64,000 nt of DNA from a bacterium. GTDB taxonomy: Bacteria; Patescibacteriota; Minisyncoccia; Phycocordibacterales; JABMNX01. Every line of letters begins with the position of its first letter. Within the stretch, counting starts at the first letter, position 1. The notes beneath the pieces are model-generated. The model ran no database searches. It was not told the origin of the DNA and worked only from the letters and a program-made list of their open reading frames with translations. Positions 1-64,000 of the stretch are shown piece after piece. The position numbers were made by a program, and so were the translations under genes. The DNA lies in assembly GCA_002687905.1 (NCBI GenBank), contig NZBM01000015.1, forward strand, positions 2,811 through 66,810, in the 5' to 3' direction.

Positions 1-2
1 TT

Positions 3-554
3 TGGGCCAGGAGCTTTGAAGTAATTCCAGGAGTCTATAGTGCAGTCTCTTATATAGATAATCCAAATATAAACGCAGGATCAGACGCTGTTCCTTATAC
101 GCTAAAGCTGTTTGATGATGCAGGGATTCTTATAGCAGAAAGAAAAAACATTACTTTCATAACACCGAATTCAATAAATCCAATATTTGAGGGAGGTATT
201 GCAACGGGAGAGAGAAAACCTACAAAGGCTTTCTTGGCATTTGATGAGACTCCGGCTTGGGAAATAAGAGATAGTCTGGCACAGAACATTTCTGTGAGAA
301 ATCAGCTTCTTCAGAACGAAGAATCAGCTCCTAAGGTGACTGCTGAAGTTGTAAACACGGGGGTTGATTCTCTGGGGGATGTAGAAGTCGTTGTGGTACT
401 TTTTAACAGAAAGGACAATGCAATAGCAGCGTCTAAAACCATAATTGGTCACCTTGGTGTTGGTGCTAGCGAACCAGTGGTATTTACGTGGCCTAAATCT
501 TTTGATGTTCCAGTGTCTCGTTTTGAGATATTGCCACGGATTCCTCACCAGTAA
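3..554 (+). CDS. hypothetical protein, C-terminal fragment (5' end lies outside the window)
   Basis: The frame of the 234..554 ORF has no stop codon back to nt 3, so this is a 3' portion of a longer gene. No recognisable motifs. Confidence 0.45.
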   Translation, partial: WARSFEVIPGVYSAVSYIDNPNINAGSDAVPYTLKLFDDAGILIAERKNITFITPNSINPIFEGGIATGERKPTKAFLAFDETPAWEIRDSLAQNISVRNQLLQNEESAPKVTAEVVNTGVDSLGDVEVVVVLFNRKDNAIAASKTIIGHLGVGASEPVVFTWPKSFDVPVSRFEILPRIPHQ

Positions 555-555
555 C

Positions 556-1722
556 ATGGTGGAAGCTATAGCAGATTACAAAAATGGTGTGCATACTAAG
601 CGCGCCATTTCGTTTTTTAGACATATTGATTGGATTCTCTTCTCCTCGTCTTTGCTTCTTGTCTTTTCCGGTATTGTAACGATGAATTCCTTCTCGGGAG
701 AAAATTATTTTTTTGAAAATCAGTTAATATGGGCATCTTTGGGAGTTGGTTTGTTTTTTCTTTTAAGTGGTATTGATTTTAGATTTCTAAGGAGGACCAG
801 TGTAATAATTGCTCTTTTTGTTGGCTCGGTACTACTCCTTCTTCTCCTTTTTTTGTTTGGGGATATTGTAAAAGGAGCACAAAGTAGGTTTGATTTCGGG
901 CTTTTAGCGGTTCAGCCGGCAGATCCTATAAAGCTTGTAGTTATACTTCTTCTAGCTAAATACTTCACCAGAAGACATATTGAAATAGCAAACATTAGAC
1001 ACATTATTGTATCTGGTTTTTATGCTTTCATTATCTTTACGCTAATCTTATTACAGCCAGACCTTGGCTCTGCGATAATTGTTGCGTTAATCTGGCTTGG
1101 AATGGTCTTTGCTTCGGGGATATCAAAGAGACATTTTCTTGCGGTTTTGCTTCTGGGAGCAGTGGCTTCAGTTGGAATGTGGTTTTATGTGTTTGAGGAT
1201 TATCAAAAAGATAGGATTTTAACGTTTATTCACCCTCTTACAGATATTCGTGGTGCTGGATACAATGCGTATCAATCTACCATCGCGGTTGGCTCGGGAG
1301 AAATTTTTGGCAAAGGGGTAGGGTATGGCACGCAGAGTAAACTTCAATTTTTACCAGAATATGAGACTGATTTTATTTTCGCAGCTTTTGCTGAAGAATG
1401 GGGATTTGTTGGGGTGATTTTGTTATTTATACTTTTCTCCATCGTTATATGGCGAGTGCTAGAGAATGCCAAAATAGGAGCGACTAATTTTGAAATACTT
1501 TTTGGAATAGGTCTTGCGACTTTATTTATCAGCCATTTTGCAATACACGTTGGTATTAATGTTGGGCTCTTGCCCGTTACAGGAACGACCATTCCTTTTA
1601 TGAGTTACGGCGGTTCTCATTTGATAACCGAATTTGTTGGACTTGGAATATTAATGGGAATGAGGCGTTACGCAAGAGCAATTCACAGAGATGATACCGA
1701 AAGGGAATTCCACGCTATTTAG
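556..1722 (+). CDS. SEDS-family peptidoglycan glycosyltransferase (FtsW/RodA/SpoVE)
   Basis: Polytopic membrane protein with the conserved SEDS core, for example GSGEIFGKGVGYG...QFLPE..TDFIFA. ATG at 556 sits two nt after the upstream stop. The track start at 445 would overlap the upstream gene. Confidence 0.8.
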   Translation: MVEAIADYKNGVHTKRAISFFRHIDWILFSSSLLLVFSGIVTMNSFSGENYFFENQLIWASLGVGLFFLLSGIDFRFLRRTSVIIALFVGSVLLLLLLFLFGDIVKGAQSRFDFGLLAVQPADPIKLVVILLLAKYFTRRHIEIANIRHIIVSGFYAFIIFTLILLQPDLGSAIIVALIWLGMVFASGISKRHFLAVLLLGAVASVGMWFYVFEDYQKDRILTFIHPLTDIRGAGYNAYQSTIAVGSGEIFGKGVGYGTQSKLQFLPEYETDFIFAAFAEEWGFVGVILLFILFSIVIWRVLENAKIGATNFEILFGIGLATLFISHFAIHVGINVGLLPVTGTTIPFMSYGGSHLITEFVGLGILMGMRRYARAIHRDDTEREFHAI

Positions 1723-2843
1723 TAAAGAGAGAAAATCTTATTTTTCATATCTTCAAGAGAGAATTCTTCATTTACCTTTTTCTTTAACCCCTTCCCAAGC
1801 CTGTCTCCCAAATCTTTATCTTTAATAATTAAATTTAGAGCATTAGCTATAGCTTTTTCGTCCTTAGAGGGCACAAGTAAGCCAGATTTTCTATGCTCTA
1901 TTATTTCCGGCATTCCTCCTATATCGCTTGCCACTACAGGAAGGGCTCTTGCTCCAGCTTCAAGAATCGCATACGGCAAACCTTCTTTTGTTGATGTTTG
2001 AGCGTAAACATCAAGAGCTTTTAGGTATTGAGGCATGTTATCAATGTGACCCAGTAAAAACACCTTTTTATTAAGAGAATAGTTGTTTATGAGATTTTTT
2101 AATTTTTCTCTAAGTTCTCCTTCGCCAAAAATAAAAAGGTATATGTCTTTGTTAGATTTAGAAAGTCTTTTGAATGCGTCGATTGTGTACTCAAGTCCTT
2201 TATTTGGGGTAAGCTCTATACCTGTTCCAATCCACATTGCATCAGCTGGTATGCTTTCTCCCATACTTTCTGTAAGTTTTGACCTAGCGTTTCTTTTGCT
2301 AAGAAATTCTATTTCTCCAACACCATTGTGTATCAAATGAAGTTTATTTTTTGAGAATAAGTTAGGAGTCTTTTTAAAATCATTCTTTGAGACCACAATT
2401 ATTTTGTCTGAAAGGACTGAAGTTACAAGAGAGCCAGCCCAAGTAACTATCTTCCAAAAAACACCCCGGTCTTCCTTAAAGGGCCAGCCGTGAGCAGTAA
2501 AGATTATTTTTCCTACTCCGGTAAGTTTTCCTAGAAACGCGCCCATAGCTGCTGCCTTTGAGCTATGAAGATGTATTATGTCTGGTTCCTCTTCTTTAAG
2601 AATTTTATAAGTTGAAATAAATGCTTGGAAGTCTTTAAAGACTCTTACGTCTCTATCCATTCCTTTAATTTTTATGACTCTTATTCCAGCATTTTTTAGT
2701 TTTTTAACTAGTGATCCAGAGCCACCGCATGCAACAGCAACATCAAACTTGCTCCCATCAAGTAAGGTAGCCAAATCAAGCACCTGTTTTTGCGCTCCTC
2801 CAAAGTTTGATTTTGTGATGAAATATATGACTTTTTTTCTCAT
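1719..2843 (-). CDS. GT4-family (GT-B fold) glycosyltransferase
   Basis: C-terminal GT4 signature EGLPYAILEAGARALPVVASDIGGMPEIIEHRKSGLLV. I chose the start at MRKKVIYF (nt 2843) rather than the track start. Confidence 0.75.
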   Translation of the reverse strand: MRKKVIYFITKSNFGGAQKQVLDLATLLDGSKFDVAVACGGSGSLVKKLKNAGIRVIKIKGMDRDVRVFKDFQAFISTYKILKEEEPDIIHLHSSKAAAMGAFLGKLTGVGKIIFTAHGWPFKEDRGVFWKIVTWAGSLVTSVLSDKIIVVSKNDFKKTPNLFSKNKLHLIHNGVGEIEFLSKRNARSKLTESMGESIPADAMWIGTGIELTPNKGLEYTIDAFKRLSKSNKDIYLFIFGEGELREKLKNLINNYSLNKKVFLLGHIDNMPQYLKALDVYAQTSTKEGLPYAILEAGARALPVVASDIGGMPEIIEHRKSGLLVPSKDEKAIANALNLIIKDKDLGDRLGKGLKKKVNEEFSLEDMKNKIFSLY

Positions 2844-2898
2844 AGAATATTGGAACTTGCCCCAGATATAATTCGTTGTAACATATGACCACAACATC

Positions 2899-4254
2899 AT
2901 GACAGTAGCAAGTAAGAAAGAGCCAGTAGTTCTCCTTCTTGGAGACCTTTTATTTTTCGCAAGTGCTTTGTGGCTAACCCTATTTTTTAGGCATTTTGAA
3001 ACTCCCTCAATAGATGCTTTTTATAACCATTTAACTCCATTTTCGTTTCTGTTTATTGTGTGGATTCTTGTCTTTGCTATAGCGGGGCTTTATGCGAAAC
3101 AAACCACAATACTTAAGAGAAAACTTACTGAAGTAATACTTCGTGCTCAAATTGCAAACGTAGGAATTGCTGCAATATTTTTCTTCTTCATTCCTTATTT
3201 TGGGATTACACCAAAAACAACTCTATTTATATATCTATTTACTTCATTTGTCCTAATTTACATATGGCGCGTATTTCTATTCTCGGGACTCCGTTCAAAA
3301 AGGAAAAATGGAGCGCTTCTGATTGGAAGTGGAGATGAGGTTGATGAGCTTATAGCGGAAGTTAATAGAAACGGAAGGTATCCCCTTCGTTTTGTAGCCG
3401 CCGTTGATGTGGACACGGTTGACCCACTTCTATTAGAAAAAGAAATATTTGGAATTATTGAAAGAGAAAAAGTTTCTGTTGTTGTAGTTGATACCCAACA
3501 CGTAAACGTAGAGCCTTTGCTCCCCATTCTTTATGATTTATCGCTTCTTCAGGTAAGACTTAATGTTATTGACCTTGGTAGGACGTATGAAGACATTTTT
3601 GATAGGGTCCCGCTTTCGTTTTTGCGACACACTTGGCTTCTTGAAAACGTATCTGCTTCGCCCAAGCCAGTTTATGATTTCATAAAAAGATCAATGGATA
3701 TAGTGGTTTCTTTGATAGGGGGAGTTTTGTCTCTCGTGTTCTACCCTTTTATTTTTGCGGCAATTAAAATTGAAGACGGCGGAAAGATATTTATTTCTCA
3801 AGAGAGAGTGGGGAGGAATAACAAAATAGTAAAGATAGTGAAATTTAGGACTATGAGCGGTTCAGATAGTGGAGATAAAGTGCTTAGATCCAATCTTGTA
3901 GTTACTAGAGTCGGTAAAATCCTTAGAGACTTTAGAATTGATGAATTGCCGCAACTTTGGAATGTGCTTTTTGGGGACCTTTCTTTTGTGGGACCTAGGC
4001 CGGAACTTCCTGCCCTTGTTGAGACTTATAATGAGAGAGTGCCGTATTACAACGTAAGGCATGTGATAAAGCCGGGTCTTACTGGCTGGGCTCAAGTCCG
4101 TCATGAAAAGCATCCACACCACGGTACGGATGTGGACGCGACAAAAGAGAAGCTCTCTTATGACCTTCATTATCTAAAAAGGAGATCGTTTTTACTTGAT
4201 ATATATATTGCACTACAGACTATTAAAATAGTGCTGACAAAAAGCGGAAAGTAA
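2899..4254 (+). CDS. polyprenyl-phosphate hexose-1-phosphate transferase (bacterial sugar transferase, WbaP/PssY-like initiating enzyme)
   Basis: N-terminal TM segments, then the C-terminal bacterial sugar-transferase domain KIVKFRTM...ELPQLWNVLFGDLSFVGPRPELP. Confidence 0.8.
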   Translation: MTVASKKEPVVLLLGDLLFFASALWLTLFFRHFETPSIDAFYNHLTPFSFLFIVWILVFAIAGLYAKQTTILKRKLTEVILRAQIANVGIAAIFFFFIPYFGITPKTTLFIYLFTSFVLIYIWRVFLFSGLRSKRKNGALLIGSGDEVDELIAEVNRNGRYPLRFVAAVDVDTVDPLLLEKEIFGIIEREKVSVVVVDTQHVNVEPLLPILYDLSLLQVRLNVIDLGRTYEDIFDRVPLSFLRHTWLLENVSASPKPVYDFIKRSMDIVVSLIGGVLSLVFYPFIFAAIKIEDGGKIFISQERVGRNNKIVKIVKFRTMSGSDSGDKVLRSNLVVTRVGKILRDFRIDELPQLWNVLFGDLSFVGPRPELPALVETYNERVPYYNVRHVIKPGLTGWAQVRHEKHPHHGTDVDATKEKLSYDLHYLKRRSFLLDIYIALQTIKIVLTKSGK

Positions 4255-5171
4255 TGGATAAGTTTAAAAATAAAAAAGTTTTAGTTACGGGAGGGGCGGG
4301 TTTTATAGGTTCTCATATTGTAGATTTATTGCTTGAAAACGGGGCAGAAGTGCACGTTGTGGATAATTTGTGTGCAGGGAAACGCGAGAACGTGAATGAT
4401 AAAGCAGTGCTTCACGTAGTTGATATAAGGGACAAAGACAAATTAGCGCCAATATTTAAAGGAGCTAGCTTTGTATTTCACGAAGCAGCAGTGCCTCGAG
4501 TGCCGTATTCCATAGAGCATCCAGAAGAGACACACGACAATAATGTAAATGGAACGCTAGATGTGCTTAGTGTGTCAAAAGAAGCTGGGGTGAGAAGATT
4601 TATTTTTGCGGCATCAAGCTCGGCTTATGGTGATAAAGAAGAAATGCCACTTAGAGAGGATATGCCCGCAGAATCAGTACATCCATATGGTCTTCAGAAA
4701 TATATTGGGGAGCTGTACGCTAAGTTATATAGCGATTTATATGATTTAGAGACAGTATCACTACGATATTTTAATGTTTATGGCCCAAGGCTCGATCCTG
4801 AAGGGGATTATGCACTTGTAATAGGGAGATTTTTAAAGCAAAGAAAAGAAGGAGAGCCGCTTACAATTGTGGGTGACGGAGAACAAACACGAGATTTTAC
4901 TCATGTTCACGATGTTGCCCGAGCAAATATTTTGGCAGCTTTATCAAATAAAGTGGGTAGAGGAGAGGTCATAAATATAGGGGCGGGGGAAAGCCATAGT
5001 GTTAATGAATTGGCCGAAATATTAGGAGGTGAACGTAAGACGCTCCCTCCAAGAGTAGAGGCGCGGCACACCCTAGCAGATAACAGAAAGGCAAAAGAGC
5101 TTCTTGGATGGACTCCAGAAATTTCATTTCAAGACGGAATAGGCGAGTTAAAGAAGATTTTTGGACTTTAA
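4254..5171 (+). CDS. NAD-dependent epimerase/dehydratase (UDP-hexose 4-epimerase-like SDR)
   Basis: Rossmann motif VLVTGGAGFIGSH, catalytic YGLQK (YxxxK). Start overlaps the upstream stop (TAATG). Confidence 0.75.
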   Translation: MDKFKNKKVLVTGGAGFIGSHIVDLLLENGAEVHVVDNLCAGKRENVNDKAVLHVVDIRDKDKLAPIFKGASFVFHEAAVPRVPYSIEHPEETHDNNVNGTLDVLSVSKEAGVRRFIFAASSSAYGDKEEMPLREDMPAESVHPYGLQKYIGELYAKLYSDLYDLETVSLRYFNVYGPRLDPEGDYALVIGRFLKQRKEGEPLTIVGDGEQTRDFTHVHDVARANILAALSNKVGRGEVINIGAGESHSVNELAEILGGERKTLPPRVEARHTLADNRKAKELLGWTPEISFQDGIGELKKIFGL

Positions 5172-5217
5172 TCTAGAAAGATTTACAAGATATAGCTAAA
5201 ATCATATACTTCTAGCC

Positions 5218-6552
5218 ATGTGGAAAATACGCGGGCTAGCCATTTTAATACTGATAATAGGCCTATCTATAGGCTATTTTGTGTTCTCTTCCGAGAAATC
5301 GGATTCTGAATTTTCATTCAAATTTGGACTTGATCTGGCTGGTGGAACCCACCTTGTCTATCGTGCGGATACCAGTGCAGTAAATGAAAGCGATATACGC
5401 GAGTCAATGACAGCACTTCGTGACGTCATTGAAAGAAGAGTGAATCTATTTGGTGTTTCAGAACCTATTGTGCAAGCTGAGCGCGGGGGACGCCTTGCAG
5501 GCGTGGTTGAAGAGCGCCTTATTGTAGAGCTTCCCGGTGTAACTGATACAGCTGAAGCAGTTGAATTAATTGGTCAGACTCCGGTACTTGAATTTAGACT
5601 TCTTCGCGAAGATGTAGATTTGCCGCCAGAGCCACTTGATACAAGCACAATTGACCCTGATTCTATATTTTTGCCAGCTGAAATAACGGGAAGGCATTTA
5701 AAACGCTCTTTACTTGAATTTGGACAAGGGCACTCCGGGCTTTCAAATGAAGCTATAGTTGTTCTTGAATTTAACAGGGAAGGGGCAGATTTATTTGCTG
5801 AAATTACTAGAGAAAACGTCGGAGAAATCTTGGCGATCTTTCTTGACGGCTCGCCCATATCAACCCCGGTAATACAAAGCGAAATTACAGGAGGTAGTGC
5901 AACTATTACAGGAAACTTTGCCCCAGAGGAAGCCCGCGAGCTGGTGCGCAATTTAAACTTCGGAGCACTCCCACTGCCAATTGAGCTCATTTCGACTCAA
6001 ACCATAGGAGCTTCGCTTGGAGGGGAGGCGCTTGAAAGAGGTATAGAGTCTGGACTCTTTGGACTTGGTGCAGTGGCATTATTTATGCTTTTTTGGTATC
6101 GCTTGCCGGGAGTGGTGGCGATTTTATCTCTTTCAATTTATATCGCTATAATGCTCGCAATATTTAAACTGGTGCCGGTAACTCTTACCGCAGCAGGAGT
6201 TGCAGGATTCATTCTCTCAATTGGTCTTGCAGTGGACGCCAACGTTCTTATTTTTGAGCGAATGAAAGAGGAGCTTAAAGAAGGGAAAAATACTGAAGAT
6301 TCAGTAAGAGATGGATTTGCGAGAGCCTGGTTTTCAATTAGAGACGGCAATTCTTCAAGTATCATTACAGCCATCATTCTCTTTTGGCTCGGCACCTCAC
6401 TTATTGAAGGGTTTGCCCTTACCTTTGGTATCGGAGTTATTGTGAGCATGCTAAGCGCAATTACTGTGAGTCGTACGTTCCTTTATGCACTTGGAAATTA
6501 CAGCAATCGTGGGTTAGTGAGGGCTTTATTTGGTAGCGGTCTTTATAGGTAA
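5218..6552 (+). CDS. secD: protein translocase subunit SecD
   Basis: N-terminal TM anchor, periplasmic domain, C-terminal six-TM bundle. Followed directly by secF. Confidence 0.85.
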   Translation: MWKIRGLAILILIIGLSIGYFVFSSEKSDSEFSFKFGLDLAGGTHLVYRADTSAVNESDIRESMTALRDVIERRVNLFGVSEPIVQAERGGRLAGVVEERLIVELPGVTDTAEAVELIGQTPVLEFRLLREDVDLPPEPLDTSTIDPDSIFLPAEITGRHLKRSLLEFGQGHSGLSNEAIVVLEFNREGADLFAEITRENVGEILAIFLDGSPISTPVIQSEITGGSATITGNFAPEEARELVRNLNFGALPLPIELISTQTIGASLGGEALERGIESGLFGLGAVALFMLFWYRLPGVVAILSLSIYIAIMLAIFKLVPVTLTAAGVAGFILSIGLAVDANVLIFERMKEELKEGKNTEDSVRDGFARAWFSIRDGNSSSIITAIILFWLGTSLIEGFALTFGIGVIVSMLSAITVSRTFLYALGNYSNRGLVRALFGSGLYR

Positions 6553-6553
6553 T

Positions 6554-7456
6554 ATGTTCGTTGTTAAACACAGAAAGATTTTTTATACGATAACTGCAGT
6601 AATTGTGTTGGCTTCTCTTATTTCAGTTGGGGTCTGGGGGCTTAATTTTGGAATAGATTTCACAGGTGGAACGATAATGGAAATTAGTTATCCAAATGAG
6701 AAGCCAGGTAAAGAAAATTTAGTAAATAGATTGGAAGAAGTTGATATTGGCGGCTTTTCACTTCGTGAGACTGGAAAAAATGGATTTATACTGCGTACCC
6801 AAAATCTTTCAGAGGAAAGTAGACAAGAGATAGTAGGTCTTCTTACAATTGACGGTCAATTTGAGCTCGTTGAAGAGAGGGTGAATTCAATTGGGCCTGT
6901 TATAGGGGAAGAGCTTAGAAATAAAGCGCTAATTGCAATTGCGGTAACAATAGTAGCGATAATTCTTTTTGTTGCTGTTGCTTTCAGAAAAGTGAGCAAG
7001 CCTGTATCTTCTTTTAAATATGGACTAATTGCAATTGTTGCACTTCTTCACGACATTGTTGTGCCGGTTGGTATATTTGCGGCTCTTGGATATTTCTTGG
7101 GAGCTGAAGTTGATGTTCTTTTTGTGATGGCGCTTCTTGCAATTCTTGGCTATTCGGTAAATGACACGATAGTGGTGTTTGATAGAGTCCGAGAAAATCT
7201 AAAGCTAAATCATGAATTAAACAGAAAAGAGGATTTTGAGTTAACTGTTGGAAAAAGCCTCAATCAAACATACGTCCGCTCTATAAATACTTCAATTACA
7301 ACTATATTTGTGCTCCTTGCGCTATTTTTCCTAGGAGCCACTGCCACGCAAGACTTTGCATTGGTGCTTCTTACAGGAGTAATAGCTGGAACGTATTCTT
7401 CTATATTCCTTGCGACACCACTTTTGGTGACAGTAATGAAGTGGGGAGATAAATAG
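6554..7456 (+). CDS. secF: protein translocase subunit SecF
   Basis: SecF N-terminal signature GIDFTGGTIMEI plus a C-terminal six-TM domain. ATG at 6554 lies two nt after the secD stop. The track start at 6530 is a TTG that overlaps secD. Confidence 0.85.
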   Translation: MFVVKHRKIFYTITAVIVLASLISVGVWGLNFGIDFTGGTIMEISYPNEKPGKENLVNRLEEVDIGGFSLRETGKNGFILRTQNLSEESRQEIVGLLTIDGQFELVEERVNSIGPVIGEELRNKALIAIAVTIVAIILFVAVAFRKVSKPVSSFKYGLIAIVALLHDIVVPVGIFAALGYFLGAEVDVLFVMALLAILGYSVNDTIVVFDRVRENLKLNHELNRKEDFELTVGKSLNQTYVRSINTSITTIFVLLALFFLGATATQDFALVLLTGVIAGTYSSIFLATPLLVTVMKWGDK

Positions 7457-7698
7457 TATTTAAATAAAAAGGGTAAGGGCCGCACTTCCGAAGAAGGCGG
7501 TCCTTGGTAGTTGTACGCGGTACTGGCAGTTTTCGGCGGCTAGGCGATGTTGATGAGGCCGTCACCTTGAGGCGACCGATCATCGTTCGGAATCCTGTCA
7601 TAGCAGGACCTTCTCTTCTCATTGCTTTCGCAGACCAATACTCACGTACAATTTGGTCTGTTTGGATACTAACAGGCACCCAAAATTCGTCATTAGCC

Positions 7699-7728
7699 CC
7701 ACCAAATCGCCATATGGCGATTTGGTGG
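7699..7728. repeat. 30-bp perfect palindrome CCACCAAATCGCCAT|ATGGCGATTTGGTGG
   Basis: Read directly. It lies in the GC-rich leader about 200 nt upstream of the 16S 5' end. Confidence 0.9.
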
Positions 7729-7739
7729 ACCGGTAGCTT

Positions 7740-7768
7740 GACTTATATAGCCATATAAGTAGACTATT
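7740..7768 (+). promoter_or_regulatory. candidate rRNA promoter (TTGACT, about 16-nt spacer, TAGACT)
   Basis: A -35-like hexamer with a weak -10 about 140 nt upstream of the 16S. Speculative. Confidence 0.25.
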
Positions 7769-7907
7769 ACCTACTGCTCTTGAGCAGTTTTTAGTTGCTC
7801 ATTGAAAATTTAGTAGCATACACAACAAAAAAGAGAGTTATCTCTTCTTTTGTTCTGTCCATTTCTTTTAAATCCGGTCTTCTCTAGCTTGCTAGAGAGA
7901 ACCAATT

Positions 7908-9607
<1,700 letters not shown>

Positions 9608-9845
9608 TGGAACCGTCGATGCATTTTATGCACTGACTTAATTGGTTGATATTCTATACCTCTGCCTGCCGGCAGAGGAATCTGAAGATTTTTCTGTAGT
9701 TGCAGTCAGACAAAGGTATAGAAATAAGCAATAGTGTTGTACTTTTATCTACACTCGTTTTCTCGCATATGCGGGAGGCGCCGGACGTGCGTTACCGGTA
9801 GGGTGGACAGAACAAAAGAGGGTGTAACTAAAAAATAATCACAAA

Positions 9846-9879
9846 AAATTTGCGACCCAACCGGTTGAGTCGCAAATTT
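9846..9879. repeat. 34-bp near-perfect palindrome (one mismatch) AAATTTGCGACCCAACC|GGTTGAGTCGCAAATTT
   Basis: Read directly in the 16S-tRNA spacer. It shares the core CAACCGGTTGAG with a 16-bp palindrome at 17641-17656. Confidence 0.85.
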
Positions 9880-9928
9880 TGGCCTGCCTCGCCGGCAAGG
9901 CGGGCTTTAAATATAAGGTTTTAAAGAA

Positions 9929-9957
9929 TTGACTTCTTCAATTTGATGTGGTAGTAT
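9929..9957 (+). promoter_or_regulatory. sigma70-type promoter (TTGACT, 17-nt spacer, TAGTAT)
   Basis: Near-consensus -35 and -10 hexamers with optimal spacing, about 35 nt upstream of the 9991 ORF and its GAGGAGAG Shine-Dalgarno site. Confidence 0.6.
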
Positions 9958-9990
9958 GCAGATAGTTGAAATAAATCGAGGAGAGATGGA

Positions 9991-10185
9991 ATGAGCCTCC
10001 TGAAAAGAGAGGACCAGACGTGGTCCATTCGGCAAGTTTCTTTCCAAGCTGTTGTGGCGTTTCTGTTCGTCTACTTGGCTATCGTGGTATTCCGGGTTGG
10101 TGGGGTTGCTTTCGGGCTTCCGGAGCCAGACCGCATTGCCGTTTTTGATCTCCCAGTCCAGTGGCTTCTTGGGCTACTGAAATGA
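9991..10185 (+). CDS. small hydrophobic protein (64 aa, one predicted TM helix) encoded inside the rRNA spacer
   Basis: Own promoter, a Shine-Dalgarno site GAGGAGAG 5-8 nt upstream, a predicted TM stretch AVVAFLFVYLAIVVFRVGGVAFGL, and a terminator hairpin right after the stop. Its codon usage is GC-rich and unlike neighbouring genes, so a structured RNA cannot be excluded. Confidence 0.4.
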   Translation: MSLLKREDQTWSIRQVSFQAVVAFLFVYLAIVVFRVGGVAFGLPEPDRIAVFDLPVQWLLGLLK

Positions 10186-10188
10186 GAA

Positions 10189-10224
10189 GGGCCCGGCGCA
10201 AAGCGCCGGGCCCAAGAAGTTTTA
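10189..10224 (+). terminator. intrinsic terminator hairpin (GGGCCCGGCGC-AAA-GCGCCGGGCCC followed by AAGAAGTTTT)
   Basis: An 11-bp GC stem directly after the small ORF. The U-tract is interrupted. Confidence 0.55.
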
Positions 10225-10262
10225 ATGGTTTGAGCTTTTGAAGTCATTTTGATACTATTTTT

Positions 10263-10288
10263 GCGATGCTCTGCATCGCTTTTTTAAA
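10263..10288 (+). terminator. intrinsic terminator (GCGATGC-TCT-GCATCGC followed by TTTTTTAAA)
   Basis: A 7-bp stem plus a T6 tract. It is a second terminator between the small ORF and tRNA-Ile. Confidence 0.6.
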
Positions 10289-10320
10289 TAAATATGCGGT
10301 GTGGTTACAAAACACAATAT

Positions 10321-10394
10321 GCGGGTGTAGCTCAGTTGGTTAGAGCGCGTCACTGATAATGACGAGGTCCTAGGTTCAAATCCTAGCATCCGCA
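10321..10394 (+). tRNA. tRNA-Ile (anticodon GAT)
   Basis: Cloverleaf folds by hand. Acceptor GCGGGTG/CATCCGC (one G-U), D-arm GCTC..GAGC, anticodon loop CTGATAA, T-arm CTAGGTTCAAATCCTAG, discriminator A. CCA is not encoded. Confidence 0.85.
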
Positions 10395-10395
10395 C

Positions 10396-11235
10396 ATGAA
10401 AATCGGATTTATAGGTCAGGGCTACATTGGGAAAAATTATGCTGACGATTTTGAAAATCGTGGTTACGATGTCGTTCGTTATGCCCTTGAGGAGCCTTAC
10501 AATGGTAATAAGGAAAAAATAAAAGACTGCGATATTGTCTTTGTTGCCGTCCCAACCCCTACAACACCAAAAGGATTTGATAGCTCAATTATTGAAGACG
10601 CACTGACTTTAGTTGGGGAAGGGAAAATTGCAGTTATTAAATCAACGATACTTCCTGGTACCACAAAAGATTTACAAGAGAAACACAAAGATATCCTACT
10701 CCTCTGTTCGCCAGAGTTTTTATCTGAAGCAACAGCTGCGCACGATGCCGCAAGCCCTTTTTCGAATATAGTAGGTATTCCAGAAGGGTCTCACAAATAC
10801 AAGGAAGCTGCCGATAAAGTACACTCTGTACTGGCTGAAGCCCCGTTTGTACTTACCTGCTCAAGCGTTGAGGCAGAAATTATCAAATACACCCACAATG
10901 GTAGTGGTTATACCCAGATAATGTTTTTCAATATTATGTATGATCTTGCCAACAAACTCGGTGGTGATTGGGAGCAAATTGAAAAAGCTGTGAAGGCAGA
11001 CCCTATGATATGTAATCGTTACGCTAGCCCCGTTCACAAAACTGGTCGTGGTGCAGGAGGACATTGTTTTATAAAAGACATTGCAGCACTTCGAGAGCTT
11101 TATGGCGAGACTATTCCGGAAGACAATAAAGGGTTTGAGGTTTTAGAAAGTATGGAGGAGAAGAACAAAAAGCTTCTAAAGGACTCTGACAAGGATTTAG
11201 ATTTACTTGAGGGAGTTTACGGAAAAGATATATAA
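10396..11235 (+). CDS. NDP-sugar dehydrogenase (UDP-glucose/GDP-mannose dehydrogenase family), short 279-aa form
   Basis: GFIGQGYIG Rossmann motif at the N-terminus, VFVAVPTP, KSTILPGTT, SPEFLSEATAAHD, and the catalytic-Cys motif GGHCFIKD. It appears to lack the usual C-terminal UDP-binding domain. ATG lies 2 nt after the tRNA 3' end. Confidence 0.7.
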   Translation: MKIGFIGQGYIGKNYADDFENRGYDVVRYALEEPYNGNKEKIKDCDIVFVAVPTPTTPKGFDSSIIEDALTLVGEGKIAVIKSTILPGTTKDLQEKHKDILLLCSPEFLSEATAAHDAASPFSNIVGIPEGSHKYKEAADKVHSVLAEAPFVLTCSSVEAEIIKYTHNGSGYTQIMFFNIMYDLANKLGGDWEQIEKAVKADPMICNRYASPVHKTGRGAGGHCFIKDIAALRELYGETIPEDNKGFEVLESMEEKNKKLLKDSDKDLDLLEGVYGKDI

Positions 11236-11243
11236 AGCGTTAG

Positions 11244-11290
11244 GCCGTCGCGTATTGCGACGGCCCTGAATCCGCTATAAGCGGTTTTTA
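11244..11290. terminator. bidirectional terminator region (two hairpins, GGCCGTCGC-GTATT-GCGACGGCC and CCGCT-ATAA-GCGG followed by TTTTTA)
   Basis: Read directly between convergent ORFs. Confidence 0.5.
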
Positions 11291-11503
11291 TCTGCCTTCG
11301 CCGATGACGGCGATTCCGCAGTCGTCCCCAGGCTTGAACCTCTTCTGCTTTGGCTCCTTGTGATCTGGCGCAAGGCCAGGACGGCTGCCTTGCAAACCGC
11401 CGCAGCGACGGCCCTCCGGTATGAGATCGGTTTCGGGGGTTTCTTCCCCAAGGTCTTTGATGACAGCCTCTGGTTCTTGTTGGGTTTTTTTGTTGCTACT
11501 CAA
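11288..11503 (-). CDS. possible small Pro/Glu/Lys-rich protein (71 aa, TTG start) in a GC-rich patch
   Basis: GGAGA Shine-Dalgarno site 6 nt upstream of a TTG start. Low-complexity sequence. It overlaps the 5' extension of the + strand ORF. Local GC is clearly above the flanks. Weakly supported. Confidence 0.2.
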   Translation of the reverse strand: MSSNKKTQQEPEAVIKDLGEETPETDLIPEGRRCGGLQGSRPGLAPDHKEPKQKRFKPGDDCGIAVIGEGR

Positions 11504-11600
11504 TTTTCTTCTCCCTAGAGTTTGTGTCTATTCCGCTAATTATTATGGCTTATATCAAGTGTCTATACAACCAAGCTACACTGATGTAGTGTGGTCAGAT

Positions 11601-12071
11601 ATGGCAAATAAGGTAACTCTTTTGGTAAAAGATTCCTATCTCGCATATATTAAAAACAGTGTTGGGAGTAATGCCTTTCGCAATCTGTATGCAAAAGTTG
11701 GGAAAAGTAAGAAAGACATATTAAGAGACGGCGATCTCTCGTGCGCTTTTTTTGTCTCGGCAATGCTAATACAGTTTGCTCTTATTGAAAAACCACACGC
11801 AACGGTTGAAGGCCTTGAGCGGGATATAAAAAAGAGCGGGTGGAAGAAAATAAAAAGACCAAAAATTGGAAGTATTATATTTTGGAGAAAAGGACTACAA
11901 AAAGGCGAGGAACATCGCCACGTTGGTTTTTATATTGGTAAAAATAAAGCAGTGAGTAATAGCGACAAAAAGCGCCAGCCAGCAAACCACCATTACACTT
12001 TTGGAAAAGTAGGAGGGAAAGCTAAAAGAAAAATGGATTCAATTTATTGGCATAAAAAGCTAGACTCTTGA
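11601..12071 (+). CDS. CHAP / NlpC-P60-like papain-fold cysteine hydrolase (putative cell-wall amidase/peptidase)
   Basis: Cys motif DLSCAFFV, then about 55 aa downstream KIGSIIFW...HRHVGFYIG as the His motif. Start at MANKV (11601). The track ORF starts at 11421, and that version would add a possible signal-like N-terminus. Confidence 0.4.
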   Translation: MANKVTLLVKDSYLAYIKNSVGSNAFRNLYAKVGKSKKDILRDGDLSCAFFVSAMLIQFALIEKPHATVEGLERDIKKSGWKKIKRPKIGSIIFWRKGLQKGEEHRHVGFYIGKNKAVSNSDKKRQPANHHYTFGKVGGKAKRKMDSIYWHKKLDS

Positions 12072-12281
12072 CCGAATTAGTCTCATTTAGTTAAGCTAGA
12101 TTTAGCTATGAAAGGGGGGCTAAGCAATGATACTTCTGAGTAAGTTTATACGCTCTCTCCGTATTTGGTGGAGGACAGTTCAATTCTTCATCCCATATGA
12201 CATCAAAATCATGGAGGAGAGAGACGAAAGCCGACAAACTGGCTGGAGATGATAACTAAAAACAAGGCGATGACAATCTAG

Positions 12282-13703
12282 TCATCGCCTTTGGTGTTTT
12301 TTTGTGACAAGTTTTGGTATTTCTTCTATAAGACCATCTAGATCTCCAGAAGTCATTAGTATAATTACCTCGTCCCCAGAAAGACCCTCTTCAAGAGTTT
12401 TTATTATTTTCTCTGGTTTTTCAAAACCCCTTACATTTTTGTGATTAGCGCTTGCCCTCTCAACTATTTCTTCAAGTGTAAGTTGTGCGTGAGTTGCTGC
12501 GCCCTGCTCTGCAGGTTTATACACGAGCACTTCATCTACTCCGTCAAACACATAATCATACCCAGTAATTTTGCCTTTGTTTCTTAAACTAAAAGTATGT
12601 GGCTCAAATACTGTAACGATTTTTCGTTTTGGGAAATGTACTTTCATTGCCTCAAATCCAGCACGCGCCTTTTCAAACGAAGAGCCAAAGCCTTCATATA
12701 CTGGAATTGAGGATTTTGGGGTAAGAAGGTTAAGACGTCGGTTAACTCCTTTAAATGTTCTTACTCCCTCTGCTAGTTCGCCCGGAGTAATGAGCTCCTT
12801 TTCAAGAAGAATGGCGGAGACCCCCACGATATTTTGAATGTTGTGTGCACCGAGGAGCGTTGTTTCTAATAGCGCTATACTTTCGCCATTTTTTGTAAGG
12901 GCAAACGTAGAAGCTTCACCGTACAAAATATCTTTAGCACTCCAAACTCCTTCATTTAGCCCGTAACTTGTAACTCCCTCATAGTTTTGAGCAAGTCCTT
13001 TTGCTTCACTGTTGTCAAAGCAAATAATTTTTTTGGATTCCTTTGGAAGAGATTCCAATAGCTCCTTAAATGGTTTTAGATAATCTTCAAGGGTGGGGAA
13101 TACATTTATGTGGTCGTGTGAAGCAGATGTGAGAAGCACATCTCTGGTGTTGTAGTGAAGAAACTTTGCTCTATCGTCGTTGTGTGCTGATGGGTATTCA
13201 TCACCTTCAAGGACAAATACATTACCATCTCCAAGCTTTGCGGTTTTTTCAATACCCAGAGGTACTGCGCCTATGAAATAGCTCGGGTCTTTTCCTGCGT
13301 TAATGAGGCAATGAGCTAGTAGGGCTGTACAAGTTGATTTTGCGTATGAGCCTGTCACCACTATGTTTTTTGTATTCTTGGTGAGCTTGCCAAGCACCTG
13401 CGCAAATGATTTTATTTCTATACCACTATCAATAGCCGCCCTAGCTTCTTCATTTGTGTCAGGCGAGAGTTTGGCTTGCTTTCCCATTACTATAAGGTCA
13501 GCATCTTTAGGAATATTTTCCTTTGAGTAGCCCTCCTTAAAATTGATCCCAGCGTCTTTAAGGTGTGTACTCATTGGGGGGTAGAAACCCACATCAGAAC
13601 CGGTTATCTCCCACCCACTGTCGCGAAGAAGAAGGGCAGTGCTACCCATGCCAACCCCTGCTATCCCTATAAAATGGGCCTTTTTACTCCCTTTTTCTTT
13701 CAT
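12282..13703 (-). CDS. Mur ligase family protein (Mpl / MurC-like UDP-N-acetylmuramate ligase)
   Basis: N-terminal HFIGIAGVGMGSTA and the Mpl-type YPPMS motif. Mur-ligase central P-loop VTGSYAKST, and a C-terminal domain. Confidence 0.8.
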   Translation of the reverse strand: MKEKGSKKAHFIGIAGVGMGSTALLLRDSGWEITGSDVGFYPPMSTHLKDAGINFKEGYSKENIPKDADLIVMGKQAKLSPDTNEEARAAIDSGIEIKSFAQVLGKLTKNTKNIVVTGSYAKSTCTALLAHCLINAGKDPSYFIGAVPLGIEKTAKLGDGNVFVLEGDEYPSAHNDDRAKFLHYNTRDVLLTSASHDHINVFPTLEDYLKPFKELLESLPKESKKIICFDNSEAKGLAQNYEGVTSYGLNEGVWSAKDILYGEASTFALTKNGESIALLETTLLGAHNIQNIVGVSAILLEKELITPGELAEGVRTFKGVNRRLNLLTPKSSIPVYEGFGSSFEKARAGFEAMKVHFPKRKIVTVFEPHTFSLRNKGKITGYDYVFDGVDEVLVYKPAEQGAATHAQLTLEEIVERASANHKNVRGFEKPEKIIKTLEEGLSGDEVIILMTSGDLDGLIEEIPKLVTKKHQRR

Positions 13704-13758
13704 TGTGACACTCTATCATAGAGCTTGCTCTTCGCACTCAAATCGATAGTATTGGCTG

Positions 13759-14442
13759 ATGGCGACACTTTACATAATAGCTACTCCAATAGGAAACCTT
13801 GAGGACATATCTCCTCGGGCGCTTCGCATTTTGGGCGAGGTGGATTTGGTGCTTTGTGAGGATACGAGAGTTACAAAGAAGCTGCTTTCTCATTTCAATA
13901 TTAAAACCCCAACACTCTCATATCATTCAAATAGCGGACTTACCAAAACAGACAAAATTTTAGACCTACTTGAGAGTGGGAAAAATCTTGCGCTAGTTTC
14001 AGATGCCGGCACTCCTGCGATTTCTGACCCAGGGGCAAGTTTGGTTTCTTGTGTACGCGAGGAGTTTGGAGACAGTATTTCAATAATCTCAATCTCTGGA
14101 CCAAGTGCACTTATCTCGGCCCTTTCGGTATCTGGCCTTCCGGCATCTGATTTTCTATTTTTAGGATTTCTTCCTCACAAAAAAGGACGTGAGACACAAC
14201 TTAAAGAAGCTGTAGATTCAAGAAGAACGACTGTGTTTTATGAATCACCACACAGGATTATGAAGACTCTAAATTGGCTGAAAGACAATTTGGAGGATGA
14301 TAGAAGGGTGGTAGTTTCAAAAGAGCTCACAAAGATTTATGAAGAGAGTATTTCAGGTAGCTCAAAAGAGGTGTTTGAGTACTTTGAGGAAAATGAAGAT
14401 AAAGTGCGAGGCGAGTTCGTAATTATGGTTAGTGGAAAATAA
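13759..14442 (+). CDS. rsmI: 16S rRNA (cytidine1402-2'-O)-methyltransferase RsmI (tetrapyrrole-methylase fold)
   Basis: N-terminal LYIIATPIGNLEDISPRALRIL...DLVLCEDTR matches the RsmI signature. Confidence 0.8.
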   Translation: MATLYIIATPIGNLEDISPRALRILGEVDLVLCEDTRVTKKLLSHFNIKTPTLSYHSNSGLTKTDKILDLLESGKNLALVSDAGTPAISDPGASLVSCVREEFGDSISIISISGPSALISALSVSGLPASDFLFLGFLPHKKGRETQLKEAVDSRRTTVFYESPHRIMKTLNWLKDNLEDDRRVVVSKELTKIYEESISGSSKEVFEYFEENEDKVRGEFVIMVSGK

Positions 14443-14468
14443 GGCATAGTTAAGCTATACTTTCGCCA

Positions 14469-14735
14469 ATGTCAAAGGATTCAGTAATTTTAATACTAGG
14501 TATCGTCGTAGTGATAGTGCCATTTCTTGGTTTTCCTGGAATATTTGAGACGATTGCTTTTGTAGTTTCTGGAGCAGTAATAGCCGTACTGGCTTTTATG
14601 TTAAGGCGTGATATTGCAGAAGGGCTTCACTGCAAACCATTTGAGGAAGGGAAGACTACTGATACATACAGCCAAAACAATGCAAGGAAAAATGATAATG
14701 AGGAAAACGCTGAAAAATCTGAAGGGGAAGGCTAG
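14469..14735 (+). CDS. small membrane protein (two predicted TM helices, acidic tail)
   Basis: Hydrophobic N-terminal 45 aa. No recognisable family. Confidence 0.35.
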   Translation: MSKDSVILILGIVVVIVPFLGFPGIFETIAFVVSGAVIAVLAFMLRRDIAEGLHCKPFEEGKTTDTYSQNNARKNDNEENAEKSEGEG

Positions 14736-15903
14736 GCACAAATACGCCCCATACGCTTTTGCAGTAGTGGCAGCGGGTTTAATCCCTGCTGCTTATTTGG
14801 GTATTTCAGAGCTTTTGCCGGAGTCCTATGACGCAAAGGAAAATGCACCCGCTGAAGTGGTAGATGTTGTTGAGAACAAATTTGTGGTGACACATTTAAA
14901 GACTCCGGAGGCAGTAAAAGCAGTGTATATGAGCCAGTGCGTAGTTGGCACGCCAAGTTTTAGGAAGAAATTGGTGAATTTAATTGAAGAGACTGAATTA
15001 AATTCTGTTGTTATAGACGTAAAAGACTACACAGGAAAATTGTCGTTTGACACAAATCATCCGCTTCTTAAAGACAGCGTCTCGGACGAATGTGGTGCGT
15101 ACGATATGAAAGAGTTCTTAGGGGAGCTACACGAAAAAGGAATTTACACAATTGCTCGAATCACAGCATTTCAGGATCCTTATTACACAAGTATAAGGCC
15201 GGACCTTGCGGTGGCTAAAGGAAGTGCGACAAGCACAGTCTGGAAGGATTATCGCGGACTTTCTTTTATTGATGTTGGAGCTACAGAGTTTTGGGACTAT
15301 CTAGTGGCTATTGGAGAGGAGACATATAAAGTTGGTTTTGATGAGCTCAATTTTGACTATATTCGTTTTCCGTCTGATGGAGATATGAATGATATTTATT
15401 ATCCATTCAGTGAAGAGTTTGTAGTGTCTGACCCAGATCTTGGAAAGGCGCGAGTTGTAAGAGGATTCTTTTCATATCTTTCAAAAAAACTGCGACCGAC
15501 AGGCGCAGTGCTCTCGGCTGATCTTTTTGGAATGACTACAACAAACAAAGATGATCTAAATATCGGTCAAATATTAGAGTATGCTGACCCTTACTTTGAC
15601 TACATAGCACCTATGGTTTACCCAAGTCACTACCCGCCAAGTTTTCTTGGGCTTGAGAACCCAAATAAAAATATCTACAAAGTTATTCATTATTCTATGA
15701 GTGAGGGGGTAAAGAGGCTTACTAAAGCAAGCTCAACCCCATCAAAGCTTCGTCCGTGGCTACAAGATTTTGACTACGGTGGATATTACGGCAAAGAAGA
15801 AGTTCGCGAGCAGATTCAGGCAACGTATGATACCGGACTTACCAGCTGGATGCTCTGGGACCCGGCCAATATCTATACCAGAGAGGCTCTACTTAGTGAG
15901 TAA
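14698..15903 (+). CDS. membrane-anchored putative glycoside hydrolase (GHL / DUF4015-type TIM barrel)
   Basis: N-terminal signal-anchor AFAVVAAGLIPAAYLGI. Motifs VVIDVKDYTGK, GFDELNFDYIRFP. Start chosen at the MRK codon after an AAGGA Shine-Dalgarno site. The track ORF begins at 14608 in-frame upstream. Confidence 0.5.
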   Translation: MRKTLKNLKGKARHKYAPYAFAVVAAGLIPAAYLGISELLPESYDAKENAPAEVVDVVENKFVVTHLKTPEAVKAVYMSQCVVGTPSFRKKLVNLIEETELNSVVIDVKDYTGKLSFDTNHPLLKDSVSDECGAYDMKEFLGELHEKGIYTIARITAFQDPYYTSIRPDLAVAKGSATSTVWKDYRGLSFIDVGATEFWDYLVAIGEETYKVGFDELNFDYIRFPSDGDMNDIYYPFSEEFVVSDPDLGKARVVRGFFSYLSKKLRPTGAVLSADLFGMTTTNKDDLNIGQILEYADPYFDYIAPMVYPSHYPPSFLGLENPNKNIYKVIHYSMSEGVKRLTKASSTPSKLRPWLQDFDYGGYYGKEEVREQIQATYDTGLTSWMLWDPANIYTREALLSE

Positions 15904-15941
15904 ACTGACTCACTATATTTTCTATACTATACTGAATAATA

Positions 15942-17654
15942 ATGGATGATAATCCCGAGCAGATAAATTATTTTGCGGCCACCGACTCACGTGGCGTGAG
16001 GAAGCCTTTTGGTATTAAGGCTATTGACCGCGCCCGCCATATGTATGTGATTGGGAAGACCGGAATGGGTAAGTCTACACTCCTTGAGAATATGGCCATT
16101 CAAGATATTCAGAACGGAAACGGTATTTCTTTTATAGACCCCCATGGCTCCACAGCAGAGAAATTGCTTGATTATGTTCCAGAGAATCGAATTAAGGACG
16201 TAATATATTTTGCTCCTTTTGATATGGATCATCCTGTTGCATTTAACGTGATGGAGGATGTGGGCTATGACAAGCGCCACTTGGTGGTGTCGGGTCTGCT
16301 GGGTGCTTTTAAGAAGATTTGGGTTGACAATTGGAGTGCTCGAATGGAATACATTTTAACAAACACACTTCTTGCTCTTCTTGAGTACCCTGATTCAACT
16401 CTTCTTGATGTAAATAAGATGCTTATTAACAAGGCGTTTAGGGCTAAAGTTGTGGACAGGATTACTGACCCAATAGTGAAATCTTTTTGGGCCGAGGAGT
16501 TTGCTAATTATGGTGACCGCTATACACAAGACGCAACTCCTGCAATTCAAAACAAGGTAGGACAATTTACATCAAATCCGCTTATAAGAAACATTGTTGG
16601 CCAACCAAAATCCTCCTTTGATGTAAGGAAAATAATGGATGAAAAGAAGATTTTCATAGCTAACCTCTCAAAAGGGCGAATGGGGGAACAAAACGCAGAC
16701 CTTATAGGGAGTATGCTTACAACCAAGATTTACCTTGCAGCAATGAGTCGAGCCGGCGAGTCTACCGGCGTCCTCAATAACCTTCCACCTCATTATTTCT
16801 ATGTTGATGAATTTCAATCGGTAGCAAACGACTCTTTTGCAGATATTTTATCTGAAGCCAGAAAATACAAACTTGCTCTTACTCTTGCTCATCAATATGT
16901 AGAGCAGATGGAAGAAAACGTGAGAAATGCTGTTTTTGGAAACGTTGGTACGACAATAATGTTTAGAGTAGGACCACTTGATGCAGAACTTTTTGAAGCT
17001 CTTTGTAAGCCAAAGTTTACAGCAGAAGACTTAGTTAATTTGGGCAAATTTCAGATTTATTTGATGCTAATGATTGACGGAGTCGGCTCACAACCATTTT
17101 CAGCTATAACGCTTCCGTCAATTGAGGAGCCTGAAATTACGTTTCGCAAGCAAATTAATGAAAACTCACAAAAGACTTACGGAAGACCGCAACAAGTTGT
17201 TGAGAAAACAATTCGTGAGAGAAATGAAATAGAGGACTCACCGCAAAAAAGAAGTGAGAGAGCTCTTCAAAAACAACAAGAGAAGGAAAAATCCCAAAAC
17301 GGAGGCAGGTACAGTGGGGGAGGTTCAAATGGAGGAAGAAATAAACCAAGGCGCGAGCTAAATCGCCACGACAAGACTATCTCTCTTAAAGATCTTCGCT
17401 CAAAAATGAAAGAGGAGGATAGAGGCAAAGAGAAAGGAAAAAAAGAGCAGTTAAATGACCTACGCTCTGCTCTAAAAAGTGCCATAAGCTCGCATAAAAA
17501 AGGCGAGCCAAAGAAGGAAGAGTCAAAAGAGGAGAAACCAAAACCGCCAAAACAAGCACCAAGCCCACCTAAACCGGAAGAAAAGAAAAATGAGATATCG
17601 GAGGAGGAGCTTAAGCGAATTCTTAATGTCGAAAAAAACGACTCAACCGGTTGA
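15942..17654 (+). CDS. FtsK/HerA-superfamily P-loop ATPase (HerA/VirB4/TraD-like) with a roughly 170-aa Lys/Glu-rich disordered C-terminal tail
   Basis: Walker A VIGKTGMGKST followed by the FIDPHGS motif (HerA-type DPHG). Walker B-like YFYVDEF. The tail is KEKSQNGGRYSGGGSNGG...KPKPPKQAPSPPKPEEKK. Confidence 0.5.
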   Translation: MDDNPEQINYFAATDSRGVRKPFGIKAIDRARHMYVIGKTGMGKSTLLENMAIQDIQNGNGISFIDPHGSTAEKLLDYVPENRIKDVIYFAPFDMDHPVAFNVMEDVGYDKRHLVVSGLLGAFKKIWVDNWSARMEYILTNTLLALLEYPDSTLLDVNKMLINKAFRAKVVDRITDPIVKSFWAEEFANYGDRYTQDATPAIQNKVGQFTSNPLIRNIVGQPKSSFDVRKIMDEKKIFIANLSKGRMGEQNADLIGSMLTTKIYLAAMSRAGESTGVLNNLPPHYFYVDEFQSVANDSFADILSEARKYKLALTLAHQYVEQMEENVRNAVFGNVGTTIMFRVGPLDAELFEALCKPKFTAEDLVNLGKFQIYLMLMIDGVGSQPFSAITLPSIEEPEITFRKQINENSQKTYGRPQQVVEKTIRERNEIEDSPQKRSERALQKQQEKEKSQNGGRYSGGGSNGGRNKPRRELNRHDKTISLKDLRSKMKEEDRGKEKGKKEQLNDLRSALKSAISSHKKGEPKKEESKEEKPKPPKQAPSPPKPEEKKNEISEEELKRILNVEKNDSTG

Positions 17655-17662
17655 GTTGATTT

Positions 17663-19003
17663 ATGTGGCTTAGATTAGCCATATTTTCACTGCTCATTTT
17701 TCCAGGAACTGCTTTTTCGCAGGTTGTTATAAGTGAGATAATGTATGACCTTGAGGGCTCTGATACGGATAGAGAGTGGATGGAGGTTTTTAATGAAAGT
17801 TCTTCTTCGGTTGATTTATCCGGCTGGCGATTTTTTGAAGGAACAAGTAATCATAAACTTACTCTTAAGCAAGGAGGCGCGACTCTTGAGAGTGGGGAGT
17901 ACGCGGTGATAGTAGATGACGACGTTACGTTTCTAATTGATTGGCCGAATTATTCCGGGGCTCTTTTTGATAGCTCATTTTCTCTTAGTAATACTGGCGA
18001 GACTTTAATACTTAGAGACAGCGAACTCTCTGACATTGACTCTGTAACGTATAGCTCCGAGTGGGGAGGCAAAGGAGACGGAAACTCTCTTACCAGAGAT
18101 GATGGTGGTAATTTTTCAGGAGCTCTCCCAACTCCTGGAAGTGGAGATTTAAATTCTGAAGAAGGGAGCTCCGAAGAGTCTTCCGAAAGCTCTTCGAGCG
18201 GAGCTATCTCTGCGACCACTCCACTTTTTACTCCTGAAATTTTTGCCTACGCTGGAGAAGATAGGACAGTCACGGTTGGAGCTGACACAAAGTTTGAAGG
18301 GCAGTCTATAGGACTTGAGGGCGAGCCAATGACCAATGCTAGGTATCTGTGGAACTTTGGAGATGGGAGTATTCGTGAGGGTGAGAATGTACTTCATAAT
18401 TTTAAATATCCTGGGGATTATGTAGTGGTTCTGAACGTGTCATCTGGTCAGTATTCTGCATCGGATAAGATAGTGGTTAGTGCGCTCCCCGCGCAACTAA
18501 AAGTTGCGCGGGGAGAAGATGGAAGTGTAATTTTAGGAAATAGAGAAGATAGAGAAATTGACCTTTCTTGGTGGTACATAAAATCGGGAGACAAAACATT
18601 TCAGCTTCCTGAAATGACTTATATATTAGGGAGTAGCGAGATTAGATTTAGCTCCTCTGTTACTGAATTGTCCGAAATTGCCGAGCTATCACTTCTTTAT
18701 CCAAATGGCTCTATAGCCCTTTTAGAGTCCGAAAATGAGCCACAAAACCAAGTGCCTCAACAGGTAGTTACAGAAGTAGTGCCTAAGAAAAGGGCAGAAA
18801 TTCCTGTTATAGTGCCTGATATAGAGAGGGTTAGTGAGGCGGAAATAAAAGGTGAAGAACAGGTAGCGGCCCCTATCGCTGCTCGGGAATCGGATGATTT
18901 CTATAAATGGATACTTGCACTTTTTGGTCTGATTGGTTTAGGTGTAGGAGCGGGGCTTTATATTCAAAAAGAGGGAAAGGATGAATTTACTATAATTGAC
19001 TAA
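17663..19003 (+). CDS. secreted lamin-tail-domain (LTD) + PKD-domain protein with a C-terminal TM anchor
   Basis: Signal peptide MWLRLAIFSLLIFPGTAFS. LTD motif VISEIMYD...EWMEVFN...LSGW. PKD-like RYLWNFGDGS...HNFKYPGDYVVVLNVSS. C-terminal hydrophobic helix. Confidence 0.65.
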   Translation: MWLRLAIFSLLIFPGTAFSQVVISEIMYDLEGSDTDREWMEVFNESSSSVDLSGWRFFEGTSNHKLTLKQGGATLESGEYAVIVDDDVTFLIDWPNYSGALFDSSFSLSNTGETLILRDSELSDIDSVTYSSEWGGKGDGNSLTRDDGGNFSGALPTPGSGDLNSEEGSSEESSESSSSGAISATTPLFTPEIFAYAGEDRTVTVGADTKFEGQSIGLEGEPMTNARYLWNFGDGSIREGENVLHNFKYPGDYVVVLNVSSGQYSASDKIVVSALPAQLKVARGEDGSVILGNREDREIDLSWWYIKSGDKTFQLPEMTYILGSSEIRFSSSVTELSEIAELSLLYPNGSIALLESENEPQNQVPQQVVTEVVPKKRAEIPVIVPDIERVSEAEIKGEEQVAAPIAARESDDFYKWILALFGLIGLGVGAGLYIQKEGKDEFTIID

Positions 19004-19869
19004 TGGCTAAAGAAAATAAAAAAACAATACTGGTAACCGGCGGAGCCGGCTTTATAGGCTCTCACCTCTGTGAGCGCCTTGTTAAAGGTGGTCATAGAGT
19101 AATTAGTCTTGACAACTACTTCACCGGCTCAAAGGATAATCACGTGGGCGGAGTGGAATATATAGAGGGCCATACTAAAGATATTGAAAAGCATATAAAG
19201 GAGGAAATTAATATAATTTTTCACTTAGGAGAATACGCCAGAGTTGAGAAGAGTTTGGAAGAGCCCGAATTGGTTTGGGAGTTAAATAAGGAGGGAACTT
19301 TTCGTGTTCTTGAGTTTTGTAGGAAAAATAAACCGAAACTTGTTTATGCGGGCTCAAGTACAAAATATGGTGATGGTGGTTTGGGACGTGACCAGAGCCC
19401 ATATGCTTGGACAAAAGCAAGCAACACTGAACTAGTGAGAAATTATGGGGAATGGTGTGGCATAAATTATGCAATAACATACTTTTATAACGTGTATGGG
19501 GGGAAGGAGAGAAGCGGTGCTTACGGAACAGTAATTGCGATATTTAAAGAGAAGTTTAAGAAAGGGGAGTCAATTCCTGTAGTTTCTCCTGGGACTCAAG
19601 TGAGAAATTTTACTCACATTAATGATATTGTTGACGGCCTAATAATGGTTGGGGAGAAAGGTCATGGCGACGATTATGGACTTGGAGATGAGAGGGGATA
19701 CTCAATACTTGAGATAGCAAAGATGTTTGGGGGAGAAATTGATATGTTGCCTGAACGTAAAGGAAATAGAATGGAATCTGACATAGATACGACAAAAACA
19801 AGAGGTTTAGGGTGGTCTCCTCAAAGAGGGGTTGAGGATTATATCAAAGATATAAGCAAAGGTTTATGA
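19003..19869 (+). CDS. NAD-dependent epimerase/dehydratase family protein (short SDR)
   Basis: TILVTGGAGFIGSH Rossmann motif, YAWTK catalytic motif. Confidence 0.7.
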   Translation: MAKENKKTILVTGGAGFIGSHLCERLVKGGHRVISLDNYFTGSKDNHVGGVEYIEGHTKDIEKHIKEEINIIFHLGEYARVEKSLEEPELVWELNKEGTFRVLEFCRKNKPKLVYAGSSTKYGDGGLGRDQSPYAWTKASNTELVRNYGEWCGINYAITYFYNVYGGKERSGAYGTVIAIFKEKFKKGESIPVVSPGTQVRNFTHINDIVDGLIMVGEKGHGDDYGLGDERGYSILEIAKMFGGEIDMLPERKGNRMESDIDTTKTRGLGWSPQRGVEDYIKDISKGL

Positions 19870-21050
19870 AAAGAGTTGTAATATTCTCAACGAATTATTT
19901 CCCGAACGTAGCTGGTGCAGAAATCGCAATAGACGAGATAGCCAAGCGGGCTGATGGAATAGAATTTCATCTGATTACAACTCGATTTTCAAGAAAGGTT
20001 CCGGCAAAAGAGCGTATTGGTAATGTTATTGTTCACCGCGTTGGGGTAGGGAGTGGTTTTGCGTTCTTTGATAAATTACTCTCACCTTTTTTTGGCGCTT
20101 TTAAAGCGTATCAACTAGATAAAAAGAAACCCGTTGATCTTTTTTGGTGCATGATGGTGACGTTTACTTGTGGAGCACCATATATTCTAAATACTCTTAG
20201 GTCTTGGAGGAAAATAAAGATTGTTCTTACACTACAAGAAGGTGATTCTGAAGAACATTTAACGAAAAGACATTTAGGACTAAATGGGCTTGCGTGGAAA
20301 CTTGCACTAAAAAGAGCGGATGTTCTTACGGTGATCAGTACATATCTAGGAAAGCGTGCCAAGAGGCTCGGTTACTCTGGCCCCATACATCTGATTCCAA
20401 ATGCTGTTAATATTTCACATTTTTCTCAGGAATACTCTAAAGACATCCTTAAAGATTTGGAAGAAAAACTCGGAAAGAAAAAGGGAGATGTGTTTATGAT
20501 AACTACGTCTAGGCTGTCTGAGAAAAACGCACTTGATGATGTTATAGAGGCTGTTGCGTTACTTCCCAAGAATATTCATTTTATTGTGCTTGGAATAGGA
20601 GAAGATGAGAGCAAATTGAAGAGATTGGCAGATGATAGGGGGGTAGGTAGTAGGGTTCATTTTGTTGGATATGTCGGCCAGGATGAAATTCCTAAATACT
20701 TAAAAATTTCTGAGATATTTATACGCCCTTCACGTTCTGAAGGATTTGGCATTTCTTTTGTTGAGGCTATGGCAGCTGAAATTCCTGTCATATCCACTCA
20801 AGAGGGGGGAATAGCAGACTTCCTGTTCGATGCTAAACGTAATCCGCAGACGAATTCTACTGGGTGGGCGGTGGATAAAGATTCTCCGCAACAGATAGCA
20901 GACGCTGTCAATAGAATCTTGGAAAATCGAGATGAGGTAGGGAAGACGGTTTCAAATGCTAAAAAGATGGTAGCCGAGAATTATGACTGGGAAAGGATAG
21001 CAAGAGATATGCAAAATAAAGTCTTTGCGCCTCTTACTGGGCTAAGCTAG
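19866..21050 (+). CDS. GT4-family glycosyltransferase
   Basis: RPSRSEGFGISFVEAMAAEIPVISTQEGG signature. Overlaps its neighbours by 4 nt. Confidence 0.75.
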   Translation: MKRVVIFSTNYFPNVAGAEIAIDEIAKRADGIEFHLITTRFSRKVPAKERIGNVIVHRVGVGSGFAFFDKLLSPFFGAFKAYQLDKKKPVDLFWCMMVTFTCGAPYILNTLRSWRKIKIVLTLQEGDSEEHLTKRHLGLNGLAWKLALKRADVLTVISTYLGKRAKRLGYSGPIHLIPNAVNISHFSQEYSKDILKDLEEKLGKKKGDVFMITTSRLSEKNALDDVIEAVALLPKNIHFIVLGIGEDESKLKRLADDRGVGSRVHFVGYVGQDEIPKYLKISEIFIRPSRSEGFGISFVEAMAAEIPVISTQEGGIADFLFDAKRNPQTNSTGWAVDKDSPQQIADAVNRILENRDEVGKTVSNAKKMVAENYDWERIARDMQNKVFAPLTGLS

Positions 21051-21060
21051 CATTTCTAAA

Positions 21061-22182
21061 ATGAAAATATTAATTGCAACAGGGCTGTATCCGCCTGAAA
21101 TTGGTGGGCCAGCAACATATTCAAAGATTTTAAAGGACCAGCTTCCAAAGCATGGTTTTTCGGTGGTTGTACTCCCCTTCTCCACAGTAAGGAAATTTCC
21201 AAAGTTTATAAGACATATAATATTCTTCGTTCACATCTTGAGACTAGGATATGGTAAGGATTATATTGTCTCGCTTGACCCAGTCTCTGTTGGTTTACCA
21301 GCGGCCTTGGCTAGTGCTGTGCTTAGAAAAAAGCACATAATTAAGATCTCTGGTGACTATGCTTGGGAACAATTAACAGAGCGTTATGGCATTTATAAAT
21401 CGCTTGAAGATTTTTCAAAAAATAATTCTAGACGACCTTTCCCTATAAATATATTAAGTAAGGTTGAGTGTTTTGTTGCTAAAGACTCCGAAGCGATAAT
21501 AGTTCCAAGCAAATATCTAAAAGGAATTGTAGAAAAGTGGGGTATCAAGGGCGAAAAAATACACGTTATACATAACAGTGTTAAAGACTTAAATGACCAA
21601 GGAAATGTAGAGATCTTAAGGAGTCTTATTAGATTTGACGGGAAAGTTATTATGAGCGCCGGCAGACTCATCCCACTTAAGCGTTTTGATATGCTTGTGC
21701 GTCTTATGCCAGTTCTTGTTGAGAGGTTTGGAAATATAAAACTTTTCATAGCTGGAGATGGTCCTGAAAAAGAAAAGCTAGAATCTTTAGCAAAGGAACT
21801 TGGTGTTGAAAATGAAGTAGTGTTTTCTGGTTCGCTTGAGCAGGAAGTCTTGTTTAGGTATATAAAAATATCTGATGTATTTGTTCTTAACTCTACACAC
21901 GAGACGTTTCCTCACATTCTCTTGGAAGTGCTTTCAATTGGGCGTCCCGCTATAGCAACGCGAGCTGGGGGAAATCCTGAAATTATTGAGGATGGTAAGA
22001 GCGGAATTCTAGTTTCTTCAGGAGACGAGGACGAATTAGAGAAGAGTATATCTAAAGTCTTATCAAACAAATCCTATGCCCAGAGACTCTCTGTAGGAGG
22101 AAGACGTAGAGCGGAGGTTTTTTCAGAAAAAAGAGCAATTGATGAGTTTATAAGCTTACTTAAAAGATATGAGAGTACTTAG
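21061..22182 (+). CDS. GT4-family glycosyltransferase
   Basis: ETFPHILLEVLSIGRPAIATRAGGNPEIIEDGKSGILV. Confidence 0.75.
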   Translation: MKILIATGLYPPEIGGPATYSKILKDQLPKHGFSVVVLPFSTVRKFPKFIRHIIFFVHILRLGYGKDYIVSLDPVSVGLPAALASAVLRKKHIIKISGDYAWEQLTERYGIYKSLEDFSKNNSRRPFPINILSKVECFVAKDSEAIIVPSKYLKGIVEKWGIKGEKIHVIHNSVKDLNDQGNVEILRSLIRFDGKVIMSAGRLIPLKRFDMLVRLMPVLVERFGNIKLFIAGDGPEKEKLESLAKELGVENEVVFSGSLEQEVLFRYIKISDVFVLNSTHETFPHILLEVLSIGRPAIATRAGGNPEIIEDGKSGILVSSGDEDELEKSISKVLSNKSYAQRLSVGGRRRAEVFSEKRAIDEFISLLKRYEST

Positions 22183-23215
22183 TATTGGTTCAGACAGGAA
22201 GCTTTTTGAGGATGGTAGTTTTGTCTGTGAGCGTACAAAAAAATATGGGGAGCACATGGAGGAACTTCATATTGTGGTTTTTGCACTAAAAAATCTTGGA
22301 TTTAGAAAGAAAAAGATAGGAGAGAATATAACAATCTACCCTACTAATTCCCTAACAAAGTTTCAATATATTGGAGACGCTATAAAGATTGCTAGGTCAA
22401 TAAAATATGATCGAATAACGACACAAGACCCATTTATTTCTGGCTGGGCGGGGGTAAGTATTTCAGCTAAATCAAAAAAACCCCTACAAGTTCAAATTCA
22501 TACAGACTTTCTTTTAGAGGGGTTTCAAAAAGGGGGTTATATCAATCGCTTTTACGTACGTATGGCAAATCACGTACTTCCAAAGGCAGACTGCATACGC
22601 GTGGTATCGGAGAGGATTAAAGAAAATATTGAAGCGAGATACAAGCTAAAATCTATACCAAGAGTATTACCCATTTTTGTTGATATAGAAGCTATAAAGA
22701 ATGCTCCAAAAAATGAAAAAGAATTCCCCTTTCAAATTGCAATGTCTAGTAGGTTAGAGCCTGAGAAAAATATAGGTAGAGCTATAAAGGTACTCAGTAG
22801 AATCGTGAATGAGAGAATAGGAATGGTTATTGTTGGCGAAGGGGGCGAGAGGTTGCGTCTAGAAAAAGTTGCTCGCGACCTTGGTATTGAAAGTGGGGTT
22901 TTATTTAAAGGTTGGATTCAAAACCCAGTCCCCTATATTAAGTCTTCAGATTTGTTTCTTCAGACCTCAGAGTTTGAGGGTTATGGTATGTCGGTGGTAG
23001 AAGCTCTTGCTTCCGGTGTACCGGCTTTGTCCACAGATGTTGGCATAGCAAAAGAATATGGAGCAGATGTTTTTGAAACTGACGAAGAGTTAAAAGAGAA
23101 AATAGAGAGGTATATAGAAAATGGAGGTATGGGTGAGTTGAAGAATTATCCTTACAAAAATGAGGAAGAATACATTAAAAAGTATGTAGAGATGATAGAG
23201 ATATGCGGATCTTAA
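22169..23215 (+). CDS. GT4-family glycosyltransferase
   Basis: SEFEGYGMSVVEALASGVPALSTDVG. Confidence 0.7.
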   Translation: MRVLSIGSDRKLFEDGSFVCERTKKYGEHMEELHIVVFALKNLGFRKKKIGENITIYPTNSLTKFQYIGDAIKIARSIKYDRITTQDPFISGWAGVSISAKSKKPLQVQIHTDFLLEGFQKGGYINRFYVRMANHVLPKADCIRVVSERIKENIEARYKLKSIPRVLPIFVDIEAIKNAPKNEKEFPFQIAMSSRLEPEKNIGRAIKVLSRIVNERIGMVIVGEGGERLRLEKVARDLGIESGVLFKGWIQNPVPYIKSSDLFLQTSEFEGYGMSVVEALASGVPALSTDVGIAKEYGADVFETDEELKEKIERYIENGGMGELKNYPYKNEEEYIKKYVEMIEICGS

Positions 23216-24249
23216 TTACAACGCAGAAAGTTGATAAAGACGACGATGTACTCGGCTTTTTTCATAATTGGATTATTAAACTTGCACCACATTTCTCTGA
23301 GGTTCACGTGATAGCACTTTCTGTAGGAAAGCACGATTTGCCAAAGAATGTGCACGTCTATTCTCTCGGGAAGAGAAGAGGTGATTCCGGATACCTCAAA
23401 ACCTTACGATATATCGTAAGGTTTTATAAATATCTATTTATGCTCTCTGGAAAATATGATGCCGTATTTTCTCATATGAACCCTGAATATATAATTCTTG
23501 CGGGATGGTATTGGAGGCTTTCGGACAAAAAGGTTTTTCTTTGGTATAACCACAAAAAAGGAGGGCTTAGGCTCCGATTCGCCTCTCTTTTCTCGCATAA
23601 AATCTTTTACACTTCACCAAGCGCTTTTACCTCTCGGTACAAAAAGTCTGAAAAAATGCCAGTCGGCGTTGATACTGAGCTTTGTAAAGATATTGAAGTA
23701 AAAAGGGAGAAAAACAGCCTACTCTCCCTTGGTAGAATTTCGCCAGTTAAGAATGTGGAAGTAATTATTGAGGCACTTTCTCTTTTAAATAAAGAAGGAA
23801 TTTCCTTCACGTCTTATATATATGGAGACCCAACGGATAAAGATCTATCTTACTACAAGGAAGTTCTTCAAGGTTCAGAAAATCTCACCGAAGAGGGGGC
23901 TCTAACTTTTAATAAAGGAGTTCCCTATGAGAAAACGCCAAGAATATATAGTGCTTATGAAATTTTTATAAACGCGACACCAAGCGGTAGCTTTGATAAG
24001 ACTATTCTTGAAGCGATAAATTGCGGTATGATTCCTGTTATTTGTAATGAGGCCTTTGGCAAAGACTTTCCGAAAGAACTCTTGTTTACAGAAGGAGATA
24101 GCAAGGATCTTAAAAATAAGTTGGAAAAGCTATTTAATAAAAACGCTGAAGAAAAGAAAGAGCTTCAAAAATATCTACGAGAGCATATACTCAAAGAACA
24201 CAGCCTAGATGATCTAATTCTTTTATTGTCTGATGAGATAAGAAGTTAA
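23203..24249 (+). CDS. GT-B fold glycosyltransferase (GT4-like)
   Basis: N-terminal GT4-like domain and a C-terminal ...ILEAINCGMIPVI motif. Weaker match than its neighbours. Confidence 0.55.
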   Translation: MRILITTQKVDKDDDVLGFFHNWIIKLAPHFSEVHVIALSVGKHDLPKNVHVYSLGKRRGDSGYLKTLRYIVRFYKYLFMLSGKYDAVFSHMNPEYIILAGWYWRLSDKKVFLWYNHKKGGLRLRFASLFSHKIFYTSPSAFTSRYKKSEKMPVGVDTELCKDIEVKREKNSLLSLGRISPVKNVEVIIEALSLLNKEGISFTSYIYGDPTDKDLSYYKEVLQGSENLTEEGALTFNKGVPYEKTPRIYSAYEIFINATPSGSFDKTILEAINCGMIPVICNEAFGKDFPKELLFTEGDSKDLKNKLEKLFNKNAEEKKELQKYLREHILKEHSLDDLILLLSDEIRS

Positions 24250-24250
24250 T

Positions 24251-25357
24251 ATGAAAAAAAACATACCTCTATTTAAAGTTTTTATGCCGGAGACGGTAGA
24301 CAAATCGCTACTCGAGACTCTTCATAGCGGCTACATTGCGGAAGGGCCAAAGGTAAATGAATTTAACGATATAGTGTCTAGCTTTCTTGGGAATAAATAT
24401 ACGGTCCCAATGAATAGCTGTACGACTGCGCTTACTGTGAGTTATAGACTTGCGGGAATAGAGAGAGGAGATGAGGTGATTTCAACTCCTCTAACTTGTG
24501 TTGCTACAAATGTACCCCTTCTTTTAATGGGAGCAAAAATTGTGTGGGCAGATTGCGAGAAAGAGACCGGGATGATTGATCCAAAAAAGCTAGAAGAGAT
24601 AATAACTAATAAGACAAAAGCAATAGTAGTCCTTCATAAAGACGGCAACCTAGCAAAGATGGACGAGATAATGGCGATTGCCAAAAAACATAATCTAAAA
24701 GTAATAGAGGATGCTGCTCACACTTTTGGCGCAAAATACAAAGGAAAGAAAGTTGGAAATATTGGGGACTACACATGCTTTTCATTTCAGGCGATAAAAC
24801 ACATTACAACTGGTGATGGCGGGCTTCTTTCTGTAAAAAATGAAGAAGATTATAAACTGGGGCGCAAATATAAATGGCTTGGGCTAGATAAAGAGGATAA
24901 TCCAAGCGGTGGAAATATTTGGTTAAACGATATTACTATTTCTGGCTATAAAGGAAATATGAGCGATATTTCTGCCTCAATTGGAATAGAGCAAATGAAG
25001 CATGTGGACGAGATTCTTTCTAAGTATCATGAAAATGGTCTTTATTACGAATCACTATTAAAAGATGTGGATGGAGTTGGACTCATTTCACGTAACAAGG
25101 ATGATTACCCTACTTTCTGGACATACGTTATTTTGGTAGAAAATAGAAACAAATTGATTAAGGCTCTCGCAGATGAGGGGATTGCGGCAAGTGTTGTGCA
25201 CCCAAGAAACGATAATTACAGTATTTTTAAAGAAAGTAAGAGAGAACTAACGGGTGTTAATTATTTCTCCGAGAGGGAGCTCTCACTTCCGTGTGGCTGG
25301 TGGGTAAATAAAGAAGATGTTGAAGATATAGTCAAAATAATCAAGGACAATATATAG
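24251..25357 (+). CDS. DegT/DnrJ/EryC1/StrS-family PLP-dependent sugar aminotransferase
   Basis: N-terminal ...YIAEGPKVNEFNDIVSSFLG...NSCTTAL, with the Lys region SFQAIKHITTGDGG. Confidence 0.8.
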   Translation: MKKNIPLFKVFMPETVDKSLLETLHSGYIAEGPKVNEFNDIVSSFLGNKYTVPMNSCTTALTVSYRLAGIERGDEVISTPLTCVATNVPLLLMGAKIVWADCEKETGMIDPKKLEEIITNKTKAIVVLHKDGNLAKMDEIMAIAKKHNLKVIEDAAHTFGAKYKGKKVGNIGDYTCFSFQAIKHITTGDGGLLSVKNEEDYKLGRKYKWLGLDKEDNPSGGNIWLNDITISGYKGNMSDISASIGIEQMKHVDEILSKYHENGLYYESLLKDVDGVGLISRNKDDYPTFWTYVILVENRNKLIKALADEGIAASVVHPRNDNYSIFKESKRELTGVNYFSERELSLPCGWWVNKEDVEDIVKIIKDNI

Positions 25358-25409
25358 GAGACCTATGTTGGCAAAATAGTGTTTAAAGTAGTACCTTAGT
25401 TGGATAAAT

Positions 25410-26567
25410 ATGGAAGATAGAGCGAAAAAAGACTTAAAAATAATGACCATTCTCGGTACTCGCCCCGAGATTATACGGCTTGCTTCGGTCATAAAGAGGC
25501 TCAACAAGTACTGCAATCATATCTTAGTACACACTGGACAGAACTATGACTACGAGCTGCACAAGGTGTTTTTTGAGGATTTAGGTCTTAGAATGCCGGA
25601 TATTCAACTTGAGGTGAAGTCGGGCACACTTCATGGGCAGATTGCAAATATCATTCGTGAGACAGGTAAAGTGTTGGAAGAAGAAAAACCAGATGCGGTG
25701 CTCGTGCTTGGAGATACAAACTCAGCTCTGTCGGTTATAAATGCAAAGCGGCTAAAGATACCCATCTTTCATATGGAGGCAGGAGACAGGTCCTTTGATG
25801 AAAATGTTCCTGAAGAGTTAAATAGACGAATCGTTGATGGTATTTCAGACGTACTTATGCCGTATACCGAGCACAGCAGAAGGAATTTGCTTCGTGAAGG
25901 AATACATCCAGAGAAAATTTTCATGACGGGTTCTCCAATACGAGAGGTATATATGGATATGATGGATAAGTTTGAGACTTCCAAAATTCTTAAGGAGTTA
26001 AAACTAAAGAAGAGAAAGTTTTTTACCGCCTCAATCCATCGTGAGGAAAACGTAGATATTCCCGGAGGCCTTAAGCTAATGGTTAAAAGCTACAATGCAC
26101 TAGTCGATAAGTATGATTTTCCTGTAGTGGTTTCAACTCATCCGAGAACTATGAAGCGTCTTAAAGAAAAAGGGCTTCTAGACAAATCAAATGAGAAAAT
26201 TATTTGGCACAAACCATTTGGCCTTATTGACTATATTTGGCTTCAGCTAAACTCATTTTGCGTGGTCTCAGACAGCGGCACGATTCATGAAGATTCAAGT
26301 ATTCTAGACTTCCCTGCTATAGCTATTAGAAAATCAACTGAAAAAGCTGAGTCAATCGAATCTGGCCACTCGGTTATTAGTGGACTTGATCCTGATAGTG
26401 TTCTGAGAAATGTAGTTATTGCAACTGAAGATCATTTTGATCCCAAAAAATCTCCAATGCCGTTTGAATACCAACCAGTCAATGTTTCATCCAAGGTGGT
26501 AAGAATTGTTGTTGGAATGGCTAAGATTGTAGATAAGAAAGTTTGGGGGGAGAAAAAACATGTTTAG
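25410..26567 (+). CDS. UDP-N-acetylglucosamine 2-epimerase, non-hydrolysing (WecB/MnaA type)
   Basis: TILGTRPEIIRL...HTGQNYD...LVLGDTNS... motifs. The start may be the internal ATG at 25443 (MTILGTRPE). Confidence 0.75.
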   Translation: MEDRAKKDLKIMTILGTRPEIIRLASVIKRLNKYCNHILVHTGQNYDYELHKVFFEDLGLRMPDIQLEVKSGTLHGQIANIIRETGKVLEEEKPDAVLVLGDTNSALSVINAKRLKIPIFHMEAGDRSFDENVPEELNRRIVDGISDVLMPYTEHSRRNLLREGIHPEKIFMTGSPIREVYMDMMDKFETSKILKELKLKKRKFFTASIHREENVDIPGGLKLMVKSYNALVDKYDFPVVVSTHPRTMKRLKEKGLLDKSNEKIIWHKPFGLIDYIWLQLNSFCVVSDSGTIHEDSSILDFPAIAIRKSTEKAESIESGHSVISGLDPDSVLRNVVIATEDHFDPKKSPMPFEYQPVNVSSKVVRIVVGMAKIVDKKVWGEKKHV

Positions 26568-26976
26568 AGAACCGCACGACATTTTGGAGATGGAATTACA
26601 TTCTGACGAAAGAGGTCGTCTCAACGAGGTTCTTCGACATATAGATCATGGCATACCGAGTGGAGGACAACTATATGTATTCACTATAAATCCTGGGTTT
26701 CGGCGCGGGGATCATTATCATACATACAAGAGAGAATGGTTTACCTGTGTGAGCGGAGAGGCGATAGTTCTTGTGGAAGACAAGGAGGGGAATAAAAAAA
26801 AGATACTACTTAGCTCTGAAAAACCAGCTGTTTTTTATTGTGGTCCGTATACCTCCCACGCACTCATTAATAAAGGAGATGTAGAAGCTGTAGTGGTTTC
26901 GTACGGATCACACCAACATGATCCAGATGAGCCAGATACATATGCAAAATTTATTGAATATGGTGAAGATCTATGA
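26560..26976 (+). CDS. cupin-fold protein (WxcM/FdtA-like sugar 3,4-ketoisomerase-type small barrel)
   Basis: Size and the His-containing beta-barrel motifs GDHYH...ALINKGD. Overlaps the upstream stop (ATGTTTAG). Confidence 0.4.
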   Translation: MFREPHDILEMELHSDERGRLNEVLRHIDHGIPSGGQLYVFTINPGFRRGDHYHTYKREWFTCVSGEAIVLVEDKEGNKKKILLSSEKPAVFYCGPYTSHALINKGDVEAVVVSYGSHQHDPDEPDTYAKFIEYGEDL

Positions 26977-27631
26977 CGAAGACGCTCTTAGTGAGTATTT
27001 GAAGAATGACTTTATCTTAGAGGGGCTTTCTAAATATCAAGGGGACAAGGAGTTTGTATCCCACGAATGGCTGCTTAACATGGAAGAGAAACGGCTTATC
27101 TATGCTGATGTTTATGGCGAGCTTTTAAAAAGCAGTGGCAGAAAGGTCCTAGATGTAGGTGGTGGTTTTTGTGGCTTAAGTAGAGAGCTTATAGAGCGCC
27201 ATGACTATACTCTCTTAGATATCATGGCTCATGATGACCATAAAAAAATAGGGGAGATTTCATCAGAAAATGGCGGCTTCTGGATAAATAGTGACTGGTA
27301 TGAATTTGATACTGATCGGAATTATGATTTCGTTATTGCAAACGATTTATTCCCTAATGTTGATCAGAGATTGAGAATGTTTGTGGAGAAATTTAAAGAC
27401 ATTACTAAGAACTTGATCTTAACGATAACCTGTAATGATAAAGATGTGTTCTATAAGGTGAAAAGAGTGGATGCTCAAGAGCTTCTTATAGTAGCGCCTT
27501 GGGGGAGGGATATGACTGAAAGGGTACTTCAAAATTTATTTAATGAGAGAAGTATATCTCTACCAAAGAGCAAAAAACCCATCTTTCGAAATGGGCGTGT
27601 AGTGTACAAATTCTCGCATACAATTTCTTAA
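26960..27631 (+). CDS. class I SAM-dependent methyltransferase
   Basis: Motif I VLDVGGGFCGLS. Start moved to the ATG at 26960. The track ORF starts at 26918 and would overlap the upstream gene by about 60 nt. Confidence 0.6.
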   Translation: MVKIYDEDALSEYLKNDFILEGLSKYQGDKEFVSHEWLLNMEEKRLIYADVYGELLKSSGRKVLDVGGGFCGLSRELIERHDYTLLDIMAHDDHKKIGEISSENGGFWINSDWYEFDTDRNYDFVIANDLFPNVDQRLRMFVEKFKDITKNLILTITCNDKDVFYKVKRVDAQELLIVAPWGRDMTERVLQNLFNERSISLPKSKKPIFRNGRVVYKFSHTIS

Positions 27632-27632
27632 T

Positions 27633-29462
27633 ATGTGTGCCATAAACGGTTTTACGTTTCCGGATGAGGAACTCATAAAAAAGATGAATAAAAAAACCGC
27701 TCACCGCGGGCCGGATGACTCCGGTGTTTTTCTAGACGGAAAGGTAACTTTTGGGCACAATCGTCTTTCAATTATTGACCCTTCGCCTTCCGCCCATCAG
27801 CCAATGAAAAGTAAAGACGGTAATGTAGTCGTAATTTTAAACGGCGAAATTTACAATTTTAGAGAACTTAAGGAAGAACTTGATAGCAGTTACTCATTCA
27901 AGACCGAGAGCGACACCGAGGTAATAATTGCCGCTTGGGAGAAATGGGGCACAGAGTGCGTTAAGAGGTTTAACGGAATATTTTCTTTAGCTCTTTGGGA
28001 CAAAAGAAAAGAAACACTATTTCTGGCACGTGACCATGCCGGAATAAAACCTCTCTATTACTATCTTGACGGTGAAAGGCTTATTTTTTCTTCTGAGATA
28101 AAGGGAATCTTAGAGCACAACATTCCAAGAAACATTGACTATGAAGCGCTTGGTCATTATTTCAGACTCCTTTACGTACCCGCTCCTCACACACTATTTA
28201 AGAACGTTCTTAAATTTCCACCGGCGCACTACGCTATTTTTAAAGAAGGAAAGTTGGAGTTTATGAAATACTGGGATGAATCAGAGAATTCCAGTATTAA
28301 AAACAAAGATGAACTCCTAGAGAAGACAAAAGCGGTGATTACAGAATCAGTAAAGCGGCAGCTAGTCTCAGACAAACCTCTTGGCGTCTATCTCTCTGGC
28401 GGGCTTGATTCGAGTATCATACTTCACTCAATGTCAGAAAAGCACGTAGATATTGATACTTTCTCCGTTGGTTTTGAGCTTTCAAAGGAAGAGCAAGCAG
28501 ATAAATTTAATGCTGATTTCTTTCTAGCCAAAAGAACCGCGAAGCATTATGGCACAAAGCATCACGAAATACTTCTCTCACCGAGCGATGTAGTTGAGCT
28601 TTTTGGAGAGAGCGTATGGCACTCTGATGAGCCGATAGCAAACCCAACAGCACTTGCGCGGTTAAAGATAGCTCGTTTTGCAAAAGAAAATGTTGATGTG
28701 GTGCTGGCGGGCGACGGAGGGGATGAGTTGTTTGGTGGCTATGATAGGTATCGCCTAAGTCACGCGGCCGATTTGTGGCAGAAATATACACCCGGAATTA
28801 TACGGAGCCTGCTCTCAGTAAATGAACGCCTTCGTAAACTAAATACCCCTCCTGGAGTTTCTAGATACGGACTCTTTATGTTTCAGAAGAACCCAGTTCT
28901 TAAGGAAGTGCTAAAAGATGAATATATAAATACCACCACGGCAAATTATTTTGAGGAAAGATACTTCAAAGCGAGTCAAGACGATTCGTTTACCCACAAT
29001 TTTCTTTTTGCAGACAGAAAGTCGTGGCTCGTGGATGAGTCGCTTATTCTCTCAGACAAGATGTCCATGGCAAGTGGTATTGAGATGAGAGTGCCGTTTC
29101 TTGACCCAGAAGTTATTCAGTTTTCTCAGTCAGTACCAGAACATCTGAAGGTAAGTTCTTTTGATACCAAAATACTTCTTAAAGAGGCTTATCGGAGTAG
29201 TCTCCCGGAATATCTATTTAAAGAGCCTAAGAGGGGCTGGTTCTCTCCGAGTGCAAAGTGGCTTCGTAATGAAGACGTGTACGAGTTTGCAAAAGAAGTA
29301 CTTTCTTCGGGGTATTACAAAGAGACAGAAAATATCTTTAAGTGGGAAGGAGTTCAGTCCATGCTCGAAGATCACCGCGCTAGAAAAAGATATAACTTAA
29401 GTATTCTATGGGCTCTTATGGTATTTCAGGTTTGGGCGAGACGATTTGATGTTTCCGGTTAG
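27633..29462 (+). CDS. asparagine-synthase-family (glutamine-hydrolysing) amidotransferase, AsnB/PseA-like
   Basis: N-terminal nucleophile MCAING (Cys2), GATase-2 domain, and the PP-loop SGGLDSS in the synthetase domain. Confidence 0.85.
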   Translation: MCAINGFTFPDEELIKKMNKKTAHRGPDDSGVFLDGKVTFGHNRLSIIDPSPSAHQPMKSKDGNVVVILNGEIYNFRELKEELDSSYSFKTESDTEVIIAAWEKWGTECVKRFNGIFSLALWDKRKETLFLARDHAGIKPLYYYLDGERLIFSSEIKGILEHNIPRNIDYEALGHYFRLLYVPAPHTLFKNVLKFPPAHYAIFKEGKLEFMKYWDESENSSIKNKDELLEKTKAVITESVKRQLVSDKPLGVYLSGGLDSSIILHSMSEKHVDIDTFSVGFELSKEEQADKFNADFFLAKRTAKHYGTKHHEILLSPSDVVELFGESVWHSDEPIANPTALARLKIARFAKENVDVVLAGDGGDELFGGYDRYRLSHAADLWQKYTPGIIRSLLSVNERLRKLNTPPGVSRYGLFMFQKNPVLKEVLKDEYINTTTANYFEERYFKASQDDSFTHNFLFADRKSWLVDESLILSDKMSMASGIEMRVPFLDPEVIQFSQSVPEHLKVSSFDTKILLKEAYRSSLPEYLFKEPKRGWFSPSAKWLRNEDVYEFAKEVLSSGYYKETENIFKWEGVQSMLEDHRARKRYNLSILWALMVFQVWARRFDVSG

Positions 29463-29498
29463 CGATTTGAGGATTTAATAGTAGGATATGGATTTAAT

Positions 29499-30581
29499 AT
29501 GAAAAAAATAAAGGTTCTTGCAATATACAGAGGTGACATATTGGCAAATCGAGGAACACCAATACGAGTACGTTCACTGCTTTCTCGGGTAGAGGATGAT
29601 GAAAGAATTGATCTTACTGTTGCTTCTTGGAGCGAGGATGAGGGTTGTTTTGATAATCATATGAGACTTACCAACAACCATTTAGATGATTTAAAACAGC
29701 TCCTATCTTACGTAAGAAAAAATAAAGTGGATGTCACTATAGGGCACACTATTTCTGCGTCTTATTATTTACTTCCAATAAAGTTCTTTACGGGCTCCAG
29801 AATTTTTCTTGAAATGCACGGTTTTATAGAAGAAGAAGCTCGAGAGTATAACAGTATCAGCTGGTTTGCATATATTCGGATGAAGGTATGGAACGCAATA
29901 TTTTTCTTTTTTCTCGATTTTGCGGTTACGTGCAGTAAGTCAATTACCGATATTATTAAGAAGTACAACAGAAAAGTGGTAAGTCTTTGTGGCGGAGTAG
30001 ATATTTCGCTCTTTAATCCGGATGCAAAAAGTAGCGGATTACTTAAACGAGATGACAAAATAGTAATTGGCTACATTGGGGACGCTATGAAGTGGCAAGG
30101 GCTTCCGTTTTTGGTCAACTCTTACAAAAAACTTTTAGAAAAAGATAAAGATTTTCGTCTAGCCATTCTGACTAGTGAGAGAAACAAGATAGAAGAGAGT
30201 GAAGGGATAGAGCTTTTTGATGCAGTTCCTCACGCCGAGGTTCCCGGTTTTATGATTGATTGCGATATATTAGTTATTCCAAGACCTCTTACCAGGGTTA
30301 CCAAGATCTCGTATCCTTCGAAACTAACTGAATACCTTGCTATGGGAAAAGCAATTGTAGTAAGTAGGATGGGGGATGCAGACCAGGCCATCGAGCATGG
30401 CGTTAATGGAATGCTCTATATTCCAGAAAGTGAGTCTGAATTTTTAGAGACGTTGTTGCGTCTAAAGGATAAAAAGACTAGAGTGAGCCTTGGTGAGAAT
30501 GCTTACAATACAGCGAAAAATATGTCTTGGGAGCGCCTTTCGAAACGTTTTGCAGATTACATAGTTGAATCTGTAAAGTAG
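29499..30581 (+). CDS. GT4-family glycosyltransferase
   Basis: C-terminal SKLTEYLAMGKAIVVSRMGD...GVNGMLY. Confidence 0.65.
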   Translation: MKKIKVLAIYRGDILANRGTPIRVRSLLSRVEDDERIDLTVASWSEDEGCFDNHMRLTNNHLDDLKQLLSYVRKNKVDVTIGHTISASYYLLPIKFFTGSRIFLEMHGFIEEEAREYNSISWFAYIRMKVWNAIFFFFLDFAVTCSKSITDIIKKYNRKVVSLCGGVDISLFNPDAKSSGLLKRDDKIVIGYIGDAMKWQGLPFLVNSYKKLLEKDKDFRLAILTSERNKIEESEGIELFDAVPHAEVPGFMIDCDILVIPRPLTRVTKISYPSKLTEYLAMGKAIVVSRMGDADQAIEHGVNGMLYIPESESEFLETLLRLKDKKTRVSLGENAYNTAKNMSWERLSKRFADYIVESVK

Positions 30582-30586
30582 GAAAA

Positions 30587-31579
30587 ATGAAAAAATTACT
30601 AATAACAGGAGGAACTGGATCATTTGGCAATGCGGTTCTTCGTCGTTTTTTTAAAGACAAGTCAATTTCAGATATAACTATATTCAGTCGTGATGAATTG
30701 AAACAGCATGAGATGAGGCATCAGTTTAGCGATCCTCGAGTTCGTTTTATTGTAGGAGATGTTCGAGATCGAGACGCGGTCAAGGCAGCTGCAAAAGGAG
30801 TTGACTACATATTTCATGCAGCAGCACTAAAACATGTTCCAACAGGAGAGTATTTCCCAATGGAGCTTGTTCGCACTAATGTGCTTGGAACAGATAATGT
30901 TTTAACTGCCGCAGAAGAGAGTGGTGTCAAAAAAGTAGTAGTATTAAGCACTGACAAGGCAGCGTACCCGATTAACGCTATGGGTATGACTAAAGCACTT
31001 GCTGAAAAACTGATTGCTTCCCGAGCAAGGGATGCGAAAAATACCACATTTTGTGCAGTGCGTTATGGAAATGTGATGGCATCTCGCGGTTCGGTAATAC
31101 CTCTTTTTGTAGATCAGATAAAAAAAGGGAAGTCGGTAACAGTAACCGACCCAAATATGACAAGGTTTTTAATATCTCTTGATGATTCACTTGATCTGGT
31201 TGAGCTTGCGATAAAAAAAGGAAAGCCAGGCAACCTTTTCATAAAGAAAGCCCCTGCGGCAACGATGTCAGATTTAGCTCAAGCTCTCGTAAATATATTT
31301 GGTGCGAAAAATAAAGTAAAAGTCATTGGTACTCGTGCTGGGGAGAAGATTCATGAGACACTAGCAACAGCTTTTGAGCTCGCGACCTCTGAAGATCTTG
31401 GAGATTATTACCGAATTCAGGAGTCTGCGGCATTCGGCTATAGTCAGTTTTATAAAAAAGGTGCGGTGAATAAGGTAGATAACGACTATACCTCAGAGAC
31501 TACAGAGCGTTTAACGGTTCCCAAAATAGAGAAACTATTACGTTCACTTGATTACATAAAAGAGGAGCTAAAGAAGTAA
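30587..31579 (+). CDS. CapD/PglF/PseB-family UDP-N-acetylglucosamine 4,6-dehydratase (short soluble form)
   Basis: LLITGGTGSFGNAV Rossmann motif. Catalytic region LSTDKAAYPINAMGMTKALAEKL, that is TDK plus Met where the usual SDR Tyr would sit. Confidence 0.75.
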   Translation: MKKLLITGGTGSFGNAVLRRFFKDKSISDITIFSRDELKQHEMRHQFSDPRVRFIVGDVRDRDAVKAAAKGVDYIFHAAALKHVPTGEYFPMELVRTNVLGTDNVLTAAEESGVKKVVVLSTDKAAYPINAMGMTKALAEKLIASRARDAKNTTFCAVRYGNVMASRGSVIPLFVDQIKKGKSVTVTDPNMTRFLISLDDSLDLVELAIKKGKPGNLFIKKAPAATMSDLAQALVNIFGAKNKVKVIGTRAGEKIHETLATAFELATSEDLGDYYRIQESAAFGYSQFYKKGAVNKVDNDYTSETTERLTVPKIEKLLRSLDYIKEELKK

Positions 31580-31595
31580 TCTACAATACGAGAAT

Positions 31596-32696
31596 ATGAA
31601 AATTCTCTACATAGCAAATGCACGCATACCAACAGAGCGTGCGCACGGAGTACAAATTATGAAAATGTGTGAGGCATTTTCACAACTCGGCCATTATGTG
31701 GGACTCCTTGTTCCCCTTAGATTTAACCACATAAAAAAGGATCCATTTAGTTATTACTCAATAGACAAAATCTTTGGGATTTCAAGGATATTTTCCATAG
31801 ATTTGGTGAAATTTGGCAGAGTTGGCTTTCTTATTCAAGCACTCTCTTTTTCTATTAGTGTATTTTTTTACGCCTTATTTAAGAAGGTCGATATATATTA
31901 CGGAAGAGATGAAATACCGCTTTCTTTTGTAAGTATCTTAAGGAGAGATGTTATATGGGAGGCTCATATGCCTCGCTATAATCTATTTTCCAGATTTATT
32001 ATAAAGCGTTCAAAAATTTTAGTAGTAATATCAGATGGACTAAAGGATTTTTTTGTAAAAAAAGGTGTGCCAGAGAAAAAAATACTTGTAGCTCGTGATG
32101 GTGTAGATTTAGAAATTTTCAATTCCCTGCCTGAAAAAAATGAATGCAGAGAGCGACTATCGTTAAAGGACGATGAGAAAATAGTCCTTTACGCGGGTCA
32201 TTTATATGACTGGAAGGGTGTAGACATTCTTGCTGAAGCCGCCAAAGGGCTTCATGACTACACGGTCTATTTTGTAGGAGGTACGGATAAAGATATAAAA
32301 GCATTTAGAGAAAAATATACAGAAGTAGCCAATATAAAGACTATCGGCCACAGGGAGCCAAAAGAGATACCTCTCTGGCTTAAATCTGCAGATGTTTTGA
32401 TTCTTCCAAACTCCGGAAAGAGTGAAATCTCAAGGTATTATACTTCTCCTTTAAAACTCTTTGAGTATATGGCTTCAGGAGTTCCGATAGTTGCATCAAA
32501 CTTATCCTCAATTAGAGAAGTTTTAAATGAAGATAATGCGACATTGATTGAACCAGATAATAAGGAAGCTTTATCATCCGGAATAAAGGCGGTTTTCGAG
32601 AAAATGGATTTGTCTAAAAACCGATCCCAAAATGCTTTATTTGATGTTAAAGAGTGCGCGTGGTTAAAGCGTGCGGAAAGAATTTTAAACAGTTAA
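31596..32696 (+). CDS. GT4-family glycosyltransferase
   Basis: C-terminal ...SPLKLFEYMASGVPIVASNLSSIREVL. Confidence 0.7.
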   Translation: MKILYIANARIPTERAHGVQIMKMCEAFSQLGHYVGLLVPLRFNHIKKDPFSYYSIDKIFGISRIFSIDLVKFGRVGFLIQALSFSISVFFYALFKKVDIYYGRDEIPLSFVSILRRDVIWEAHMPRYNLFSRFIIKRSKILVVISDGLKDFFVKKGVPEKKILVARDGVDLEIFNSLPEKNECRERLSLKDDEKIVLYAGHLYDWKGVDILAEAAKGLHDYTVYFVGGTDKDIKAFREKYTEVANIKTIGHREPKEIPLWLKSADVLILPNSGKSEISRYYTSPLKLFEYMASGVPIVASNLSSIREVLNEDNATLIEPDNKEALSSGIKAVFEKMDLSKNRSQNALFDVKECAWLKRAERILNS

Positions 32697-32698
32697 TT

Positions 32699-34063
32699 AT
32701 GAAAACTGTATTTATTATAATAACTAGAGGCTCTCTTGTAATGAATTTCTTTTTTTCTGGAGTGGCGAAGAAACTTCTTAACACCGGTGTTAAACTTATA
32801 GTCCTAAGTCCATTCAGCGAAAGAAAAGAGGTTTTTACTCCCTTCCAACATGAAAATCTCTACATTGAACCTCTACATGATTCTCCCCAAACGACACTCT
32901 CAAGAATCATGCTTGAGCTTCTGAAGGGTGCAATCTTTAACAAGACAATTCATACAAGGTATATCCACCGTATTACTGCGGCCGATTCTCCGCCTTCAAA
33001 ACTATGGTACTTACCAAGGATGCTTTTCTTTGCGCCGCTAAGACTTTTACCAGGTTTCAAGAACCTCATTCGTTTCTTTGATTTTCATCTACAACCACAG
33101 AGAGAAAATGATTACCTATTTGAAAAATATAAGCCGGATCTTGTATTTAGCACTACCCCAAACGGCGTTAGTGATGTCGGAGTTCTGAAGGGAGCGAAAC
33201 GTCACGGAGTAAAGACAATTGCTATGCCAAAGAGTTGGGATACACTTTCAAAGTTTCTCTTTAATACAAAAACAGACCGTCTTTTAGTCTGGAGTTCGTT
33301 TTCAAAGGAACAAGCGCTTAGGTATCAGGGATATAAGGACAGCGAAGTTTCTGTTACTGGTGCTCCTCAGTTTGATTACTATGCGCACAAGGAGAAGATT
33401 ATGGAGCGGGAGGAGTTTTTCAAGAAAAATGGCCTTGATCCAAAGAAGAGACTGATATTGTACGGTTCAACTGGAAGTAATTTGTGTTATGAATCACGCT
33501 ACGCTGATTTAATAAAGAAATATATTGACGAGGAATATCTTGGTAAAGCTCAGGTGTTAATCCGTCCGCATATTGCATATCTTGGAGATGGTGAGCAGTT
33601 TAAACAGCTCAACAAGTACCCTGACTTTGTAGTTGATAAGCAGGAAAAGCAGGACTCGCGGTTTAAGGATAACTGGGATATTTCAGAGGAATACCTGTCT
33701 CATCTCTTTAATTCACTTTCACACGCCGATGTCTGTGTGAATGTTGCGTCTACTCTCACCATTGATGCGACGATGTGTGGTACGCCGGTTATAAACATAA
33801 ACTTTGATTTTCCAGATATAAAGAAAGACATGTCTGTTAAGAGACTCTATAAGTCTGATTATGTAGATGAGATTACAAGCTTTGGCGCTACTTGGGTAGT
33901 AAAGAGTGAGGAAGAGTACCTGAATGCATTAAAAGAGGTAGTTGTGGAAGGAAAGAGAAAAGATGAAGAGATGAAGAAACTTATTAAGCATTTTGCTTGC
34001 GCAAATGACGGGAGGGCAGCAGAGAGGATAGCTAATGCGACATTGAATATGCTAAAAAACTAG
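32699..34063 (+). CDS. hypothetical GT-B-like surface-carbohydrate biosynthesis protein (paralog of the 56058..57473 gene)
   Basis: Collinear similarity to the 56058 gene product, for example DLVFSTTPNGVSD...KTIAMPKSWDTL against DLIFSTSTGGTFE...KTLSIPKSWDNI. Start set at the ATG just after the upstream stop. The track ORF starts at 32654. Confidence 0.35.
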   Translation: MKTVFIIITRGSLVMNFFFSGVAKKLLNTGVKLIVLSPFSERKEVFTPFQHENLYIEPLHDSPQTTLSRIMLELLKGAIFNKTIHTRYIHRITAADSPPSKLWYLPRMLFFAPLRLLPGFKNLIRFFDFHLQPQRENDYLFEKYKPDLVFSTTPNGVSDVGVLKGAKRHGVKTIAMPKSWDTLSKFLFNTKTDRLLVWSSFSKEQALRYQGYKDSEVSVTGAPQFDYYAHKEKIMEREEFFKKNGLDPKKRLILYGSTGSNLCYESRYADLIKKYIDEEYLGKAQVLIRPHIAYLGDGEQFKQLNKYPDFVVDKQEKQDSRFKDNWDISEEYLSHLFNSLSHADVCVNVASTLTIDATMCGTPVININFDFPDIKKDMSVKRLYKSDYVDEITSFGATWVVKSEEEYLNALKEVVVEGKRKDEEMKKLIKHFACANDGRAAERIANATLNMLKN

Positions 34064-34064
34064 T

Positions 34065-35033
34065 ATGAGCGATTTCGACACATTTAAAGACAGGATGGTT
34101 GTTATAACGGGTTTTTCAAAGTCTGGGACCACCCTATTACAATCACTTCTCGATTATCATCCAGAATTAGTGGTCTATCCGGAGGAATTTAAGTACTTCA
34201 AAAGGGTTTTTATACAAGGGTACTGCTCGCTTGAAGAGGGCAAGGAGGAAGTAATGAAGCTTCCCGATCAATTCACCCTTGGTCAGAGCGGCGGCGCGGC
34301 AGCAGAGAGGAAGCGCGACTATTCTGATCTTGATCTAAAGTTTTTCAAGAAACGACTAGAAGAATTAGTGGGAAAAGCCAAGACGCATAAAGAAGTGTTT
34401 CTTGCATATATTGAAGCTTTCTACGAGACTCTTAGGAAGTCAGATCGTTTTCCAAAAGGAGTAAAAAAAGCTTGGGTTATCAAAAGACCAAGCGACTACT
34501 ACCTATTTCACCGCTACAAGGAGTGGTTTAATCCGGATAATGTTATATGGATCCATCTCAGAAGAGACCCATATGATAATTTTGGAAGTATTCACTTAAG
34601 TAAGACCATAAATCGCTCAGGGAAGTGGACACCGAGACACTTTGCCCCCGACTGGCTTTTATCAGAGCTTTTCTCCAGGAAGCTTAAGAAAGAATTTAAA
34701 AATTTTCACATTGTTAACTACGAAGATTTAGCAGGTCAGCCTGAGGAGACGATGAGAAGGATCGCAGGTGTTATTGGGATTGATTTTAATGAATCACTAC
34801 TTCAGCCGACACTAAATGGACATCAGTGGGATGGAAACTCGGCTCACGGCACAGTTTTTGTTGGTGTATCGAATGATTCTGTTGGTAAAGCTTCTAGGAG
34901 GCTTGCAGATGAGGTGAGACTTCTCGCGAAAAAGGAACTAAGGAGTTTCAGAAATAAAGTTGTCGCTTGGTGGAGGTATTTAAGGATGATGTTCCACCGG
35001 CATTTTCCCGGGAAGAGGAATAAATTTTATTAA
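34065..35033 (+). CDS. sulfotransferase-family protein
   Basis: 5'-PSB loop ITGFSKSGTTLL (PKSGTT-like) at the N-terminus. Size and basic C-terminus fit. Confidence 0.55.
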   Translation: MSDFDTFKDRMVVITGFSKSGTTLLQSLLDYHPELVVYPEEFKYFKRVFIQGYCSLEEGKEEVMKLPDQFTLGQSGGAAAERKRDYSDLDLKFFKKRLEELVGKAKTHKEVFLAYIEAFYETLRKSDRFPKGVKKAWVIKRPSDYYLFHRYKEWFNPDNVIWIHLRRDPYDNFGSIHLSKTINRSGKWTPRHFAPDWLLSELFSRKLKKEFKNFHIVNYEDLAGQPEETMRRIAGVIGIDFNESLLQPTLNGHQWDGNSAHGTVFVGVSNDSVGKASRRLADEVRLLAKKELRSFRNKVVAWWRYLRMMFHRHFPGKRNKFY

Positions 35034-35069
35034 TTGCAGAGCATTAGAGTTTGTGTAGAATAGGGAACC

Positions 35070-35831
35070 ATGAAATTAAAAACCGCTAGAGGTTATTCAA
35101 TAAAAAAGCTTAGAAAGATTTGCCAGAGTACTGCTCCAAATCCTGCAAGAGAAAGCAAGGTAGGGCTTTTCACAAGAATCTTTTCCATATACTTCACGAA
35201 GTTGTTTCTATATACGCCACTTACCCCTAATCAGATTACGGTAATAGGGATGTCCACATACTTTGTGGGTATCGGTTTTTTATTTTTTAACGAGCCAATT
35301 TATAACGCTATAGCTGTATTTCTTGTATTTATGTCGATTGTTTTTGATGGCTGTGATGGTGAAGTGGCTCGTTTCCGAGAAAGCAGTAGCGCAGTTGGAA
35401 ACCTCTACGCTGAGCCAGTGAGTCACGACATACAGTACGGAGTATCTTTCTTTTTGGTTGGTATTGCAGTGTATTTAGGAAGTGGTGATGTGGTTCATAT
35501 AATCCTTGGTGCCGTCGCAGGTATCAGCAAACTTTTATTCAGGCTCCTTGAGATAAGGACTTGGTATTTGACTCAAAGTGTAAAAATAAAGGAGGAGGAA
35601 ATAGAGAAGCTAAAGCAGGAATACGAGGATCTGCCGGCTTACAAGAGGCTTGTCTATTGGACTAAACAGAATTTGTTCACTCAAAACGGGATTCTTCTCG
35701 TTCTCTTTCTTGTCACAATAGTAAATCGTGTTGATCTACTTTTGTGGTTCTTTGGTGTAGGGAACTTAATCTTTTGGATACTTCTGTTTGGTAAAAAAAC
35801 CTACGAGCTTTCAAAGAATCCTCCAGGGTAA
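35070..35831 (+). CDS. CDP-alcohol phosphatidyltransferase-family membrane protein
   Basis: Multi-TM protein with PNQITVIG and DGCDGEVAR-x8-G (D-G-x2-A-R-x8-G), with partly divergent downstream Asp residues. Confidence 0.5.
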   Translation: MKLKTARGYSIKKLRKICQSTAPNPARESKVGLFTRIFSIYFTKLFLYTPLTPNQITVIGMSTYFVGIGFLFFNEPIYNAIAVFLVFMSIVFDGCDGEVARFRESSSAVGNLYAEPVSHDIQYGVSFFLVGIAVYLGSGDVVHIILGAVAGISKLLFRLLEIRTWYLTQSVKIKEEEIEKLKQEYEDLPAYKRLVYWTKQNLFTQNGILLVLFLVTIVNRVDLLLWFFGVGNLIFWILLFGKKTYELSKNPPG

Positions 35832-35951
35832 ATTTGTACAAAAATTAGTTGAGCTTTTGATGGGGTTCTTGACCTACTATATTTTTAATGGTAAAAATTG
35901 CTGAGAATCTTAACCGAAACCTGCGCATGCGAGCGCCAGTTACGAAGGGAA

Positions 35952-37001
35952 ATGGCTATGAAGAGGCAACTAAGAGTAGGAATTGTCGGGACAGGAAAGA
36001 TGGCGAAAATCCGTGCCGAAGTCATGTCCGGGATAGAGGATGTAACAATGATTGCCGTCGCTCACGGTAGTCCCGAAGCAGACAGAACCATGCGCCTGGT
36101 CGCTTTTGCACGGCAACATGGAATCTCGGATCTGGACAAGTGGAGTATAGGCGACCTTGAGGACGCCGGGCTAGACGCTCTGGTGGTCTGCTCCACAGCT
36201 GAGACCCACTGCGATATCATCGAGGAGGCGGCAAAAGCCGGAGTCCCGTACATTTTCTGCGAGAAGCCCTTTGGGGTGGCAATTCCAGAGATCGATCGTG
36301 CGCTCATTGCGCTTGATGCACACGATGCAAAGCTCCAGGTCGGCTTCAATCGTCGGTTTGATCCGCATTTCCTCGAACTACACGAAAAGGTTCGTGGAGC
36401 TGTTCGGCATCTCGAGATTGTGAGTCTTGACCCGGCGCCGCCATCGCTCGAAAACCTCACTCAGGATCGCGCTCTGATCAGTGAGACCATGGTGCATGAT
36501 TTTGATACCGCATTGTGGTTTCTTGGTGACGGAGTGGACTGCATCTCTGTCCGGGAATCCTGCAAGAATCAGGATCTCAAAAGGGCGGAGCTGTATCAGA
36601 TTGATGCGGCGGTGGCGCTTCTGGGTTTTGAAGACGGTGAGACCTGTACTATCAGGAATCATTGGGGGTCTCCAACCGGGTATCGGCAGGAGATTCGCAT
36701 CTGTGACTCAAACTACGAGGTGTGGGTCACGAATTCCTCGGACAACGGAACAAGTTGGCTGGTTGGAGTTTGTCGTATGCAGTCCGCAGCCCTTCATAAA
36801 GGGTTTCAGGATCGGTATGCGGAATCATACGTTCTGGAGATTCTGGCCTTCCTCAGAAGTGTTCGGGAAGGAGGAGAGATCTCTTCGGGGACTGCCGAAC
36901 AGGCTCGTCAGGTAGCGGTTCTTGTGGATTGCGCACGTGAGTCAGCGTACCTGCATGGCAAGAGTTTCAACCCTCTTGTACAGAACCATGTTGCAGCATG
37001 A
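35952..37001 (+). CDS. Gfo/Idh/MocA-family NAD(P)-dependent oxidoreductase (inositol/sugar dehydrogenase-like), in a GC-rich segment
   Basis: LRVGIVGTGKMAK Rossmann motif. ...CEKPFG (EKP motif). Start at ATG 35952 after AAGGGAAA. The track ORF starts at 35898. GC is visibly higher than the flanks, roughly mid-50s percent against about 40 by eye. Confidence 0.75.
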   Translation: MAMKRQLRVGIVGTGKMAKIRAEVMSGIEDVTMIAVAHGSPEADRTMRLVAFARQHGISDLDKWSIGDLEDAGLDALVVCSTAETHCDIIEEAAKAGVPYIFCEKPFGVAIPEIDRALIALDAHDAKLQVGFNRRFDPHFLELHEKVRGAVRHLEIVSLDPAPPSLENLTQDRALISETMVHDFDTALWFLGDGVDCISVRESCKNQDLKRAELYQIDAAVALLGFEDGETCTIRNHWGSPTGYRQEIRICDSNYEVWVTNSSDNGTSWLVGVCRMQSAALHKGFQDRYAESYVLEILAFLRSVREGGEISSGTAEQARQVAVLVDCARESAYLHGKSFNPLVQNHVAA

Positions 37002-37010
37002 GCTATTCAG

Positions 37011-37047
37011 GGGCGGCACGGATGCATCCGTGCCGCCCTATCTTTTT
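37011..37047 (+). terminator. intrinsic terminator (GGGCGGCACGG-ATGCAT-CCGTGCCGCCC followed by TATCTTTTT)
   Basis: An 11-bp perfect GC-rich stem with a T-tract, 10 nt after the stop. Confidence 0.7.
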
Positions 37048-37080
37048 CAATATTCAAAAATAATGATATAGCTTAATTAT

Positions 37081-37830
37081 ATGCAAGGAATAATATTGGC
37101 AGCGGGATCCGGCACTAGACTAGATCATTTAACTAAAGAGGCACCCAAAGCGCTTATTAGGGTTGGGGAAAGGACGCTTGTTGACTACGCAATTGCCTTT
37201 TTAAATGCGGTTGGTATTGAGGATATTGTGGTTGTTGGAGGAGTGCATTTTGAACAGATTAGAGAGTGTGTGGAGTCATTAGGTAAAGGAATCCGGATAG
37301 TAGAGAACAAAGAGTATAAGAAAGAGTCACTTAGTAGTCTTCAAACAGCGTTACCTCATGTCTCCGGATCATTTCTGCAGATTGATGTGGATTTTATATA
37401 CACATGGGATATTGCAGAGAAAGTTAAGGCGCAACTTAAAGGAAAGGGAATTAAAGCAATTTGTACATCTGACAAAAGAGCAATACCGGAGGACATGGTC
37501 AAGGTGAGTGTTGATGGAGATTTAAAAGTTACAGATATGGAGAAAGACCTCCCAGAATTTAGCTATGGCTATATTGGGATGTTTTATTGCGAGAAGAAGT
37601 CTTTGCCACTTTTACGTGAGCAGACAGAAAAGATACTTGAGGATGCTGGGGAGAGTGGCGCAAAGATGTGGAAAGCGCTCACAACAGTAGCTGAGAGGAC
37701 TGGAGAGGTTCATGTGGGGGATATAGGAGACTTTGATGCAGTTGAGGTTGATACTCCAAAAGAGCGGCAAGAAGCAGAGAAATTTATAAAACGAAATCAG
37801 AAGAGTGTCAATCGCTATTTTGTGGTGTAG
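37081..37830 (+). CDS. LicC-like sugar/alcohol-phosphate nucleotidyltransferase (NTP_transferase family)
   Basis: MQGIILAAGSGTRL...PKALIRVGERTLVDYAIAFL closely resembles the CTP:phosphocholine cytidylyltransferase LicC N-terminus (GxGTRL motif). Confidence 0.7.
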   Translation: MQGIILAAGSGTRLDHLTKEAPKALIRVGERTLVDYAIAFLNAVGIEDIVVVGGVHFEQIRECVESLGKGIRIVENKEYKKESLSSLQTALPHVSGSFLQIDVDFIYTWDIAEKVKAQLKGKGIKAICTSDKRAIPEDMVKVSVDGDLKVTDMEKDLPEFSYGYIGMFYCEKKSLPLLREQTEKILEDAGESGAKMWKALTTVAERTGEVHVGDIGDFDAVEVDTPKERQEAEKFIKRNQKSVNRYFVV

Positions 37831-37869
37831 TTTGTTACCATCTGTATGAGCAAATAATCATATTAGACG

Positions 37870-39744
37870 ATGACACAAAAAGTTGATACTGCGGTGGTTC
37901 TAGCTGCCGGAAAAGGGAAAAGGCTTGACGTATTTGAGACACCAAAACCTCTATTAAAAATTGGTGGCAAATCTCTCATTGTTCACACTCTTGATAATCT
38001 CAAAAAGGCGGGAATCAAGAATGTCTTTATTGTTATACGAAAGGGGGATTTTGTACAAAAGAGGGAGTTGATAGACTATCCCTTAAATATAGAATTTATA
38101 GAACAAACTTCTGGAAGACGAGGAATGCTTGACTCCATGCTTTCTCTTGAAGGGAAAATAGACAAACCTTTTTATGTAACGGTATCAGACCTTATTCTTT
38201 CTCATAATCCATACAAGATGTTTGTGGACTGCGGGGTAGCTGGTAGCGCTGACACAGGCGCTCTAGTCTGTTTTGATAGCAGACAAAATAAAGAATCTGG
38301 TGCAAATACGAAAGTTTTAGCCAGGGACGGTGTTATAAGGGAGATAAGTTCACGACTACCTTCGTATAACGCACTTGATCTTGGGATTTATTATTTCTCA
38401 CCAAAGGCGCACAAGAGTATATGTGCGCTAGCTAAGAAAGATAAAACCATCAGCTCTGTCCCCCAGTTTTTTGTTGTTTACAGTCAGAAGGAGAAGATAC
38501 GTTCTGTCGAGTATTCTGGGGATGCCTGGTTTGATGTAAATATTCCAAAAACTTTTATTCGCGCAGAGCTATATTTAGGGGAAGAAAACAGCGCAGAGTC
38601 AGGTGAAAGCAAAAAAGAGCGCACTAGCCTTAAGAATTTACCCAAGACTGTGCTACTTCATAACAAAAAGGAGACCGTTACAGACATCACTGTTAAAAGA
38701 AATATACTAGAGCGTCTTGATGAATATGAGGTTATACCCTCAGAGTCATACAATTCTCCTCACCATATAATAGTAGACGAAAGCATAGATTCGTTTTTGG
38801 GAAAGCCAATCTTGGATAAACTACTTTCTCTTGGGTATAAGGTTTATAAGCACACAGTAAAAGCAGGTGAAAATGCAAAAAGTATAAATAGCTACGTCAA
38901 ACTATCAGAGGAAATTCTGAACAAGGGAATTGATAAGAAATCAACAATAATTTCAATAGGAGGAGGTTCTGTAAAAGACATGGGGGGCTTTCTTGCTTCG
39001 ACACTCTATAGGGGTATTGGCTTTATAAGCATACCAACAACCATCCTCTCGCAGGCTGATGCCGCAATCGCTCTTAAGCAGGGAGTAAACGGAGGCGATG
39101 GAAAAAATCTTATAGGTTCTTGGTATGCTCCCCTTAAAATAATTGTTGATCCAGCCACAATACTTAAGCTTGATGAGAGGTGGGTAAGCGACGGGCTTGC
39201 TGAGTGTATAAAACAAGGATTTGCCTACGACAAGAAGCTATACAATTTACTCAAAGGCTATAAGGGTGACATGAAAGACCTCGATTTTCTTGAAAGTGTG
39301 CTTAAGCTAGCGATTGAGGATAAGGTAAGGACCATAGAGGAGGACCTTCATGAAGATAAAATAGCTCTGGTCAACCAATATGGGCATGAGTTTGGCCACG
39401 CCGTTGAACACCTTTCTGGGTATGCGTATGGACACGGCGAGTCTGTGGCCATAGGTATGAGAGTGTCAGCGGAGCTCTCTTACATTTTGGGAATATGCGA
39501 TCGTGGTGTGGTTGATGCACACATTGAGCTTCTTGAGAAATACAATCTACCCCATCAGGTGCCTAAAGTTATTAGCCCAGAGGATATATTAAATTCTCTT
39601 AAGTACAATAAAAAGTACTACAGTGGAGAGCCGCGCTTTGTTCTTGTCGACAAGATAGGGTCAGTCTGGAGAGACAAGACATACTACACAGTTAATTGCA
39701 GGGACGAATTCATAAAGCAAGCCGTCGAGGCGAGTTACAACTAA
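37870..39744 (+). CDS. fusion protein: N-terminal nucleotidyltransferase + C-terminal 3-dehydroquinate-synthase-family sugar-phosphate cyclase domain
   Basis: N-terminus VVLAAGKGKRL...PKPLLKIGGKSLI (NTP transferase). C-terminal about 330 aa with IGGGSVKDMGGFLAS...RGIGFISIPTTILSQADAAIALKQGVNGG.GKNLIGSWYAP and GHEFGHAVEH...GHGESVAIGM, which are the hallmark DHQS / DOIS / EEVS-superfamily motifs. Confidence 0.65.
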   Translation: MTQKVDTAVVLAAGKGKRLDVFETPKPLLKIGGKSLIVHTLDNLKKAGIKNVFIVIRKGDFVQKRELIDYPLNIEFIEQTSGRRGMLDSMLSLEGKIDKPFYVTVSDLILSHNPYKMFVDCGVAGSADTGALVCFDSRQNKESGANTKVLARDGVIREISSRLPSYNALDLGIYYFSPKAHKSICALAKKDKTISSVPQFFVVYSQKEKIRSVEYSGDAWFDVNIPKTFIRAELYLGEENSAESGESKKERTSLKNLPKTVLLHNKKETVTDITVKRNILERLDEYEVIPSESYNSPHHIIVDESIDSFLGKPILDKLLSLGYKVYKHTVKAGENAKSINSYVKLSEEILNKGIDKKSTIISIGGGSVKDMGGFLASTLYRGIGFISIPTTILSQADAAIALKQGVNGGDGKNLIGSWYAPLKIIVDPATILKLDERWVSDGLAECIKQGFAYDKKLYNLLKGYKGDMKDLDFLESVLKLAIEDKVRTIEEDLHEDKIALVNQYGHEFGHAVEHLSGYAYGHGESVAIGMRVSAELSYILGICDRGVVDAHIELLEKYNLPHQVPKVISPEDILNSLKYNKKYYSGEPRFVLVDKIGSVWRDKTYYTVNCRDEFIKQAVEASYN

Positions 39745-39746
39745 TT

Positions 39747-40697
39747 ATGAATGAAGAGGATTCTATAAAGGCTTACTTAGCTTCAAATTATTTGGTGCAA
39801 CCGGATAAGGTTTCCTACATCAATGAAGGGGTAACCAACACCAACTATTTAGTCGAAACCTCGGACGGTAAATACCTATTTAAAATTTACAATTTTAAGA
39901 GTGAGGATCAGGTGCAGTTTGAAGTTAATGTACTCGAAGAGCTTAGGAGGCACGATTTTCCGTCCCCAAAAGTTATAAGTAGAAAAGACAAATTAAATAT
40001 CGGAGTGTACAAGAAAAAGCCGAGCTTACTTTATGTCTATATTGACGGTGGTGTTAATAAAGACTGGGATGGATTCATGATAAAGAAGGTGGGAAAATAT
40101 ATGGGCAAGAAACACTCTTTACTTAAAGATTTTCCTGACCGCTCAAAGAGTCACACTTTCGATATAGATGAGACTAAAAAACTTGTTAGGGAAGGAAGGA
40201 GTCGTTTTGCTGAAGCAAGTTTTCCAGAGTATGAGAGCCTTCTGTCTTTTGTAGAGAAGAATCTAACCGGTCTTTCTTTGTCTAATGATCTACCTAAAGG
40301 AGTTACACATCACGATATTAAACACGAGAATGTGATTCTAAACGACAAAGAAATTGCTGGGATTATTGATTTTGATCTTTCTTATTATGGTGTTCTGATA
40401 AATGATATAGCGACCACAATCATATGGGAGTGCTTTGATGGCGACGAGATGAATATGGAGAAAGCGCAGTCATTCATTGATGGATATGAGGAAGAAAGGC
40501 CGTTGACTTCTGTCGAAAAAGATAATCTTTGTGAGACAATACATTTTCGGCTAGTCAGAGAGGTGTTCAGCAGCCCCTTTGATGTGCTTCCAAACTATAT
40601 TGAAATAACAAAGCCTCGTTCAGATGAATTTAGGAGGCGCGCAGAGAGATTTCAGGACGCAAAAGCCAACATAAGATTTTCTTTCAAAGGAGACTAA
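39747..40697 (+). CDS. APH/choline-kinase-fold small-molecule kinase (LicA/NahK-like phosphotransferase)
   Basis: Brenner/catalytic loop VTHHDIKHENVIL and IDFDLSYYG (DFG-like). Start at ATG 39747, 3 nt after the upstream stop. The track ORF starts at 39696. Confidence 0.65.
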   Translation: MNEEDSIKAYLASNYLVQPDKVSYINEGVTNTNYLVETSDGKYLFKIYNFKSEDQVQFEVNVLEELRRHDFPSPKVISRKDKLNIGVYKKKPSLLYVYIDGGVNKDWDGFMIKKVGKYMGKKHSLLKDFPDRSKSHTFDIDETKKLVREGRSRFAEASFPEYESLLSFVEKNLTGLSLSNDLPKGVTHHDIKHENVILNDKEIAGIIDFDLSYYGVLINDIATTIIWECFDGDEMNMEKAQSFIDGYEEERPLTSVEKDNLCETIHFRLVREVFSSPFDVLPNYIEITKPRSDEFRRRAERFQDAKANIRFSFKGD

Positions 40698-41656
40698 TGA
40701 AAAAATCCAGCTCAAACACATGCACAATATGTAGCTCATATAAAAACTCCCCTCTATATAGTGGAGAAGGAGTCGAGTTTGTCATGTGTGACAATTGCAC
40801 ACTGATTTCACTTTACCCAAGACCTACAGAGGAAGAGTATGAGAAATTCTATAAAGATGAGTATCAAAAGCATCGTCACGATATAAATACATATGAGCAG
40901 GCAGTAAGGATAAGAGAACAGAAGGGTCTTAAGGGAAAAAAATCGTACATTGAGGAATTGGGCGAATTCTTGAGAGAAGGTATTAGTGTATTTGATATAG
41001 GTTGTGGATGGGGCACTTTTCTAAAACTTCTTAAGGACTCAAAAGGCTTTAATGTAGAGGGGATTGAGCCTGGAGCTATGCAGGCAAGGGTTGCAAGAGA
41101 CTATTACGGACTTAAGGTTGCTAGAGAGACCTTGTCCGACTATGTAGAAAGAAATTCCGGCAATAGATTTGATTTAGTATCAATGATTCACGTGCTCGAA
41201 CATTTTGTGGATCCTGGTAAAGTGCTAGACGATGCAAAGAGCATCCTCAAATCAGACGGAGTGCTTTTTGTCGCAGTTCCAAACACCCCAAGACCAAATG
41301 AGCCGCTTGATCGTTTTTTCCATTTTGAGCATTGTTACTATTTCACACCTCTTACTCTAAACAAGCTCCTCAAAAAGCACGGACTCAAAATAATTTCACT
41401 GACCTCTACAAAAGACGAGTTGCGTGTATCTGCGGTCTTTAAGGAAGACTCAAGGCGGGAGATAGACACTTCGAACTTAAGTAAACTTTACAGCGAGAGA
41501 GAGGTGCGTTCCTCTTTAAATAAGCAAGTGCGGAAGTATAGGATACTCAGGTTTCTTAAAAGTGTTGCTCGAACTATTTTGCCCTGGAGATTGTTTCAGG
41601 TATTGAGAGGATGGATTATTAGCATTCTTAAGAGGCTTAGTGTAATTGATATTTAA
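40697..41656 (+). CDS. class I SAM-dependent methyltransferase with an N-terminal Cys4 zinc-ribbon
   Basis: CTICSS...CDNC ribbon. Motif I VFDIGCGWGTFL. Overlaps the upstream stop (TAATG). Confidence 0.65.
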   Translation: MKKSSSNTCTICSSYKNSPLYSGEGVEFVMCDNCTLISLYPRPTEEEYEKFYKDEYQKHRHDINTYEQAVRIREQKGLKGKKSYIEELGEFLREGISVFDIGCGWGTFLKLLKDSKGFNVEGIEPGAMQARVARDYYGLKVARETLSDYVERNSGNRFDLVSMIHVLEHFVDPGKVLDDAKSILKSDGVLFVAVPNTPRPNEPLDRFFHFEHCYYFTPLTLNKLLKKHGLKIISLTSTKDELRVSAVFKEDSRREIDTSNLSKLYSEREVRSSLNKQVRKYRILRFLKSVARTILPWRLFQVLRGWIISILKRLSVIDI

Positions 41657-41668
41657 AGGACTATTTGT

Positions 41669-42790
41669 ATGAAAAACCCACACCATTTGACTGTATCGAT
41701 TCCTAACTCTACTAAGACATTGGGGGGCGATCGTGTATTTGTTATTGCTGAGATTGGAAAAAATTTCATACAGAGCAAAGAGGATAAATCGGTAGAAGAG
41801 TACCTTAAAAACGCAAAAGCTTTGGTTGATGCGGCAGTAAGCGCTGGTGTTGATGCGGTTAAGTTCCAGACTCATGAGGTGGAAGATGAGGTCTTGGAAA
41901 TAGATTTCACTTCTCCTCATTTTAATAGTTCTGATAGATATTCATGGGTTACAAGGAATATGAACGCAACCCCTCTTGATGATTTTTGGAGGCCAATCAA
42001 GAAGTATTGTGATGAGAAAAACGTAATGTTTTTCTCAACTCCAATGAGCAGATTAGCCGCAAAGAAACTTGAGAAGGTTGGAGATATAAATCTGTGGAAA
42101 GTTGGTTCTGGTGATGTACAGGATTACGTTTTGTTAGACCACATTATTGATTCGAAAAAACCAGTGATTATTTCTACAGGCATGGTAAGCCTTGATGAGC
42201 TTGATGAGATCGTTACTTACATTGACGGCCGTATTCCTCTTATAATTTTGTATTGCATAAGCCAATATCCGTGTCCCCCTGAGATGTTTAACCTCTCCAC
42301 TATCGAGTATTTGCGGGAAAAGTACCCCGATCTCATTATTGGCTTCTCTGACCACTCGGTTGATGGGTTTGAAGTTGATCTAGCTGCAATAAAAATGGGG
42401 GCTCGTGTGGTTGAAAAGCACTTTAGTTTCGACAGGAATCTGTGGGGCTCTGATCACAAAGCATCAATTTTACCTCTCGAGATGAAGGAAATGGTGGAAG
42501 CTATACGAAATGAAGATTTTAAGAAAGTAGATGTTTCTCCTTATTACGGCAGAAAGGAAAAAGAGTTTGAAGGAGTTAAAAATATACACAGACCCTACTT
42601 CAATAAGGCTCTGATGGCTGGGTGTGACATTGATAAAGGGACTGTTGTTACAGAGGATATGGTTTATGCCATGCGTCCAGTGGTGCTTGCTGGGGGACTT
42701 CCTGCAAATTGTCTTAAAAATATAGTTGGAAAAAAGACCCTAGTTTGCCTTAAAAAATATGACCCATTTACTGAGAAAGTAGCTTCCTAA
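41669..42790 (+). CDS. NeuB-family nonulosonic acid synthase (N-acetylneuraminate / legionaminate / pseudaminate synthase)
   Basis: VFVIAEIGKNF...VDAVKFQTH TIM-barrel motifs plus a C-terminal SAF/antifreeze-like domain. Confidence 0.85.
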   Translation: MKNPHHLTVSIPNSTKTLGGDRVFVIAEIGKNFIQSKEDKSVEEYLKNAKALVDAAVSAGVDAVKFQTHEVEDEVLEIDFTSPHFNSSDRYSWVTRNMNATPLDDFWRPIKKYCDEKNVMFFSTPMSRLAAKKLEKVGDINLWKVGSGDVQDYVLLDHIIDSKKPVIISTGMVSLDELDEIVTYIDGRIPLIILYCISQYPCPPEMFNLSTIEYLREKYPDLIIGFSDHSVDGFEVDLAAIKMGARVVEKHFSFDRNLWGSDHKASILPLEMKEMVEAIRNEDFKKVDVSPYYGRKEKEFEGVKNIHRPYFNKALMAGCDIDKGTVVTEDMVYAMRPVVLAGGLPANCLKNIVGKKTLVCLKKYDPFTEKVAS

Positions 42791-42794
42791 TTAT

Positions 42795-43976
42795 ATGAAA
42801 AAATCAAAACCAAAAAAAAGACGTAGAGTTTGTTTTGTAATAACATCTGATATTCATTACACACGGAATAAACTAATTCTTTTTGAGCTTAAAAAAAGAA
42901 AAGACATAGAGCTTAAAATAGTTGTTGGTGGGTCTGCTCTTTCGTCTCGCCATAGCAGTATTGAAGGAGTTGAAGAGAAGCTTAAGAAAGATGGACTTGA
43001 TATAGATGAGAGAGTAACAATACTTGTTGAGGGAGGTAATCTTATAGCGTCTGCAAAAACAGCGGGCCTCGGCGTTCTTGAATTTGCCACTGTATTTGAA
43101 AAAATTGAGCCTGATGTAATTTTACTTAGAGGCGATAGGTATGAAGTGCTTTCCGCGGCCATAGCTGCTGTTCATTTAAATATCCCTATAGCTCACATTG
43201 AAGGAGGTGATGTGAGTGGTACTGTTGATGAAAGTATAAGACACGCCATTACAAAGCTTTCTCACATACATTTCACTACTAACGATGAGTCTAGCGAAAG
43301 GGTCAAAAGGATGGGGGAGAATCCTTCATATATATTTAATGTTGGTTCTCCAGATGTTGAGTATGTTAAAGAATCTGCAGAGAAGTTTTCAATATCAAAC
43401 AAAGAACTACTTAATTTTGGCGTTGGTGGGGATATTGATATTAAAAAACCTTATATTCTTGTCTTGTATCATCCTGTTTCAACTGAATATGGGAAAAACA
43501 AAGAGCAAACAGAAGCTCTTTCAGAGGCGATTAATAACCTAAAAGTGCAAACGCTTTGGTTTTGGCCAAATACAGACGCCGGTACAGACGAAGTTTCTGG
43601 AGTAATGCGAAGGTATCATGAGCAAGTAAAGCCAGAGCATGTTCGCTTTCTAAGATATGTTGCCGAAGATAAGTTTTATGCATTACTTAAAAATTGCGCC
43701 TGCCTTTTGGGGAATTCATCGTCCGGTATTAAGGAGAGTTCGTATTTAGGTGTGCCCGTTGTAAATGTTGGGTCAAGACAGAAAGGAAGAATGAGGGGTG
43801 GAAATGTTATTGATGTTGAGGTACATAAGAAAGAAAAGATATTAAGTGCAGTTAAGGGTCAGATTAAACAGGGGAAATATAAAGAAGATGAACTTTATTC
43901 AAAAAAATCTACTGCAAAGAATATAGCTAAAATACTTGCAACTTCGGAGCTTTATACTCAGAAATCTTTTCACTAA
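42795..43976 (+). CDS. hydrolysing UDP-sugar 2-epimerase (NeuC/LegG type)
   Basis: VCFVITSDIHYTR...HIEGGDVSGTVDESIRHAITKLSHIHF, a NeuC-like signature distinct from the WecB-type at 25410. Confidence 0.75.
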   Translation: MKKSKPKKRRRVCFVITSDIHYTRNKLILFELKKRKDIELKIVVGGSALSSRHSSIEGVEEKLKKDGLDIDERVTILVEGGNLIASAKTAGLGVLEFATVFEKIEPDVILLRGDRYEVLSAAIAAVHLNIPIAHIEGGDVSGTVDESIRHAITKLSHIHFTTNDESSERVKRMGENPSYIFNVGSPDVEYVKESAEKFSISNKELLNFGVGGDIDIKKPYILVLYHPVSTEYGKNKEQTEALSEAINNLKVQTLWFWPNTDAGTDEVSGVMRRYHEQVKPEHVRFLRYVAEDKFYALLKNCACLLGNSSSGIKESSYLGVPVVNVGSRQKGRMRGGNVIDVEVHKKEKILSAVKGQIKQGKYKEDELYSKKSTAKNIAKILATSELYTQKSFH

Positions 43977-43981
43977 AAATT

Positions 43982-44704
43982 ATGAAAAACGTACTGTGTG
44001 TAATAACTGCTCGGGGAGGATCCAAAGGGATTCCTGGTAAAAACATCAAAGAACTAGGAGGAAAGCCTTTGATAGCTTATTCAATTGAGCAGGCAAAAGA
44101 AAATGACCTCATAACTAGAAGTATCGTATCAACTGACAGTGAAGAAATTGCAGAGGTGGCACGAAAATATGGCGGTGAGGTTCCGTTTATGCGCCCGAAG
44201 GAGTTGGCTAAAGACGACACACCTCATTTACCTGTAATGAAGCACGCCGTAGAAGAGATGGAGAAAATAGACGGCATTGTCTATGACTACGTACTTATCT
44301 TTCAGCCCACCTCTCCTTTTAGGAGAAGAGAGGATATAGACGGATCAATAAATAAACTTATTGAAACAGGTCTTGATAGTTTAATAACGGTTTGTGAAGT
44401 TGATACAAATAAGCATCCGGTTAAAATGCGGGTTTTTGATGGGGAAAAGCTCAAACCAATATGCGAGCATTTTGAAATTAAAGAAGGTACGAGAAGACAG
44501 GATTTTCCGCCGATATACAAGAGGAATAGCGCAATATTTGCTATGAAAAGAGATACCTATATGAAGAAAAATAGTTTAATGGGTGACTCAACCGCAGGAT
44601 ACGTTATGCCAATTGAGCTTTCTTGCGACATTGATGAACTTCCCGATTTTAAGCAGGCAGAGTTTATGCTCGAGGACCTTAGGGATAAGGGATACGACTT
44701 CTAA
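43982..44704 (+). CDS. CMP-nonulosonic acid synthetase (NeuA/LegF/PseF-type acylneuraminate cytidylyltransferase)
   Basis: LCVITARGGSKGIPGKNIKELGGKPLIAY matches the cytidylyltransferase signature. Confidence 0.8.
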   Translation: MKNVLCVITARGGSKGIPGKNIKELGGKPLIAYSIEQAKENDLITRSIVSTDSEEIAEVARKYGGEVPFMRPKELAKDDTPHLPVMKHAVEEMEKIDGIVYDYVLIFQPTSPFRRREDIDGSINKLIETGLDSLITVCEVDTNKHPVKMRVFDGEKLKPICEHFEIKEGTRRQDFPPIYKRNSAIFAMKRDTYMKKNSLMGDSTAGYVMPIELSCDIDELPDFKQAEFMLEDLRDKGYDF

Positions 44705-44705
44705 T

Positions 44706-45449
44706 ATGAATATTAATAAAGAGAGGCTGAAGGATGTATATTATGACGGCGTTCCAAACGCTAGACGGATTAATCCAATCTACCGATCTATTTTCGAATT
44801 TCTCTACATTGCCCATAAGGTAGCAAAGCCAGACTCAAAGGTTCTTAATATTTACGCTTCACAAGACTTTTCTGGAAAGCGCGAGGAAATCTACAGAACT
44901 CACTTTTTCAATCACGCAGATTATTACGGTGTTGATTTTTGGCATGACAAATTTATTCCTGAGGGAAAAATAGAAAAAGATGTAGAGGATCAAAAAAGAT
45001 ACGTTATGCCGTATGAGGACAACACGTTTGATGTGGTCTTAACAACAAAAGTAATAATGGAGCATGTGAGTGAGCCCAGAGAGGTTGTAAAAGAGCTCCA
45101 TAGAGTCTTAAAACCAGGAGGTGAGATTTTTATAGTAGCTCCTTTGGTCAGACGCCAGCACCAGATTCCACATGACTATTTTCGATTCACAGAATTTGGT
45201 ATTAGGTATTTACTTGAAAAAGAGGGATTTTCCATTATAGATATAGCTGCGAGCAATGGTTTTATGGCAACCGCGGTTTCCTATGCTTACTTTTTCGAGA
45301 GAGGCCTTAATATACCAAAACCAATAGAGAAGATTTTTGATTTTATCCATAAGTGGGTAGTGGAACCTATTGGTTATGGTCTAGACCGCCTTGATAACGG
45401 ATATGGAAGAGATTTTACAAGATATTTTTTGGTTAGGGCCAGAAAATAA
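44706..45449 (+). CDS. class I SAM-dependent methyltransferase (Methyltransf_11-like)
   Basis: ...FDVVLTTKVIMEHVSEPREVVKELHRVLKPGGEIFIVAP. Start at ATG 44706 (MNINKERL). The track ORF at 44583 overlaps the upstream gene. Confidence 0.6.
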   Translation: MNINKERLKDVYYDGVPNARRINPIYRSIFEFLYIAHKVAKPDSKVLNIYASQDFSGKREEIYRTHFFNHADYYGVDFWHDKFIPEGKIEKDVEDQKRYVMPYEDNTFDVVLTTKVIMEHVSEPREVVKELHRVLKPGGEIFIVAPLVRRQHQIPHDYFRFTEFGIRYLLEKEGFSIIDIAASNGFMATAVSYAYFFERGLNIPKPIEKIFDFIHKWVVEPIGYGLDRLDNGYGRDFTRYFLVRARK

Positions 45450-45466
45450 TCTCTTTATGCAATTTT

Positions 45467-47269
45467 ATGATTTTTGTTAATAAACTATTTAGCAGGTATG
45501 TAGAAATATTTCAACTAGCCTGGAAGGGTTTTGACGCATACCGTTATCAGATACTTTTGCTTGCATCTCTTGGTTTTGTAGGAGGACTCTTGGAGAGTAT
45601 AGGTATTAATGCTGTTATTCCACTTCTTTCTTTTATTATTGGCACAGGTCCTACTGCGGATTTAGACTTTATATCTGAAGCGATACGCTCCGTATTTTTA
45701 TTTTTACATATACCATTTAAGTTTAGATACTTGTTGGTATTTATCATTCTCCTATTTATTTTAAAGGCGGTTGTTACTTTTGTAATTACATACATTACTG
45801 TAAAAATAACCGCAAACTATGAGAGTGAGGTTAGAAGCAAGTTATTTAGGGAGACTCTAAAAGCCAAATGGGGCTACCTTGTTTCTCAAAAATTAGGACA
45901 CCTTGAGACCATCTTGATGACAAACGTAAAATCAAGTTCAGAGATGCTTGAGCGCGTTAGTCAGATGCTCGTACTGTTTTCAGGACTTCTTGTTTATATG
46001 TTGGTTGCGATAAATATTTCTCCAAAAATAACTATATTTGCACTTCTGCTCGGCGGGGTTTTATTTTTTGTTCTTAAACCAGTATTGCGCGCGGCTCGCG
46101 GAACGGCACACGGTATTTTAAATGCAACAAAAGAAGTGGCGCACTATGTTAACGAAAATGTTGTTGGTATTAAAACGGTGAAGACTACGAGCTCTGAAAA
46201 CCCTGTCTCAGAAATTGGAACTAATCTATTTGAGACACTTCGAGTGCTACGAATAAGGTCTACTCTTCTAAGAAGTATTAATAATGTTTTAGTACAACCT
46301 ATCAGCCTCATTTTCATTAGCGTTATATTTGCATTTTCATTTAAGACCGAAGGTTTTGTATTCAGCGCATTTATTGCAATTGTTTACCTTATTCAGAGAA
46401 TATTTACACATTTCCAGACGCTACAGACCAACTTACACAGAATGAACGAATCTGCCCCCTACCTTAGGAATGTAGTTGAGTATGAAGAAGAGCTCCGCAA
46501 AAACATTGAACCTCGGGTAGGTAAAAGTGGAGGATTTGAGTTTAGGAATACTCTTTCGTTTAGCAATGTTAATTTCTCATATGAAAATAATGGACCAGTT
46601 TTAAAAGACATAAGTTTCAAAATAGAGAAGGGAGATATGATTGGAATCATTGGTCCTTCTGGAAGCGGGAAAACAACCGTAGTAGATCTTGTGTTAAGAA
46701 TGTTTGTGCCCGATAGAGGGGAAATAGAAGTAGATAATAAAAATATTGAAGAAATTGATGTTGATGAATGGAGAAGAAATATTGGCTATGTATCACAAGA
46801 TATGTTTCTAATAAATGACACGATAGAGAACAATATAAAATTCTATGACGACTCTATTTCTAATGAAGATATAAGAGAGGCGGCAAAAAAAGCACACATA
46901 TTAGATTTTATTGAAGGAACCGAGAACAAGTTTCAAACTAATATAGGCGAGAGAGGGGTAAGGTTATCCTTTGGCCAGAGACAACGTATTGTTCTTGCAA
47001 GAGTACTGGCTCGCAAGCCAGAATTGCTAGTTCTAGACGAGGCAACAAGTGCGCTTGATAATGAATCGGAGGAGCAGATTCAAAAAGCAATTGAGGGTCT
47101 TCGTGGGAATATAACGACACTCATTGTCGCCCATAGACTCTCAACAATAGAAAATGCAACAAAATTAATTGTTCTTAAGGACGGGGAAATATTGGAAGAG
47201 GGTGATCCCAAAAAACTTATTAAAGATGAAGGTTCTTATTTTTACAAAGTTCACAATATTCGAAAATAA
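45467..47269 (+). CDS. ABC exporter, fused permease + ATPase (MsbA/ABCB-type)
   Basis: Six-TM N-terminal domain. Walker A GPSGSGKTT, signature LSFGQRQRIVLARVL, Walker B LLVLDEATSALD. Confidence 0.85.
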   Translation: MIFVNKLFSRYVEIFQLAWKGFDAYRYQILLLASLGFVGGLLESIGINAVIPLLSFIIGTGPTADLDFISEAIRSVFLFLHIPFKFRYLLVFIILLFILKAVVTFVITYITVKITANYESEVRSKLFRETLKAKWGYLVSQKLGHLETILMTNVKSSSEMLERVSQMLVLFSGLLVYMLVAINISPKITIFALLLGGVLFFVLKPVLRAARGTAHGILNATKEVAHYVNENVVGIKTVKTTSSENPVSEIGTNLFETLRVLRIRSTLLRSINNVLVQPISLIFISVIFAFSFKTEGFVFSAFIAIVYLIQRIFTHFQTLQTNLHRMNESAPYLRNVVEYEEELRKNIEPRVGKSGGFEFRNTLSFSNVNFSYENNGPVLKDISFKIEKGDMIGIIGPSGSGKTTVVDLVLRMFVPDRGEIEVDNKNIEEIDVDEWRRNIGYVSQDMFLINDTIENNIKFYDDSISNEDIREAAKKAHILDFIEGTENKFQTNIGERGVRLSFGQRQRIVLARVLARKPELLVLDEATSALDNESEEQIQKAIEGLRGNITTLIVAHRLSTIENATKLIVLKDGEILEEGDPKKLIKDEGSYFYKVHNIRK

Positions 47270-47353
47270 AATAAACACATAGACTTGACATGGTGCGTAA
47301 GAAGTGGTACTTTTCTTACAGAATTTTTGCAATCTGAAGAGGGAGTTTGAACG

Positions 47354-48409
47354 GTGAAAAAGACTATTATGATGGTCGCGGGCGACCCTGGGCCTTCAGG
47401 ACTTTTTGAAGTATTGGCAGATGAATTGACTAGACTGGGTCATGTGGTCAATCTTCTTGTTCGCAAAGATCTACCCGACGTAGTTTCTGGTAAGCATATC
47501 GACTCTATAAAAACATCCAATGCCCTTTTAGTTGGGATGTCCTCAACCAGTGAGGTAGCGGCAAGCGAGATCGCGTGTGCTGAACTGGCAATCAGTTATG
47601 GAGTGCCGGTGGGTCTTTTACCCGATACATTTGGAGTGATCAGCCGACAGGGTTTTGAGGAAGTTGGGAGAAAGGCTAGTTTTGCCTGTGTTCTCAACGA
47701 AGACGAAAAATACCACGATAGGTCGGTAGTTAAGCCTGAAATTTCTTACGTTACAGGGGATCCGAGATGGGACATCTATTTTGCGCCTCCTCGGCTTACT
47801 AGAGAAGAAGTTTTTGGCCGACTGGGAGTGGGTCTTGATCGTGAACTTGTTCTTTTCGCAGGATCAAAATTCTCAATAATGACTGCGGGACCATTAATGA
47901 TCGGACTTACTGCGATCCATGGTCTTGACCCGTCAGCAGCGCGTATACATGCGGTTCTGGGGCTACACCCAGCAGATGAATGCACCGCAGGTGAATATGA
48001 ACCCCAGGTCACAAACCTATTCAGGAATTCGCCGGTCAGTTTTTCTATCTTACCTGATGAATTAAAGACCGACGAGATGCTTCCACATGCCGTGCTTGTA
48101 ATTGGCACGTCGTCGTCTACGACCATTCACACAGCGTGTAGGCGTAAACCCGGCTTATGGCCGGGTGGCAATCCTTGGGAAATGGAGCTTTATGCAAGTA
48201 TCCGCACCTTTGCTTGGCCCCCTTGTGATCAAGGAGCTTTTCTACGTCGGAAAGGTCTCACCCCCGAGCTTCTTGGGGAACTACTTGATCCCGATTCCAA
48301 AGTCCGTAAAGATATGCTTTTGGCGCAAGAGAAGATGTTCCCGAAGCCGGAAGGAAGCGAAACTGCAGTCTCTGAAATGACGAGGGTCATCCTGGCGCAC
48401 GCCAAGTGA
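47354..48409 (+). CDS. hypothetical protein in a GC-rich segment (GTG start)
   Basis: A long ORF with a GAGGGAG Shine-Dalgarno site before the GTG. Composition is markedly GC-richer than its neighbours. No confident family. A GT-B-like N-terminus is possible. Confidence 0.4.
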   Translation: MKKTIMMVAGDPGPSGLFEVLADELTRLGHVVNLLVRKDLPDVVSGKHIDSIKTSNALLVGMSSTSEVAASEIACAELAISYGVPVGLLPDTFGVISRQGFEEVGRKASFACVLNEDEKYHDRSVVKPEISYVTGDPRWDIYFAPPRLTREEVFGRLGVGLDRELVLFAGSKFSIMTAGPLMIGLTAIHGLDPSAARIHAVLGLHPADECTAGEYEPQVTNLFRNSPVSFSILPDELKTDEMLPHAVLVIGTSSSTTIHTACRRKPGLWPGGNPWEMELYASIRTFAWPPCDQGAFLRRKGLTPELLGELLDPDSKVRKDMLLAQEKMFPKPEGSETAVSEMTRVILAHAK

Positions 48410-48431
48410 AGTTCAGGTTTCGGAAGGCCCA

Positions 48432-48465
48432 AACGGCGAGGACTACGTCCTCGCCGTTTCCTTAT
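48432..48465 (+). terminator. hairpin AACGGCGAGGA-CTACG-TCCTCGCCGTT (weak T-tract)
   Basis: An 11-bp stem 20 nt after the 47354..48409 stop. Confidence 0.4.
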
Positions 48466-48514
48466 GAAATATAGTTAGTTATAGGGTTATAATATACGTT
48501 CAGTATTTAAATAT

Positions 48515-49462
48515 ATGGAAAATAAGATACTAATTTCTGCTCCCTACATGTACAGGGAAATGGAAAAGATAAAGGAAATGCTCAAGGACTACCCTTTTGA
48601 TGTGGATTGGATTCATGTTGAAGAGAGGCTTGAAGAGGAAGATTTACTCCCGGTAATTCATAAATATCAGGGAATTCTTTGTGGTGACGATAGAATTACA
48701 AAGAAAGTTATTGATAAAGCAGAAAAGCTCAAAGCTATTGTTAAGTGGGGGACAGGGATTGATTCAATAGACAAGGAGTATGCGGAAACAAAAGGTATTA
48801 CTGTATTTAGAACTCCAGGAGCATTCACCGAGCCCGTATCAGATACAACCATTGCAATGATGCTAAACGAGGTACGTGGGCTTGTTAGAAATGATCGAGT
48901 GGTAAAAAGTGGAGAGTGGGAAAAACCCCAAAGCTACATGTTAAGGGAGAAAGTAATCGGAATAATTGGCTTTGGTGACATTGGCAAGGAGGTTACGAGA
49001 AAACTCAAGGCCTTCGGTCCGAAGGTACTAGTAAACGATATAAAAGAGATGGATCCCAAAATATTTAATGATTTGGATGTTGAACACACTTCAAAAGATG
49101 AGATTTATGAAAACTGCGACATTATTACAGTGCATTGTGATCTAAATCCTGAAAGTGAGCATGTTTTAAATAAGGAATCTTTCTCCAAGATGAAAAAGAA
49201 GCCGTACGTTATAAACAATGCGAGAGGTCCACTTATAAAAGAAGATGAGCTTGTTGAAGCACTGGAGAGTGGGCAAGTATCTGGGGCGGGACTCGATGTG
49301 TTTGAGGATGAGCCTCTACCGGTGGATTCGCCTCTTCGAAAAATGGATAACGTTATCGCGTCTTGTCACAATACAAACAGTAGCCCAATGTGCTGGGATG
49401 CAGTACATAAAAATTCACTCAATATGATGGTCGAAGGTCTTGATCTTAAAATGTCTAATTAA
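48515..49462 (+). CDS. D-isomer-specific 2-hydroxyacid dehydrogenase (NAD-binding)
   Basis: GIIGFGDIGKEV Rossmann motif. Catalytic His/Glu/Arg region. Confidence 0.75.
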   Translation: MENKILISAPYMYREMEKIKEMLKDYPFDVDWIHVEERLEEEDLLPVIHKYQGILCGDDRITKKVIDKAEKLKAIVKWGTGIDSIDKEYAETKGITVFRTPGAFTEPVSDTTIAMMLNEVRGLVRNDRVVKSGEWEKPQSYMLREKVIGIIGFGDIGKEVTRKLKAFGPKVLVNDIKEMDPKIFNDLDVEHTSKDEIYENCDIITVHCDLNPESEHVLNKESFSKMKKKPYVINNARGPLIKEDELVEALESGQVSGAGLDVFEDEPLPVDSPLRKMDNVIASCHNTNSSPMCWDAVHKNSLNMMVEGLDLKMSN

Positions 49463-49466
49463 AAGC

Positions 49467-50423
49467 ATGGAGGACAAAGACATTGTTGTATATACAGGAC
49501 CAGAGGACAGCTTTCGTTTTGCTGAGAAGGTGCTTGGCGAGAAATTTAGTGTTGTGCGAGTGGAGCCAACCGAAGACTCTCTTTTTCCCAAGTTTGTGAA
49601 ATGCGTCGCCTTTCTTGACGCATCAATGAAAGTCCGTATACCAGCCGATCTCATCAATAAAGCGCAAAGTTTAAAACTTGTGGTCACTGCAACAACGGGG
49701 GCTGATCATATCGATAAAGACGCTCTTGGAAAGAGGCAGATTCCTCTTCTGACTCTAAAAGGAGAGACAGAGATTCTCAATAGTTTTAGCGGAGCGGCGG
49801 AACTGTCATGGCTTTTCCTTATGGCATGTGCGCGAAAATTTCGCGGAGCATTAGATCATGTCCAGGATGGAAAATGGGAGCGAACAGAATTTCCCGGAAT
49901 CATGCTAGCCAACAAAACTCTAGGAATAATCGGTATTGGTCGTCTTGGATCTTGGATGGCTCGGTATGGACACGCTTTTAAGATGAACGTACAAGCCCAC
50001 GACCCATTCGCGGAAACTTTTCCAGCCGAAGTTAAAAAAATTGACCTCGACACACTTCTTAAAACATCTGATTTTATCAGTGTTCACGTTCACCTTTCTG
50101 ACGATACACGCAACCTTTTAAGCGCGGATAAAATAGCGAAAATTAAGAAAGGCGCGTCACTTATTAATACCTCACGAGGGGAGATAGTTGACGAAGAGGC
50201 TCTTGTTGAAGCGCTTGAGAGAGGCGATATCGCAGCGGTTGGAGTTGATGTGCTAGCTGGCGAGCCGGAGATTGATAAAAATGTACTGTGGCAGTATTCA
50301 AAAACACACGAAAAAGTTCTTATTACCCCGCATATAGGAGGTTTTTGTCCTGAGTCGGTAGATCGAGTGGTTGAGTTTTCTGCAGAGCGCATTCTTAAGT
50401 ACTTCAATGAGGGGCAATCATGA
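49467..50423 (+). CDS. D-isomer-specific 2-hydroxyacid dehydrogenase (second paralog)
   Basis: LGIIGIGRLGSWMA...INTSRGEIVDEEAL. Start at ATG 49467. The track ORF starts at 49440. Confidence 0.75.
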   Translation: MEDKDIVVYTGPEDSFRFAEKVLGEKFSVVRVEPTEDSLFPKFVKCVAFLDASMKVRIPADLINKAQSLKLVVTATTGADHIDKDALGKRQIPLLTLKGETEILNSFSGAAELSWLFLMACARKFRGALDHVQDGKWERTEFPGIMLANKTLGIIGIGRLGSWMARYGHAFKMNVQAHDPFAETFPAEVKKIDLDTLLKTSDFISVHVHLSDDTRNLLSADKIAKIKKGASLINTSRGEIVDEEALVEALERGDIAAVGVDVLAGEPEIDKNVLWQYSKTHEKVLITPHIGGFCPESVDRVVEFSAERILKYFNEGQS

Positions 50424-52012
50424 GCATTAAGCCGCATATTAAGGAATTGGCCTCCGCACTGAGAGAAAAGGGAGTTCAGTATGCTTTTGGTGTGGCAGGG
50501 GGTGGCACAAGTCTTGAGCTGATTACTGCGCTCGCCGAGAGTGGTGTGAATTATTATCCTGTCTCGCACGAAGGAGCAGCCGCTCTTATGGCTGGTGCGT
50601 GCTGCTCAGATGGCAAGACTCGTGCAGTTGCTTTGTCGATTAAGGGCCCGGGATTGGTAAATATGGTCCCTGGAATAACTTCGAATTATTTTGAAAATCG
50701 CCCTTCTATTACGATTAGTGAGGCATATGATCCGCAGGCTCCAACGCACAAGATGCATAAACGAGCTCCTCATTATGAAATGATTCAGCCTATTTTAAAG
50801 GGTTTCGTAGGATCAGATGGGAAAAAGGAAACAATCTCCAATCTTGTTGCAGTCATGGAGAAAGAGGTGCCGGGCCCGGGGCATATAGAGCTCTACGGAG
50901 GGCCAGATGAGGCCGAACATACTTTTCTCGCGAGCATGGAAAGAGGTATGCGAAAGTCGGAAGTCAGCATTCCTTCTTCTGCGATGGAACACATCAGGCA
51001 GTCAAAACGCCCGGCACTTGTACTTGGCTCTATAGCTCAGCGGGCTTTTTCCGGCTTCGATTTTTCTTCGATTGGAATTCCGGTTGCAACAACCGCAGCA
51101 GCTAAAGGCTCAGTAGACGAATACTCTTCGTTGTCAGCGGGTATAGTAACTGGTGAGATCAAGGAGCTTTCCCCGGAAAGCACCGTTTTAGCACAGGCAG
51201 ACCTTATTGTTGGTATTGGTCTTCGCAATACCGAAGTGGTAGCTGCAAAACCGTTTGGTGCCCCACTTATAATTTTTGATGGCGAGGTAGATCAAGCTTT
51301 GCATGGTGGTTTTGAGGTGGAATCGGTTTACGCAGTACGAGATATAAACGGTTCAATTTTTAAAACTCTTTTTGAAGAGCTTTCAAAAAAAGAGTGGGGC
51401 AAAGATGAAATACAAAAATTGCGTTTACAACTTGAAAAGGAGCTTTTTGATTCAGACTTAATGCCGGCCACAGTCTTTAGAGTACTTCAGCAGAATATGA
51501 GCGAGGATGCGATACTAACACTTGATACAGGACTGTTTTGTGTTATCGGAGAAACTGTGTGGAAGGCACGAAGCACGAAACATTTTATTGGCAGCAGTGT
51601 GGGGCGTTTTATGGGGACTGGCATCCCCACTGCAATTGGTGTCTCTATCAGCAATCCCAACAATGATGTGGTATGCGTGATGGGGGATGGAGGAATTCGG
51701 CCATACCTTTCTGAAATACGACTTGCCGTCTCTGAACGTCTCCCGATACTCTTTGTTCTCATGTCGGATGGGCGTTATGGCAGTGTCGCTTTGGCTGGTC
51801 TTTCAAAAGATCTACATCCACGTGGTTTCGAAATTGAGGACACGGCGTGGCACAAAGTAGTCGGTCAACTTGGCTGTGAAAGCAAATCTATATCGAATGA
51901 GACAGAATTTACAGAAGCACTCAATATGTGGAAAAAAGCTAGCGGCCCACTCTTTTTAGGGCTTTCTTTCGATAAAGACAATTATTTAGCTATGACTAGT
52001 AAGCTTAGGTAG
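50420..52012 (+). CDS. thiamine-diphosphate-dependent enzyme (acetolactate-synthase / 2-ketoacid decarboxylase family)
   Basis: N-terminal Pyr domain. C-terminal TPP motif GDGGIRPYLSEIRLAVSERLPILFVLMSDGRYG. Confidence 0.75.
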   Translation: MSIKPHIKELASALREKGVQYAFGVAGGGTSLELITALAESGVNYYPVSHEGAAALMAGACCSDGKTRAVALSIKGPGLVNMVPGITSNYFENRPSITISEAYDPQAPTHKMHKRAPHYEMIQPILKGFVGSDGKKETISNLVAVMEKEVPGPGHIELYGGPDEAEHTFLASMERGMRKSEVSIPSSAMEHIRQSKRPALVLGSIAQRAFSGFDFSSIGIPVATTAAAKGSVDEYSSLSAGIVTGEIKELSPESTVLAQADLIVGIGLRNTEVVAAKPFGAPLIIFDGEVDQALHGGFEVESVYAVRDINGSIFKTLFEELSKKEWGKDEIQKLRLQLEKELFDSDLMPATVFRVLQQNMSEDAILTLDTGLFCVIGETVWKARSTKHFIGSSVGRFMGTGIPTAIGVSISNPNNDVVCVMGDGGIRPYLSEIRLAVSERLPILFVLMSDGRYGSVALAGLSKDLHPRGFEIEDTAWHKVVGQLGCESKSISNETEFTEALNMWKKASGPLFLGLSFDKDNYLAMTSKLR

Positions 52013-52021
52013 AAGTTCAGC

Positions 52022-53020
52022 ATGAAGGCAAAACATATATTGGTAGTCGGAGCCGGTTCTGTTGGCAAGCGACACATGAAAAATTTTGTTTCTCTAGGAT
52101 CTACTGTTTCTGCGGTTGATCCGCGTTATGACAGACTTGAAGAAGCTTCAAAAGATATTCCTCTCAAGCATAGTTTTGAGACAATAGAATCTGCATTAGA
52201 AGATTCTAGGGAGTTTGATGGTGTGGCGATCTGCTCTCCAACCGCTTTTCATGTGAGTCAATCTGAGGCTGCGCTTAAGGCAGGTCTGCCGGTTTTGCTT
52301 GAAAAGCCAGTTGCCCCGACGCTTGTAGAGGCACAACGTCTCCAAGAAACACTCAAGAGAAACAAAGGGAAGCTTCTTCTTGGGTATACATATCGTTGGT
52401 GGCCACCTTTTGTTGAGTTCCGGAAACGTCTTCAGTCTGGAGAAATTGGGACAATAAGATATGTAGAATTTATGATGGGCGCGCATCTGGCTGATTGGCA
52501 TCCATGGGAGAGATATCAAGAATTTTTCATGTCGAGCAAAGAACTTGGAGGCGGAGCACTTCTTGATGAGAGTCACTTTCTAGACCTTCTGGTGTGGCTG
52601 TTTGGGATGCCCAAGTCTCTTTTTGCTCGCGTGGAGAAAATAAGTAATCTTGAGATCGAGACTGACGACAATGTAGATATTCTAGTTGACTATGCAAATG
52701 GCATGAGAGTTAGTCTCCACCTTGATCTCTACAGGAGACCTCATGAGCGCTATATTCGCGCGGTCGGGGATGGAGGCTCAATTGAGTGGAGTGTAGAACC
52801 GAATCGCGTGAGGGTTGCGATTGACGCAGAGCAGAAGTGGGATGAGAAGGCATTTCCCCAAGAGAGAAACTATATGTTCCTTGCTGTAGCAAAGGAGTTT
52901 CTTGCAATTATTGATGGATCTACTGAGCCAAGTTGTACGATTGATGATGGGGTTAAGGTAATGCAGCTTGTAGAAATAAGCAGGAAAAGCTCCAAAAAAA
53001 GAAAATCTTTTAATGTTTAA
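52022..53020 (+). CDS. Gfo/Idh/MocA-family oxidoreductase
   Basis: ILVVGAGSVGKRH...LLEKPVA. Confidence 0.75.
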   Translation: MKAKHILVVGAGSVGKRHMKNFVSLGSTVSAVDPRYDRLEEASKDIPLKHSFETIESALEDSREFDGVAICSPTAFHVSQSEAALKAGLPVLLEKPVAPTLVEAQRLQETLKRNKGKLLLGYTYRWWPPFVEFRKRLQSGEIGTIRYVEFMMGAHLADWHPWERYQEFFMSSKELGGGALLDESHFLDLLVWLFGMPKSLFARVEKISNLEIETDDNVDILVDYANGMRVSLHLDLYRRPHERYIRAVGDGGSIEWSVEPNRVRVAIDAEQKWDEKAFPQERNYMFLAVAKEFLAIIDGSTEPSCTIDDGVKVMQLVEISRKSSKKRKSFNV

Positions 53021-53597
53021 TTTACCGAAAGAAATAGTAATCCTTGATCTTGAAATAACCACATGGGAAGGAGCCATTCAGCGTAGATGGTCTGGAGAAG
53101 GGGAGCATATGGAAGTTATTCAGATGGGAGCTGCAAAAGTGGAGACTGATAATTTTGAGACATTAGATACGTTTAATTGTTTTGTTAGGCCGAGGGTAAA
53201 TCCTATACTTTCCGAGTACTGTAAGGAACTTACAGGAATTAAACAGGAACAAGTAGATAGCGCAGAAGAGTTTCCTGTGTTTATAAAGGAATTCGCCGAA
53301 TGGTGTGGGGACCTTAGTTTGTACTGTTATGGAAAGATAAAAAAAATACCAACTATGCTTGATAGGGAAGCAATTATTGAAAATTCCAAATTGGCTAGCA
53401 TTTCAAGTCCATTTACAGAAGATAAATTTAATAATATTAATCTCATTTTTCATAAGCACGGCTATAACGTCAGGCAGAGTGGATCAACCCCAGAGGCTTT
53501 TGGTCTTAAGCTTCAAAATAGACCACATAATGCGATGAATGATGTGAATGGACTTATCACAGGACTTAAAGCTCTAAAGAAAGCAGTTAGTAATTGA
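53013..53597 (+). CDS. DEDDh-family 3'-5' exonuclease (DnaQ/ERI-1/KapD-like)
   Basis: Exo I motif IVILDLEIT. The length fits a single exonuclease domain. Confidence 0.55.
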   Translation: MFNLPKEIVILDLEITTWEGAIQRRWSGEGEHMEVIQMGAAKVETDNFETLDTFNCFVRPRVNPILSEYCKELTGIKQEQVDSAEEFPVFIKEFAEWCGDLSLYCYGKIKKIPTMLDREAIIENSKLASISSPFTEDKFNNINLIFHKHGYNVRQSGSTPEAFGLKLQNRPHNAMNDVNGLITGLKALKKAVSN

Positions 53598-53665
53598 CAA
53601 ACGAAATATTTGTTCTATATTTACTCTACCTTAAACCTTTTTGGATAAAAGACGTTTTATTTTGT

Positions 53666-54433
53666 ATGAAAAACATAGTTGCAATAATACCGGCCCGAAT
53701 GGGAAGTACCCGGTTCCCAGGCAAGCCGCTTGAGAAAATATGTGGAATGCCAATGATTGGGCATGTTTGGCATAGAGCCAAAATGAGCAATCGTCTCTCT
53801 GACGTCTATGTTGTTACGTATGACCAAGAGATAAAGGACTATGTGGAAAGCATAGGAGGAAAGGCGATCGTGGCCAAGGGCCGATATGAAAGGTGTCCCG
53901 ATTGTACTGCAGAAGCTCTTGAGACAATCGAGAAAGAGACCGGAAAAAAGGTGGACATTGTAGTTATGATACAAGGGGACGAGCCAATGCTTATCCCAGA
54001 GACTATAGACGCCGCATTAAAGCCAATAGAAGAAGATCCCACAGTTAATGTCGTGAATCTTTATACGGATCTTAAGACCAAAGAAGAACATGAAGACCCT
54101 AATGAACCCAAGGTAGTTGTAAACCCTAAAGGGGACGAGGCAGTATACTTTTCAAGAGAACCAATACCTTCCAGGAAATTGTATGTGGGAGACGTAGCTG
54201 CGTATAAGCAGGTGTGCATCATACCTTTTAGAAGGGATACACTTTTGCAATTCAGAGACATGGAGCGTACCCCTCTTGAGATAATAGAGGCAATAGACAT
54301 GCTGCGTTTTATTGAAAATGGGATGAAAGTGCATATGGTCTATCAAGACATTGATACGTATGCTGTGGACACTCCTAAGGATTTAGAGAAAGTTGAATCT
54401 ATCCTATCAAAAGAAAAACTCTCTTATCTCTAG
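53666..54433 (+). CDS. KdsB-like CMP-ulosonic acid cytidylyltransferase (second cytidylyltransferase)
   Basis: VAIIPARMGSTRFPGKPL signature. Start at ATG 53666. The track ORF starts at 53594. Confidence 0.75.
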   Translation: MKNIVAIIPARMGSTRFPGKPLEKICGMPMIGHVWHRAKMSNRLSDVYVVTYDQEIKDYVESIGGKAIVAKGRYERCPDCTAEALETIEKETGKKVDIVVMIQGDEPMLIPETIDAALKPIEEDPTVNVVNLYTDLKTKEEHEDPNEPKVVVNPKGDEAVYFSREPIPSRKLYVGDVAAYKQVCIIPFRRDTLLQFRDMERTPLEIIEAIDMLRFIENGMKVHMVYQDIDTYAVDTPKDLEKVESILSKEKLSYL

Positions 54434-54436
54434 AGG

Positions 54437-55699
54437 TTGTATACCGACATGAAAAGAACTATTTGCTTTACAGTAATTTATATTGGGGAGCTCAAATTTT
54501 TTGAGCGTTTTTTTTCGCATTTCGAGGATGAATATGACATTCATCTTTTATTTATTCGCCCTGATGATAACAAGAGGAGACAGATGATCGAATACAGCAA
54601 GGAAAATAGATACACCTTTACTGTCATAGACTATGATTTAGGCGGCAATAGGAGGGGAGAAAAAAGGATTCCGGTTGTGTCTGCATTGATCCGATATCGA
54701 AAGCATATCAAGAGCGCCAGAGCCTTTTTTAATAAGCACAATATAGGGCGTTTTGTTGGAGCAAAGATTTCTTTCACAAATCAGACTTTTTTTAGGGAAG
54801 CCAACTATCGTGGTATACAAACAGTGCTCGTACAACGCGGTCATCGCCCGCCGCTTGACTCATACGTTAGGATAAAGAAATTGAAGCCGTTAAAACGAAC
54901 TTACGCTTTCTTTATTGACCTAATGCGCAAAGTTATAGAGATGATCACATTTGGGCCTCGTTACGCATTTACAAGCATAATGCCAAGTAAAGTTGGGGCA
55001 ATAGGTGAAGAGGGAAAGACTGTTTTACCTGAACGCCATGGTTTTGATCCGAAAATAATCTCAGTTCTGGGAAGTTTTGAGCATCAGTGGATGATTGATC
55101 TTATGAAGAAGATAAAAAGCACCTCTGGTTATAGGAAAAATATCTTAAAGAAATATGGAATTGACGAGAAAAAGAAACAAATTTTACTTCTTTCGGGTCG
55201 TTATCAACATTACATAGACGCAAGAGAAAATTATACAAGAGAAGAAGAGTTAGAGATACTGCGTTATTTTGAGGATATTGTTAAAAATATAAAATCAGTT
55301 TTTTCTGATGACGAAATTCAGATTCATTTCACACTTCACCCCGCAGAGAAGAATATATATGAACCGCTTAAAAAGTACGGAGTCCAAATACACGGAATTC
55401 AATCAAAAATAGACGAGTTGATTGCTGTATCGGATCTGTATATTTCATACCCAGTAACAAGCGCTGCGTATATGGCAGTCGCAAGTGGAATTGACGCAAT
55501 CTTTATTAACTTCTCTCCACTCCAAGAGCTAAATAAGGTTGCGGGCGACTTCGGTATCACAAACGTGGTTACAGATAGAGAGGAGTTCAAAAATAAATTG
55601 GAGGACTTTAAGATGGGGGATTTAGAAAGACAATATGATCAGAATCATGTGGTAAAAAATTCTATTGACAACACTATAGATTTCATTAAAAGTTCATAG
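54437..55699 (+). CDS. hypothetical GT-B-like / capsule-polysaccharide-biosynthesis-type protein
   Basis: C-terminal half loosely collinear with the 32699 and 56058 paralogs. No firm motif. Confidence 0.3.
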   Translation: MYTDMKRTICFTVIYIGELKFFERFFSHFEDEYDIHLLFIRPDDNKRRQMIEYSKENRYTFTVIDYDLGGNRRGEKRIPVVSALIRYRKHIKSARAFFNKHNIGRFVGAKISFTNQTFFREANYRGIQTVLVQRGHRPPLDSYVRIKKLKPLKRTYAFFIDLMRKVIEMITFGPRYAFTSIMPSKVGAIGEEGKTVLPERHGFDPKIISVLGSFEHQWMIDLMKKIKSTSGYRKNILKKYGIDEKKKQILLLSGRYQHYIDARENYTREEELEILRYFEDIVKNIKSVFSDDEIQIHFTLHPAEKNIYEPLKKYGVQIHGIQSKIDELIAVSDLYISYPVTSAAYMAVASGIDAIFINFSPLQELNKVAGDFGITNVVTDREEFKNKLEDFKMGDLERQYDQNHVVKNSIDNTIDFIKSS

Positions 55700-55702
55700 G
55701 TT

Positions 55703-56074
55703 ATGTATAAAAAGCACAAGAAAACAGAGAAGACTGTACCAGCTAGAATTCCAGGTTTCGGGTATTGGGGTGGAACAGGTATTACCCCGATAGGAATTAG
55801 CTACGGAGAAGCCCATGAAGAAGAAGAGCCTAAGGATCCCTTGCATTACAGAAAGAAAAGCAGAGTGTATTTCATCATTCTAAAAGGGACGCTTCTTTTA
55901 GAAATTGAGGGCGAGAGAAATGAATGCACAAATGAAATTGTCTATGAAATATTCCCAGAGACACCATATAGGGTATTGGGGTCTTTAAAAGGAGAATGCG
56001 TGTGGATTGCTATAAATACAGTAAATGATCCCGAGGACAAAGTAATTGTAGAGAAAAATGGAAAAGAGAAATAA
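55703..56074 (+). CDS. small hypothetical protein (possible cupin barrel)
   Basis: A 123-aa ORF tightly packed between neighbours. Weak cupin-like pattern. Confidence 0.3.
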   Translation: MYKKHKKTEKTVPARIPGFGYWGGTGITPIGISYGEAHEEEEPKDPLHYRKKSRVYFIILKGTLLLEIEGERNECTNEIVYEIFPETPYRVLGSLKGECVWIAINTVNDPEDKVIVEKNGKEK

Positions 56075-57473
56075 GACAATTTTTATACTCATTAATCGCT
56101 CATTTTTGATACGAAATATTCTTCGTTCAGGAACACTCGAGCTTTTAAAGAAAAAAAGATATAACATTGTCATCTTTTTTGCAGCTCCTGTGCCGCAGTA
56201 TCTTCGGGACGAGTTTGAAGACGATCAGGTAAAACTACACGGCTTTGAGGTATCGCGAACAGGTAGATTGAGGCGTCTTTTTAACAAAACAAAGCGTTAT
56301 GTAATTGTTACGCGTAATACAAAATATAGTGCTAAATACATAAAGCTACTTGAAAATAACGGTTTGCCAAATAAGGAGAGGATAATATCAAGAAAAAAGA
56401 AACCTACTCACAGAATATACATAGAACTTGCCATTGCCTATATTCTAAGCGCAATTCCCCCACTTAAATTTTTCATACGGTGGGGTGAACCTTTTTTCTT
56501 TCCTGAGCACAGTAAGAGGCTCAAGGATTACTTTGATACGTATAAACCAGATCTTATATTCTCAACTTCAACTGGAGGCACTTTTGAGTATCCGTTTATA
56601 AAGGAAGCACGGCGACGTTCGGTCAAGACACTCTCAATACCGAAGAGCTGGGACAATATAAATAATGAATTTATACCACTTGTACCCGACCGGCTTGTAG
56701 TCCAAAACCATGCAAGTAGAAAATCAGCAGAAGATATTCAAAAAATACCCAGAGATCGTATTTCGGTTGTAGGGATGCCACATTTTGATTGGTATAAGAA
56801 AAAAGAAATTCTAAAATCAAGAAAGGAACATTTAGAGAGCAAGGGTCTTGATCCGGACCGAGCACTCATTTTCTTCGGCTCTGAAGGGATATGGGCGCCC
56901 AACGATCATTTAATTGCAGAGAAATTACAGGAATCTATTGAAAAAGATGAATTTGTAAAACCATGTCAGCTTCTGGTTCGTCCGCACTACAGCAATGTTA
57001 GAGAGGATGTATTCAAAAATCTTCGTGGGAAATCTTATGTATCAGTAGATTCTTTTCGTATTGTTGATTTTCTTATAGATAAGTGGGACCAGAGCCTTGA
57101 TGAGACCATAGATTTTGTAAATAGTGTTGCGCATTGTGACATGATGATCAGTATTGCCTCCTCACTTTCACTTGACGCAGCAGCGATGAATAAGCCTTCT
57201 ATAAGTCCTGGGTTCTGGGGAGAGTACGCGGGTGGTAAGGATGTGACCGGCTCAAAGCTCTACAGTACTGACCACGTGCACTGGCTCATGTCTTCTGGTG
57301 GAGTCTGGAAAGTAGATTCCTATGATGAACTAAAAAAGGCAATCAATGCATACCTTGAGAATCCAAAACTTCATGAGGAAGAGAGAAAACGCACGATTGA
57401 GAAACTTTGCTACAAGCTTGATGGAAAAGCTTCAGAAAGACTGGTAGAGGTAATAGAATCAATGTTTGTGTAG
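56058..57473 (+). CDS. hypothetical GT-B-like surface-carbohydrate biosynthesis protein (paralog of 32699..34063)
   Basis: Shares the same motifs as the 32699 gene product, for example KPDLIFSTSTGGT...VKTLSIPKSWDNI. Confidence 0.35.
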   Translation: MEKRNKTIFILINRSFLIRNILRSGTLELLKKKRYNIVIFFAAPVPQYLRDEFEDDQVKLHGFEVSRTGRLRRLFNKTKRYVIVTRNTKYSAKYIKLLENNGLPNKERIISRKKKPTHRIYIELAIAYILSAIPPLKFFIRWGEPFFFPEHSKRLKDYFDTYKPDLIFSTSTGGTFEYPFIKEARRRSVKTLSIPKSWDNINNEFIPLVPDRLVVQNHASRKSAEDIQKIPRDRISVVGMPHFDWYKKKEILKSRKEHLESKGLDPDRALIFFGSEGIWAPNDHLIAEKLQESIEKDEFVKPCQLLVRPHYSNVREDVFKNLRGKSYVSVDSFRIVDFLIDKWDQSLDETIDFVNSVAHCDMMISIASSLSLDAAAMNKPSISPGFWGEYAGGKDVTGSKLYSTDHVHWLMSSGGVWKVDSYDELKKAINAYLENPKLHEEERKRTIEKLCYKLDGKASERLVEVIESMFV

Positions 57474-57476
57474 AAG

Positions 57477-58247
57477 CTACAGGTCAGAAACATCCCATCC
57501 TTCTTTCTTCAGGTTGTTTTCAATCCACCTGTTGTTGAAGTAGTTGTATCTATAGGGAGTGAAATCGTCTGATGTAGCTATGTGGTAACGACCAATTGCT
57601 ACAAATCTGAATCTATCAGTCTCATTGTTGCTCGATTTATGTATGGTAGTCATATACATTACTACTGCGTCACCCGCTTTAGCAGGTGTCTTTATCTGCT
57701 CGTATTTCTCAAGTATTGTCTCATCGATAAGGTTTTGAGTACTGCTTAGTTTTGAGTCTTTTTTTGACGCCACCCTGACAAAACCTTCTTTGTGTGATTC
57801 TTTTGCTATAACGAGTGCTCCACCATCACTCGGTACATCAAGCATCGGGATCCATACCACGAGTCCATTCGTTCCATCTCTGTTTTGTGGGTAATACGAT
57901 ATTTCCTGGTGCCAGCCATAGAGATTTCGAGTGTCTTTTGGGGCGTCCATTCTTTGTATATGTCCTGAATTTGATAGCTCCTCAATTTCTACACCAAGAA
58001 GTTCTGCAACTGTTTTAGGTACTTCCCCAGACGTGAAGATATTATCTAAAACAACACTTGATTGTGCAGAATCATAGAGGGCTCCAAAAGCGTCTGGATT
58101 TTCTTTGCGCAAGGAACCTAAAAGACTATGAAAATCTGTGTTATCTCTCAGGTTTCCACTTCTACCAAGAGAATTTGGCACCGCGGTAAAACGACTTAAG
58201 ATTGCCAAGGTATTTTTTAGAACCAGATCTAACCTCTCTTTCTCCAC
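57477..58247 (-). CDS. PhyH-like / Fe(II)-2-oxoglutarate dioxygenase superfamily protein
   Basis: LYGWHQEISYYP...VVWIPMLDVPSDGGALVIAKESHK pattern. It is the only minus-strand gene in the island. Confidence 0.4.
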   Translation of the reverse strand: MEKERLDLVLKNTLAILSRFTAVPNSLGRSGNLRDNTDFHSLLGSLRKENPDAFGALYDSAQSSVVLDNIFTSGEVPKTVAELLGVEIEELSNSGHIQRMDAPKDTRNLYGWHQEISYYPQNRDGTNGLVVWIPMLDVPSDGGALVIAKESHKEGFVRVASKKDSKLSSTQNLIDETILEKYEQIKTPAKAGDAVVMYMTTIHKSSNNETDRFRFVAIGRYHIATSDDFTPYRYNYFNNRWIENNLKKEGWDVSDL

Positions 58248-58341
58248 AACATTTTCAATAAGTACAAGCCGTCTTTTTTGAGTTTTTCTTTTACATCATC
58301 CATGTGCGCATTATATAGGAAACTGGTATAGTGTTTGTTCA

Positions 58342-58964
58342 ATGATACTGTTACCTAGAGCTTTGGTGAGGCGTTTAAAGAGGTGGGGCTACTATATACC
58401 AGCTTACCGATATACACACCGGTCGCTTATGAAAGCCTTCTACTTTCACGAAGTTTTCGGCGAGATTAAAAATGTTGACGGCGATGTGGTTGAATGTGGA
58501 GTAGGCTACGGCAATAGCATAGTAATTCTCGGTAGTTTAGTAGATCTAAACAAAAAAGAGCGAAGGGTAATAGGTTTTGACTCTTTTGAGGGATTCCCGG
58601 ATACAAACGAAGATTGGTCACGGGCAGCACATTTTAAAGGCGCTAACGTAAAAAGAGTAGAGAAGCGAATAGAATCAGCAAAATTACCCATAAAGATCAA
58701 ACTCATAAAAGGTTTTTTGAGGATACCCTTGAATCATATAATGGAAAAATAGCCTTTCTACATATAGATGTAGATATTGCTTCTTCATATATAACAACAC
58801 TTGAGAAATTGTTTGATAAAGTCGAGAGTGGAGGAGTTGTACTTTTTGATGAGTATAAAAATCCACACTGGGTGGAGGCAACTGAAGCAATAGATAAGTT
58901 TCTTGGTGGAAGATACGAAATAAGAAAATGCAAAGTTAACGATAAGTACTATATTGTGAAATGA
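58342..58964 (+). pseudogene. TylF/MycF-family O-methyltransferase disrupted by a -1 frameshift in a T6 run (58713-58718)
   Basis: Frame A (58342..58752) carries ECGVGYGNS...GFDSFEGFP. Frame B continues KIAFLHIDVDIASS...VVLFDEY...WVEATEAIDKFL to TGA 58962-58964. One extra T in GGTTTTTTG would fuse the two frames into KGFFEDTLESYNGKIAFLHIDVD. Confidence 0.5.
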
Positions 58965-60025
58965 GCACCATGACGCAGAACAAGATTATAGAAAACATAT
59001 TTAAGGAAATTGAGGCGATAGGAGACATATCGCAAAAAAATGTAGTGCCGCGAGGTGCACGTGTCTTGCTTGCGTACAAGGTTTTCCGGGCGCTTGATCG
59101 GCATCGTTTTAGACTCGAGCCTGCTGATATTGAAGAGTGTCTCGGGGACCTTGTAGATACACGAGAGTTTCTAGAGAACCTTCTTAAAGAGAATAATTTC
59201 ACCGAATCAGAGAAGACACAAGGTGTAGTAAAAGAGCCAATAGAAGAGGCTGAGCGCATGCAATATCTCTACGGCCTTGCGTGGGGTGAGCAATCAGATC
59301 AGGAGTATTATCACGGCGCATCACACTTTAAAGACAGATTACTTAATAGCAATATTGATATTTCTTTTCTTGAGAGTGCTAATTGTCTTGATCTAGGCAC
59401 TGGACACGCTCGATATGCTCTTGCAATGCTACATCTCGGGGCTAAATCTGTGACTGGAGTTGATTTTAGTAAGTACTGTCTTGATGAGACGGAGAGAAGA
59501 TTAAAATCGCATTCTAAAGAGCGCTCAAAAATAAAACTGGTACATAAAGATGTCTATGATCTTCCAAAGGATATGAACAATACATTTGATTTTGTTTGTG
59601 CAAATAGTTTTATTCACCACCTTTCTGATCCAGAGCGCGCTTTAGAAATAGTATACAAAACCATGAAGCGCGGCGGACACGCTTTTGTATTTGTATTTGC
59701 TGAAGACAATACTCCTACCTGGCGGGCAATAGACTTAATGCGTGAGCTTCTAAAACCTGTACCTATTTGGCATACTCACAAAACTGTCAAAGGATTTGAG
59801 GTTCCAGGTAACAAGATTTTTAACTTTCTTGATTACTCTTATACTCCTATTCAACATAGATTCAAGAGAAAAAAGTTTGAGAAGACTCTCAAGGATATAG
59901 GGTTTAAGGATATTAAATTTCTGGAGGGTGGGGTTATCCATGACTCTGTTCTTCGCTCAAGAATGTTTGAGGCAGACAAATTGCTGTACGGAAACTCTGA
60001 GATCAGGTATCTCCTGAAAAAATGA
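58961..60025 (+). CDS. class I SAM-dependent methyltransferase
   Basis: Motif I CLDLGTGHARYALAMLHLGAKSVTGVDFS. ATGA start/stop overlap with the upstream gene. Confidence 0.65.
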   Translation: MSTMTQNKIIENIFKEIEAIGDISQKNVVPRGARVLLAYKVFRALDRHRFRLEPADIEECLGDLVDTREFLENLLKENNFTESEKTQGVVKEPIEEAERMQYLYGLAWGEQSDQEYYHGASHFKDRLLNSNIDISFLESANCLDLGTGHARYALAMLHLGAKSVTGVDFSKYCLDETERRLKSHSKERSKIKLVHKDVYDLPKDMNNTFDFVCANSFIHHLSDPERALEIVYKTMKRGGHAFVFVFAEDNTPTWRAIDLMRELLKPVPIWHTHKTVKGFEVPGNKIFNFLDYSYTPIQHRFKRKKFEKTLKDIGFKDIKFLEGGVIHDSVLRSRMFEADKLLYGNSEIRYLLKK

Positions 60026-60026
60026 T

Positions 60027-61874
60027 ATGTGTGGTATAGCCGGAATTCTTGATCTAAATGAAAGACCTATTAAGAAGGATGTCCTTAAAGCTATGGTGAA
60101 AGCTCAAGTTCATCGAGGTCCAAACGATGAGGGAATCTATATAGACAACTCTATAGGACTTGGTCACAGAAGGCTTAGCATTATTGATCTAAGTAAGGCA
60201 GGACACCAGCCTATGGGAAGTACTCATAAGGATTTACATATCGTAACTAATGGTGAAATTTACAACTACATTGAATTAAAAGAAGAACTTGGAGGAGAGT
60301 ATCAGAGTGCAAGTGATACAGAAGTACTACTAAAAGCATATGAAAAGTGGGATGAGAATTGCCTTTCTCATCTAAATGGCATATTTGCGTTTGCAATCTG
60401 GGACGAAAAAAAACAAAGACTCTTTGCAGCAAGAGATCATATGGGGGTTAAGCCTTTTTATTATGTAATAGAGGGGGGCGTTTTTTATTTTGCATCGGAA
60501 ATAAAAGCGCTTTTTGCGGCAGGAATAAAGGCGGTTCCAAATGACAGGATAATTTCTGATTATCTAAAATACGGTTTTTACGAACATTCAGAGGAGACCT
60601 TCTTTGAAAGTATAAAGCAGTTAATGCCTGGGCACTATCTAACATCAGAGAGAGGTGAAATAAGAGTAAAAAGGTACTGGCACTTGCCGGATAACGTATC
60701 AGATCTTAGCTCTCTTTCTGATAAAGATGTGCAAGACAGATACAGAGAATTAGTTACAAAATCAATAACAAGACAATTAAGAAGCGATGTGCCTGTTGGA
60801 ATTCCGGCGAGTGGGGGGCTTGATTGCTCCATAATAACCGGAGTGGTTAATCAGATTAACGAAGGGCAAAAAAACTTTCAACTTTTTTCCTGGATTTATG
60901 GCAATCCAGATTATGACGAGACGCCCTTTGCAAGCTCGCTTGCAAATTCTTTAGGTTGGGACATTAGTTTTTTTGAACTCTCTCCACAGAAAGCTTTGGA
61001 CATTATTCCTGACGTTATGAAAGCAGAGGAGCAGCCGTTTCCTGGGATATCAATAGTCGCACGTCATCTTTTATACAAAGAAGCTGACCCAAATTTAATT
61101 GTACTTATAGAGGGGCACGGCGGTGACGAGATAGGCGGAGGATATCCATACTATTTTGGAAACTTTATTAGTGATTTGGTAAAAAAAGAAAGCACTAAAG
61201 AAATAGAAACCGAGATTGAAGCCTATGCAAATCTTCACAGACTAACAAAAGAAGAAATGGATTCTGTATTAAAAATGGGTCTTGAAGCCTATAGTAGTGG
61301 TGGAGTATCAGCTGATGCGAGTAAGTTTTCAAGTAGTAATTACTTAAACAACGATTTCATATCATTCGTTAAAAGAGATATGCCTAAACTAGATTTACCT
61401 TTTAAAAGTCGTCTGGCAAACATTCAATATAGAGACCTTCGCTACACCAAGGAGCCAAGAGTCTTGCGCAGCGTAGACAGGAATTCAATGGCTTATGGTA
61501 AGGAAGTAAGAGTCCCTTTCTTAGACCATAAAATAGTAGAGTTTTGTTTTTCCCTTCCACCAAGGCAAAAGATAAGAAATGGCACACAACGCTTCTTTAT
61601 GAGGGAAGCTTTCAAGGATTTATTACCGCCTCATATTCTAAATACTCCAAAAAGGGCTGTTCCTGACCCACAGAGGGCGTGGCTTAAGAACGAGCTTAAG
61701 GATTGGACAGAGGATATATTAAGTTCAGAATCCTTCAAGAGACGGCCTTATTTTAATCAAGAAGAAATACAAAAGGAATACAATAGATATTGTTCAAGTA
61801 CAAAAATAGAGAATTCTTTCCATATATGGCAGTGGATTAACCTTGAGTTGTGGTTTAGAAACTTTATTGACTAA
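60027..61874 (+). CDS. asparagine-synthase-family (glutamine-hydrolysing) amidotransferase, second paralog
   Basis: MCGIAGIL (Cys2 nucleophile)...HRGPNDEG...RLSIIDLS. SGGLDCS PP-loop. Confidence 0.85.
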   Translation: MCGIAGILDLNERPIKKDVLKAMVKAQVHRGPNDEGIYIDNSIGLGHRRLSIIDLSKAGHQPMGSTHKDLHIVTNGEIYNYIELKEELGGEYQSASDTEVLLKAYEKWDENCLSHLNGIFAFAIWDEKKQRLFAARDHMGVKPFYYVIEGGVFYFASEIKALFAAGIKAVPNDRIISDYLKYGFYEHSEETFFESIKQLMPGHYLTSERGEIRVKRYWHLPDNVSDLSSLSDKDVQDRYRELVTKSITRQLRSDVPVGIPASGGLDCSIITGVVNQINEGQKNFQLFSWIYGNPDYDETPFASSLANSLGWDISFFELSPQKALDIIPDVMKAEEQPFPGISIVARHLLYKEADPNLIVLIEGHGGDEIGGGYPYYFGNFISDLVKKESTKEIETEIEAYANLHRLTKEEMDSVLKMGLEAYSSGGVSADASKFSSSNYLNNDFISFVKRDMPKLDLPFKSRLANIQYRDLRYTKEPRVLRSVDRNSMAYGKEVRVPFLDHKIVEFCFSLPPRQKIRNGTQRFFMREAFKDLLPPHILNTPKRAVPDPQRAWLKNELKDWTEDILSSESFKRRPYFNQEEIQKEYNRYCSSTKIENSFHIWQWINLELWFRNFID

Positions 61875-61921
61875 CTGATTGTTTTCTATAAAGAATTGAT
61901 ATATAAATCAACAATCTTTTT

Positions 61922-62914
61922 ATGTCCGAGAAAAACCCTAAAAAAGGCATGAATTTACTTTATCTTTTTGCAGAGCGTCACCCCAAAAATTTAAGGGAGC
62001 TAATTCGCAGTTATATTCCCCAAGAAGAATTTGAGGTTCGCGAGATGTCGTATTTAGAAAGTACGGAAGATCAAATAGAAAAAATTAAATGGGCTGAGGC
62101 GGCTCTACTTGCTCCTGGGCGTCATCTAAAAGATGAAGTGTTGGCTTCTGGCGGACATCTAAAGCTTATGCAGATTTGGAGTTCCGGATATGACAAATTT
62201 AACCTTAAGGCGGCAACGGAGGCTGGAATTCCTGTGTCTAACAATGGCGGCGCAAATAGAATTGCTGTAGCAGAGCAAACTTTTCTTTTAATGTTGTCAG
62301 TTTACAAGCGCTTACCAGACTCTCATCGCAGAGTTGTTACTGGCAATTGGGAAGGAAATAGTCATGGTATGGATATGTTTATCTTGTATGGGAAGACTTT
62401 GGGGATTGTTGGCCTCGGAGCAATAGGTCGTGAAGTTGCAGTGCGCGCCAAGGCTTTTGGCATGAAAGTTCTTTATTACGATATAAAAAGGTTAAGTCCA
62501 AAAGAAGAAAAAGAGTTTGGAGTGGAATACGCCGAGCTTGAGAGATTGTACAAAGAGTCGGACGTGGTCACCTTACATCTCAATTACACACCTGAAGTTG
62601 AGAATATGATTAGTGCGCGCGAACTAAGCCTAATGAAAAACGGCGCTATCGTCATAAATGCTTCAAGAGGTGAGCTCATTGATAATGATGCGCTATTAAA
62701 AGCTCTAAACGATAAAAAAATTGGTGGAGCAGGGTTTGACGCTCACAGACAGGAACCAACTGTGTCAAATGATCCACTTCTAATGCACCCTAACTTCGTA
62801 GGCACACCTCATATGGCTTGCACATACGACACTCACGTGATGGCGCTTAAGGCATCAATAGAAAATCTACTTCGAGCTAAACGTGGGGAGAAGCCTTTTT
62901 GGCGTGTGAATTAA
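61922..62914 (+). CDS. D-isomer-specific 2-hydroxyacid dehydrogenase (third paralog)
   Basis: LGIVGLGAIGREVAVRAKAFGMKV. Confidence 0.75.
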   Translation: MSEKNPKKGMNLLYLFAERHPKNLRELIRSYIPQEEFEVREMSYLESTEDQIEKIKWAEAALLAPGRHLKDEVLASGGHLKLMQIWSSGYDKFNLKAATEAGIPVSNNGGANRIAVAEQTFLLMLSVYKRLPDSHRRVVTGNWEGNSHGMDMFILYGKTLGIVGLGAIGREVAVRAKAFGMKVLYYDIKRLSPKEEKEFGVEYAELERLYKESDVVTLHLNYTPEVENMISARELSLMKNGAIVINASRGELIDNDALLKALNDKKIGGAGFDAHRQEPTVSNDPLLMHPNFVGTPHMACTYDTHVMALKASIENLLRAKRGEKPFWRVN

Positions 62915-62974
62915 GAATTTAATTGAAATTTATGGCTATATGTTAAGCAATATAGCCGTGCTATAGTGTCAGCC

Positions 62975-64000
62975 ATGTCTATAAGTGTATTTCTAAGAAA
63001 GGCCCTGATTTTTGGTGTATTTTTGGTGCCTTTTATTCCGCTTTTAATAACAAATTCAATGTATTTCCCGTTTATCACGGGCAAGAATTTTTTCTTTAGG
63101 ATTCTTGTTGAAATACTTCTTGCAGGCTGGGTCATACTAGCTCTCTGGGATCCTCAGTATAGACCTCGTTTTACGTGGCTTCTCGGCTCTATTGCAGCAT
63201 TCATCTCAATAATTTCCCTAGCTGACGCCTTTGGAGAAAATCCTCTAAATAGTTTTTGGAGTAATTTTGAAAGAATGGAGGGGCTTGTTGCAATTCTTCA
63301 CCTAGGTGCATATTTTCTTGTGGCTGGGGCACTTCTTAATACAAAGGAGTTGTGGGGTAAATTTTTAAACACGTCAATTGGAGTGAGTGCGATAATAGGA
63401 ATTTACGGATTGTTTCAACTTGGGGGGGCTCTCACAATAAACCAGGGCGGAGTTAGGCTTGACGGAACACTTGGAAACGCAGGTTATTTGGCAATCTATA
63501 TGCTCTTCCACATCTTCCTTACATTTTTGATGCTTACACATTCCTTTAAGCAAAAATGGATACGATATGTCTACGGAGCAATAATTCTTCTTCAGGTGGT
63601 CATTCTTTATCACACCGCAACACGTGGAGCGATACTAGGTCTTGTTGGCGGTGTATTTCTCGCTTTGCTTTTGTTTGGGTTATTTTCCAAGAATAGACCT
63701 GGTATACGTCGTGGAGTTATAGTAGCAATTGTTTCATTGGCCATAGCTACAGGCGGTTTTTTCCTAGCAAAAGATACGTCCTTTGTAAGATCAAGCCCTG
63801 TTCTTTCGCGTATCGCATCAATTTCAATTTCTGAATTAGCACCTCGTCTCGCAATATGGAATATGGGCTATCAAGCTTTTAAGGAGCATCCAATTCTTGG
63901 CTGGGGACAGGAGAATTTCATATTTGCATTTAATAAGTACTATGACCCAGCAATATATAATCAGGAACCATGGTTTGATAGAGTCCACAATATTTTCTTT
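62975..64000 (+). CDS. O-antigen-ligase-family (Wzy_C / WaaL / PglL-like) polytopic membrane protein, 3' end outside the window
   Basis: At least ten predicted TM helices. Conserved Arg region HTATRGAILG and, at the window edge, FDRVHNIFF (HNxx[LF] ligase motif). The frame stays open to nt 64000. Confidence 0.55.
   Translation, partial: MSISVFLRKALIFGVFLVPFIPLLITNSMYFPFITGKNFFFRILVEILLAGWVILALWDPQYRPRFTWLLGSIAAFISIISLADAFGENPLNSFWSNFERMEGLVAILHLGAYFLVAGALLNTKELWGKFLNTSIGVSAIIGIYGLFQLGGALTINQGGVRLDGTLGNAGYLAIYMLFHIFLTFLMLTHSFKQKWIRYVYGAIILLQVVILYHTATRGAILGLVGGVFLALLLFGLFSKNRPGIRRGVIVAIVSLAIATGGFFLAKDTSFVRSSPVLSRIASISISELAPRLAIWNMGYQAFKEHPILGWGQENFIFAFNKYYDPAIYNQEPWFDRVHNIFF

Follow-up and report, generated by a model that had tools for sequence, protein, structure and literature searches.

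Which sugars are encoded by the surface-glycan gene island of a bacterium with a tiny genome, and do the genes form one pathway or several? The organism belongs to Candidatus Pacebacteria (CPR/Patescibacteria), and the island covers about 45 kb (positions 19003-64000) of the window, the 64,000-nucleotide stretch of DNA analysed here. A preliminary description read it as a single-strand island with one complete canonical route to CMP-activated nonulosonic acids (NulOs), probably of legionaminic or bacillosamine type. All of the genes it named are present where it placed them and match the named families in profile searches, but the interpretation as a whole is only partly supported. One island gene, encoding a PhyH-family Fe(II)/2-oxoglutarate dioxygenase (57477-58247; Pfam PhyH, 50.8 bits), lies on the minus strand, and further glycan genes lie outside the island, at 1719-2900 (minus strand), 2899-4254, 4254-5171, and 10396-11235. 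Genes described below are on the plus strand unless marked otherwise, and family assignments are based on Pfam, NCBIfam, and PDB searches, with model cut-offs given beside the scores. GC content is uneven (53.5, 49, and 46% for the genes at 35898, 47354, and 50420, versus approximately 39% elsewhere), which points to a mosaic origin. The reading slightly favoured here is a mosaic of at least four independent nucleotide-sugar cassettes together with assembly and export genes.

The NulO core of the preliminary description is borne out by three adjacent, profile-supported genes. The first encodes a NeuB-family NulO synthase (41669-42790; Pfam NeuB, 215.3 bits) of a deep CPR/DPANN clade, which falls under the equivalog cut-offs for both NeuB_NnaB (234 < 400) and PseI (182 < 340) and is at most 33.7% identical to plasmid-borne homologues. 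Some of its homologues carry the JGI name legionaminate synthase. The second encodes a hydrolysing UDP-HexNAc 2-epimerase of the NeuC/LegG type (42795-43976; TIGR03568, NeuC_NnaA, 351.6 > 235.9), and the third a CMP-NulO synthetase (43982-44704; Pfam CTP_transf_3, 92.5 bits) that scores 170 against a PseF cut-off of 206 and matches CMP-Neu5Ac synthetases in the PDB (104, 88, and 86 bits). NeuC would hydrolyse and 2-epimerise UDP-HexNAc, NeuB would join the free sugar to phosphoenolpyruvate (PEP), and the CTP_transf_3 enzyme would produce the CMP-sugar.

Comparison with 80 CPR/DPANN loci found with NeuB (flanks of ±10 kb, many contigs being shorter) suggests that this core is autonomous, with NeuC, NeuB, and NeuA proposed to work without a dehydratase and aminotransferase. 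The usual conserved order is TagF-like glycosyltransferase, NeuB, NeuC, NeuA, GT-B protein, PGDH-like dehydrogenase, and Wzy_C/TPR ligase; NeuC occurs in 65-69 of the 80 loci, NeuA in 61-67, the dehydrogenase in 48, the TagF-like transferase in 40, and Wzy_C with TPR repeats in 30. A CapE-like gene is nearby in just five loci and a DegT gene in just seven, and the Hexapep, GNAT, and DegT families are absent from the 22 commonest neighbour clusters. As the preliminary description had noted, no N-acetyltransferase is evident: in Pfam searches, Hexapep and GNAT domains were absent from all island open reading frames (ORFs) and from the seven scanned ORFs within 234-7456 and 14469-14735. Given these scarce dehydratase and aminotransferase neighbours and the lack of an N-acetyltransferase in the window, the sole route predicted to be complete there starts from UDP-GlcNAc and runs through ManNAc and a Neu5Ac-type acid to the CMP derivative of that acid; the claim of a complete pathway thus holds for the three NeuC/NeuB/NeuA steps and for nothing beyond them. 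The Neu5Ac-type (5-N-acyl) acid may later be methylated, and a methyltransferase gene resembling that at 40697 lies near NeuB in 16-20 related loci. The textbook route to Neu5Ac has no step for the dehydrogenase adjoining NeuA. The window contains the orthologue of this conserved enzyme (49440-50423; all 50 cluster members best-match it), so the product may differ from plain Neu5Ac.

The dehydratase, aminotransferase, and non-hydrolysing 2-epimerase, which the preliminary description had placed in the NulO route, appear instead to form a separate sugar cassette with a cupin. The dehydratase (30587-31579; Polysacc_synt_2, 326 bits, and Polysacc_syn_2C) is a CapE/FnlA-type UDP-GlcNAc 4,6-dehydratase/5-epimerase with TDK and MxxxK motifs. 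Its PDB matches are Staphylococcus aureus CapE (365 bits), the Acinetobacter baumannii UDP-GlcNAc 4,6-dehydratase/5-epimerase 4j2o (349), PseB/FlaA1 (248), and PglF (112); among NCBIfam models FnlA scores 386 bits, PseB 323, and LegB 61. The DegT-family aminotransferase (24251-25357; Pfam, 299.6 bits) has PseC as its top NCBIfam model, under cut-off (231 < 423.5), with LegC at 197 bits. The 2-epimerase (25410-26567; Epimerase_2, 275 bits) passes the wecB model (253.9 > 210) and is of the CapG/FnlC type, with S. aureus CapG as its top PDB match (373.8 bits, versus ~100-125 for true UDP-GlcNAc 2-epimerases); its homologues of 70-87% identity are spread across many phyla. The stand-alone cupin (26560-26976; Pfam FdtA, Polysacc_synt_C) resembles the C-terminal domain of CapF/WbcJ, aligning with Cap5F residues 245-356 as top PDB match and with positions 250-367 of the NCBIfam WbcJ reductase model, and may act as a C3-epimerase or keto-isomerase. 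The four genes are contiguous in loci from Yanofskybacteria (L095), Pseudolabrys (L096), and Phycisphaerae (L097), three unrelated phyla, with DegT between the CapE-like and CapG-like genes and identities to the window genes of 52-57% (CapE), 56-65% (DegT), 71-81% (CapG), and 51-54% (cupin); none of these loci contains NeuB, NeuC, or NeuA. Directly 3' of the cupin in L095 is a 56% identical orthologue of a 237-residue protein of the window (26918-27631), a possible methyltransferase (Methyltransf_23, 19 bits, sub-threshold). The cassette would produce a UDP-2-acetamido-x-amino-2,x,6-trideoxy-L-hexose by a variant of the L-FucNAc pathway in which the aminotransferase replaces the missing C4-reductase. 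A GalE/UXS-like SDR (19003-19869; Pfam Epimerase, 151.8 bits) was considered as a CapF-type reductase and rejected: UDP-glucose 4-epimerase and UDP-glucuronate decarboxylase are its best PDB matches, and CapF is absent from the best 60 listed.

These assignments bear on whether the NulO is a legionaminic-type acid. The closest solved relative of NeuB is the legionaminic acid synthase SpsE of Bacillus subtilis (155 bits, versus 135 for Neisseria meningitidis NeuB and 108 for PseI), and the JGI label on some homologues agrees; NeuB scores below both equivalog cut-offs, NeuC matches the diNAcBac 2-epimerase (198 bits) as well as human GNE (203.5 bits), and a 2,4-diamino precursor could be made by genes elsewhere in the genome. 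The preliminary description argued from the dehydratase, whose motif LSTDKAAYPINAMGMTKALAEK is indeed present, taking Met at the Tyr position as a mark of retaining PglF/WbpM-type enzymes. This was rejected, since S. aureus CapE itself reads NAMGISKAM and the Met is therefore not diagnostic; retaining and inverting enzymes cannot be told apart by Met-for-Tyr, a point also made by Dubois 2020 (PMC7439481). The CapE/FnlA-type dehydratase with its low PglF and LegB scores, the occurrence of its cassette in other phyla without NulO genes, and the lack of an N-acetyltransferase in the window all speak against the legionaminic or bacillosamine reading. B. subtilis SpsM, however, is a CapE-like Met enzyme that catalyses the first step towards legionaminic acid (PMC7439481), so this sugar is best regarded as unsupported rather than excluded; the Neu5Ac-type route is the one predicted to be complete in the window.

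A third cassette (35070-40697) is predicted to produce a cyclitol phosphate in CDP-activated form and to transfer it. It begins with a membrane CDP-alcohol phosphotransferase (35070-35831; Pfam CDP-OH_P_transf, 35.9 bits) that weakly matches archaetidylinositol-phosphate and PIP synthases, followed by the IolG-like GFO/IDH/MocA oxidoreductase of foreign GC content (35898-37001; NCBIfam inositol 2-dehydrogenase, 192.9 < 355) and a nucleotidyltransferase closest to CTP:inositol-1-phosphate cytidylyltransferase (37081-37830; NCBIfam IPCT/DIPPS, 73.2 bits). The next gene (37870-39744; Pfam) fuses an N-terminal IPCT-like nucleotidyltransferase to a non-canonical DHQS-like sugar-phosphate cyclase (aroB, 274.5 < 305; PDB DHQS 151 and DOIS 127.5 bits); the N-terminal part has IPCT as its PDB match. 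Throughout this fusion clade, a family of about 60 members, the canonical DHQS Arg is replaced by Ala, Gly, or Ser and the canonical Asn by Gln. An APH-family kinase (39696-40697; Pfam APH, 93.1 bits) completes the set; in some homologues it is fused to the cyclase, as in the triple fusion P0150, and SDR fusions also occur. Loci L088-L091 retain the phosphotransferase, dehydrogenase, fusion, kinase, nucleotidyltransferase, a TagF-like gene, and an ABC exporter. In L088 and L090 the phosphotransferase orthologues are 44% identical and are preceded by 39-41% identical orthologues of a GT4 glycosyltransferase (31596-32696; Pfam) that travels with the cassette.

A fourth cassette probably pairs a KdsB-subfamily cytidylyltransferase with 2-hydroxyacid dehydrogenases. 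The KdsB-like gene (53666-54433; CTP_transf_3, 140 bits), recognized in the preliminary description, passes PRK13368 (283.9 > 255) and lies under the kdsB equivalog cut-off (124 < 155); no KdsA gene accompanies it in the window. Its homologues of 55-62% identity have a 2-hydroxyacid dehydrogenase partner in 30 of 39 loci, and dehydrogenase 1 (48515-49462; 2-Hacid_dh_C, 181.8 bits) is of this partner type: in L127, L153, and L169, orthologues ~70% identical to it lie downstream of a KdsB-like gene at a distance of 2.5-3.4 kb. Dehydrogenase 2, at 49440, is the PGDH-like enzyme of the NulO loci (top PDB match the short PGDH 1wwk, 149 bits), and dehydrogenase 3 (61922-62914; 2-Hacid_dh_C, 202.3 bits) lies directly upstream of Wzy_C. 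Neighbouring genes encode an acetolactate-synthase-like ThDP-dependent enzyme (50420-52012; Pfam TPP_enzyme N, M, and C; top NCBIfam match 146 bits, far under cut-off), a second GFO/IDH/MocA oxidoreductase (52022-53020; Pfam; IolG model, 119.5 < 355), a DEDDh exonuclease-fold protein (53013-53597; Pfam RNase_T 50.9, NCBIfam KapD 48.7 bits), and a 123-residue protein (55703-56074; Cupin_2, 14.9 bits, sub-threshold).

Glycosyltransferases are interspersed among the cassettes. Four consecutive GT4 genes (19866, 21061, 22169, and 23203, together 19866-24249; Glycos_transf_1, 135.6, 133.2, 93.6, and 48.8 bits) and another at 29499-30581 (Pfam Glyco_trans_1_4, 55.5 bits) are in the island; one more (1719-2900, minus strand; Glycos_transf_1, 131.5 bits) lies outside. 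TagF/BFO_1060-like GT-B proteins are encoded at 32654-34063 (Glyphos_transf 36.2 bits; NCBIfam BFO_1060 family, 67.7 < 200), a candidate CMP-NulO or CDP-polyol transferase of the family found in 40 of the 80 NeuB loci, and at 56058-57473 (Glyphos_transf 24 bits; BFO_1060 family 53.2 bits). The NCBIfam model matched by both represents the Tannerella family in which TagB-like GT-B enzymes were shown genetically to be transferases of Pse/Leg derivatives (PMC5420450). A conserved GT-B-like protein, unk351 (47354-48409), has no Pfam or NCBIfam match, aligns by hhalign with cluster c18 (99.9%) and the TagF-like profile (96.4%), and belongs to a group that, in related loci, is flanked by NeuA and the dehydrogenase. 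A 420-residue protein (54437-55699) is weakly TagF-like (hhalign 58.6%, E 1e-4, 242 columns; DUF6365 19 bits, sub-threshold).

The island supports the expectation of heavily modified sugars, encoding amidotransferases, methyltransferases, and a sulfotransferase (34065-35033; Sulfotransfer_3, 59.7 bits). Both amidotransferases (27633-29462 and 60027-61874) are, by their profiles, true glutamine-hydrolysing AsnB-family enzymes, scoring 459.7 and 436.5 against a cut-off of 267 for TIGR01536, the glutamine-hydrolysing asparagine synthase model; they had been called PseA-like, and no PseA/WbuX-type model is among their matches listed (E ≤ 1e-5 and ≤ 1e-3, respectively). The count of at least five methyltransferases is not confirmed. 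Three are intact: 40697-41656 (Methyltransf_23, 93.9 bits), 44706-45449 (Methyltransf_11; likely start ATG at 44706, 247 residues in other assemblies), and 58961-60025 (Methyltransf_11, 61.6 bits). A TylF-like O-methyltransferase gene (58342-58960; three-frame translation) is frameshifted in a T6 run at ~58709-58714, where the region reads GGTTTTTTGAGG and three other assemblies have the same T6, and the protein at 26918 is the sub-threshold case.

Genes at both ends of the window suggest how these parts would be assembled. An initiating phosphoglycosyltransferase (2899-4254; Bac_transf, 184.5 bits, with CoA_binding_3), whose family (cluster c13) is near Wzy_C in 13 related loci, is the candidate enzyme to prime the lipid carrier; it is followed by an SDR nucleotide-sugar epimerase/dehydratase (4254-5171; Pfam Epimerase, 224.9 bits). 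Directly after tRNA-Ile is a short UDP-glucose/GDP-mannose dehydrogenase-like gene (10396-11235; UDPG_MGDP_dh_N and central domain), a form (cluster 12) that adjoins Wzy_C in 14 related loci. Six GT4 and two to four TagF/BFO_1060-like transferases would build the glycan on the carrier, and amidation by AsnB, methylation, sulfation, and hydroxylation would tailor it. The candidate flippase is a fused TMD-NBD ABC exporter (45467-47269; Pfam) resembling HepA (337 bits), MsbA (327), and PglK (224), each under its NCBIfam cut-off. The window ends within the gene for a membrane protein of O-antigen ligase/PglL type (62975-64000; Wzy_C, 59.4 > 31.7). In other assemblies this protein is 725 residues long with TPR repeats (full-length in L092 and L093), and in 30 of the 80 loci its gene comes after the NulO genes. 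In keeping with the en-bloc transfer suggested in the preliminary description, it may hand the whole finished glycan over to a protein or some other acceptor.

From 19003 to the end of the window, 42 ORFs are tightly packed (intergenic gaps of at most 208 bp), and profile searches recovered all of the families named for this island in the preliminary description: NeuB, NeuC, two CTP_transf_3 proteins, Polysacc_synt_2, DegT, Epimerase_2, two AsnB proteins, and Wzy_C. The island was also said to lie on a single strand, which is true of 41 of the 42 ORFs; a gene for a PhyH dioxygenase (57477-58247) is on the minus strand. As a polysaccharide or protein-glycosylation cluster with a nonulosonic acid (NulO) module, the island is of a kind already known; the features above the routine are its lineage, the conserved synteny of NeuB, NeuC, and NeuA with a GT-B transferase, a dehydrogenase, and a Wzy_C/TPR protein, and two recurrent uncharacterized cassettes. 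Three single genes depart from the average GC content of the island (approximately 39%), namely the IolG-like gene 35898-37001 (53.5%), the orphan ORF 47354-48409 (49%), and the gene for a TPP enzyme, 50420-52012 (46%), which points to recent piecemeal acquisition.

NCBI lists a protein of the same sequence as the island NeuB (100% identity) under a 'Candidatus Pacebacteria bacterium' MAG, and nearly all of the NeuB relatives at 43-67% identity belong to Patescibacteria/CPR or DPANN archaea; the premise of a reduced-genome organism is therefore reasonable. Exactly this NeuB was read on 22 contigs that derive from several samples; GCA_030746155.1, ERZ5402418, ERZ27286381, SRR25584962, and ERZ841001 are among the records that contain it. 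Public assemblies with identical island proteins are numerous (NCBI, JGI, ENA, Logan, and Tara-tagged records, run ERR594290 among them), which suggests a wide geographic range for the organism or for a near-clonal population. To the left of the island, a 16S rRNA gene (7908-9607) is followed by tRNA-Ile (10321-10394); these were the only Rfam matches in the window, with no riboswitch or further RNA within the island. At 1700 nt, the 16S rRNA gene is longer than its 1533-nt model and so carries approximately 170 nt of insertions. A protein-coding gene comes directly after tRNA-Ile (10321-11235 stretch), where neither tRNA-Ala nor 23S rRNA is present, and the rRNA operon appears to be unlinked, as is frequently reported for CPR bacteria.

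The NulO module is built on neuB (41669; Pfam NeuB 215, threshold 22), neuC (42795), and a CTP_transf_3 gene for a NeuA-like CMP-transferase (43982; Pfam 92.5, threshold 22.6). When the ORFs within 10 kb on either side of 80 related CPR/DPANN neuB genes were clustered, NeuC was found near NeuB in 65-69 of the 80 loci and the CMP-transferase in 61-67, followed by a D-2-hydroxyacid dehydrogenase (48), a TagF-like GT-B glycosyltransferase (40), a Wzy_C+TPR protein (30), an EamA transporter (21), a polysaccharide deacetylase and a methyltransferase (20 each), Bac_transf (13), and a formyltransferase (11). DegT and CapE homologues occur near NeuB in only seven and five loci, respectively, and the 22 commonest neighbor clusters include no acetyltransferase family. 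The recurrent gene order is TagF-like, an optional methyltransferase, NeuB, NeuC, NeuA, an optional cupin, the family termed c18, the dehydrogenase, and Wzy_C; the window has the same order with insertions. Here the c18 member is the orphan ORF at 47354-48409 (hhalign 99.9%), a distant TagF-like GT-B protein (96%), and all 50 members of the dehydrogenase cluster have their best window match in 49440-50423. Since NeuB, NeuC, and NeuA are conserved across the 80 loci and CapE and DegT are rare, the three-gene NulO core is best read as autonomous.

UDP-GlcNAc to ManNAc, then to a Neu5Ac-type acid and a CMP-sugar, is the sole route that the window is predicted to encode in full. NeuC scores 351.6 bits with TIGR03568 (cut-off 235.9) and on this profile is a hydrolyzing UDP-GlcNAc 2-epimerase; among solved structures it matches human GNE (203.5 bits) and the diNAcBac 2-epimerase (198) equally well. 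NeuB carries FSDHS and EKHF segments, which presumably correspond to the metal-binding histidines of Neisseria meningitidis NeuB, and it remains below the equivalog cut-offs of both TIGR03569 (NeuB_NnaB; 234.3 against 399.65) and PseI (182 against 340). Its solved matches are separated by a small margin: the legionaminic acid synthase SpsE (155 bits), N. meningitidis NeuB (135), and PseI (108). By tblastn it has at most 33.7% identity to any annotated plasmid-borne homologue, with labels that mix NeuB and PseI, and the source names of its homologues are equally mixed ('N-acetylneuraminate synthase family', 'SpsE', and 'legionaminate synthase', as JGI labels some). For the 43982 CMP-transferase, which has an ARGGSKG motif, the best solved matches are CMP-Neu5Ac synthetases. 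Equivalog models, solved-structure matches, plasmid tblastn, and source names were all tried for typing the NulO, and none discriminates a legionaminic from a Neu-type acid. From these sequence comparisons, a Neu-type product stands at roughly even odds. A legionaminic-type product, through SpsM-like use of the dehydratase at 30587 or precursor genes elsewhere in the genome, is possible with distinctly lower probability. With NeuC in place, no PseG or PseH, and PseI the poorest of the synthase matches, a pseudaminic acid product is unlikely.

The same three enzyme families are encoded by adjacent genes in Escherichia coli K1 and N. meningitidis. In contrast to these systems, the window NeuB belongs to a deep CPR/DPANN clade and falls below the equivalog cut-off, and the window lacks NeuD, a polysialyltransferase, and KpsMT; next to the core are instead a GT-B transferase, a PGDH-like dehydrogenase, and a Wzy_C/TPR ligase. 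Many related CPR loci (at least ten of the 80) have two adjacent NeuB paralogues, often with two copies of NeuC and NeuA as well. Together with the frequent deacetylase (20 loci) and formyltransferase (11 loci), the paired paralogues hint at more than one NulO per cell in related CPR organisms and at N-deacetylation/N-formylation chemistry, which is absent from the window. A full-text literature search found no paper on nonulosonic acids in Patescibacteria/CPR, the one match to CPR and N-acetylneuraminate synthase being unrelated.

The complete NulO pathway proposed in the preliminary description is thus borne out for NeuC, NeuB, and NeuA, but its assignment to the legionaminic/bacillosamine type is not. 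That assignment took the TDK motif and the Met at the usual Tyr position of the Polysacc_synt_2 dehydratase (30587) as marks of a retaining PglF/WbpM-type enzyme. The TDK and MxxxK motifs are present, but the best solved match is the dehydratase CapE of Staphylococcus aureus (365 bits), followed by the Acinetobacter baumannii UDP-GlcNAc 4,6-dehydratase/5-epimerase (349), FlaA1/PseB (248), and PglF (112). Among NCBIfam models FnlA leads (386 bits, equivalog cut-off 730), followed by PseB (323, cut-off 408) and LegB (61). This profile is that of a CapE/FnlA-type dehydratase/5-epimerase and not of a retaining NDP-GlcNAc 4,6-dehydratase of the PglF/LegB type. In alignment, CapE has the same STDKAAYPINAMGxSKA segment as 30587; since CapE bears the same Met, the substitution is common to inverting CapE-type enzymes. 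A T-x9-M/Y-x3-K triad is common to CapE, WbjB, and PseB, and the CapE-like SpsM of Bacillus subtilis, which has Met (T-x9-M-x3-K), nevertheless starts a legionaminic pathway and can be complemented by PglF (Dubois et al., 2020; PMC7439481). Judged on these proteins, Met-for-Tyr in Polysacc_synt_2 dehydratases is no predictor of a retaining or an inverting outcome, in either direction. Nor does sharing one island make genes part of one pathway.

The legionaminic assignment relied not only on a non-diagnostic residue but also on genes of another cassette, for the neighbors of the dehydratase resemble the UDP-L-FucNAc enzymes of S. aureus (CapE/F/G, equivalent to WbjB/C/D of Pseudomonas aeruginosa and to FnlA/B/C). 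CapE, CapG, and the CapF cupin are the best solved matches of 30587, 25410, and 26560, respectively. The 25410 protein had been called a WecB-type 2-epimerase; it is a non-hydrolyzing Epimerase_2 protein as proposed, but of the CapG/FnlC type, with 373.8 bits over its full length to S. aureus CapG versus approximately 100-125 bits to genuine UDP-GlcNAc 2-epimerases. The small cupin gene at 26560 overlaps the end of 25410; among solved structures its product is closest to the C-terminal cupin domain of Cap5F, and in the WbcJ/CapF reductase model it covers positions 250-367. The cupin half alone of CapF/FnlB is present in the window; the SDR domain of this C4-reductase is missing, and the FnlA score of the dehydratase (386, below 730) also sets the window apart from the CapE/F/G system. 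The product of 19003, the sole spare SDR, was considered as the missing CapF reductase and rejected as GalE/UXS-like. In the place of the CapF SDR half the operon has a DegT aminotransferase (24251), from which an amino product, in place of a hydroxyl one, is expected.

Three distant lineages (Yanofskybacteria, Pseudolabrys, and Phycisphaerae) have the same four genes in the order CapE-like, DegT, CapG-like, and cupin, with identities to the window proteins of 52-57%, 56-65%, 71-81%, and 51-54%, respectively. None of the three loci has NeuB, NeuC, or NeuA; a formyltransferase or GNAT gene is nearby. CapG-like homologues at 70-87% identity are spread over many phyla, and the 237-aa ORF that follows the cupin gene has a 56% identical orthologue at the same position in the Yanofskybacteria locus. 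Because the four genes are contiguous in distant phyla without NeuB, NeuC, and NeuA, the dehydratase and the aminotransferase, which lie 11-17 kb from NeuB, belong to a mobile cassette. The cassette would make a UDP-2-acetamido-amino-trideoxy-L-hexose by a version of the L-FucNAc route in which C4 reduction gives way to transamination; the amino group would be at C4, or at C3 if the cupin is a keto-isomerase.

A single integrated legionaminic/bacillosamine pathway would require 30587 to act as a retaining enzyme and to be followed by 24251, an unidentified acetyltransferase, NeuC/LegG, NeuB/LegI, and the CMP-transferase, or else would draw on precursor genes elsewhere in the genome. It would resemble the UDP-linked SpsM/C/D/G/E/F route of B. 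subtilis, which also combines a CapE-like dehydratase with Met, a DegT protein, a NeuC-like epimerase, a NeuB-like synthase (SpsE), and a CMP-transferase, and which includes a TagB-like putative transferase, SpsB, comparable to the TagF-like enzymes of the window (PMC7439481). The SpsM precedent, the position of SpsE as the best solved relative of the window NeuB, the NeuC match to the diNAcBac 2-epimerase, and the JGI legionaminate synthase labels are all consistent with such a pathway. The closer relationship of the dehydratase to CapE/FnlA-type enzymes (365 and 349 bits) than to PglF (112) or LegB (61) argues against it, as does the company that the dehydratase keeps: to our knowledge, CapG-type and CapF-cupin-type genes have no role in legionaminic acid synthesis. 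Unlike the sps genes, the window dehydratase and DegT genes are found with CapG and the cupin, in a cassette that elsewhere lacks NulO genes altogether. The DegT protein is closer to PseC (231 bits, cut-off 423.5) than to LegC (197, cut-off 420) and sits in that cassette rather than with the NulO genes as a LegC/PglE aminotransferase would, and an aminotransferase gene is missing from the 10-kb flanks in 73 of the 80 related NeuB loci. As the preliminary description had noticed, no N-acetyltransferase of the PglD/LegH/SpsD type is evident, with no Hexapep or GNAT match in any window ORF scanned. Orphan ORFs that might have been hidden acetyltransferases were rejected: those at 47354-48409 and 54437-55699 align to TagF-like GT-B profiles, and that at 26918-27631 is at most methyltransferase-like. 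An integrated legionaminic pathway is for these reasons a doubtful reading.

The scores of some of these genes could also suggest a pseudaminic acid pathway with the CapE-type dehydratase as PseB, DegT as PseC, NeuB as PseI, and the CMP-transferase as PseF, since among NCBIfam models PseB is second for the dehydratase (323 bits), PseC first for DegT (231), and PseF first for the CMP-transferase (170). All four proteins are, however, below the curated cut-offs (PseB 408, PseC 423.5, PseI 340, and PseF 206), and the island has no homologue of PseH (GNAT) or PseG (UDP-sugar hydrolase), so the set of six enzymes is incomplete. NeuB scores higher with NeuB_NnaB (234) than with PseI (182), and of the full-length synthases with solved structures PseI is its poorest match. 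Beside NeuB is instead a NeuC-type hydrolyzing 2-epimerase that exceeds its cut-off, an enzyme that we know of no use for in pseudaminic acid synthesis. The pseudaminic reading has a very slim probability.

Assembly of the glycan on a lipid carrier, flipping, and en-bloc transfer to protein or lipid, as the preliminary description anticipated, fit the genes found: a Bac_transf priming phosphoglycosyltransferase (2899-4254), a fused ABC protein (45467) similar to HepA, MsbA, and PglK, and a Wzy_C/TPR protein. The Bac_transf gene, a GT4 gene, and an SDR epimerase gene are all to the left of the rRNA gene. The Wzy_C gene starts near 62975 and continues past the window end; the 341 residues within the window score 59.4 with Pfam Wzy_C (threshold 31.7) and have the character of a polytopic membrane protein, and the full-length call is 725 aa with TPR repeats. 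En-bloc transfer is probably carried out by this protein. The set resembles the en-bloc systems of Neisseria and Campylobacter (priming phosphoglycosyltransferase, PglK/PglF flippase, and PglL) and WaaL ligation, but the window Wzy_C has a C-terminal TPR region, and the priming gene lies 15 kb off, on the far side of the 16S rRNA gene. The stretch just before the island (14608-19003) encodes a putative glycosyl hydrolase (DUF4015), a coupling ATPase similar to TrwB/TraG, and a protein of 446 aa that combines lamin-tail and PKD domains; the last is possibly a glycosylated surface protein and a candidate acceptor.

Two TagF-like proteins (TagF1, 32654-34063; TagF2, 56058-57473) match the NCBIfam BFO_1060 family glycosyltransferase model (NF046086) at 67.7 and 53.2 bits, below its cut-off of 200, and Pfam Glyphos_transf at 36.2 and 24.0 (threshold 22.1). 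BFO_1060 is the Tannerella forsythia homologue of TagB-like enzymes for which genetic work has demonstrated attachment of the terminal Pse/Leg derivative to the O-glycan (PMC5420450). This match and the linkage of TagF-like genes to NeuB in 40 of the 80 loci make TagF1 and TagF2 the strongest candidate CMP-NulO transferases; they could instead act on CDP-activated polyol or cyclitol phosphates. As in T. forsythia O-glycosylation (PMC5420450; PMC5378307), the CMP-NulO genes of the window adjoin those for a TagB/TagF-like GT-B enzyme and heavy tailoring is expected, but the TagF scores are far under the family cut-off (68 and 53 versus 200) and the host is a CPR bacterium.

The count of at least five methyltransferases proposed in the preliminary description needs correction: three are intact, one is TylF-like and frameshifted, and one (26918) is a sub-threshold match. 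The TylF-like O-methyltransferase gene (58342-58960) is split by a frameshift in a T6 run (GGTTTTTTGAGG, approximately 58709-58714), at which T7 would bring back the conserved K-G-F-F-E-D-T sequence. Phase variation was rejected since T6 is identical in three other assemblies of the same region, which favors a fixed frameshift; the gene looks like a fixed pseudogene and not a phase-variable switch. The two AsnB proteins, thought to be PseA-like enzymes forming acetamidino groups, both match TIGR01536, the glutamine-hydrolyzing asparagine synthase model (460 and 436 bits), with no PseA/WbuX-type model listed. Carboxyl amidation therefore seems more likely than acetamidino formation, a reading that we take from AsnB-like enzymes in polysaccharide loci such as WbpS.

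A coherent set of genes at 35070-40697, absent from the preliminary description, encodes a CDP-alcohol phosphotransferase, an IolG-like oxidoreductase, a nucleotidyltransferase, a 624-aa fusion protein, and an APH kinase. The fusion protein (37870-39744) joins an IPCT-like nucleotidyltransferase to a DHQS-like cyclase and has approximately 60 full-length homologues, with generic names only, in Patescibacteria, Spirochaetes, and Myxococcota; an APH domain extends one of them and an SDR another. Three other fusion loci keep the dehydrogenase, the kinase, a second nucleotidyltransferase, the CDP-alcohol transferase, a TagF-like protein, and an ABC exporter. Genes for a dehydrogenase and a kinase always adjoin those of the fusion family, joined in CPR by genes for a CDP-alcohol phosphotransferase, a TagF-like protein, and an ABC exporter. 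The cyclase does not reach the equivalog level of AroB: with the 3-dehydroquinate synthase model TIGR01357 it scores 274.5, below the cut-off of 305. DHQS catalytic residues, including the metal and phosphate ligands, are kept, whereas the canonical Arg (R in 45 of 55 stand-alone relatives) is A, G, or S and the canonical Asn is Gln in 54 of 55; the Arg/Asn replacement extends to 54-55 of the 55 clade members. Known parallels are the pathways of IPCT/DIPPS and of sugar-phosphate cyclases (DHQS, DOIS, and EEVS), in that the window nucleotidyltransferase domains match IPCT best and the CDP-alcohol phosphotransferase is adjacent. In contrast to the IPCT/DIPPS route, the cyclitol would come from a DHQS-like cyclase and not from myo-inositol-phosphate synthase. 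The set would form a cyclitol-phosphate pathway ending in a CDP-activated donor.

This CDP-cyclitol-type cassette, two to four TagF-like transferases, the CDP-alcohol phosphotransferase, and the ABC exporter would also suit a locus devoted mainly to a teichoic-acid-like polyol- or cyclitol-phosphate polymer, with NulO genes that are related to scavenging or decaying and not used for a surface glycan of the organism itself; the frameshifted TylF-like gene would fit such decay. NeuB, NeuC, and NeuA are nevertheless intact, NeuB is unchanged on its 22 contigs, the module is syntenic with Wzy_C across CPR, and no sialic-acid catabolic or uptake genes are seen within the island. Disuse of the NulO genes is accordingly a highly improbable explanation.

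The second CTP_transf_3 protein, at 53666, is of the KdsB subfamily (PRK13368 283.9, above 255) but is below the kdsB equivalog cut-off (124.4, against 155.2), and no scanned window ORF matches the KdsA family (DAHP_synth_1). Its homologues at 55-62% identity were collected from 80 metagenome loci. Among the 39 of at least 8 kb, a 2-hydroxyacid dehydrogenase lies within 3.5 kb in 30, immediately downstream in ten, and a NeuB-like gene is beside the KdsB-like gene in five. The TPP enzyme (50420-52012) and the second Gfo-type oxidoreductase (52022-53020) were considered as conserved parts of this cassette and rejected, as they co-occur with KdsB-like homologues in none and one of the 39 loci, respectively. 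A DEDDh (RNase_T/KapD-like) exonuclease-fold protein, odd for a sugar operon, is encoded between the oxidoreductase and the KdsB-like gene (53013-53597), in a frame that overlaps both. A D-2-hydroxyacid dehydrogenase thus recurs as the partner of both CTP_transf_3 types: an enzyme like 49440-50423 with the NeuA-like type (48 of 80 loci) and one like 48515-49462 with the KdsB-like type (30 of 39). We know of no textbook ulosonic acid pathway with such a step. Literature matches to 'nonulosonic' and '2-hydroxyacid dehydrogenase' were on unrelated topics, and the Tannerella NulO paper makes no mention of any dehydrogenase. The pairing may mark a new step, e.g., one in which an aldonic acid is oxidized at C2 and the resulting 2-ulosonic acid is activated with CMP, or it may supply a glycerate- or lactate-type substituent.

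CPR bacteria (Patescibacteria) are mostly uncultured, have genomes of approximately 1 Mb, and probably live attached to host cells, which makes a central role of surface chemistry in this lifestyle likely. The organism of the window invests approximately 45 kb in one glycan locus. The module of NeuB, NeuC, NeuA, an optional GT-B transferase, a PGDH-like dehydrogenase, and Wzy_C/TPR, widespread in the CPR/DPANN loci recovered, may represent an undescribed surface glycosylation of ultra-small episymbionts with a non-canonical ulosonic acid, and the fusion of a DHQS-like cyclase and a cytidylyltransferase may lead to a new CDP-cyclitol-phosphate pathway feeding a teichoic-acid-like polymer. That all three proposals hold together (an undescribed CPR/DPANN glycosylation system, a new CTP_transf_3/dehydrogenase step, and a new CDP-cyclitol-phosphate pathway) is rather unlikely. 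Three recurrent uncharacterized sets are now defined well enough for in vitro reconstitution: CapE/DegT/CapG/cupin, the cytidylyltransferase/DHQS-like fusion, and the cytidylyltransferase/2-hydroxyacid dehydrogenase pairs. The sialic-acid-like module, in synteny with Wzy_C/TPR across many of the 80 CPR/DPANN loci, is a candidate source of molecules for attachment or immune-like evasion.

Follow-up and report, generated by a model that had tools for sequence, protein, structure and literature searches.

A recurrent nucleotidyltransferase–sugar-phosphate cyclase fusion in Patescibacteria and Myxococcota and its candidate cyclitol-activation cassette

A protein joining a nucleotidyltransferase (NTase) to a cyclase of the 3-dehydroquinate synthase (DHQS) family recurs in about 70 species of two phyla, Patescibacteria and Myxococcota. 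We propose, at a probability of roughly 0.6, that the cassette around it makes a nucleotide-activated cyclitol by cyclizing, reducing, re-phosphorylating, and nucleotidylating its substrate. A reading of one Patescibacterial locus from the sequence alone had suggested that such a carbocycle is made, phosphorylated, and nucleotide-activated; the support that we can now add is comparative genomic. To our knowledge, nobody has characterized an activated-cyclitol cassette pathway of this kind.

The locus and its fusion gene

In the window (the whole 64,000-nt stretch of DNA analyzed), positions 35070 to 40697 hold five close-packed genes in the same direction, and the ORF check and Pfam recovered each of them with the position and fold given to it earlier (Table 1). 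The intergenic gaps are, in order, 36, 120, 79, 39, and 2 nt, the kinase gene and the methyltransferase gene behind it overlap by 1 nt, and the spacing across the cassette is operon-like. The Pfam scan covered 50 ORFs; from about 12.3 to 60 kb of the window these are nearly all the ORFs that reach 150 aa, with ORF 57477-58247 (minus strand) and both window ends falling outside the scan.

Table 1. Features of the locus (nucleotide positions in the window; aa, residues of the fusion protein)
Feature	Position	Strand	Evidence
TagF-like (Glyphos_transf) CDP-alditol phosphotransferase	32654..34063	+	Pfam PF04464
CDP-alcohol phosphotransferase-family membrane protein, 253 aa	35070..35831	+	Pfam PF01066 (CDP-OH_P_transf)
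Gfo/Idh/MocA oxidoreductase, inositol-dehydrogenase type	35952..37001	+	Three Pfam Gfo/Idh/MocA domains
LicC-like nucleotidyltransferase NTase2, free-standing, 249 aa	37081..37830	+	Pfam NTP_transf_3
NTase::sugar-phosphate-cyclase fusion, 624 aa	37870..39744	+	Pfam, NCBIfam, PDB matches, AF2 model
Fused IPCT-like NTase domain	aa 8-233, nt 37891-38568	+	Pfam NTP_transferase
Linker between the fusion's two domains	aa ~241-270		
Predicted sugar-phosphate-cyclase domain of fusion	aa 272-605, nt 38683-39684	+	
Diagnostic active-site stretch of cyclase	39364..39390	+	HMMER and MAFFT alignments
APH-fold small-molecule kinase, 316 aa	39747..40697	+	Pfam APH
SAM-dependent methyltransferase, N-terminal Cys-rich segment	40697..41656	+	Pfam Methyltransf_23
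ABC exporter (ABC_membrane + ABC_tran)	45467..47269	+	Pfam

Behind the NTP_transferase domain of the 624-aa protein, Pfam placed DHQ_synthase (aa 329-438, 110.4 bits) and DHQS_C (aa 442-582, 99.7 bits), and the AlphaFold model has two well-folded domains (pLDDT 86.5, pTM 0.71). The identical protein occurs on nine contigs from several sources, full-length homologues with 32-53% identity make up about 58 protein clusters, and the fusion occupies 66 loci in GTDB contigs (one genome per species). Both the fusion and its neighborhood are conserved in other genomes. An assembly artefact, the explanation that the sequence-only reading had named as a threat to the architecture, was therefore rejected on the recurrence across two phyla, and the fusion is genuine. 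The JGI annotation of the protein is "3-dehydroquinate synthase."

The cyclase domain

All the DHQS-type motifs quoted earlier are present in the C-terminal half: GGGSVKDMGGF (aa 364-374), PTTILSQADAA (389-399), GKNLIG (411-416), GHEFGHAVEH (505-514), and HGESVAIGM (522-530). Profiles assigned this half to DHQS-type cyclases, through the two Pfam matches and the top-scoring NCBIfam model, aroB (TIGR01357; 274.5 bits, under its equivalog cutoff of 305), and not to Fe-ADH (Fe-ADH_2, 26.2 bits, below the Pfam gathering score) or G1PDH (33.8 bits). Foldseek with the AF2 model matched the fold to DHQS and DOIS (TM-score 0.87-0.91), and PDB matches include BtrC (129 bits) and ValA (99 bits). Fold and residues suggest an NAD+/metal-dependent sugar-phosphate cyclase.

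Residues, numbered after AnDHQS, were compared in a MAFFT table against 22 reference cyclases. R130, D146, K152, N162, E194, K197, K250, H271, H275, H287, and K356 are invariant in 66/66 fusions, with K356 gapped in two; as aligned, the cyclase half retains every catalytic, metal-binding, and phosphate-binding residue of DHQS. R264, the arginine that binds the substrate carboxylate in DHQS, is kept in none of the 66 fusions, which have A, S, G, or E there. N268 is replaced in 65 of them and position 268 is Gln in 63, a residue absent from every characterized cyclase class. The protein studied here has A499 (R264), N502 (L267), Q503 (N268), H506 (metal ligand H271), and E507 (S/T272), and HMMER alignments to five DHQS structures are gapless across this diagnostic stretch.

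In a tree built by neighbor joining only, the fusion cyclases form a clade of their own (92-94% bootstrap); DOIS is the nearest characterized clade, with 49% bootstrap for the sister relationship, and the highest overall identity is to archaeal and H. pylori DHQS (31-32%). By this placement and the mapped active site, the cyclase belongs to a previously unclassified clade with a new active-site signature and is neither EEVS (ValA-like) nor DHQS. EEVS carries M250, D268, and P/M275, whereas the fusion cyclase carries K250, Q268, and H275. DOIS shares the small residue at 264 and keeps K250 and H275, but it has Glu268 and Asn356 where the fusions have Gln268 and Lys356, and no aminoglycoside genes lie near the fusion. 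The Npun_5231-type cyclase is likewise annotated as DHQS, proved to be a C6-cyclitol synthase, and acts together with a membrane transferase in a setting other than the classical antibiotic clusters. It differs in belonging to a separate clade with its own signature (H250, S264, D268) and in its partners, a UbiA prenyltransferase and others rather than an NTase, a kinase, and a CDP-alcohol transferase.

These data bear on two other explanations. An ordinary shikimate-pathway DHQS, fused to an NTase by chance, would agree with the JGI annotation, the rank of aroB, and the best identities, but we leave it a nearly negligible chance, since the score is below the equivalog cutoff, R264 is lost throughout and N268 almost throughout, the fusion clade stands apart in the tree, and no shikimate-pathway gene was found in any cassette examined. 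The domain could also be nothing more than an NAD(P)-dependent dehydrogenase of the G1PDH (AraM) kind, giving a polyol phosphate; direct cytidylylation by the fused NTase would turn this into a CDP-alditol used by TagF-like enzymes. G1PDH is in the same superfamily, consecutive steps would explain the fusion, TagF-like genes are close by, and there is the weak Fe-ADH_2 match. We nevertheless judge this highly improbable, given the distance between the G1PDH and aroB scores and the invariance of K152, N162, K250, H275, K356, and R130, which are required only for phosphate binding, elimination, and aldol cyclization and are mostly missing from the glycerol dehydrogenase outgroup, where only K250 and K356 align. 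It would also leave the conserved kinase and the extra reductase without a role.

The conserved cassette

Neighbors were counted in 61 loci, taking reductases and kinases within 4 kb of the fusion. A reductase is present in 56 and a kinase in 54, both being found in 52; nine loci lack a detectable nearby gene for one or both of these enzymes, which counts against the cyclitol reading, and contig ends do not account for the missing genes in L011, L041, L050, and L068, or in L090. Non-homologous families hold the two slots (Zn-ADH, SDR, or Gfo; APH or PfkB): 41 loci have the order fusion–SDR–PfkB (Type II), and others have fusion–SDR–APH or ZnADH–fusion–APH. Parts of the cassette are also joined in natural fusions, namely, NTase-cyclase-APH (P0030, 929 aa, on 23 contigs), NTase-cyclase-SDR (P0037, 878 aa), and CDP-OH transferase-APH (L062). 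The concern that the neighbors might be unrelated to the fusion thus finds little ground. Beyond the core, Patescibacteria have the CDP-alcohol phosphotransferase, the LicC-like NTase2, and the methyltransferase, all three absent from the shorter cassette of Myxococcota, where neither a transferase nor a DIPPS-like gene was found nearby; the missing transferase is a further point against the cyclitol reading.

The reductase gene here begins at ATG 35952 or 35958 (the longest ORF runs from TTG 35898), is flanked by gaps of 120 and 79 nt, and was rightly called GC-rich, at 53.6% GC (GC3 55%) against 36-42% in all its neighbors. Its protein scored 193 bits with NCBIfam iolG (TIGR04380; cutoff 355), and 11 of its 13 PDB matches at E <= 1e-10 are deposited as inositol or myo-inositol dehydrogenases, the other two being deposited only as a (putative) dehydrogenase; the best of the 13 is 4hkt (134 bits). 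The closest homologues are just 33-37% identical. Zn-ADH or SDR holds this position in other cassette copies. We infer that the gene is foreign, was acquired horizontally, and fills the ketoreductase slot. Gene linkage suggests that the enzyme is an integral step, the ketoreduction of the cyclase product, and not a bystander.

The kinase gene starts 2 nt past the fusion's stop codon and takes the position of the Myxococcota PfkB kinase. Its product matches Pfam APH (93.4 bits), with the motifs HxDxxxxN (aa 188-195) and DFD (aa 208), type-II homoserine kinase in NCBIfam (138 bits, cutoff 271), and PDB 2ppq (71.7 bits), while the kinase of L088 also matches Choline_kinase. We propose it as a candidate cyclitol kinase. 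Its closest characterized relatives are homoserine and choline kinases and not cyclitol kinases, which counts against the cyclitol reading.

In the fused NTase domain, the catalytic residues G14, K26, D107, and D222 are invariant across the family alignment. Among solved structures, IPCT (2xme/4mnd, 43 bits) is the domain's closest match, and its best NCBIfam NTase match is IPCT/DIPPS at 80.7 bits, against an equivalog cutoff of 580. The free-standing NTase2 (NTP_transf_3, 61.7 bits) is 24% identical to the fused domain and is LicC-like, as had been proposed: LicC 1jyk is its best PDB match (52 bits), ahead of PntC 6pd1 (38 bits) and IPCT 2xme (34.8 bits). NTase2 occurs in 12/61 loci, exclusively Type I, and is fused to a methyltransferase in L004; judged by this distribution, it is part of a Patescibacterial add-on module. 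The presence of two NTases in one cassette is a point against the activated-cyclitol reading.

Two unrelated pathways might instead lie side by side: a Lic-like module (APH kinase, NTase2, methyltransferase, and CDP-alcohol transferase) installing, for example, phosphocholine or phosphoethanolamine and a separate cyclase/NTase/reductase unit. LicC as the best relative of NTase2, the Choline_kinase match in L088, and the confinement of NTase2, methyltransferase, and CDP-OH transferase to Type I loci, with none in Myxococcota, speak for this division. We consider it unlikely, as P0030 carries APH and the cyclase protein in one polypeptide and APH follows fusion–SDR in L015, L016, L046, and L088, exactly where PfkB stands in the 41 Type II loci. 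If APH belonged to another pathway, Type I cassettes would be left with no kinase feeding the fused NTase. Furthermore, LicD was not found among the 50 Pfam-scanned ORFs (~12.3-60 kb of the window).

The membrane transferase (PF01066, 35.9 bits; gathering score 22) belongs to a subfamily of about 105 members and adjoins the cassette in 15/61 loci, without exception Type I. Its motif (nt 35346-35441), DGCDGEVAR-x8-G-x2-Y-x-EPVSHDIQYG, has a non-canonical second half, G-x4-E-x4-D (EPxSHD) as against the usual G-x3-D-x3-D, in 20/20 cassette copies. The variant may mean a different chemistry, and this counts against the cyclitol reading. Of the solved structures, AF2299 (4o6m, 37.7 bits) matches the transferase best, followed by PIPS and IPCT/DIPPS. 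The methyltransferase (Methyltransf_23, 93.9 bits), whose gene overlaps that of the kinase, comes after NTase2 in most Type I loci; it is probably a cassette member in Patescibacteria, and its substrate may be the cyclitol, either free or activated. Many Type I loci have a TagF-like gene (36.2 bits here) no more than about 10 kb from the fusion, encoding an alternative candidate user of a CDP-activated alcohol. An ABC exporter gene of the same type comes after the cassette in L001, L004, L088, and L090, and in several Type I loci it marks the end of the conserved block.

A soluble phosphodiester compatible solute, like di-myo-inositol phosphate, would be a different product from a surface decoration: CDP-cyclitol and cyclitol phosphate would condense in a DIPPS-like step, followed by dephosphorylation. 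IPCT/DIPPS ranks first among the matches of the fused NTase and near the top for the transferase, an inositol-monophosphatase-family gene lies in the L086 cassette, and several carriers of the three-gene form (Lujinxingia, Persicimonas) come from saline habitats. This alternative is very unlikely, however, because the Patescibacterial cassette always sits amid glycosyltransferases, TagF-like enzymes, NeuABC genes, and an ABC exporter, the Myxococcota form has no DIPPS-like gene nearby, and the IMPase-family gene appears in a single locus among those examined.

Proposed pathway and known systems

In the activated-cyclitol pathway that we favor, the cyclase domain would turn a carboxylate-free sugar phosphate, most likely a hexose 6-phosphate and less probably a heptulose 7-phosphate, into a keto-cyclitol, expelling phosphate. 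Release of phosphate with a ketone left behind is established chemistry for DHQS-type cyclases (restated in PMC5133447), so that the product must pass through a reductase and a kinase before any NTase acts. A ketoreductase (Gfo/Idh/MocA here, Zn-ADH or SDR elsewhere) would reduce the ring ketone to a cyclitol, a kinase (APH here, PfkB in Myxococcota) would re-phosphorylate it, and the IPCT-like N-terminal domain would activate the resulting cyclitol phosphate with a nucleotide, probably CTP, to give CDP-cyclitol. In Patescibacteria only, the CDP-alcohol phosphotransferase would then move the phospho-cyclitol onto a membrane-bound acceptor (a lipid or lipid-linked surface glycan), and NTase2 and the methyltransferase would provide accessory modification. 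Gene context is what points to attachment to a glycan or lipid. Inositol-type affinities appear in four independent parts: the fused NTase, the transferase, the reductase, and the IMPase-family gene of L086.

The Lic and Val systems offered earlier as parallels each fit in part. Like LicA/LicC/LicD, the cassette combines an APH/choline-kinase-fold kinase with a LicC-like cytidylyltransferase (NTase2) and, as proposed, would bring a phospho-alcohol to a surface polymer; it differs in that its kinase is tied to the cyclase by fusion and position and its conserved unit includes the cyclase itself, a reductase, and an IPCT-like NTase as a second nucleotidyltransferase, with no LicD found. In validamycin and acarbose biosynthesis, EEVS (ValA/AcbC), kinases (ValC/AcbM/AcbU), and a nucleotidyltransferase (ValB/VldB/AcbR) make NDP-valienol, and these three kinds of enzyme are the ones behind GDP-valienol (PMC9200736). 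The succession of cyclase, ring tailoring including ketoreduction, cyclitol kinase, and NTase, leading to an NDP-cyclitol donor, is shared by the proposed pathway. In contrast, the cassette NTase is IPCT-like and not GlgC-like, no pseudoglycosyltransferase was seen, and the context is envelope biosynthesis rather than an actinomycete secondary-metabolite cluster.

Archaeal IPCT/DIPPS and a Kennedy-type CDP-inositol route come closer as parallels to the fused NTase and to the membrane transferase. In the di-myo-inositol-phosphate pathway of hyperthermophiles, IPCT/DIPPS unites CTP:L-myo-inositol-1-phosphate cytidylyltransferase with CDP-inositol:inositol-1-phosphate transferase, and there, as proposed here, a cyclitol phosphate is CDP-activated and a CDP-alcohol phosphotransferase hands it on. 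The ring would come from a DHQS-type cyclase, which loses the phosphate that MIPS keeps, hence the additional reductase and kinase. The NTase is fused to the cyclase instead of the transferase, it scores far under the IPCT/DIPPS cutoff, the transferase has the variant half-motif, and the setting is a surface-glycan island in mesophilic Patescibacteria. A fusion of two non-consecutive nucleotide-sugar steps, with the NTase acting last, has a precedent in HldE, the bifunctional heptose 7-phosphate kinase/heptose 1-phosphate adenylyltransferase, although HldE combines a PfkB kinase with a cytidylyltransferase-like fold and makes a true sugar instead of a carbocycle.

The Kennedy-type route of Bacteroides vulgatus and Prevotella (MIPS, NTP transferase, CDP-alcohol phosphatidyltransferase, and HAD), in which CDP-inositol would serve the CDP-alcohol transferase, is itself predicted and unconfirmed (Heaver et al. 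2022, PMC9246714). It too clusters an NTP_transferase-family enzyme and a CDP-alcohol phosphotransferase with a carbocycle-making enzyme, and the proposed product is again a phospho-cyclitol head group; the cassette, in other phyla, has a sugar-phosphate cyclase instead of MIPS, an extra reductase and kinase, and no HAD hydrolase. Under the pathway proposed here, the cassette of Patescibacteria and Myxococcota would represent a new form of the known NDP-cyclitol/CDP-inositol logic.

The fusion protein and its cyclase domain

The cassette consists of five co-directional open reading frames (ORFs), and every motif quoted in the sequence-only reading was found in the fusion protein. The spacing is operon-like, with 2 nt between the fusion stop and the kinase start, and the next gene after the kinase, encoding a methyltransferase, overlaps it by 1 nt. 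The fusion and its neighbors are 100% identical to proteins from a "Candidatus Pacebacteria" metagenome-assembled genome (MAG); the source organism is a Patescibacterium.

An assembly artifact, a doubt raised at the outset, is ruled out: the identical protein is recorded on 9 contigs, ~58 clusters of full-length homologs (32 to 53% identity) have the same architecture, and when GTDB was scanned with a single genome for each species, 80 loci were obtained, 66 with the full fusion. An exhaustive HMMER search of 1.84 billion representatives gave ~20 clusters (50% identity) with the full-length fusion; thus, the family is rare but widespread. Carriers include Patescibacteria (Falkow-, Magasanik- and Taylorbacteria, Saccharibacteria), many Myxococcota (the cultured Lujinxingia vulgaris TMQ2, Persicimonas, Haliangium, Kofleriaceae and Polyangia), a few Gammaproteobacteria, and one Cytophagia MAG. 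The only apparent "split" relative (P0028, locus L089) probably reflects frameshift errors, since its contig is full of fragmented ORFs. L089 is also the locus most similar to the window cassette (cyclases 67% identical); its Gfo/Idh/MocA reductase (Gfo), free-standing nucleotidyltransferase (NTase2), fused nucleotidyltransferase (NTase) and cyclase are all fragmented, which looks like a frameshift-prone assembly and no true gene split.

The AlphaFold2 model of the fusion has two confident domains and a weaker linker between them (pLDDT 86.5, pTM 0.71). Foldseek superimposed the cyclase domain on DHQS and DOIS with TM-scores of 0.87 to 0.91, which confirms the fold only, and found no PDB chain spanning both domains. 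Databases name the protein "iron-containing alcohol dehydrogenase" or "3-dehydroquinate synthase," and nothing relevant on the fusion, or on cyclitols together with Patescibacteria, was found in the literature searched. Cyclase domains 30 to 40% identical to the family also occur, internally or C-terminally, in further large multidomain proteins (P0143, 2653 aa; P0147, 832 aa; P0156, 711 aa; P0170, 795 aa).

The C-terminal domain belongs to the sugar-phosphate cyclase superfamily, scoring 110.4 bits with DHQ_synthase (PF01761; gathering score, 24.2) and 99.7 bits with DHQS_C (PF24621; gathering score, 27.6). The metal ligands E194, H271 and H287 of Aspergillus nidulans DHQS (AnDHQS) correspond to E445, H506 and H522 of the window protein, and the phosphate-binding set R130, K152, N162, H275 and K356 to R381, K403, N413, H510 and K581. 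These positions are invariant in 66/66 fusions, with an alignment gap at K356 in two. The Gly-rich NAD+ motif GGGSVKD lies at aa 364 to 370, and G364 to G366 are invariant in a 20-member family alignment. R130, D146, K152, N162, E194, K197, K250, H271, H275, H287 and K356 are all kept by the family and make up the complete metal, phosphate-binding and catalytic set.

The class of the cyclase was assessed by aligning the family with 22 reference cyclases taken from the PMC4426668 source data (eLife 2015), covering DHQS, aminoDHQS, DOIS, EEVS, EVS, DDGS and EboD-like enzymes, with glycerol dehydrogenase as the outgroup; A. nidulans numbering was checked directly against the AnDHQS sequence. Position 264, in DHQS the Arg that binds the DAHP carboxylate, is A, S, G or E in the family, and the window protein has A499 there and Q503 at position 268. 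R264 occurs in 0/66 GTDB fusions, Q268 in 63/66 and N268 in 1/66, against both R264 and N268 in 8/8 DHQS references; the same substitutions appeared when HMMER aligned the domain, without gaps, to the sequences of five DHQS crystal structures. By class, residue 268 is N in DHQS, EVS and aminoDHQS, E in DOIS, D in EEVS and EboD-like enzymes, and A in DDGS. In a neighbor-joining tree (Kimura corrected, 357 columns, 200 bootstraps), the family and its cyclase-only sisters are monophyletic (92 to 94% bootstrap); the nearest characterized clade is DOIS, a sister relationship with only 49% support.

A true DHQS (AroB, EC 4.2.3.4) is out by residues 264/268, by the separate clade, by the aroB score (TIGR01357, 274.5 bits, just below the 305-bit NCBIfam equivalog cut-off) and by gene context, as no shikimate (aro) genes were found in the window cassette or any related locus inspected. 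DOIS would require G264, E268 (BtrC Glu243) and N356, where the window protein has A264, Q268 and K356 and falls outside the DOIS clade (99.5% support). ValA-type C7 cyclases carry M250, D268 (EEVS) or D264/A268 (DDGS), and P/M275, against K250, Q268 and H275 here; ValA and DDGS match the cyclase at 99 and 71 bits versus 152 for DHQS. The sequence-only reading held that an assignment to Fe-ADH or glycerol dehydrogenase would weaken its cyclitol idea. A dehydrogenase of the Fe-ADH or G1PDH type is countered by the retained cyclase-specific residues and by negligible profile scores (Fe-ADH_2, 26.2 bits, gathering score 28; G1PDH NF002022, 33.8 bits, cut-off 413), and the assignment to the cyclase type held. 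On alignment and phylogeny, we conclude that the domain is a genuine sugar-phosphate cyclase, that it represents a new clade, and that it is no dehydroquinate synthase.

Having a small residue at 264 while keeping K250 and H275, the domain is nearer DOIS than sedoheptulose-7-phosphate cyclases, a likeness that is not diagnostic; because of this pattern, we infer that a hexose-6-phosphate-type substrate is favored, a C7 substrate being the less favored possibility. The partner enzymes (SDR, Zn-ADH, PfkB and APH) reach no curated NCBIfam cut-off from which a substrate could be taken.

Cyclase-only members of the clade (L079, L085, L081, L082, L084 and L078) are 38 to 41% identical to the window cyclase domain, with Q268 in all, R264 in none and E264/K267 in most. 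At the two loci examined, L079 and L085, the cyclase adjoins an SDR within proteobacterial O-antigen or exopolysaccharide loci with many GT4 genes, UDP-GlcNAc 2-epimerase, RgpF, an ABC transporter and RmlD, and neither has an adjacent kinase or NTase. Carbocyclic sugars are reported in the lipopolysaccharide of Burkholderia and Bradyrhizobium, to which these genes may be related.

Conserved slots and their exchange

Components of the cassette were sought with seeds for each across the ORFs of all loci. Type I, in Patescibacteria, three Gammaproteobacteria and one Cytophagia MAG, has the order CDP-OH transferase, Zn-ADH or SDR, fusion, APH kinase, NTase2 and methyltransferase(s), often followed by TagF-like genes and then an ABC exporter; the CDP-OH transferase was not detected in the Cytophagia locus. 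Type II, in 41 loci of Myxococcota, consists of the fusion, an SDR and a PfkB kinase, with no transferase nearby. Among the 61 fusion loci with usable flanks, a reductase lies within 4 kb in 56, a kinase in 54 and both in 52, most exceptions being loci truncated at contig ends. Three unrelated families fill the reductase slot and two the kinase slot, and whether the kinase is APH (L015, L016, L046, L088) or PfkB, it follows fusion and SDR in that order. Natural fusions join the NTase-cyclase to APH (P0030, on 23 contigs) or to SDR (P0037), the CDP-OH transferase to APH, and NTase2 to the methyltransferase. Since slots persist while nonhomologous genes replace each other in them, all four activities would serve one route; these swaps are the strongest evidence for it.

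A rival reading is that a Lic-like phospho-alcohol module merely adjoins the cyclase unit. It is kept alive by NTase2, which is LicC-like (24% identity to the fused NTase), has no assigned substrate and co-occurs with the CDP-OH transferase and the methyltransferase; together with the APH kinase, it recalls the LicA/LicC/LicD phosphocholine system, although no LicD family match was obtained among the 50 window ORFs scanned. Both the joining of APH to the cyclase in one protein and the positional equivalence of APH and PfkB speak against mere adjacency.

In the window, the reductase slot is occupied by a foreign gene. Gfo has a GC content of 53.6% (GC3, 55%) versus 36 to 42% in its neighbors and 41% in the genome, is flanked by the two largest gaps of the cassette, and occurs also in one close relative, L089. 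Its nearest homologs are just 33 to 37% identical and, where the source names them, are called myo-inositol 2-dehydrogenase; among 5.8 billion proteins, none exceeded 37% identity outside its own cluster. Eleven of 13 solved relatives (E <= 1e-10) were deposited as inositol dehydrogenases, and the other two, 3ezy and 3ec7, bear a generic dehydrogenase name only. We read Gfo as an orphan gained by horizontal transfer, which took the place of the Zn-ADH or SDR that other cassettes have here. Its foreign character and relatives suggest that refilling of the slot recruited an inosose/inositol-type enzyme.

The cassette is embedded in a long surface-glycan island with many GT4 glycosyltransferases, a DegT aminotransferase, epimerases, an Asn-synthase-like gene, a sulfotransferase, TagF-like genes, NeuB/NeuC/NeuA and an ABC exporter. 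Glycan sulfation is uncommon among bacteria; the sulfotransferase directly upstream of the cassette suggests that the surface glycan may also be sulfated. The island holds a second sugar-activation module, with GC elevated to 0.43 to 0.47 over 47 to 53 kb, which also includes an RNase_T-like exonuclease and a 420-aa ORF without a Pfam match. Just upstream of the island are a coupling ATPase and, after it, a secreted-type protein. The 16S rRNA gene contains one or more insertions amounting to ~170 nt; tRNA-Ile(GAT) follows ~700 nt downstream, with protein-coding ORFs directly behind it and no 23S rRNA gene.

Coordinates of features in the window and in related loci
Feature	Location	Strand	Remark
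16S rRNA gene, bacterial	window 7908-9607		1700 nt; model, 1533 positions
tRNA-Ile(GAT)	window 10321-10395
TrwB/TraG-like coupling ATPase	window 15942-17654
Secreted-type protein	window 17663-19003		Lamin-tail domain and PKD domain
Surface-glycan island	window ~19 to 60 kb	+
Sulfotransferase	window 34065-35033		Sulfotransfer_3, 59.7 bits
Cassette	window 35070-40697	+
CDP-OH_P_transf	window 35070-35831	+	Pfam
Variant half-motif region	window 35346-35441
Gfo/Idh/MocA (Gfo)	window 35952-37001	+	Pfam
NTP_transf_3 (NTase2)	window 37081-37830	+	Pfam
Fusion	window 37870-39744	+	Pfam; 624 aa: NTP_transferase aa 8-233, DHQ_synthase/DHQS_C aa 329-582
APH	window 39747-40697	+	Pfam
Second sugar-activation module	window 47354-57473
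Two D-2-hydroxyacid dehydrogenases	window 48515-50423		second module
TPP-dependent enzyme	window 50420-52012		second module
Another Gfo/Idh/MocA	window 52022-53020		second module
Second CTP_transf_3 cytidylyltransferase	window 53594-54433		second module
Another TagF-like gene	window 56058-57473		second module
NTase-cyclase-APH fusion (P0030)	L001 8001-10790		929 aa
NTase-cyclase-SDR fusion (P0037)			878 aa
CDP-OH transferase-APH fusion	L062 8311-9987
NTase2-methyltransferase fusion	L004 10788-12113
Cyclase-only	L079 9878-13219		Paraburkholderia atlantica
Cyclase-only	L085 9932-12027		Rhodopseudomonas palustris BisB18
Inositol-monophosphatase-family gene	L086 10894-11832	-	PF00459

The predicted route and its last step

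Myo-inositol-phosphate synthase (MIPS) retains the substrate phosphate, unlike a DHQS-type cyclase. The latter eliminates it and forms a keto-carbocycle, established chemistry restated in PMC5133447. Before the NTase step, the ring ketone would thus have to be reduced and a phosphate put back; because the cyclase expels the phosphate and leaves a ketone, a ketoreductase and a kinase are needed, and the cassette provides exactly these.

The N-terminal domain of the fusion scores 49.1 bits with NTP_transferase and 49.9 bits with NTP_transf_3. It carries the loop LAAGKGKRL (aa 11 to 19), and G14, K26, D107 and D222 are invariant in the NTase domain of the family, which predicts an NTP_transferase fold with its G-x-G-x-R-L loop, Lys and two metal-binding Asp residues. 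The best PDB match is the IPCT 2xme, with 4mnd also matched. The IPCT/DIPPS model NF041135 gives 80.7 bits, short of its equivalog cut-off of 580, and the domain is predicted as IPCT-like, short of an assignment to CTP and inositol 1-phosphate.

The CDP-alcohol phosphotransferase (PF01066, 35.9 bits; gathering score, 22) has the first half-motif, D-x2-D-G-x2-A-R, as DGCDGEVAR at aa 93 to 101, and its equivalent D-[GA]-x-D-G-E-x-[AS]-R is kept in 20/20 cassette copies. The canonical second half-motif G-x3-D-x3-D, with the catalytic aspartates, is absent from the window transferase. In its place stands G-x2-Y-x-E-P-x-S-H-D (G-x4-E-x4-D), strictly conserved in 20/20 cassette copies (L001 to L071) and extending as G-x2-Y-x-EP-x-SHD-x-QY; aligned with AF2299 by HMMER, it has E at D3, H at D4 and an Asp one residue later. 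The variant is noncanonical but probably functional, because it is strictly conserved. With AF2299, PIPS and DIPPS as best relatives, the transferase forms a distinct subfamily of ~105 members, the close ones adjoining the cassette and a 35%-identical outlier lying away from it. From a soluble CDP-cyclitol donor, phospho-cyclitol would likely pass to a lipid or lipid-linked glycan in a Kennedy-like last step; a Kennedy-like CDP-inositol route is predicted, unconfirmed, in B. vulgatus (PMC9246714). Alternatively, TagF-like enzymes could use the activated alcohol.

Besides Gfo, three more parts of the cassette find their nearest relatives among inositol-type enzymes: the fused NTase, the membrane transferase and, inside the L086 cassette copy, the inositol-monophosphatase-family gene (best NCBIfam matches HisN, FBPase/IMPase and IMPase), in a copy that also has three ORFs lacking a Pfam match. 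No part reaches an equivalog cut-off, and we take these affinities as leads on the substrate class and not as assignments. The boldest reading, to which we give a probability of roughly 0.4, is a hitherto unrecognized, MIPS-independent route to an inositol-like head group, in which the new-clade cyclase, fused to its own cytidylyltransferase, would yield a CDP-(deoxy)inositol-type cyclitol. The three-gene form of Myxococcota would be a stand-alone NDP-cyclitol factory, and in Patescibacteria the variant phosphotransferase would transfer phospho-cyclitol to either a membrane lipid or a surface glycan. The whole interpretation draws entirely on comparative genomics.

Relation to known systems and significance

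In validamycin and acarbose biosynthesis, GDP-valienol is made by ValA/ValC/ValB and AcbC/AcbU/AcbR (PMC9200736). The cassette shares the step order cyclase, reductase, kinase, NTase with these pathways; however, its cyclase is no EEVS, and its NTases are IPCT-like and LicC-like rather than GlgC-like. No gene of the cassette was recognized as encoding a GT20/GT5-like pseudoglycosyltransferase. CDP-inositol is already known from IPCT/DIPPS, as are NDP-cyclitols. The fusion of a cyclase to an IPCT-like nucleotidyltransferase is new relative to the literature searched. So, as far as the comparisons indicate, are the separate cyclase clade with its signature of no R264 and Q268, the apparent coupling to a variant CDP-alcohol phosphotransferase, and the setting in putative envelope-glycan loci of Patescibacteria plus the compact three-gene form of Myxococcota.

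The known roles of sugar-phosphate cyclases lie in the shikimate pathway and in secondary metabolism, where they contribute to aminoglycosides, acarbose, validamycin and sunscreens, among others. A conserved clade accompanied by a reductase, a kinase, an NTase and a membrane phosphotransferase in envelope loci would extend these enzymes to cell-surface chemistry and would surprise a specialist in cyclitols or envelopes. If the MIPS-independent route is true, no sugar-phosphate cyclase would have been assigned to cell-envelope biosynthesis before this one, and the cyclase-only cousins in Burkholderia/Rhodopseudomonas O-antigen loci would hint at a wider hidden use of carbocyclic sugars on bacterial surfaces. 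The signature offers a simple rule by which entries now named "3-dehydroquinate synthase" or "iron-containing alcohol dehydrogenase" could be re-annotated in their hundreds. The three-gene form in the cultured L. vulgaris TMQ2 makes the question directly testable, and NDP-cyclitols are useful as donors for glycosidase-resistant pseudo-glycans. Patescibacteria attach to host cells through their cell surface, and to our knowledge almost nothing is known of its chemistry; phospho-cyclitol decoration would be a concrete molecule to search for in these organisms.
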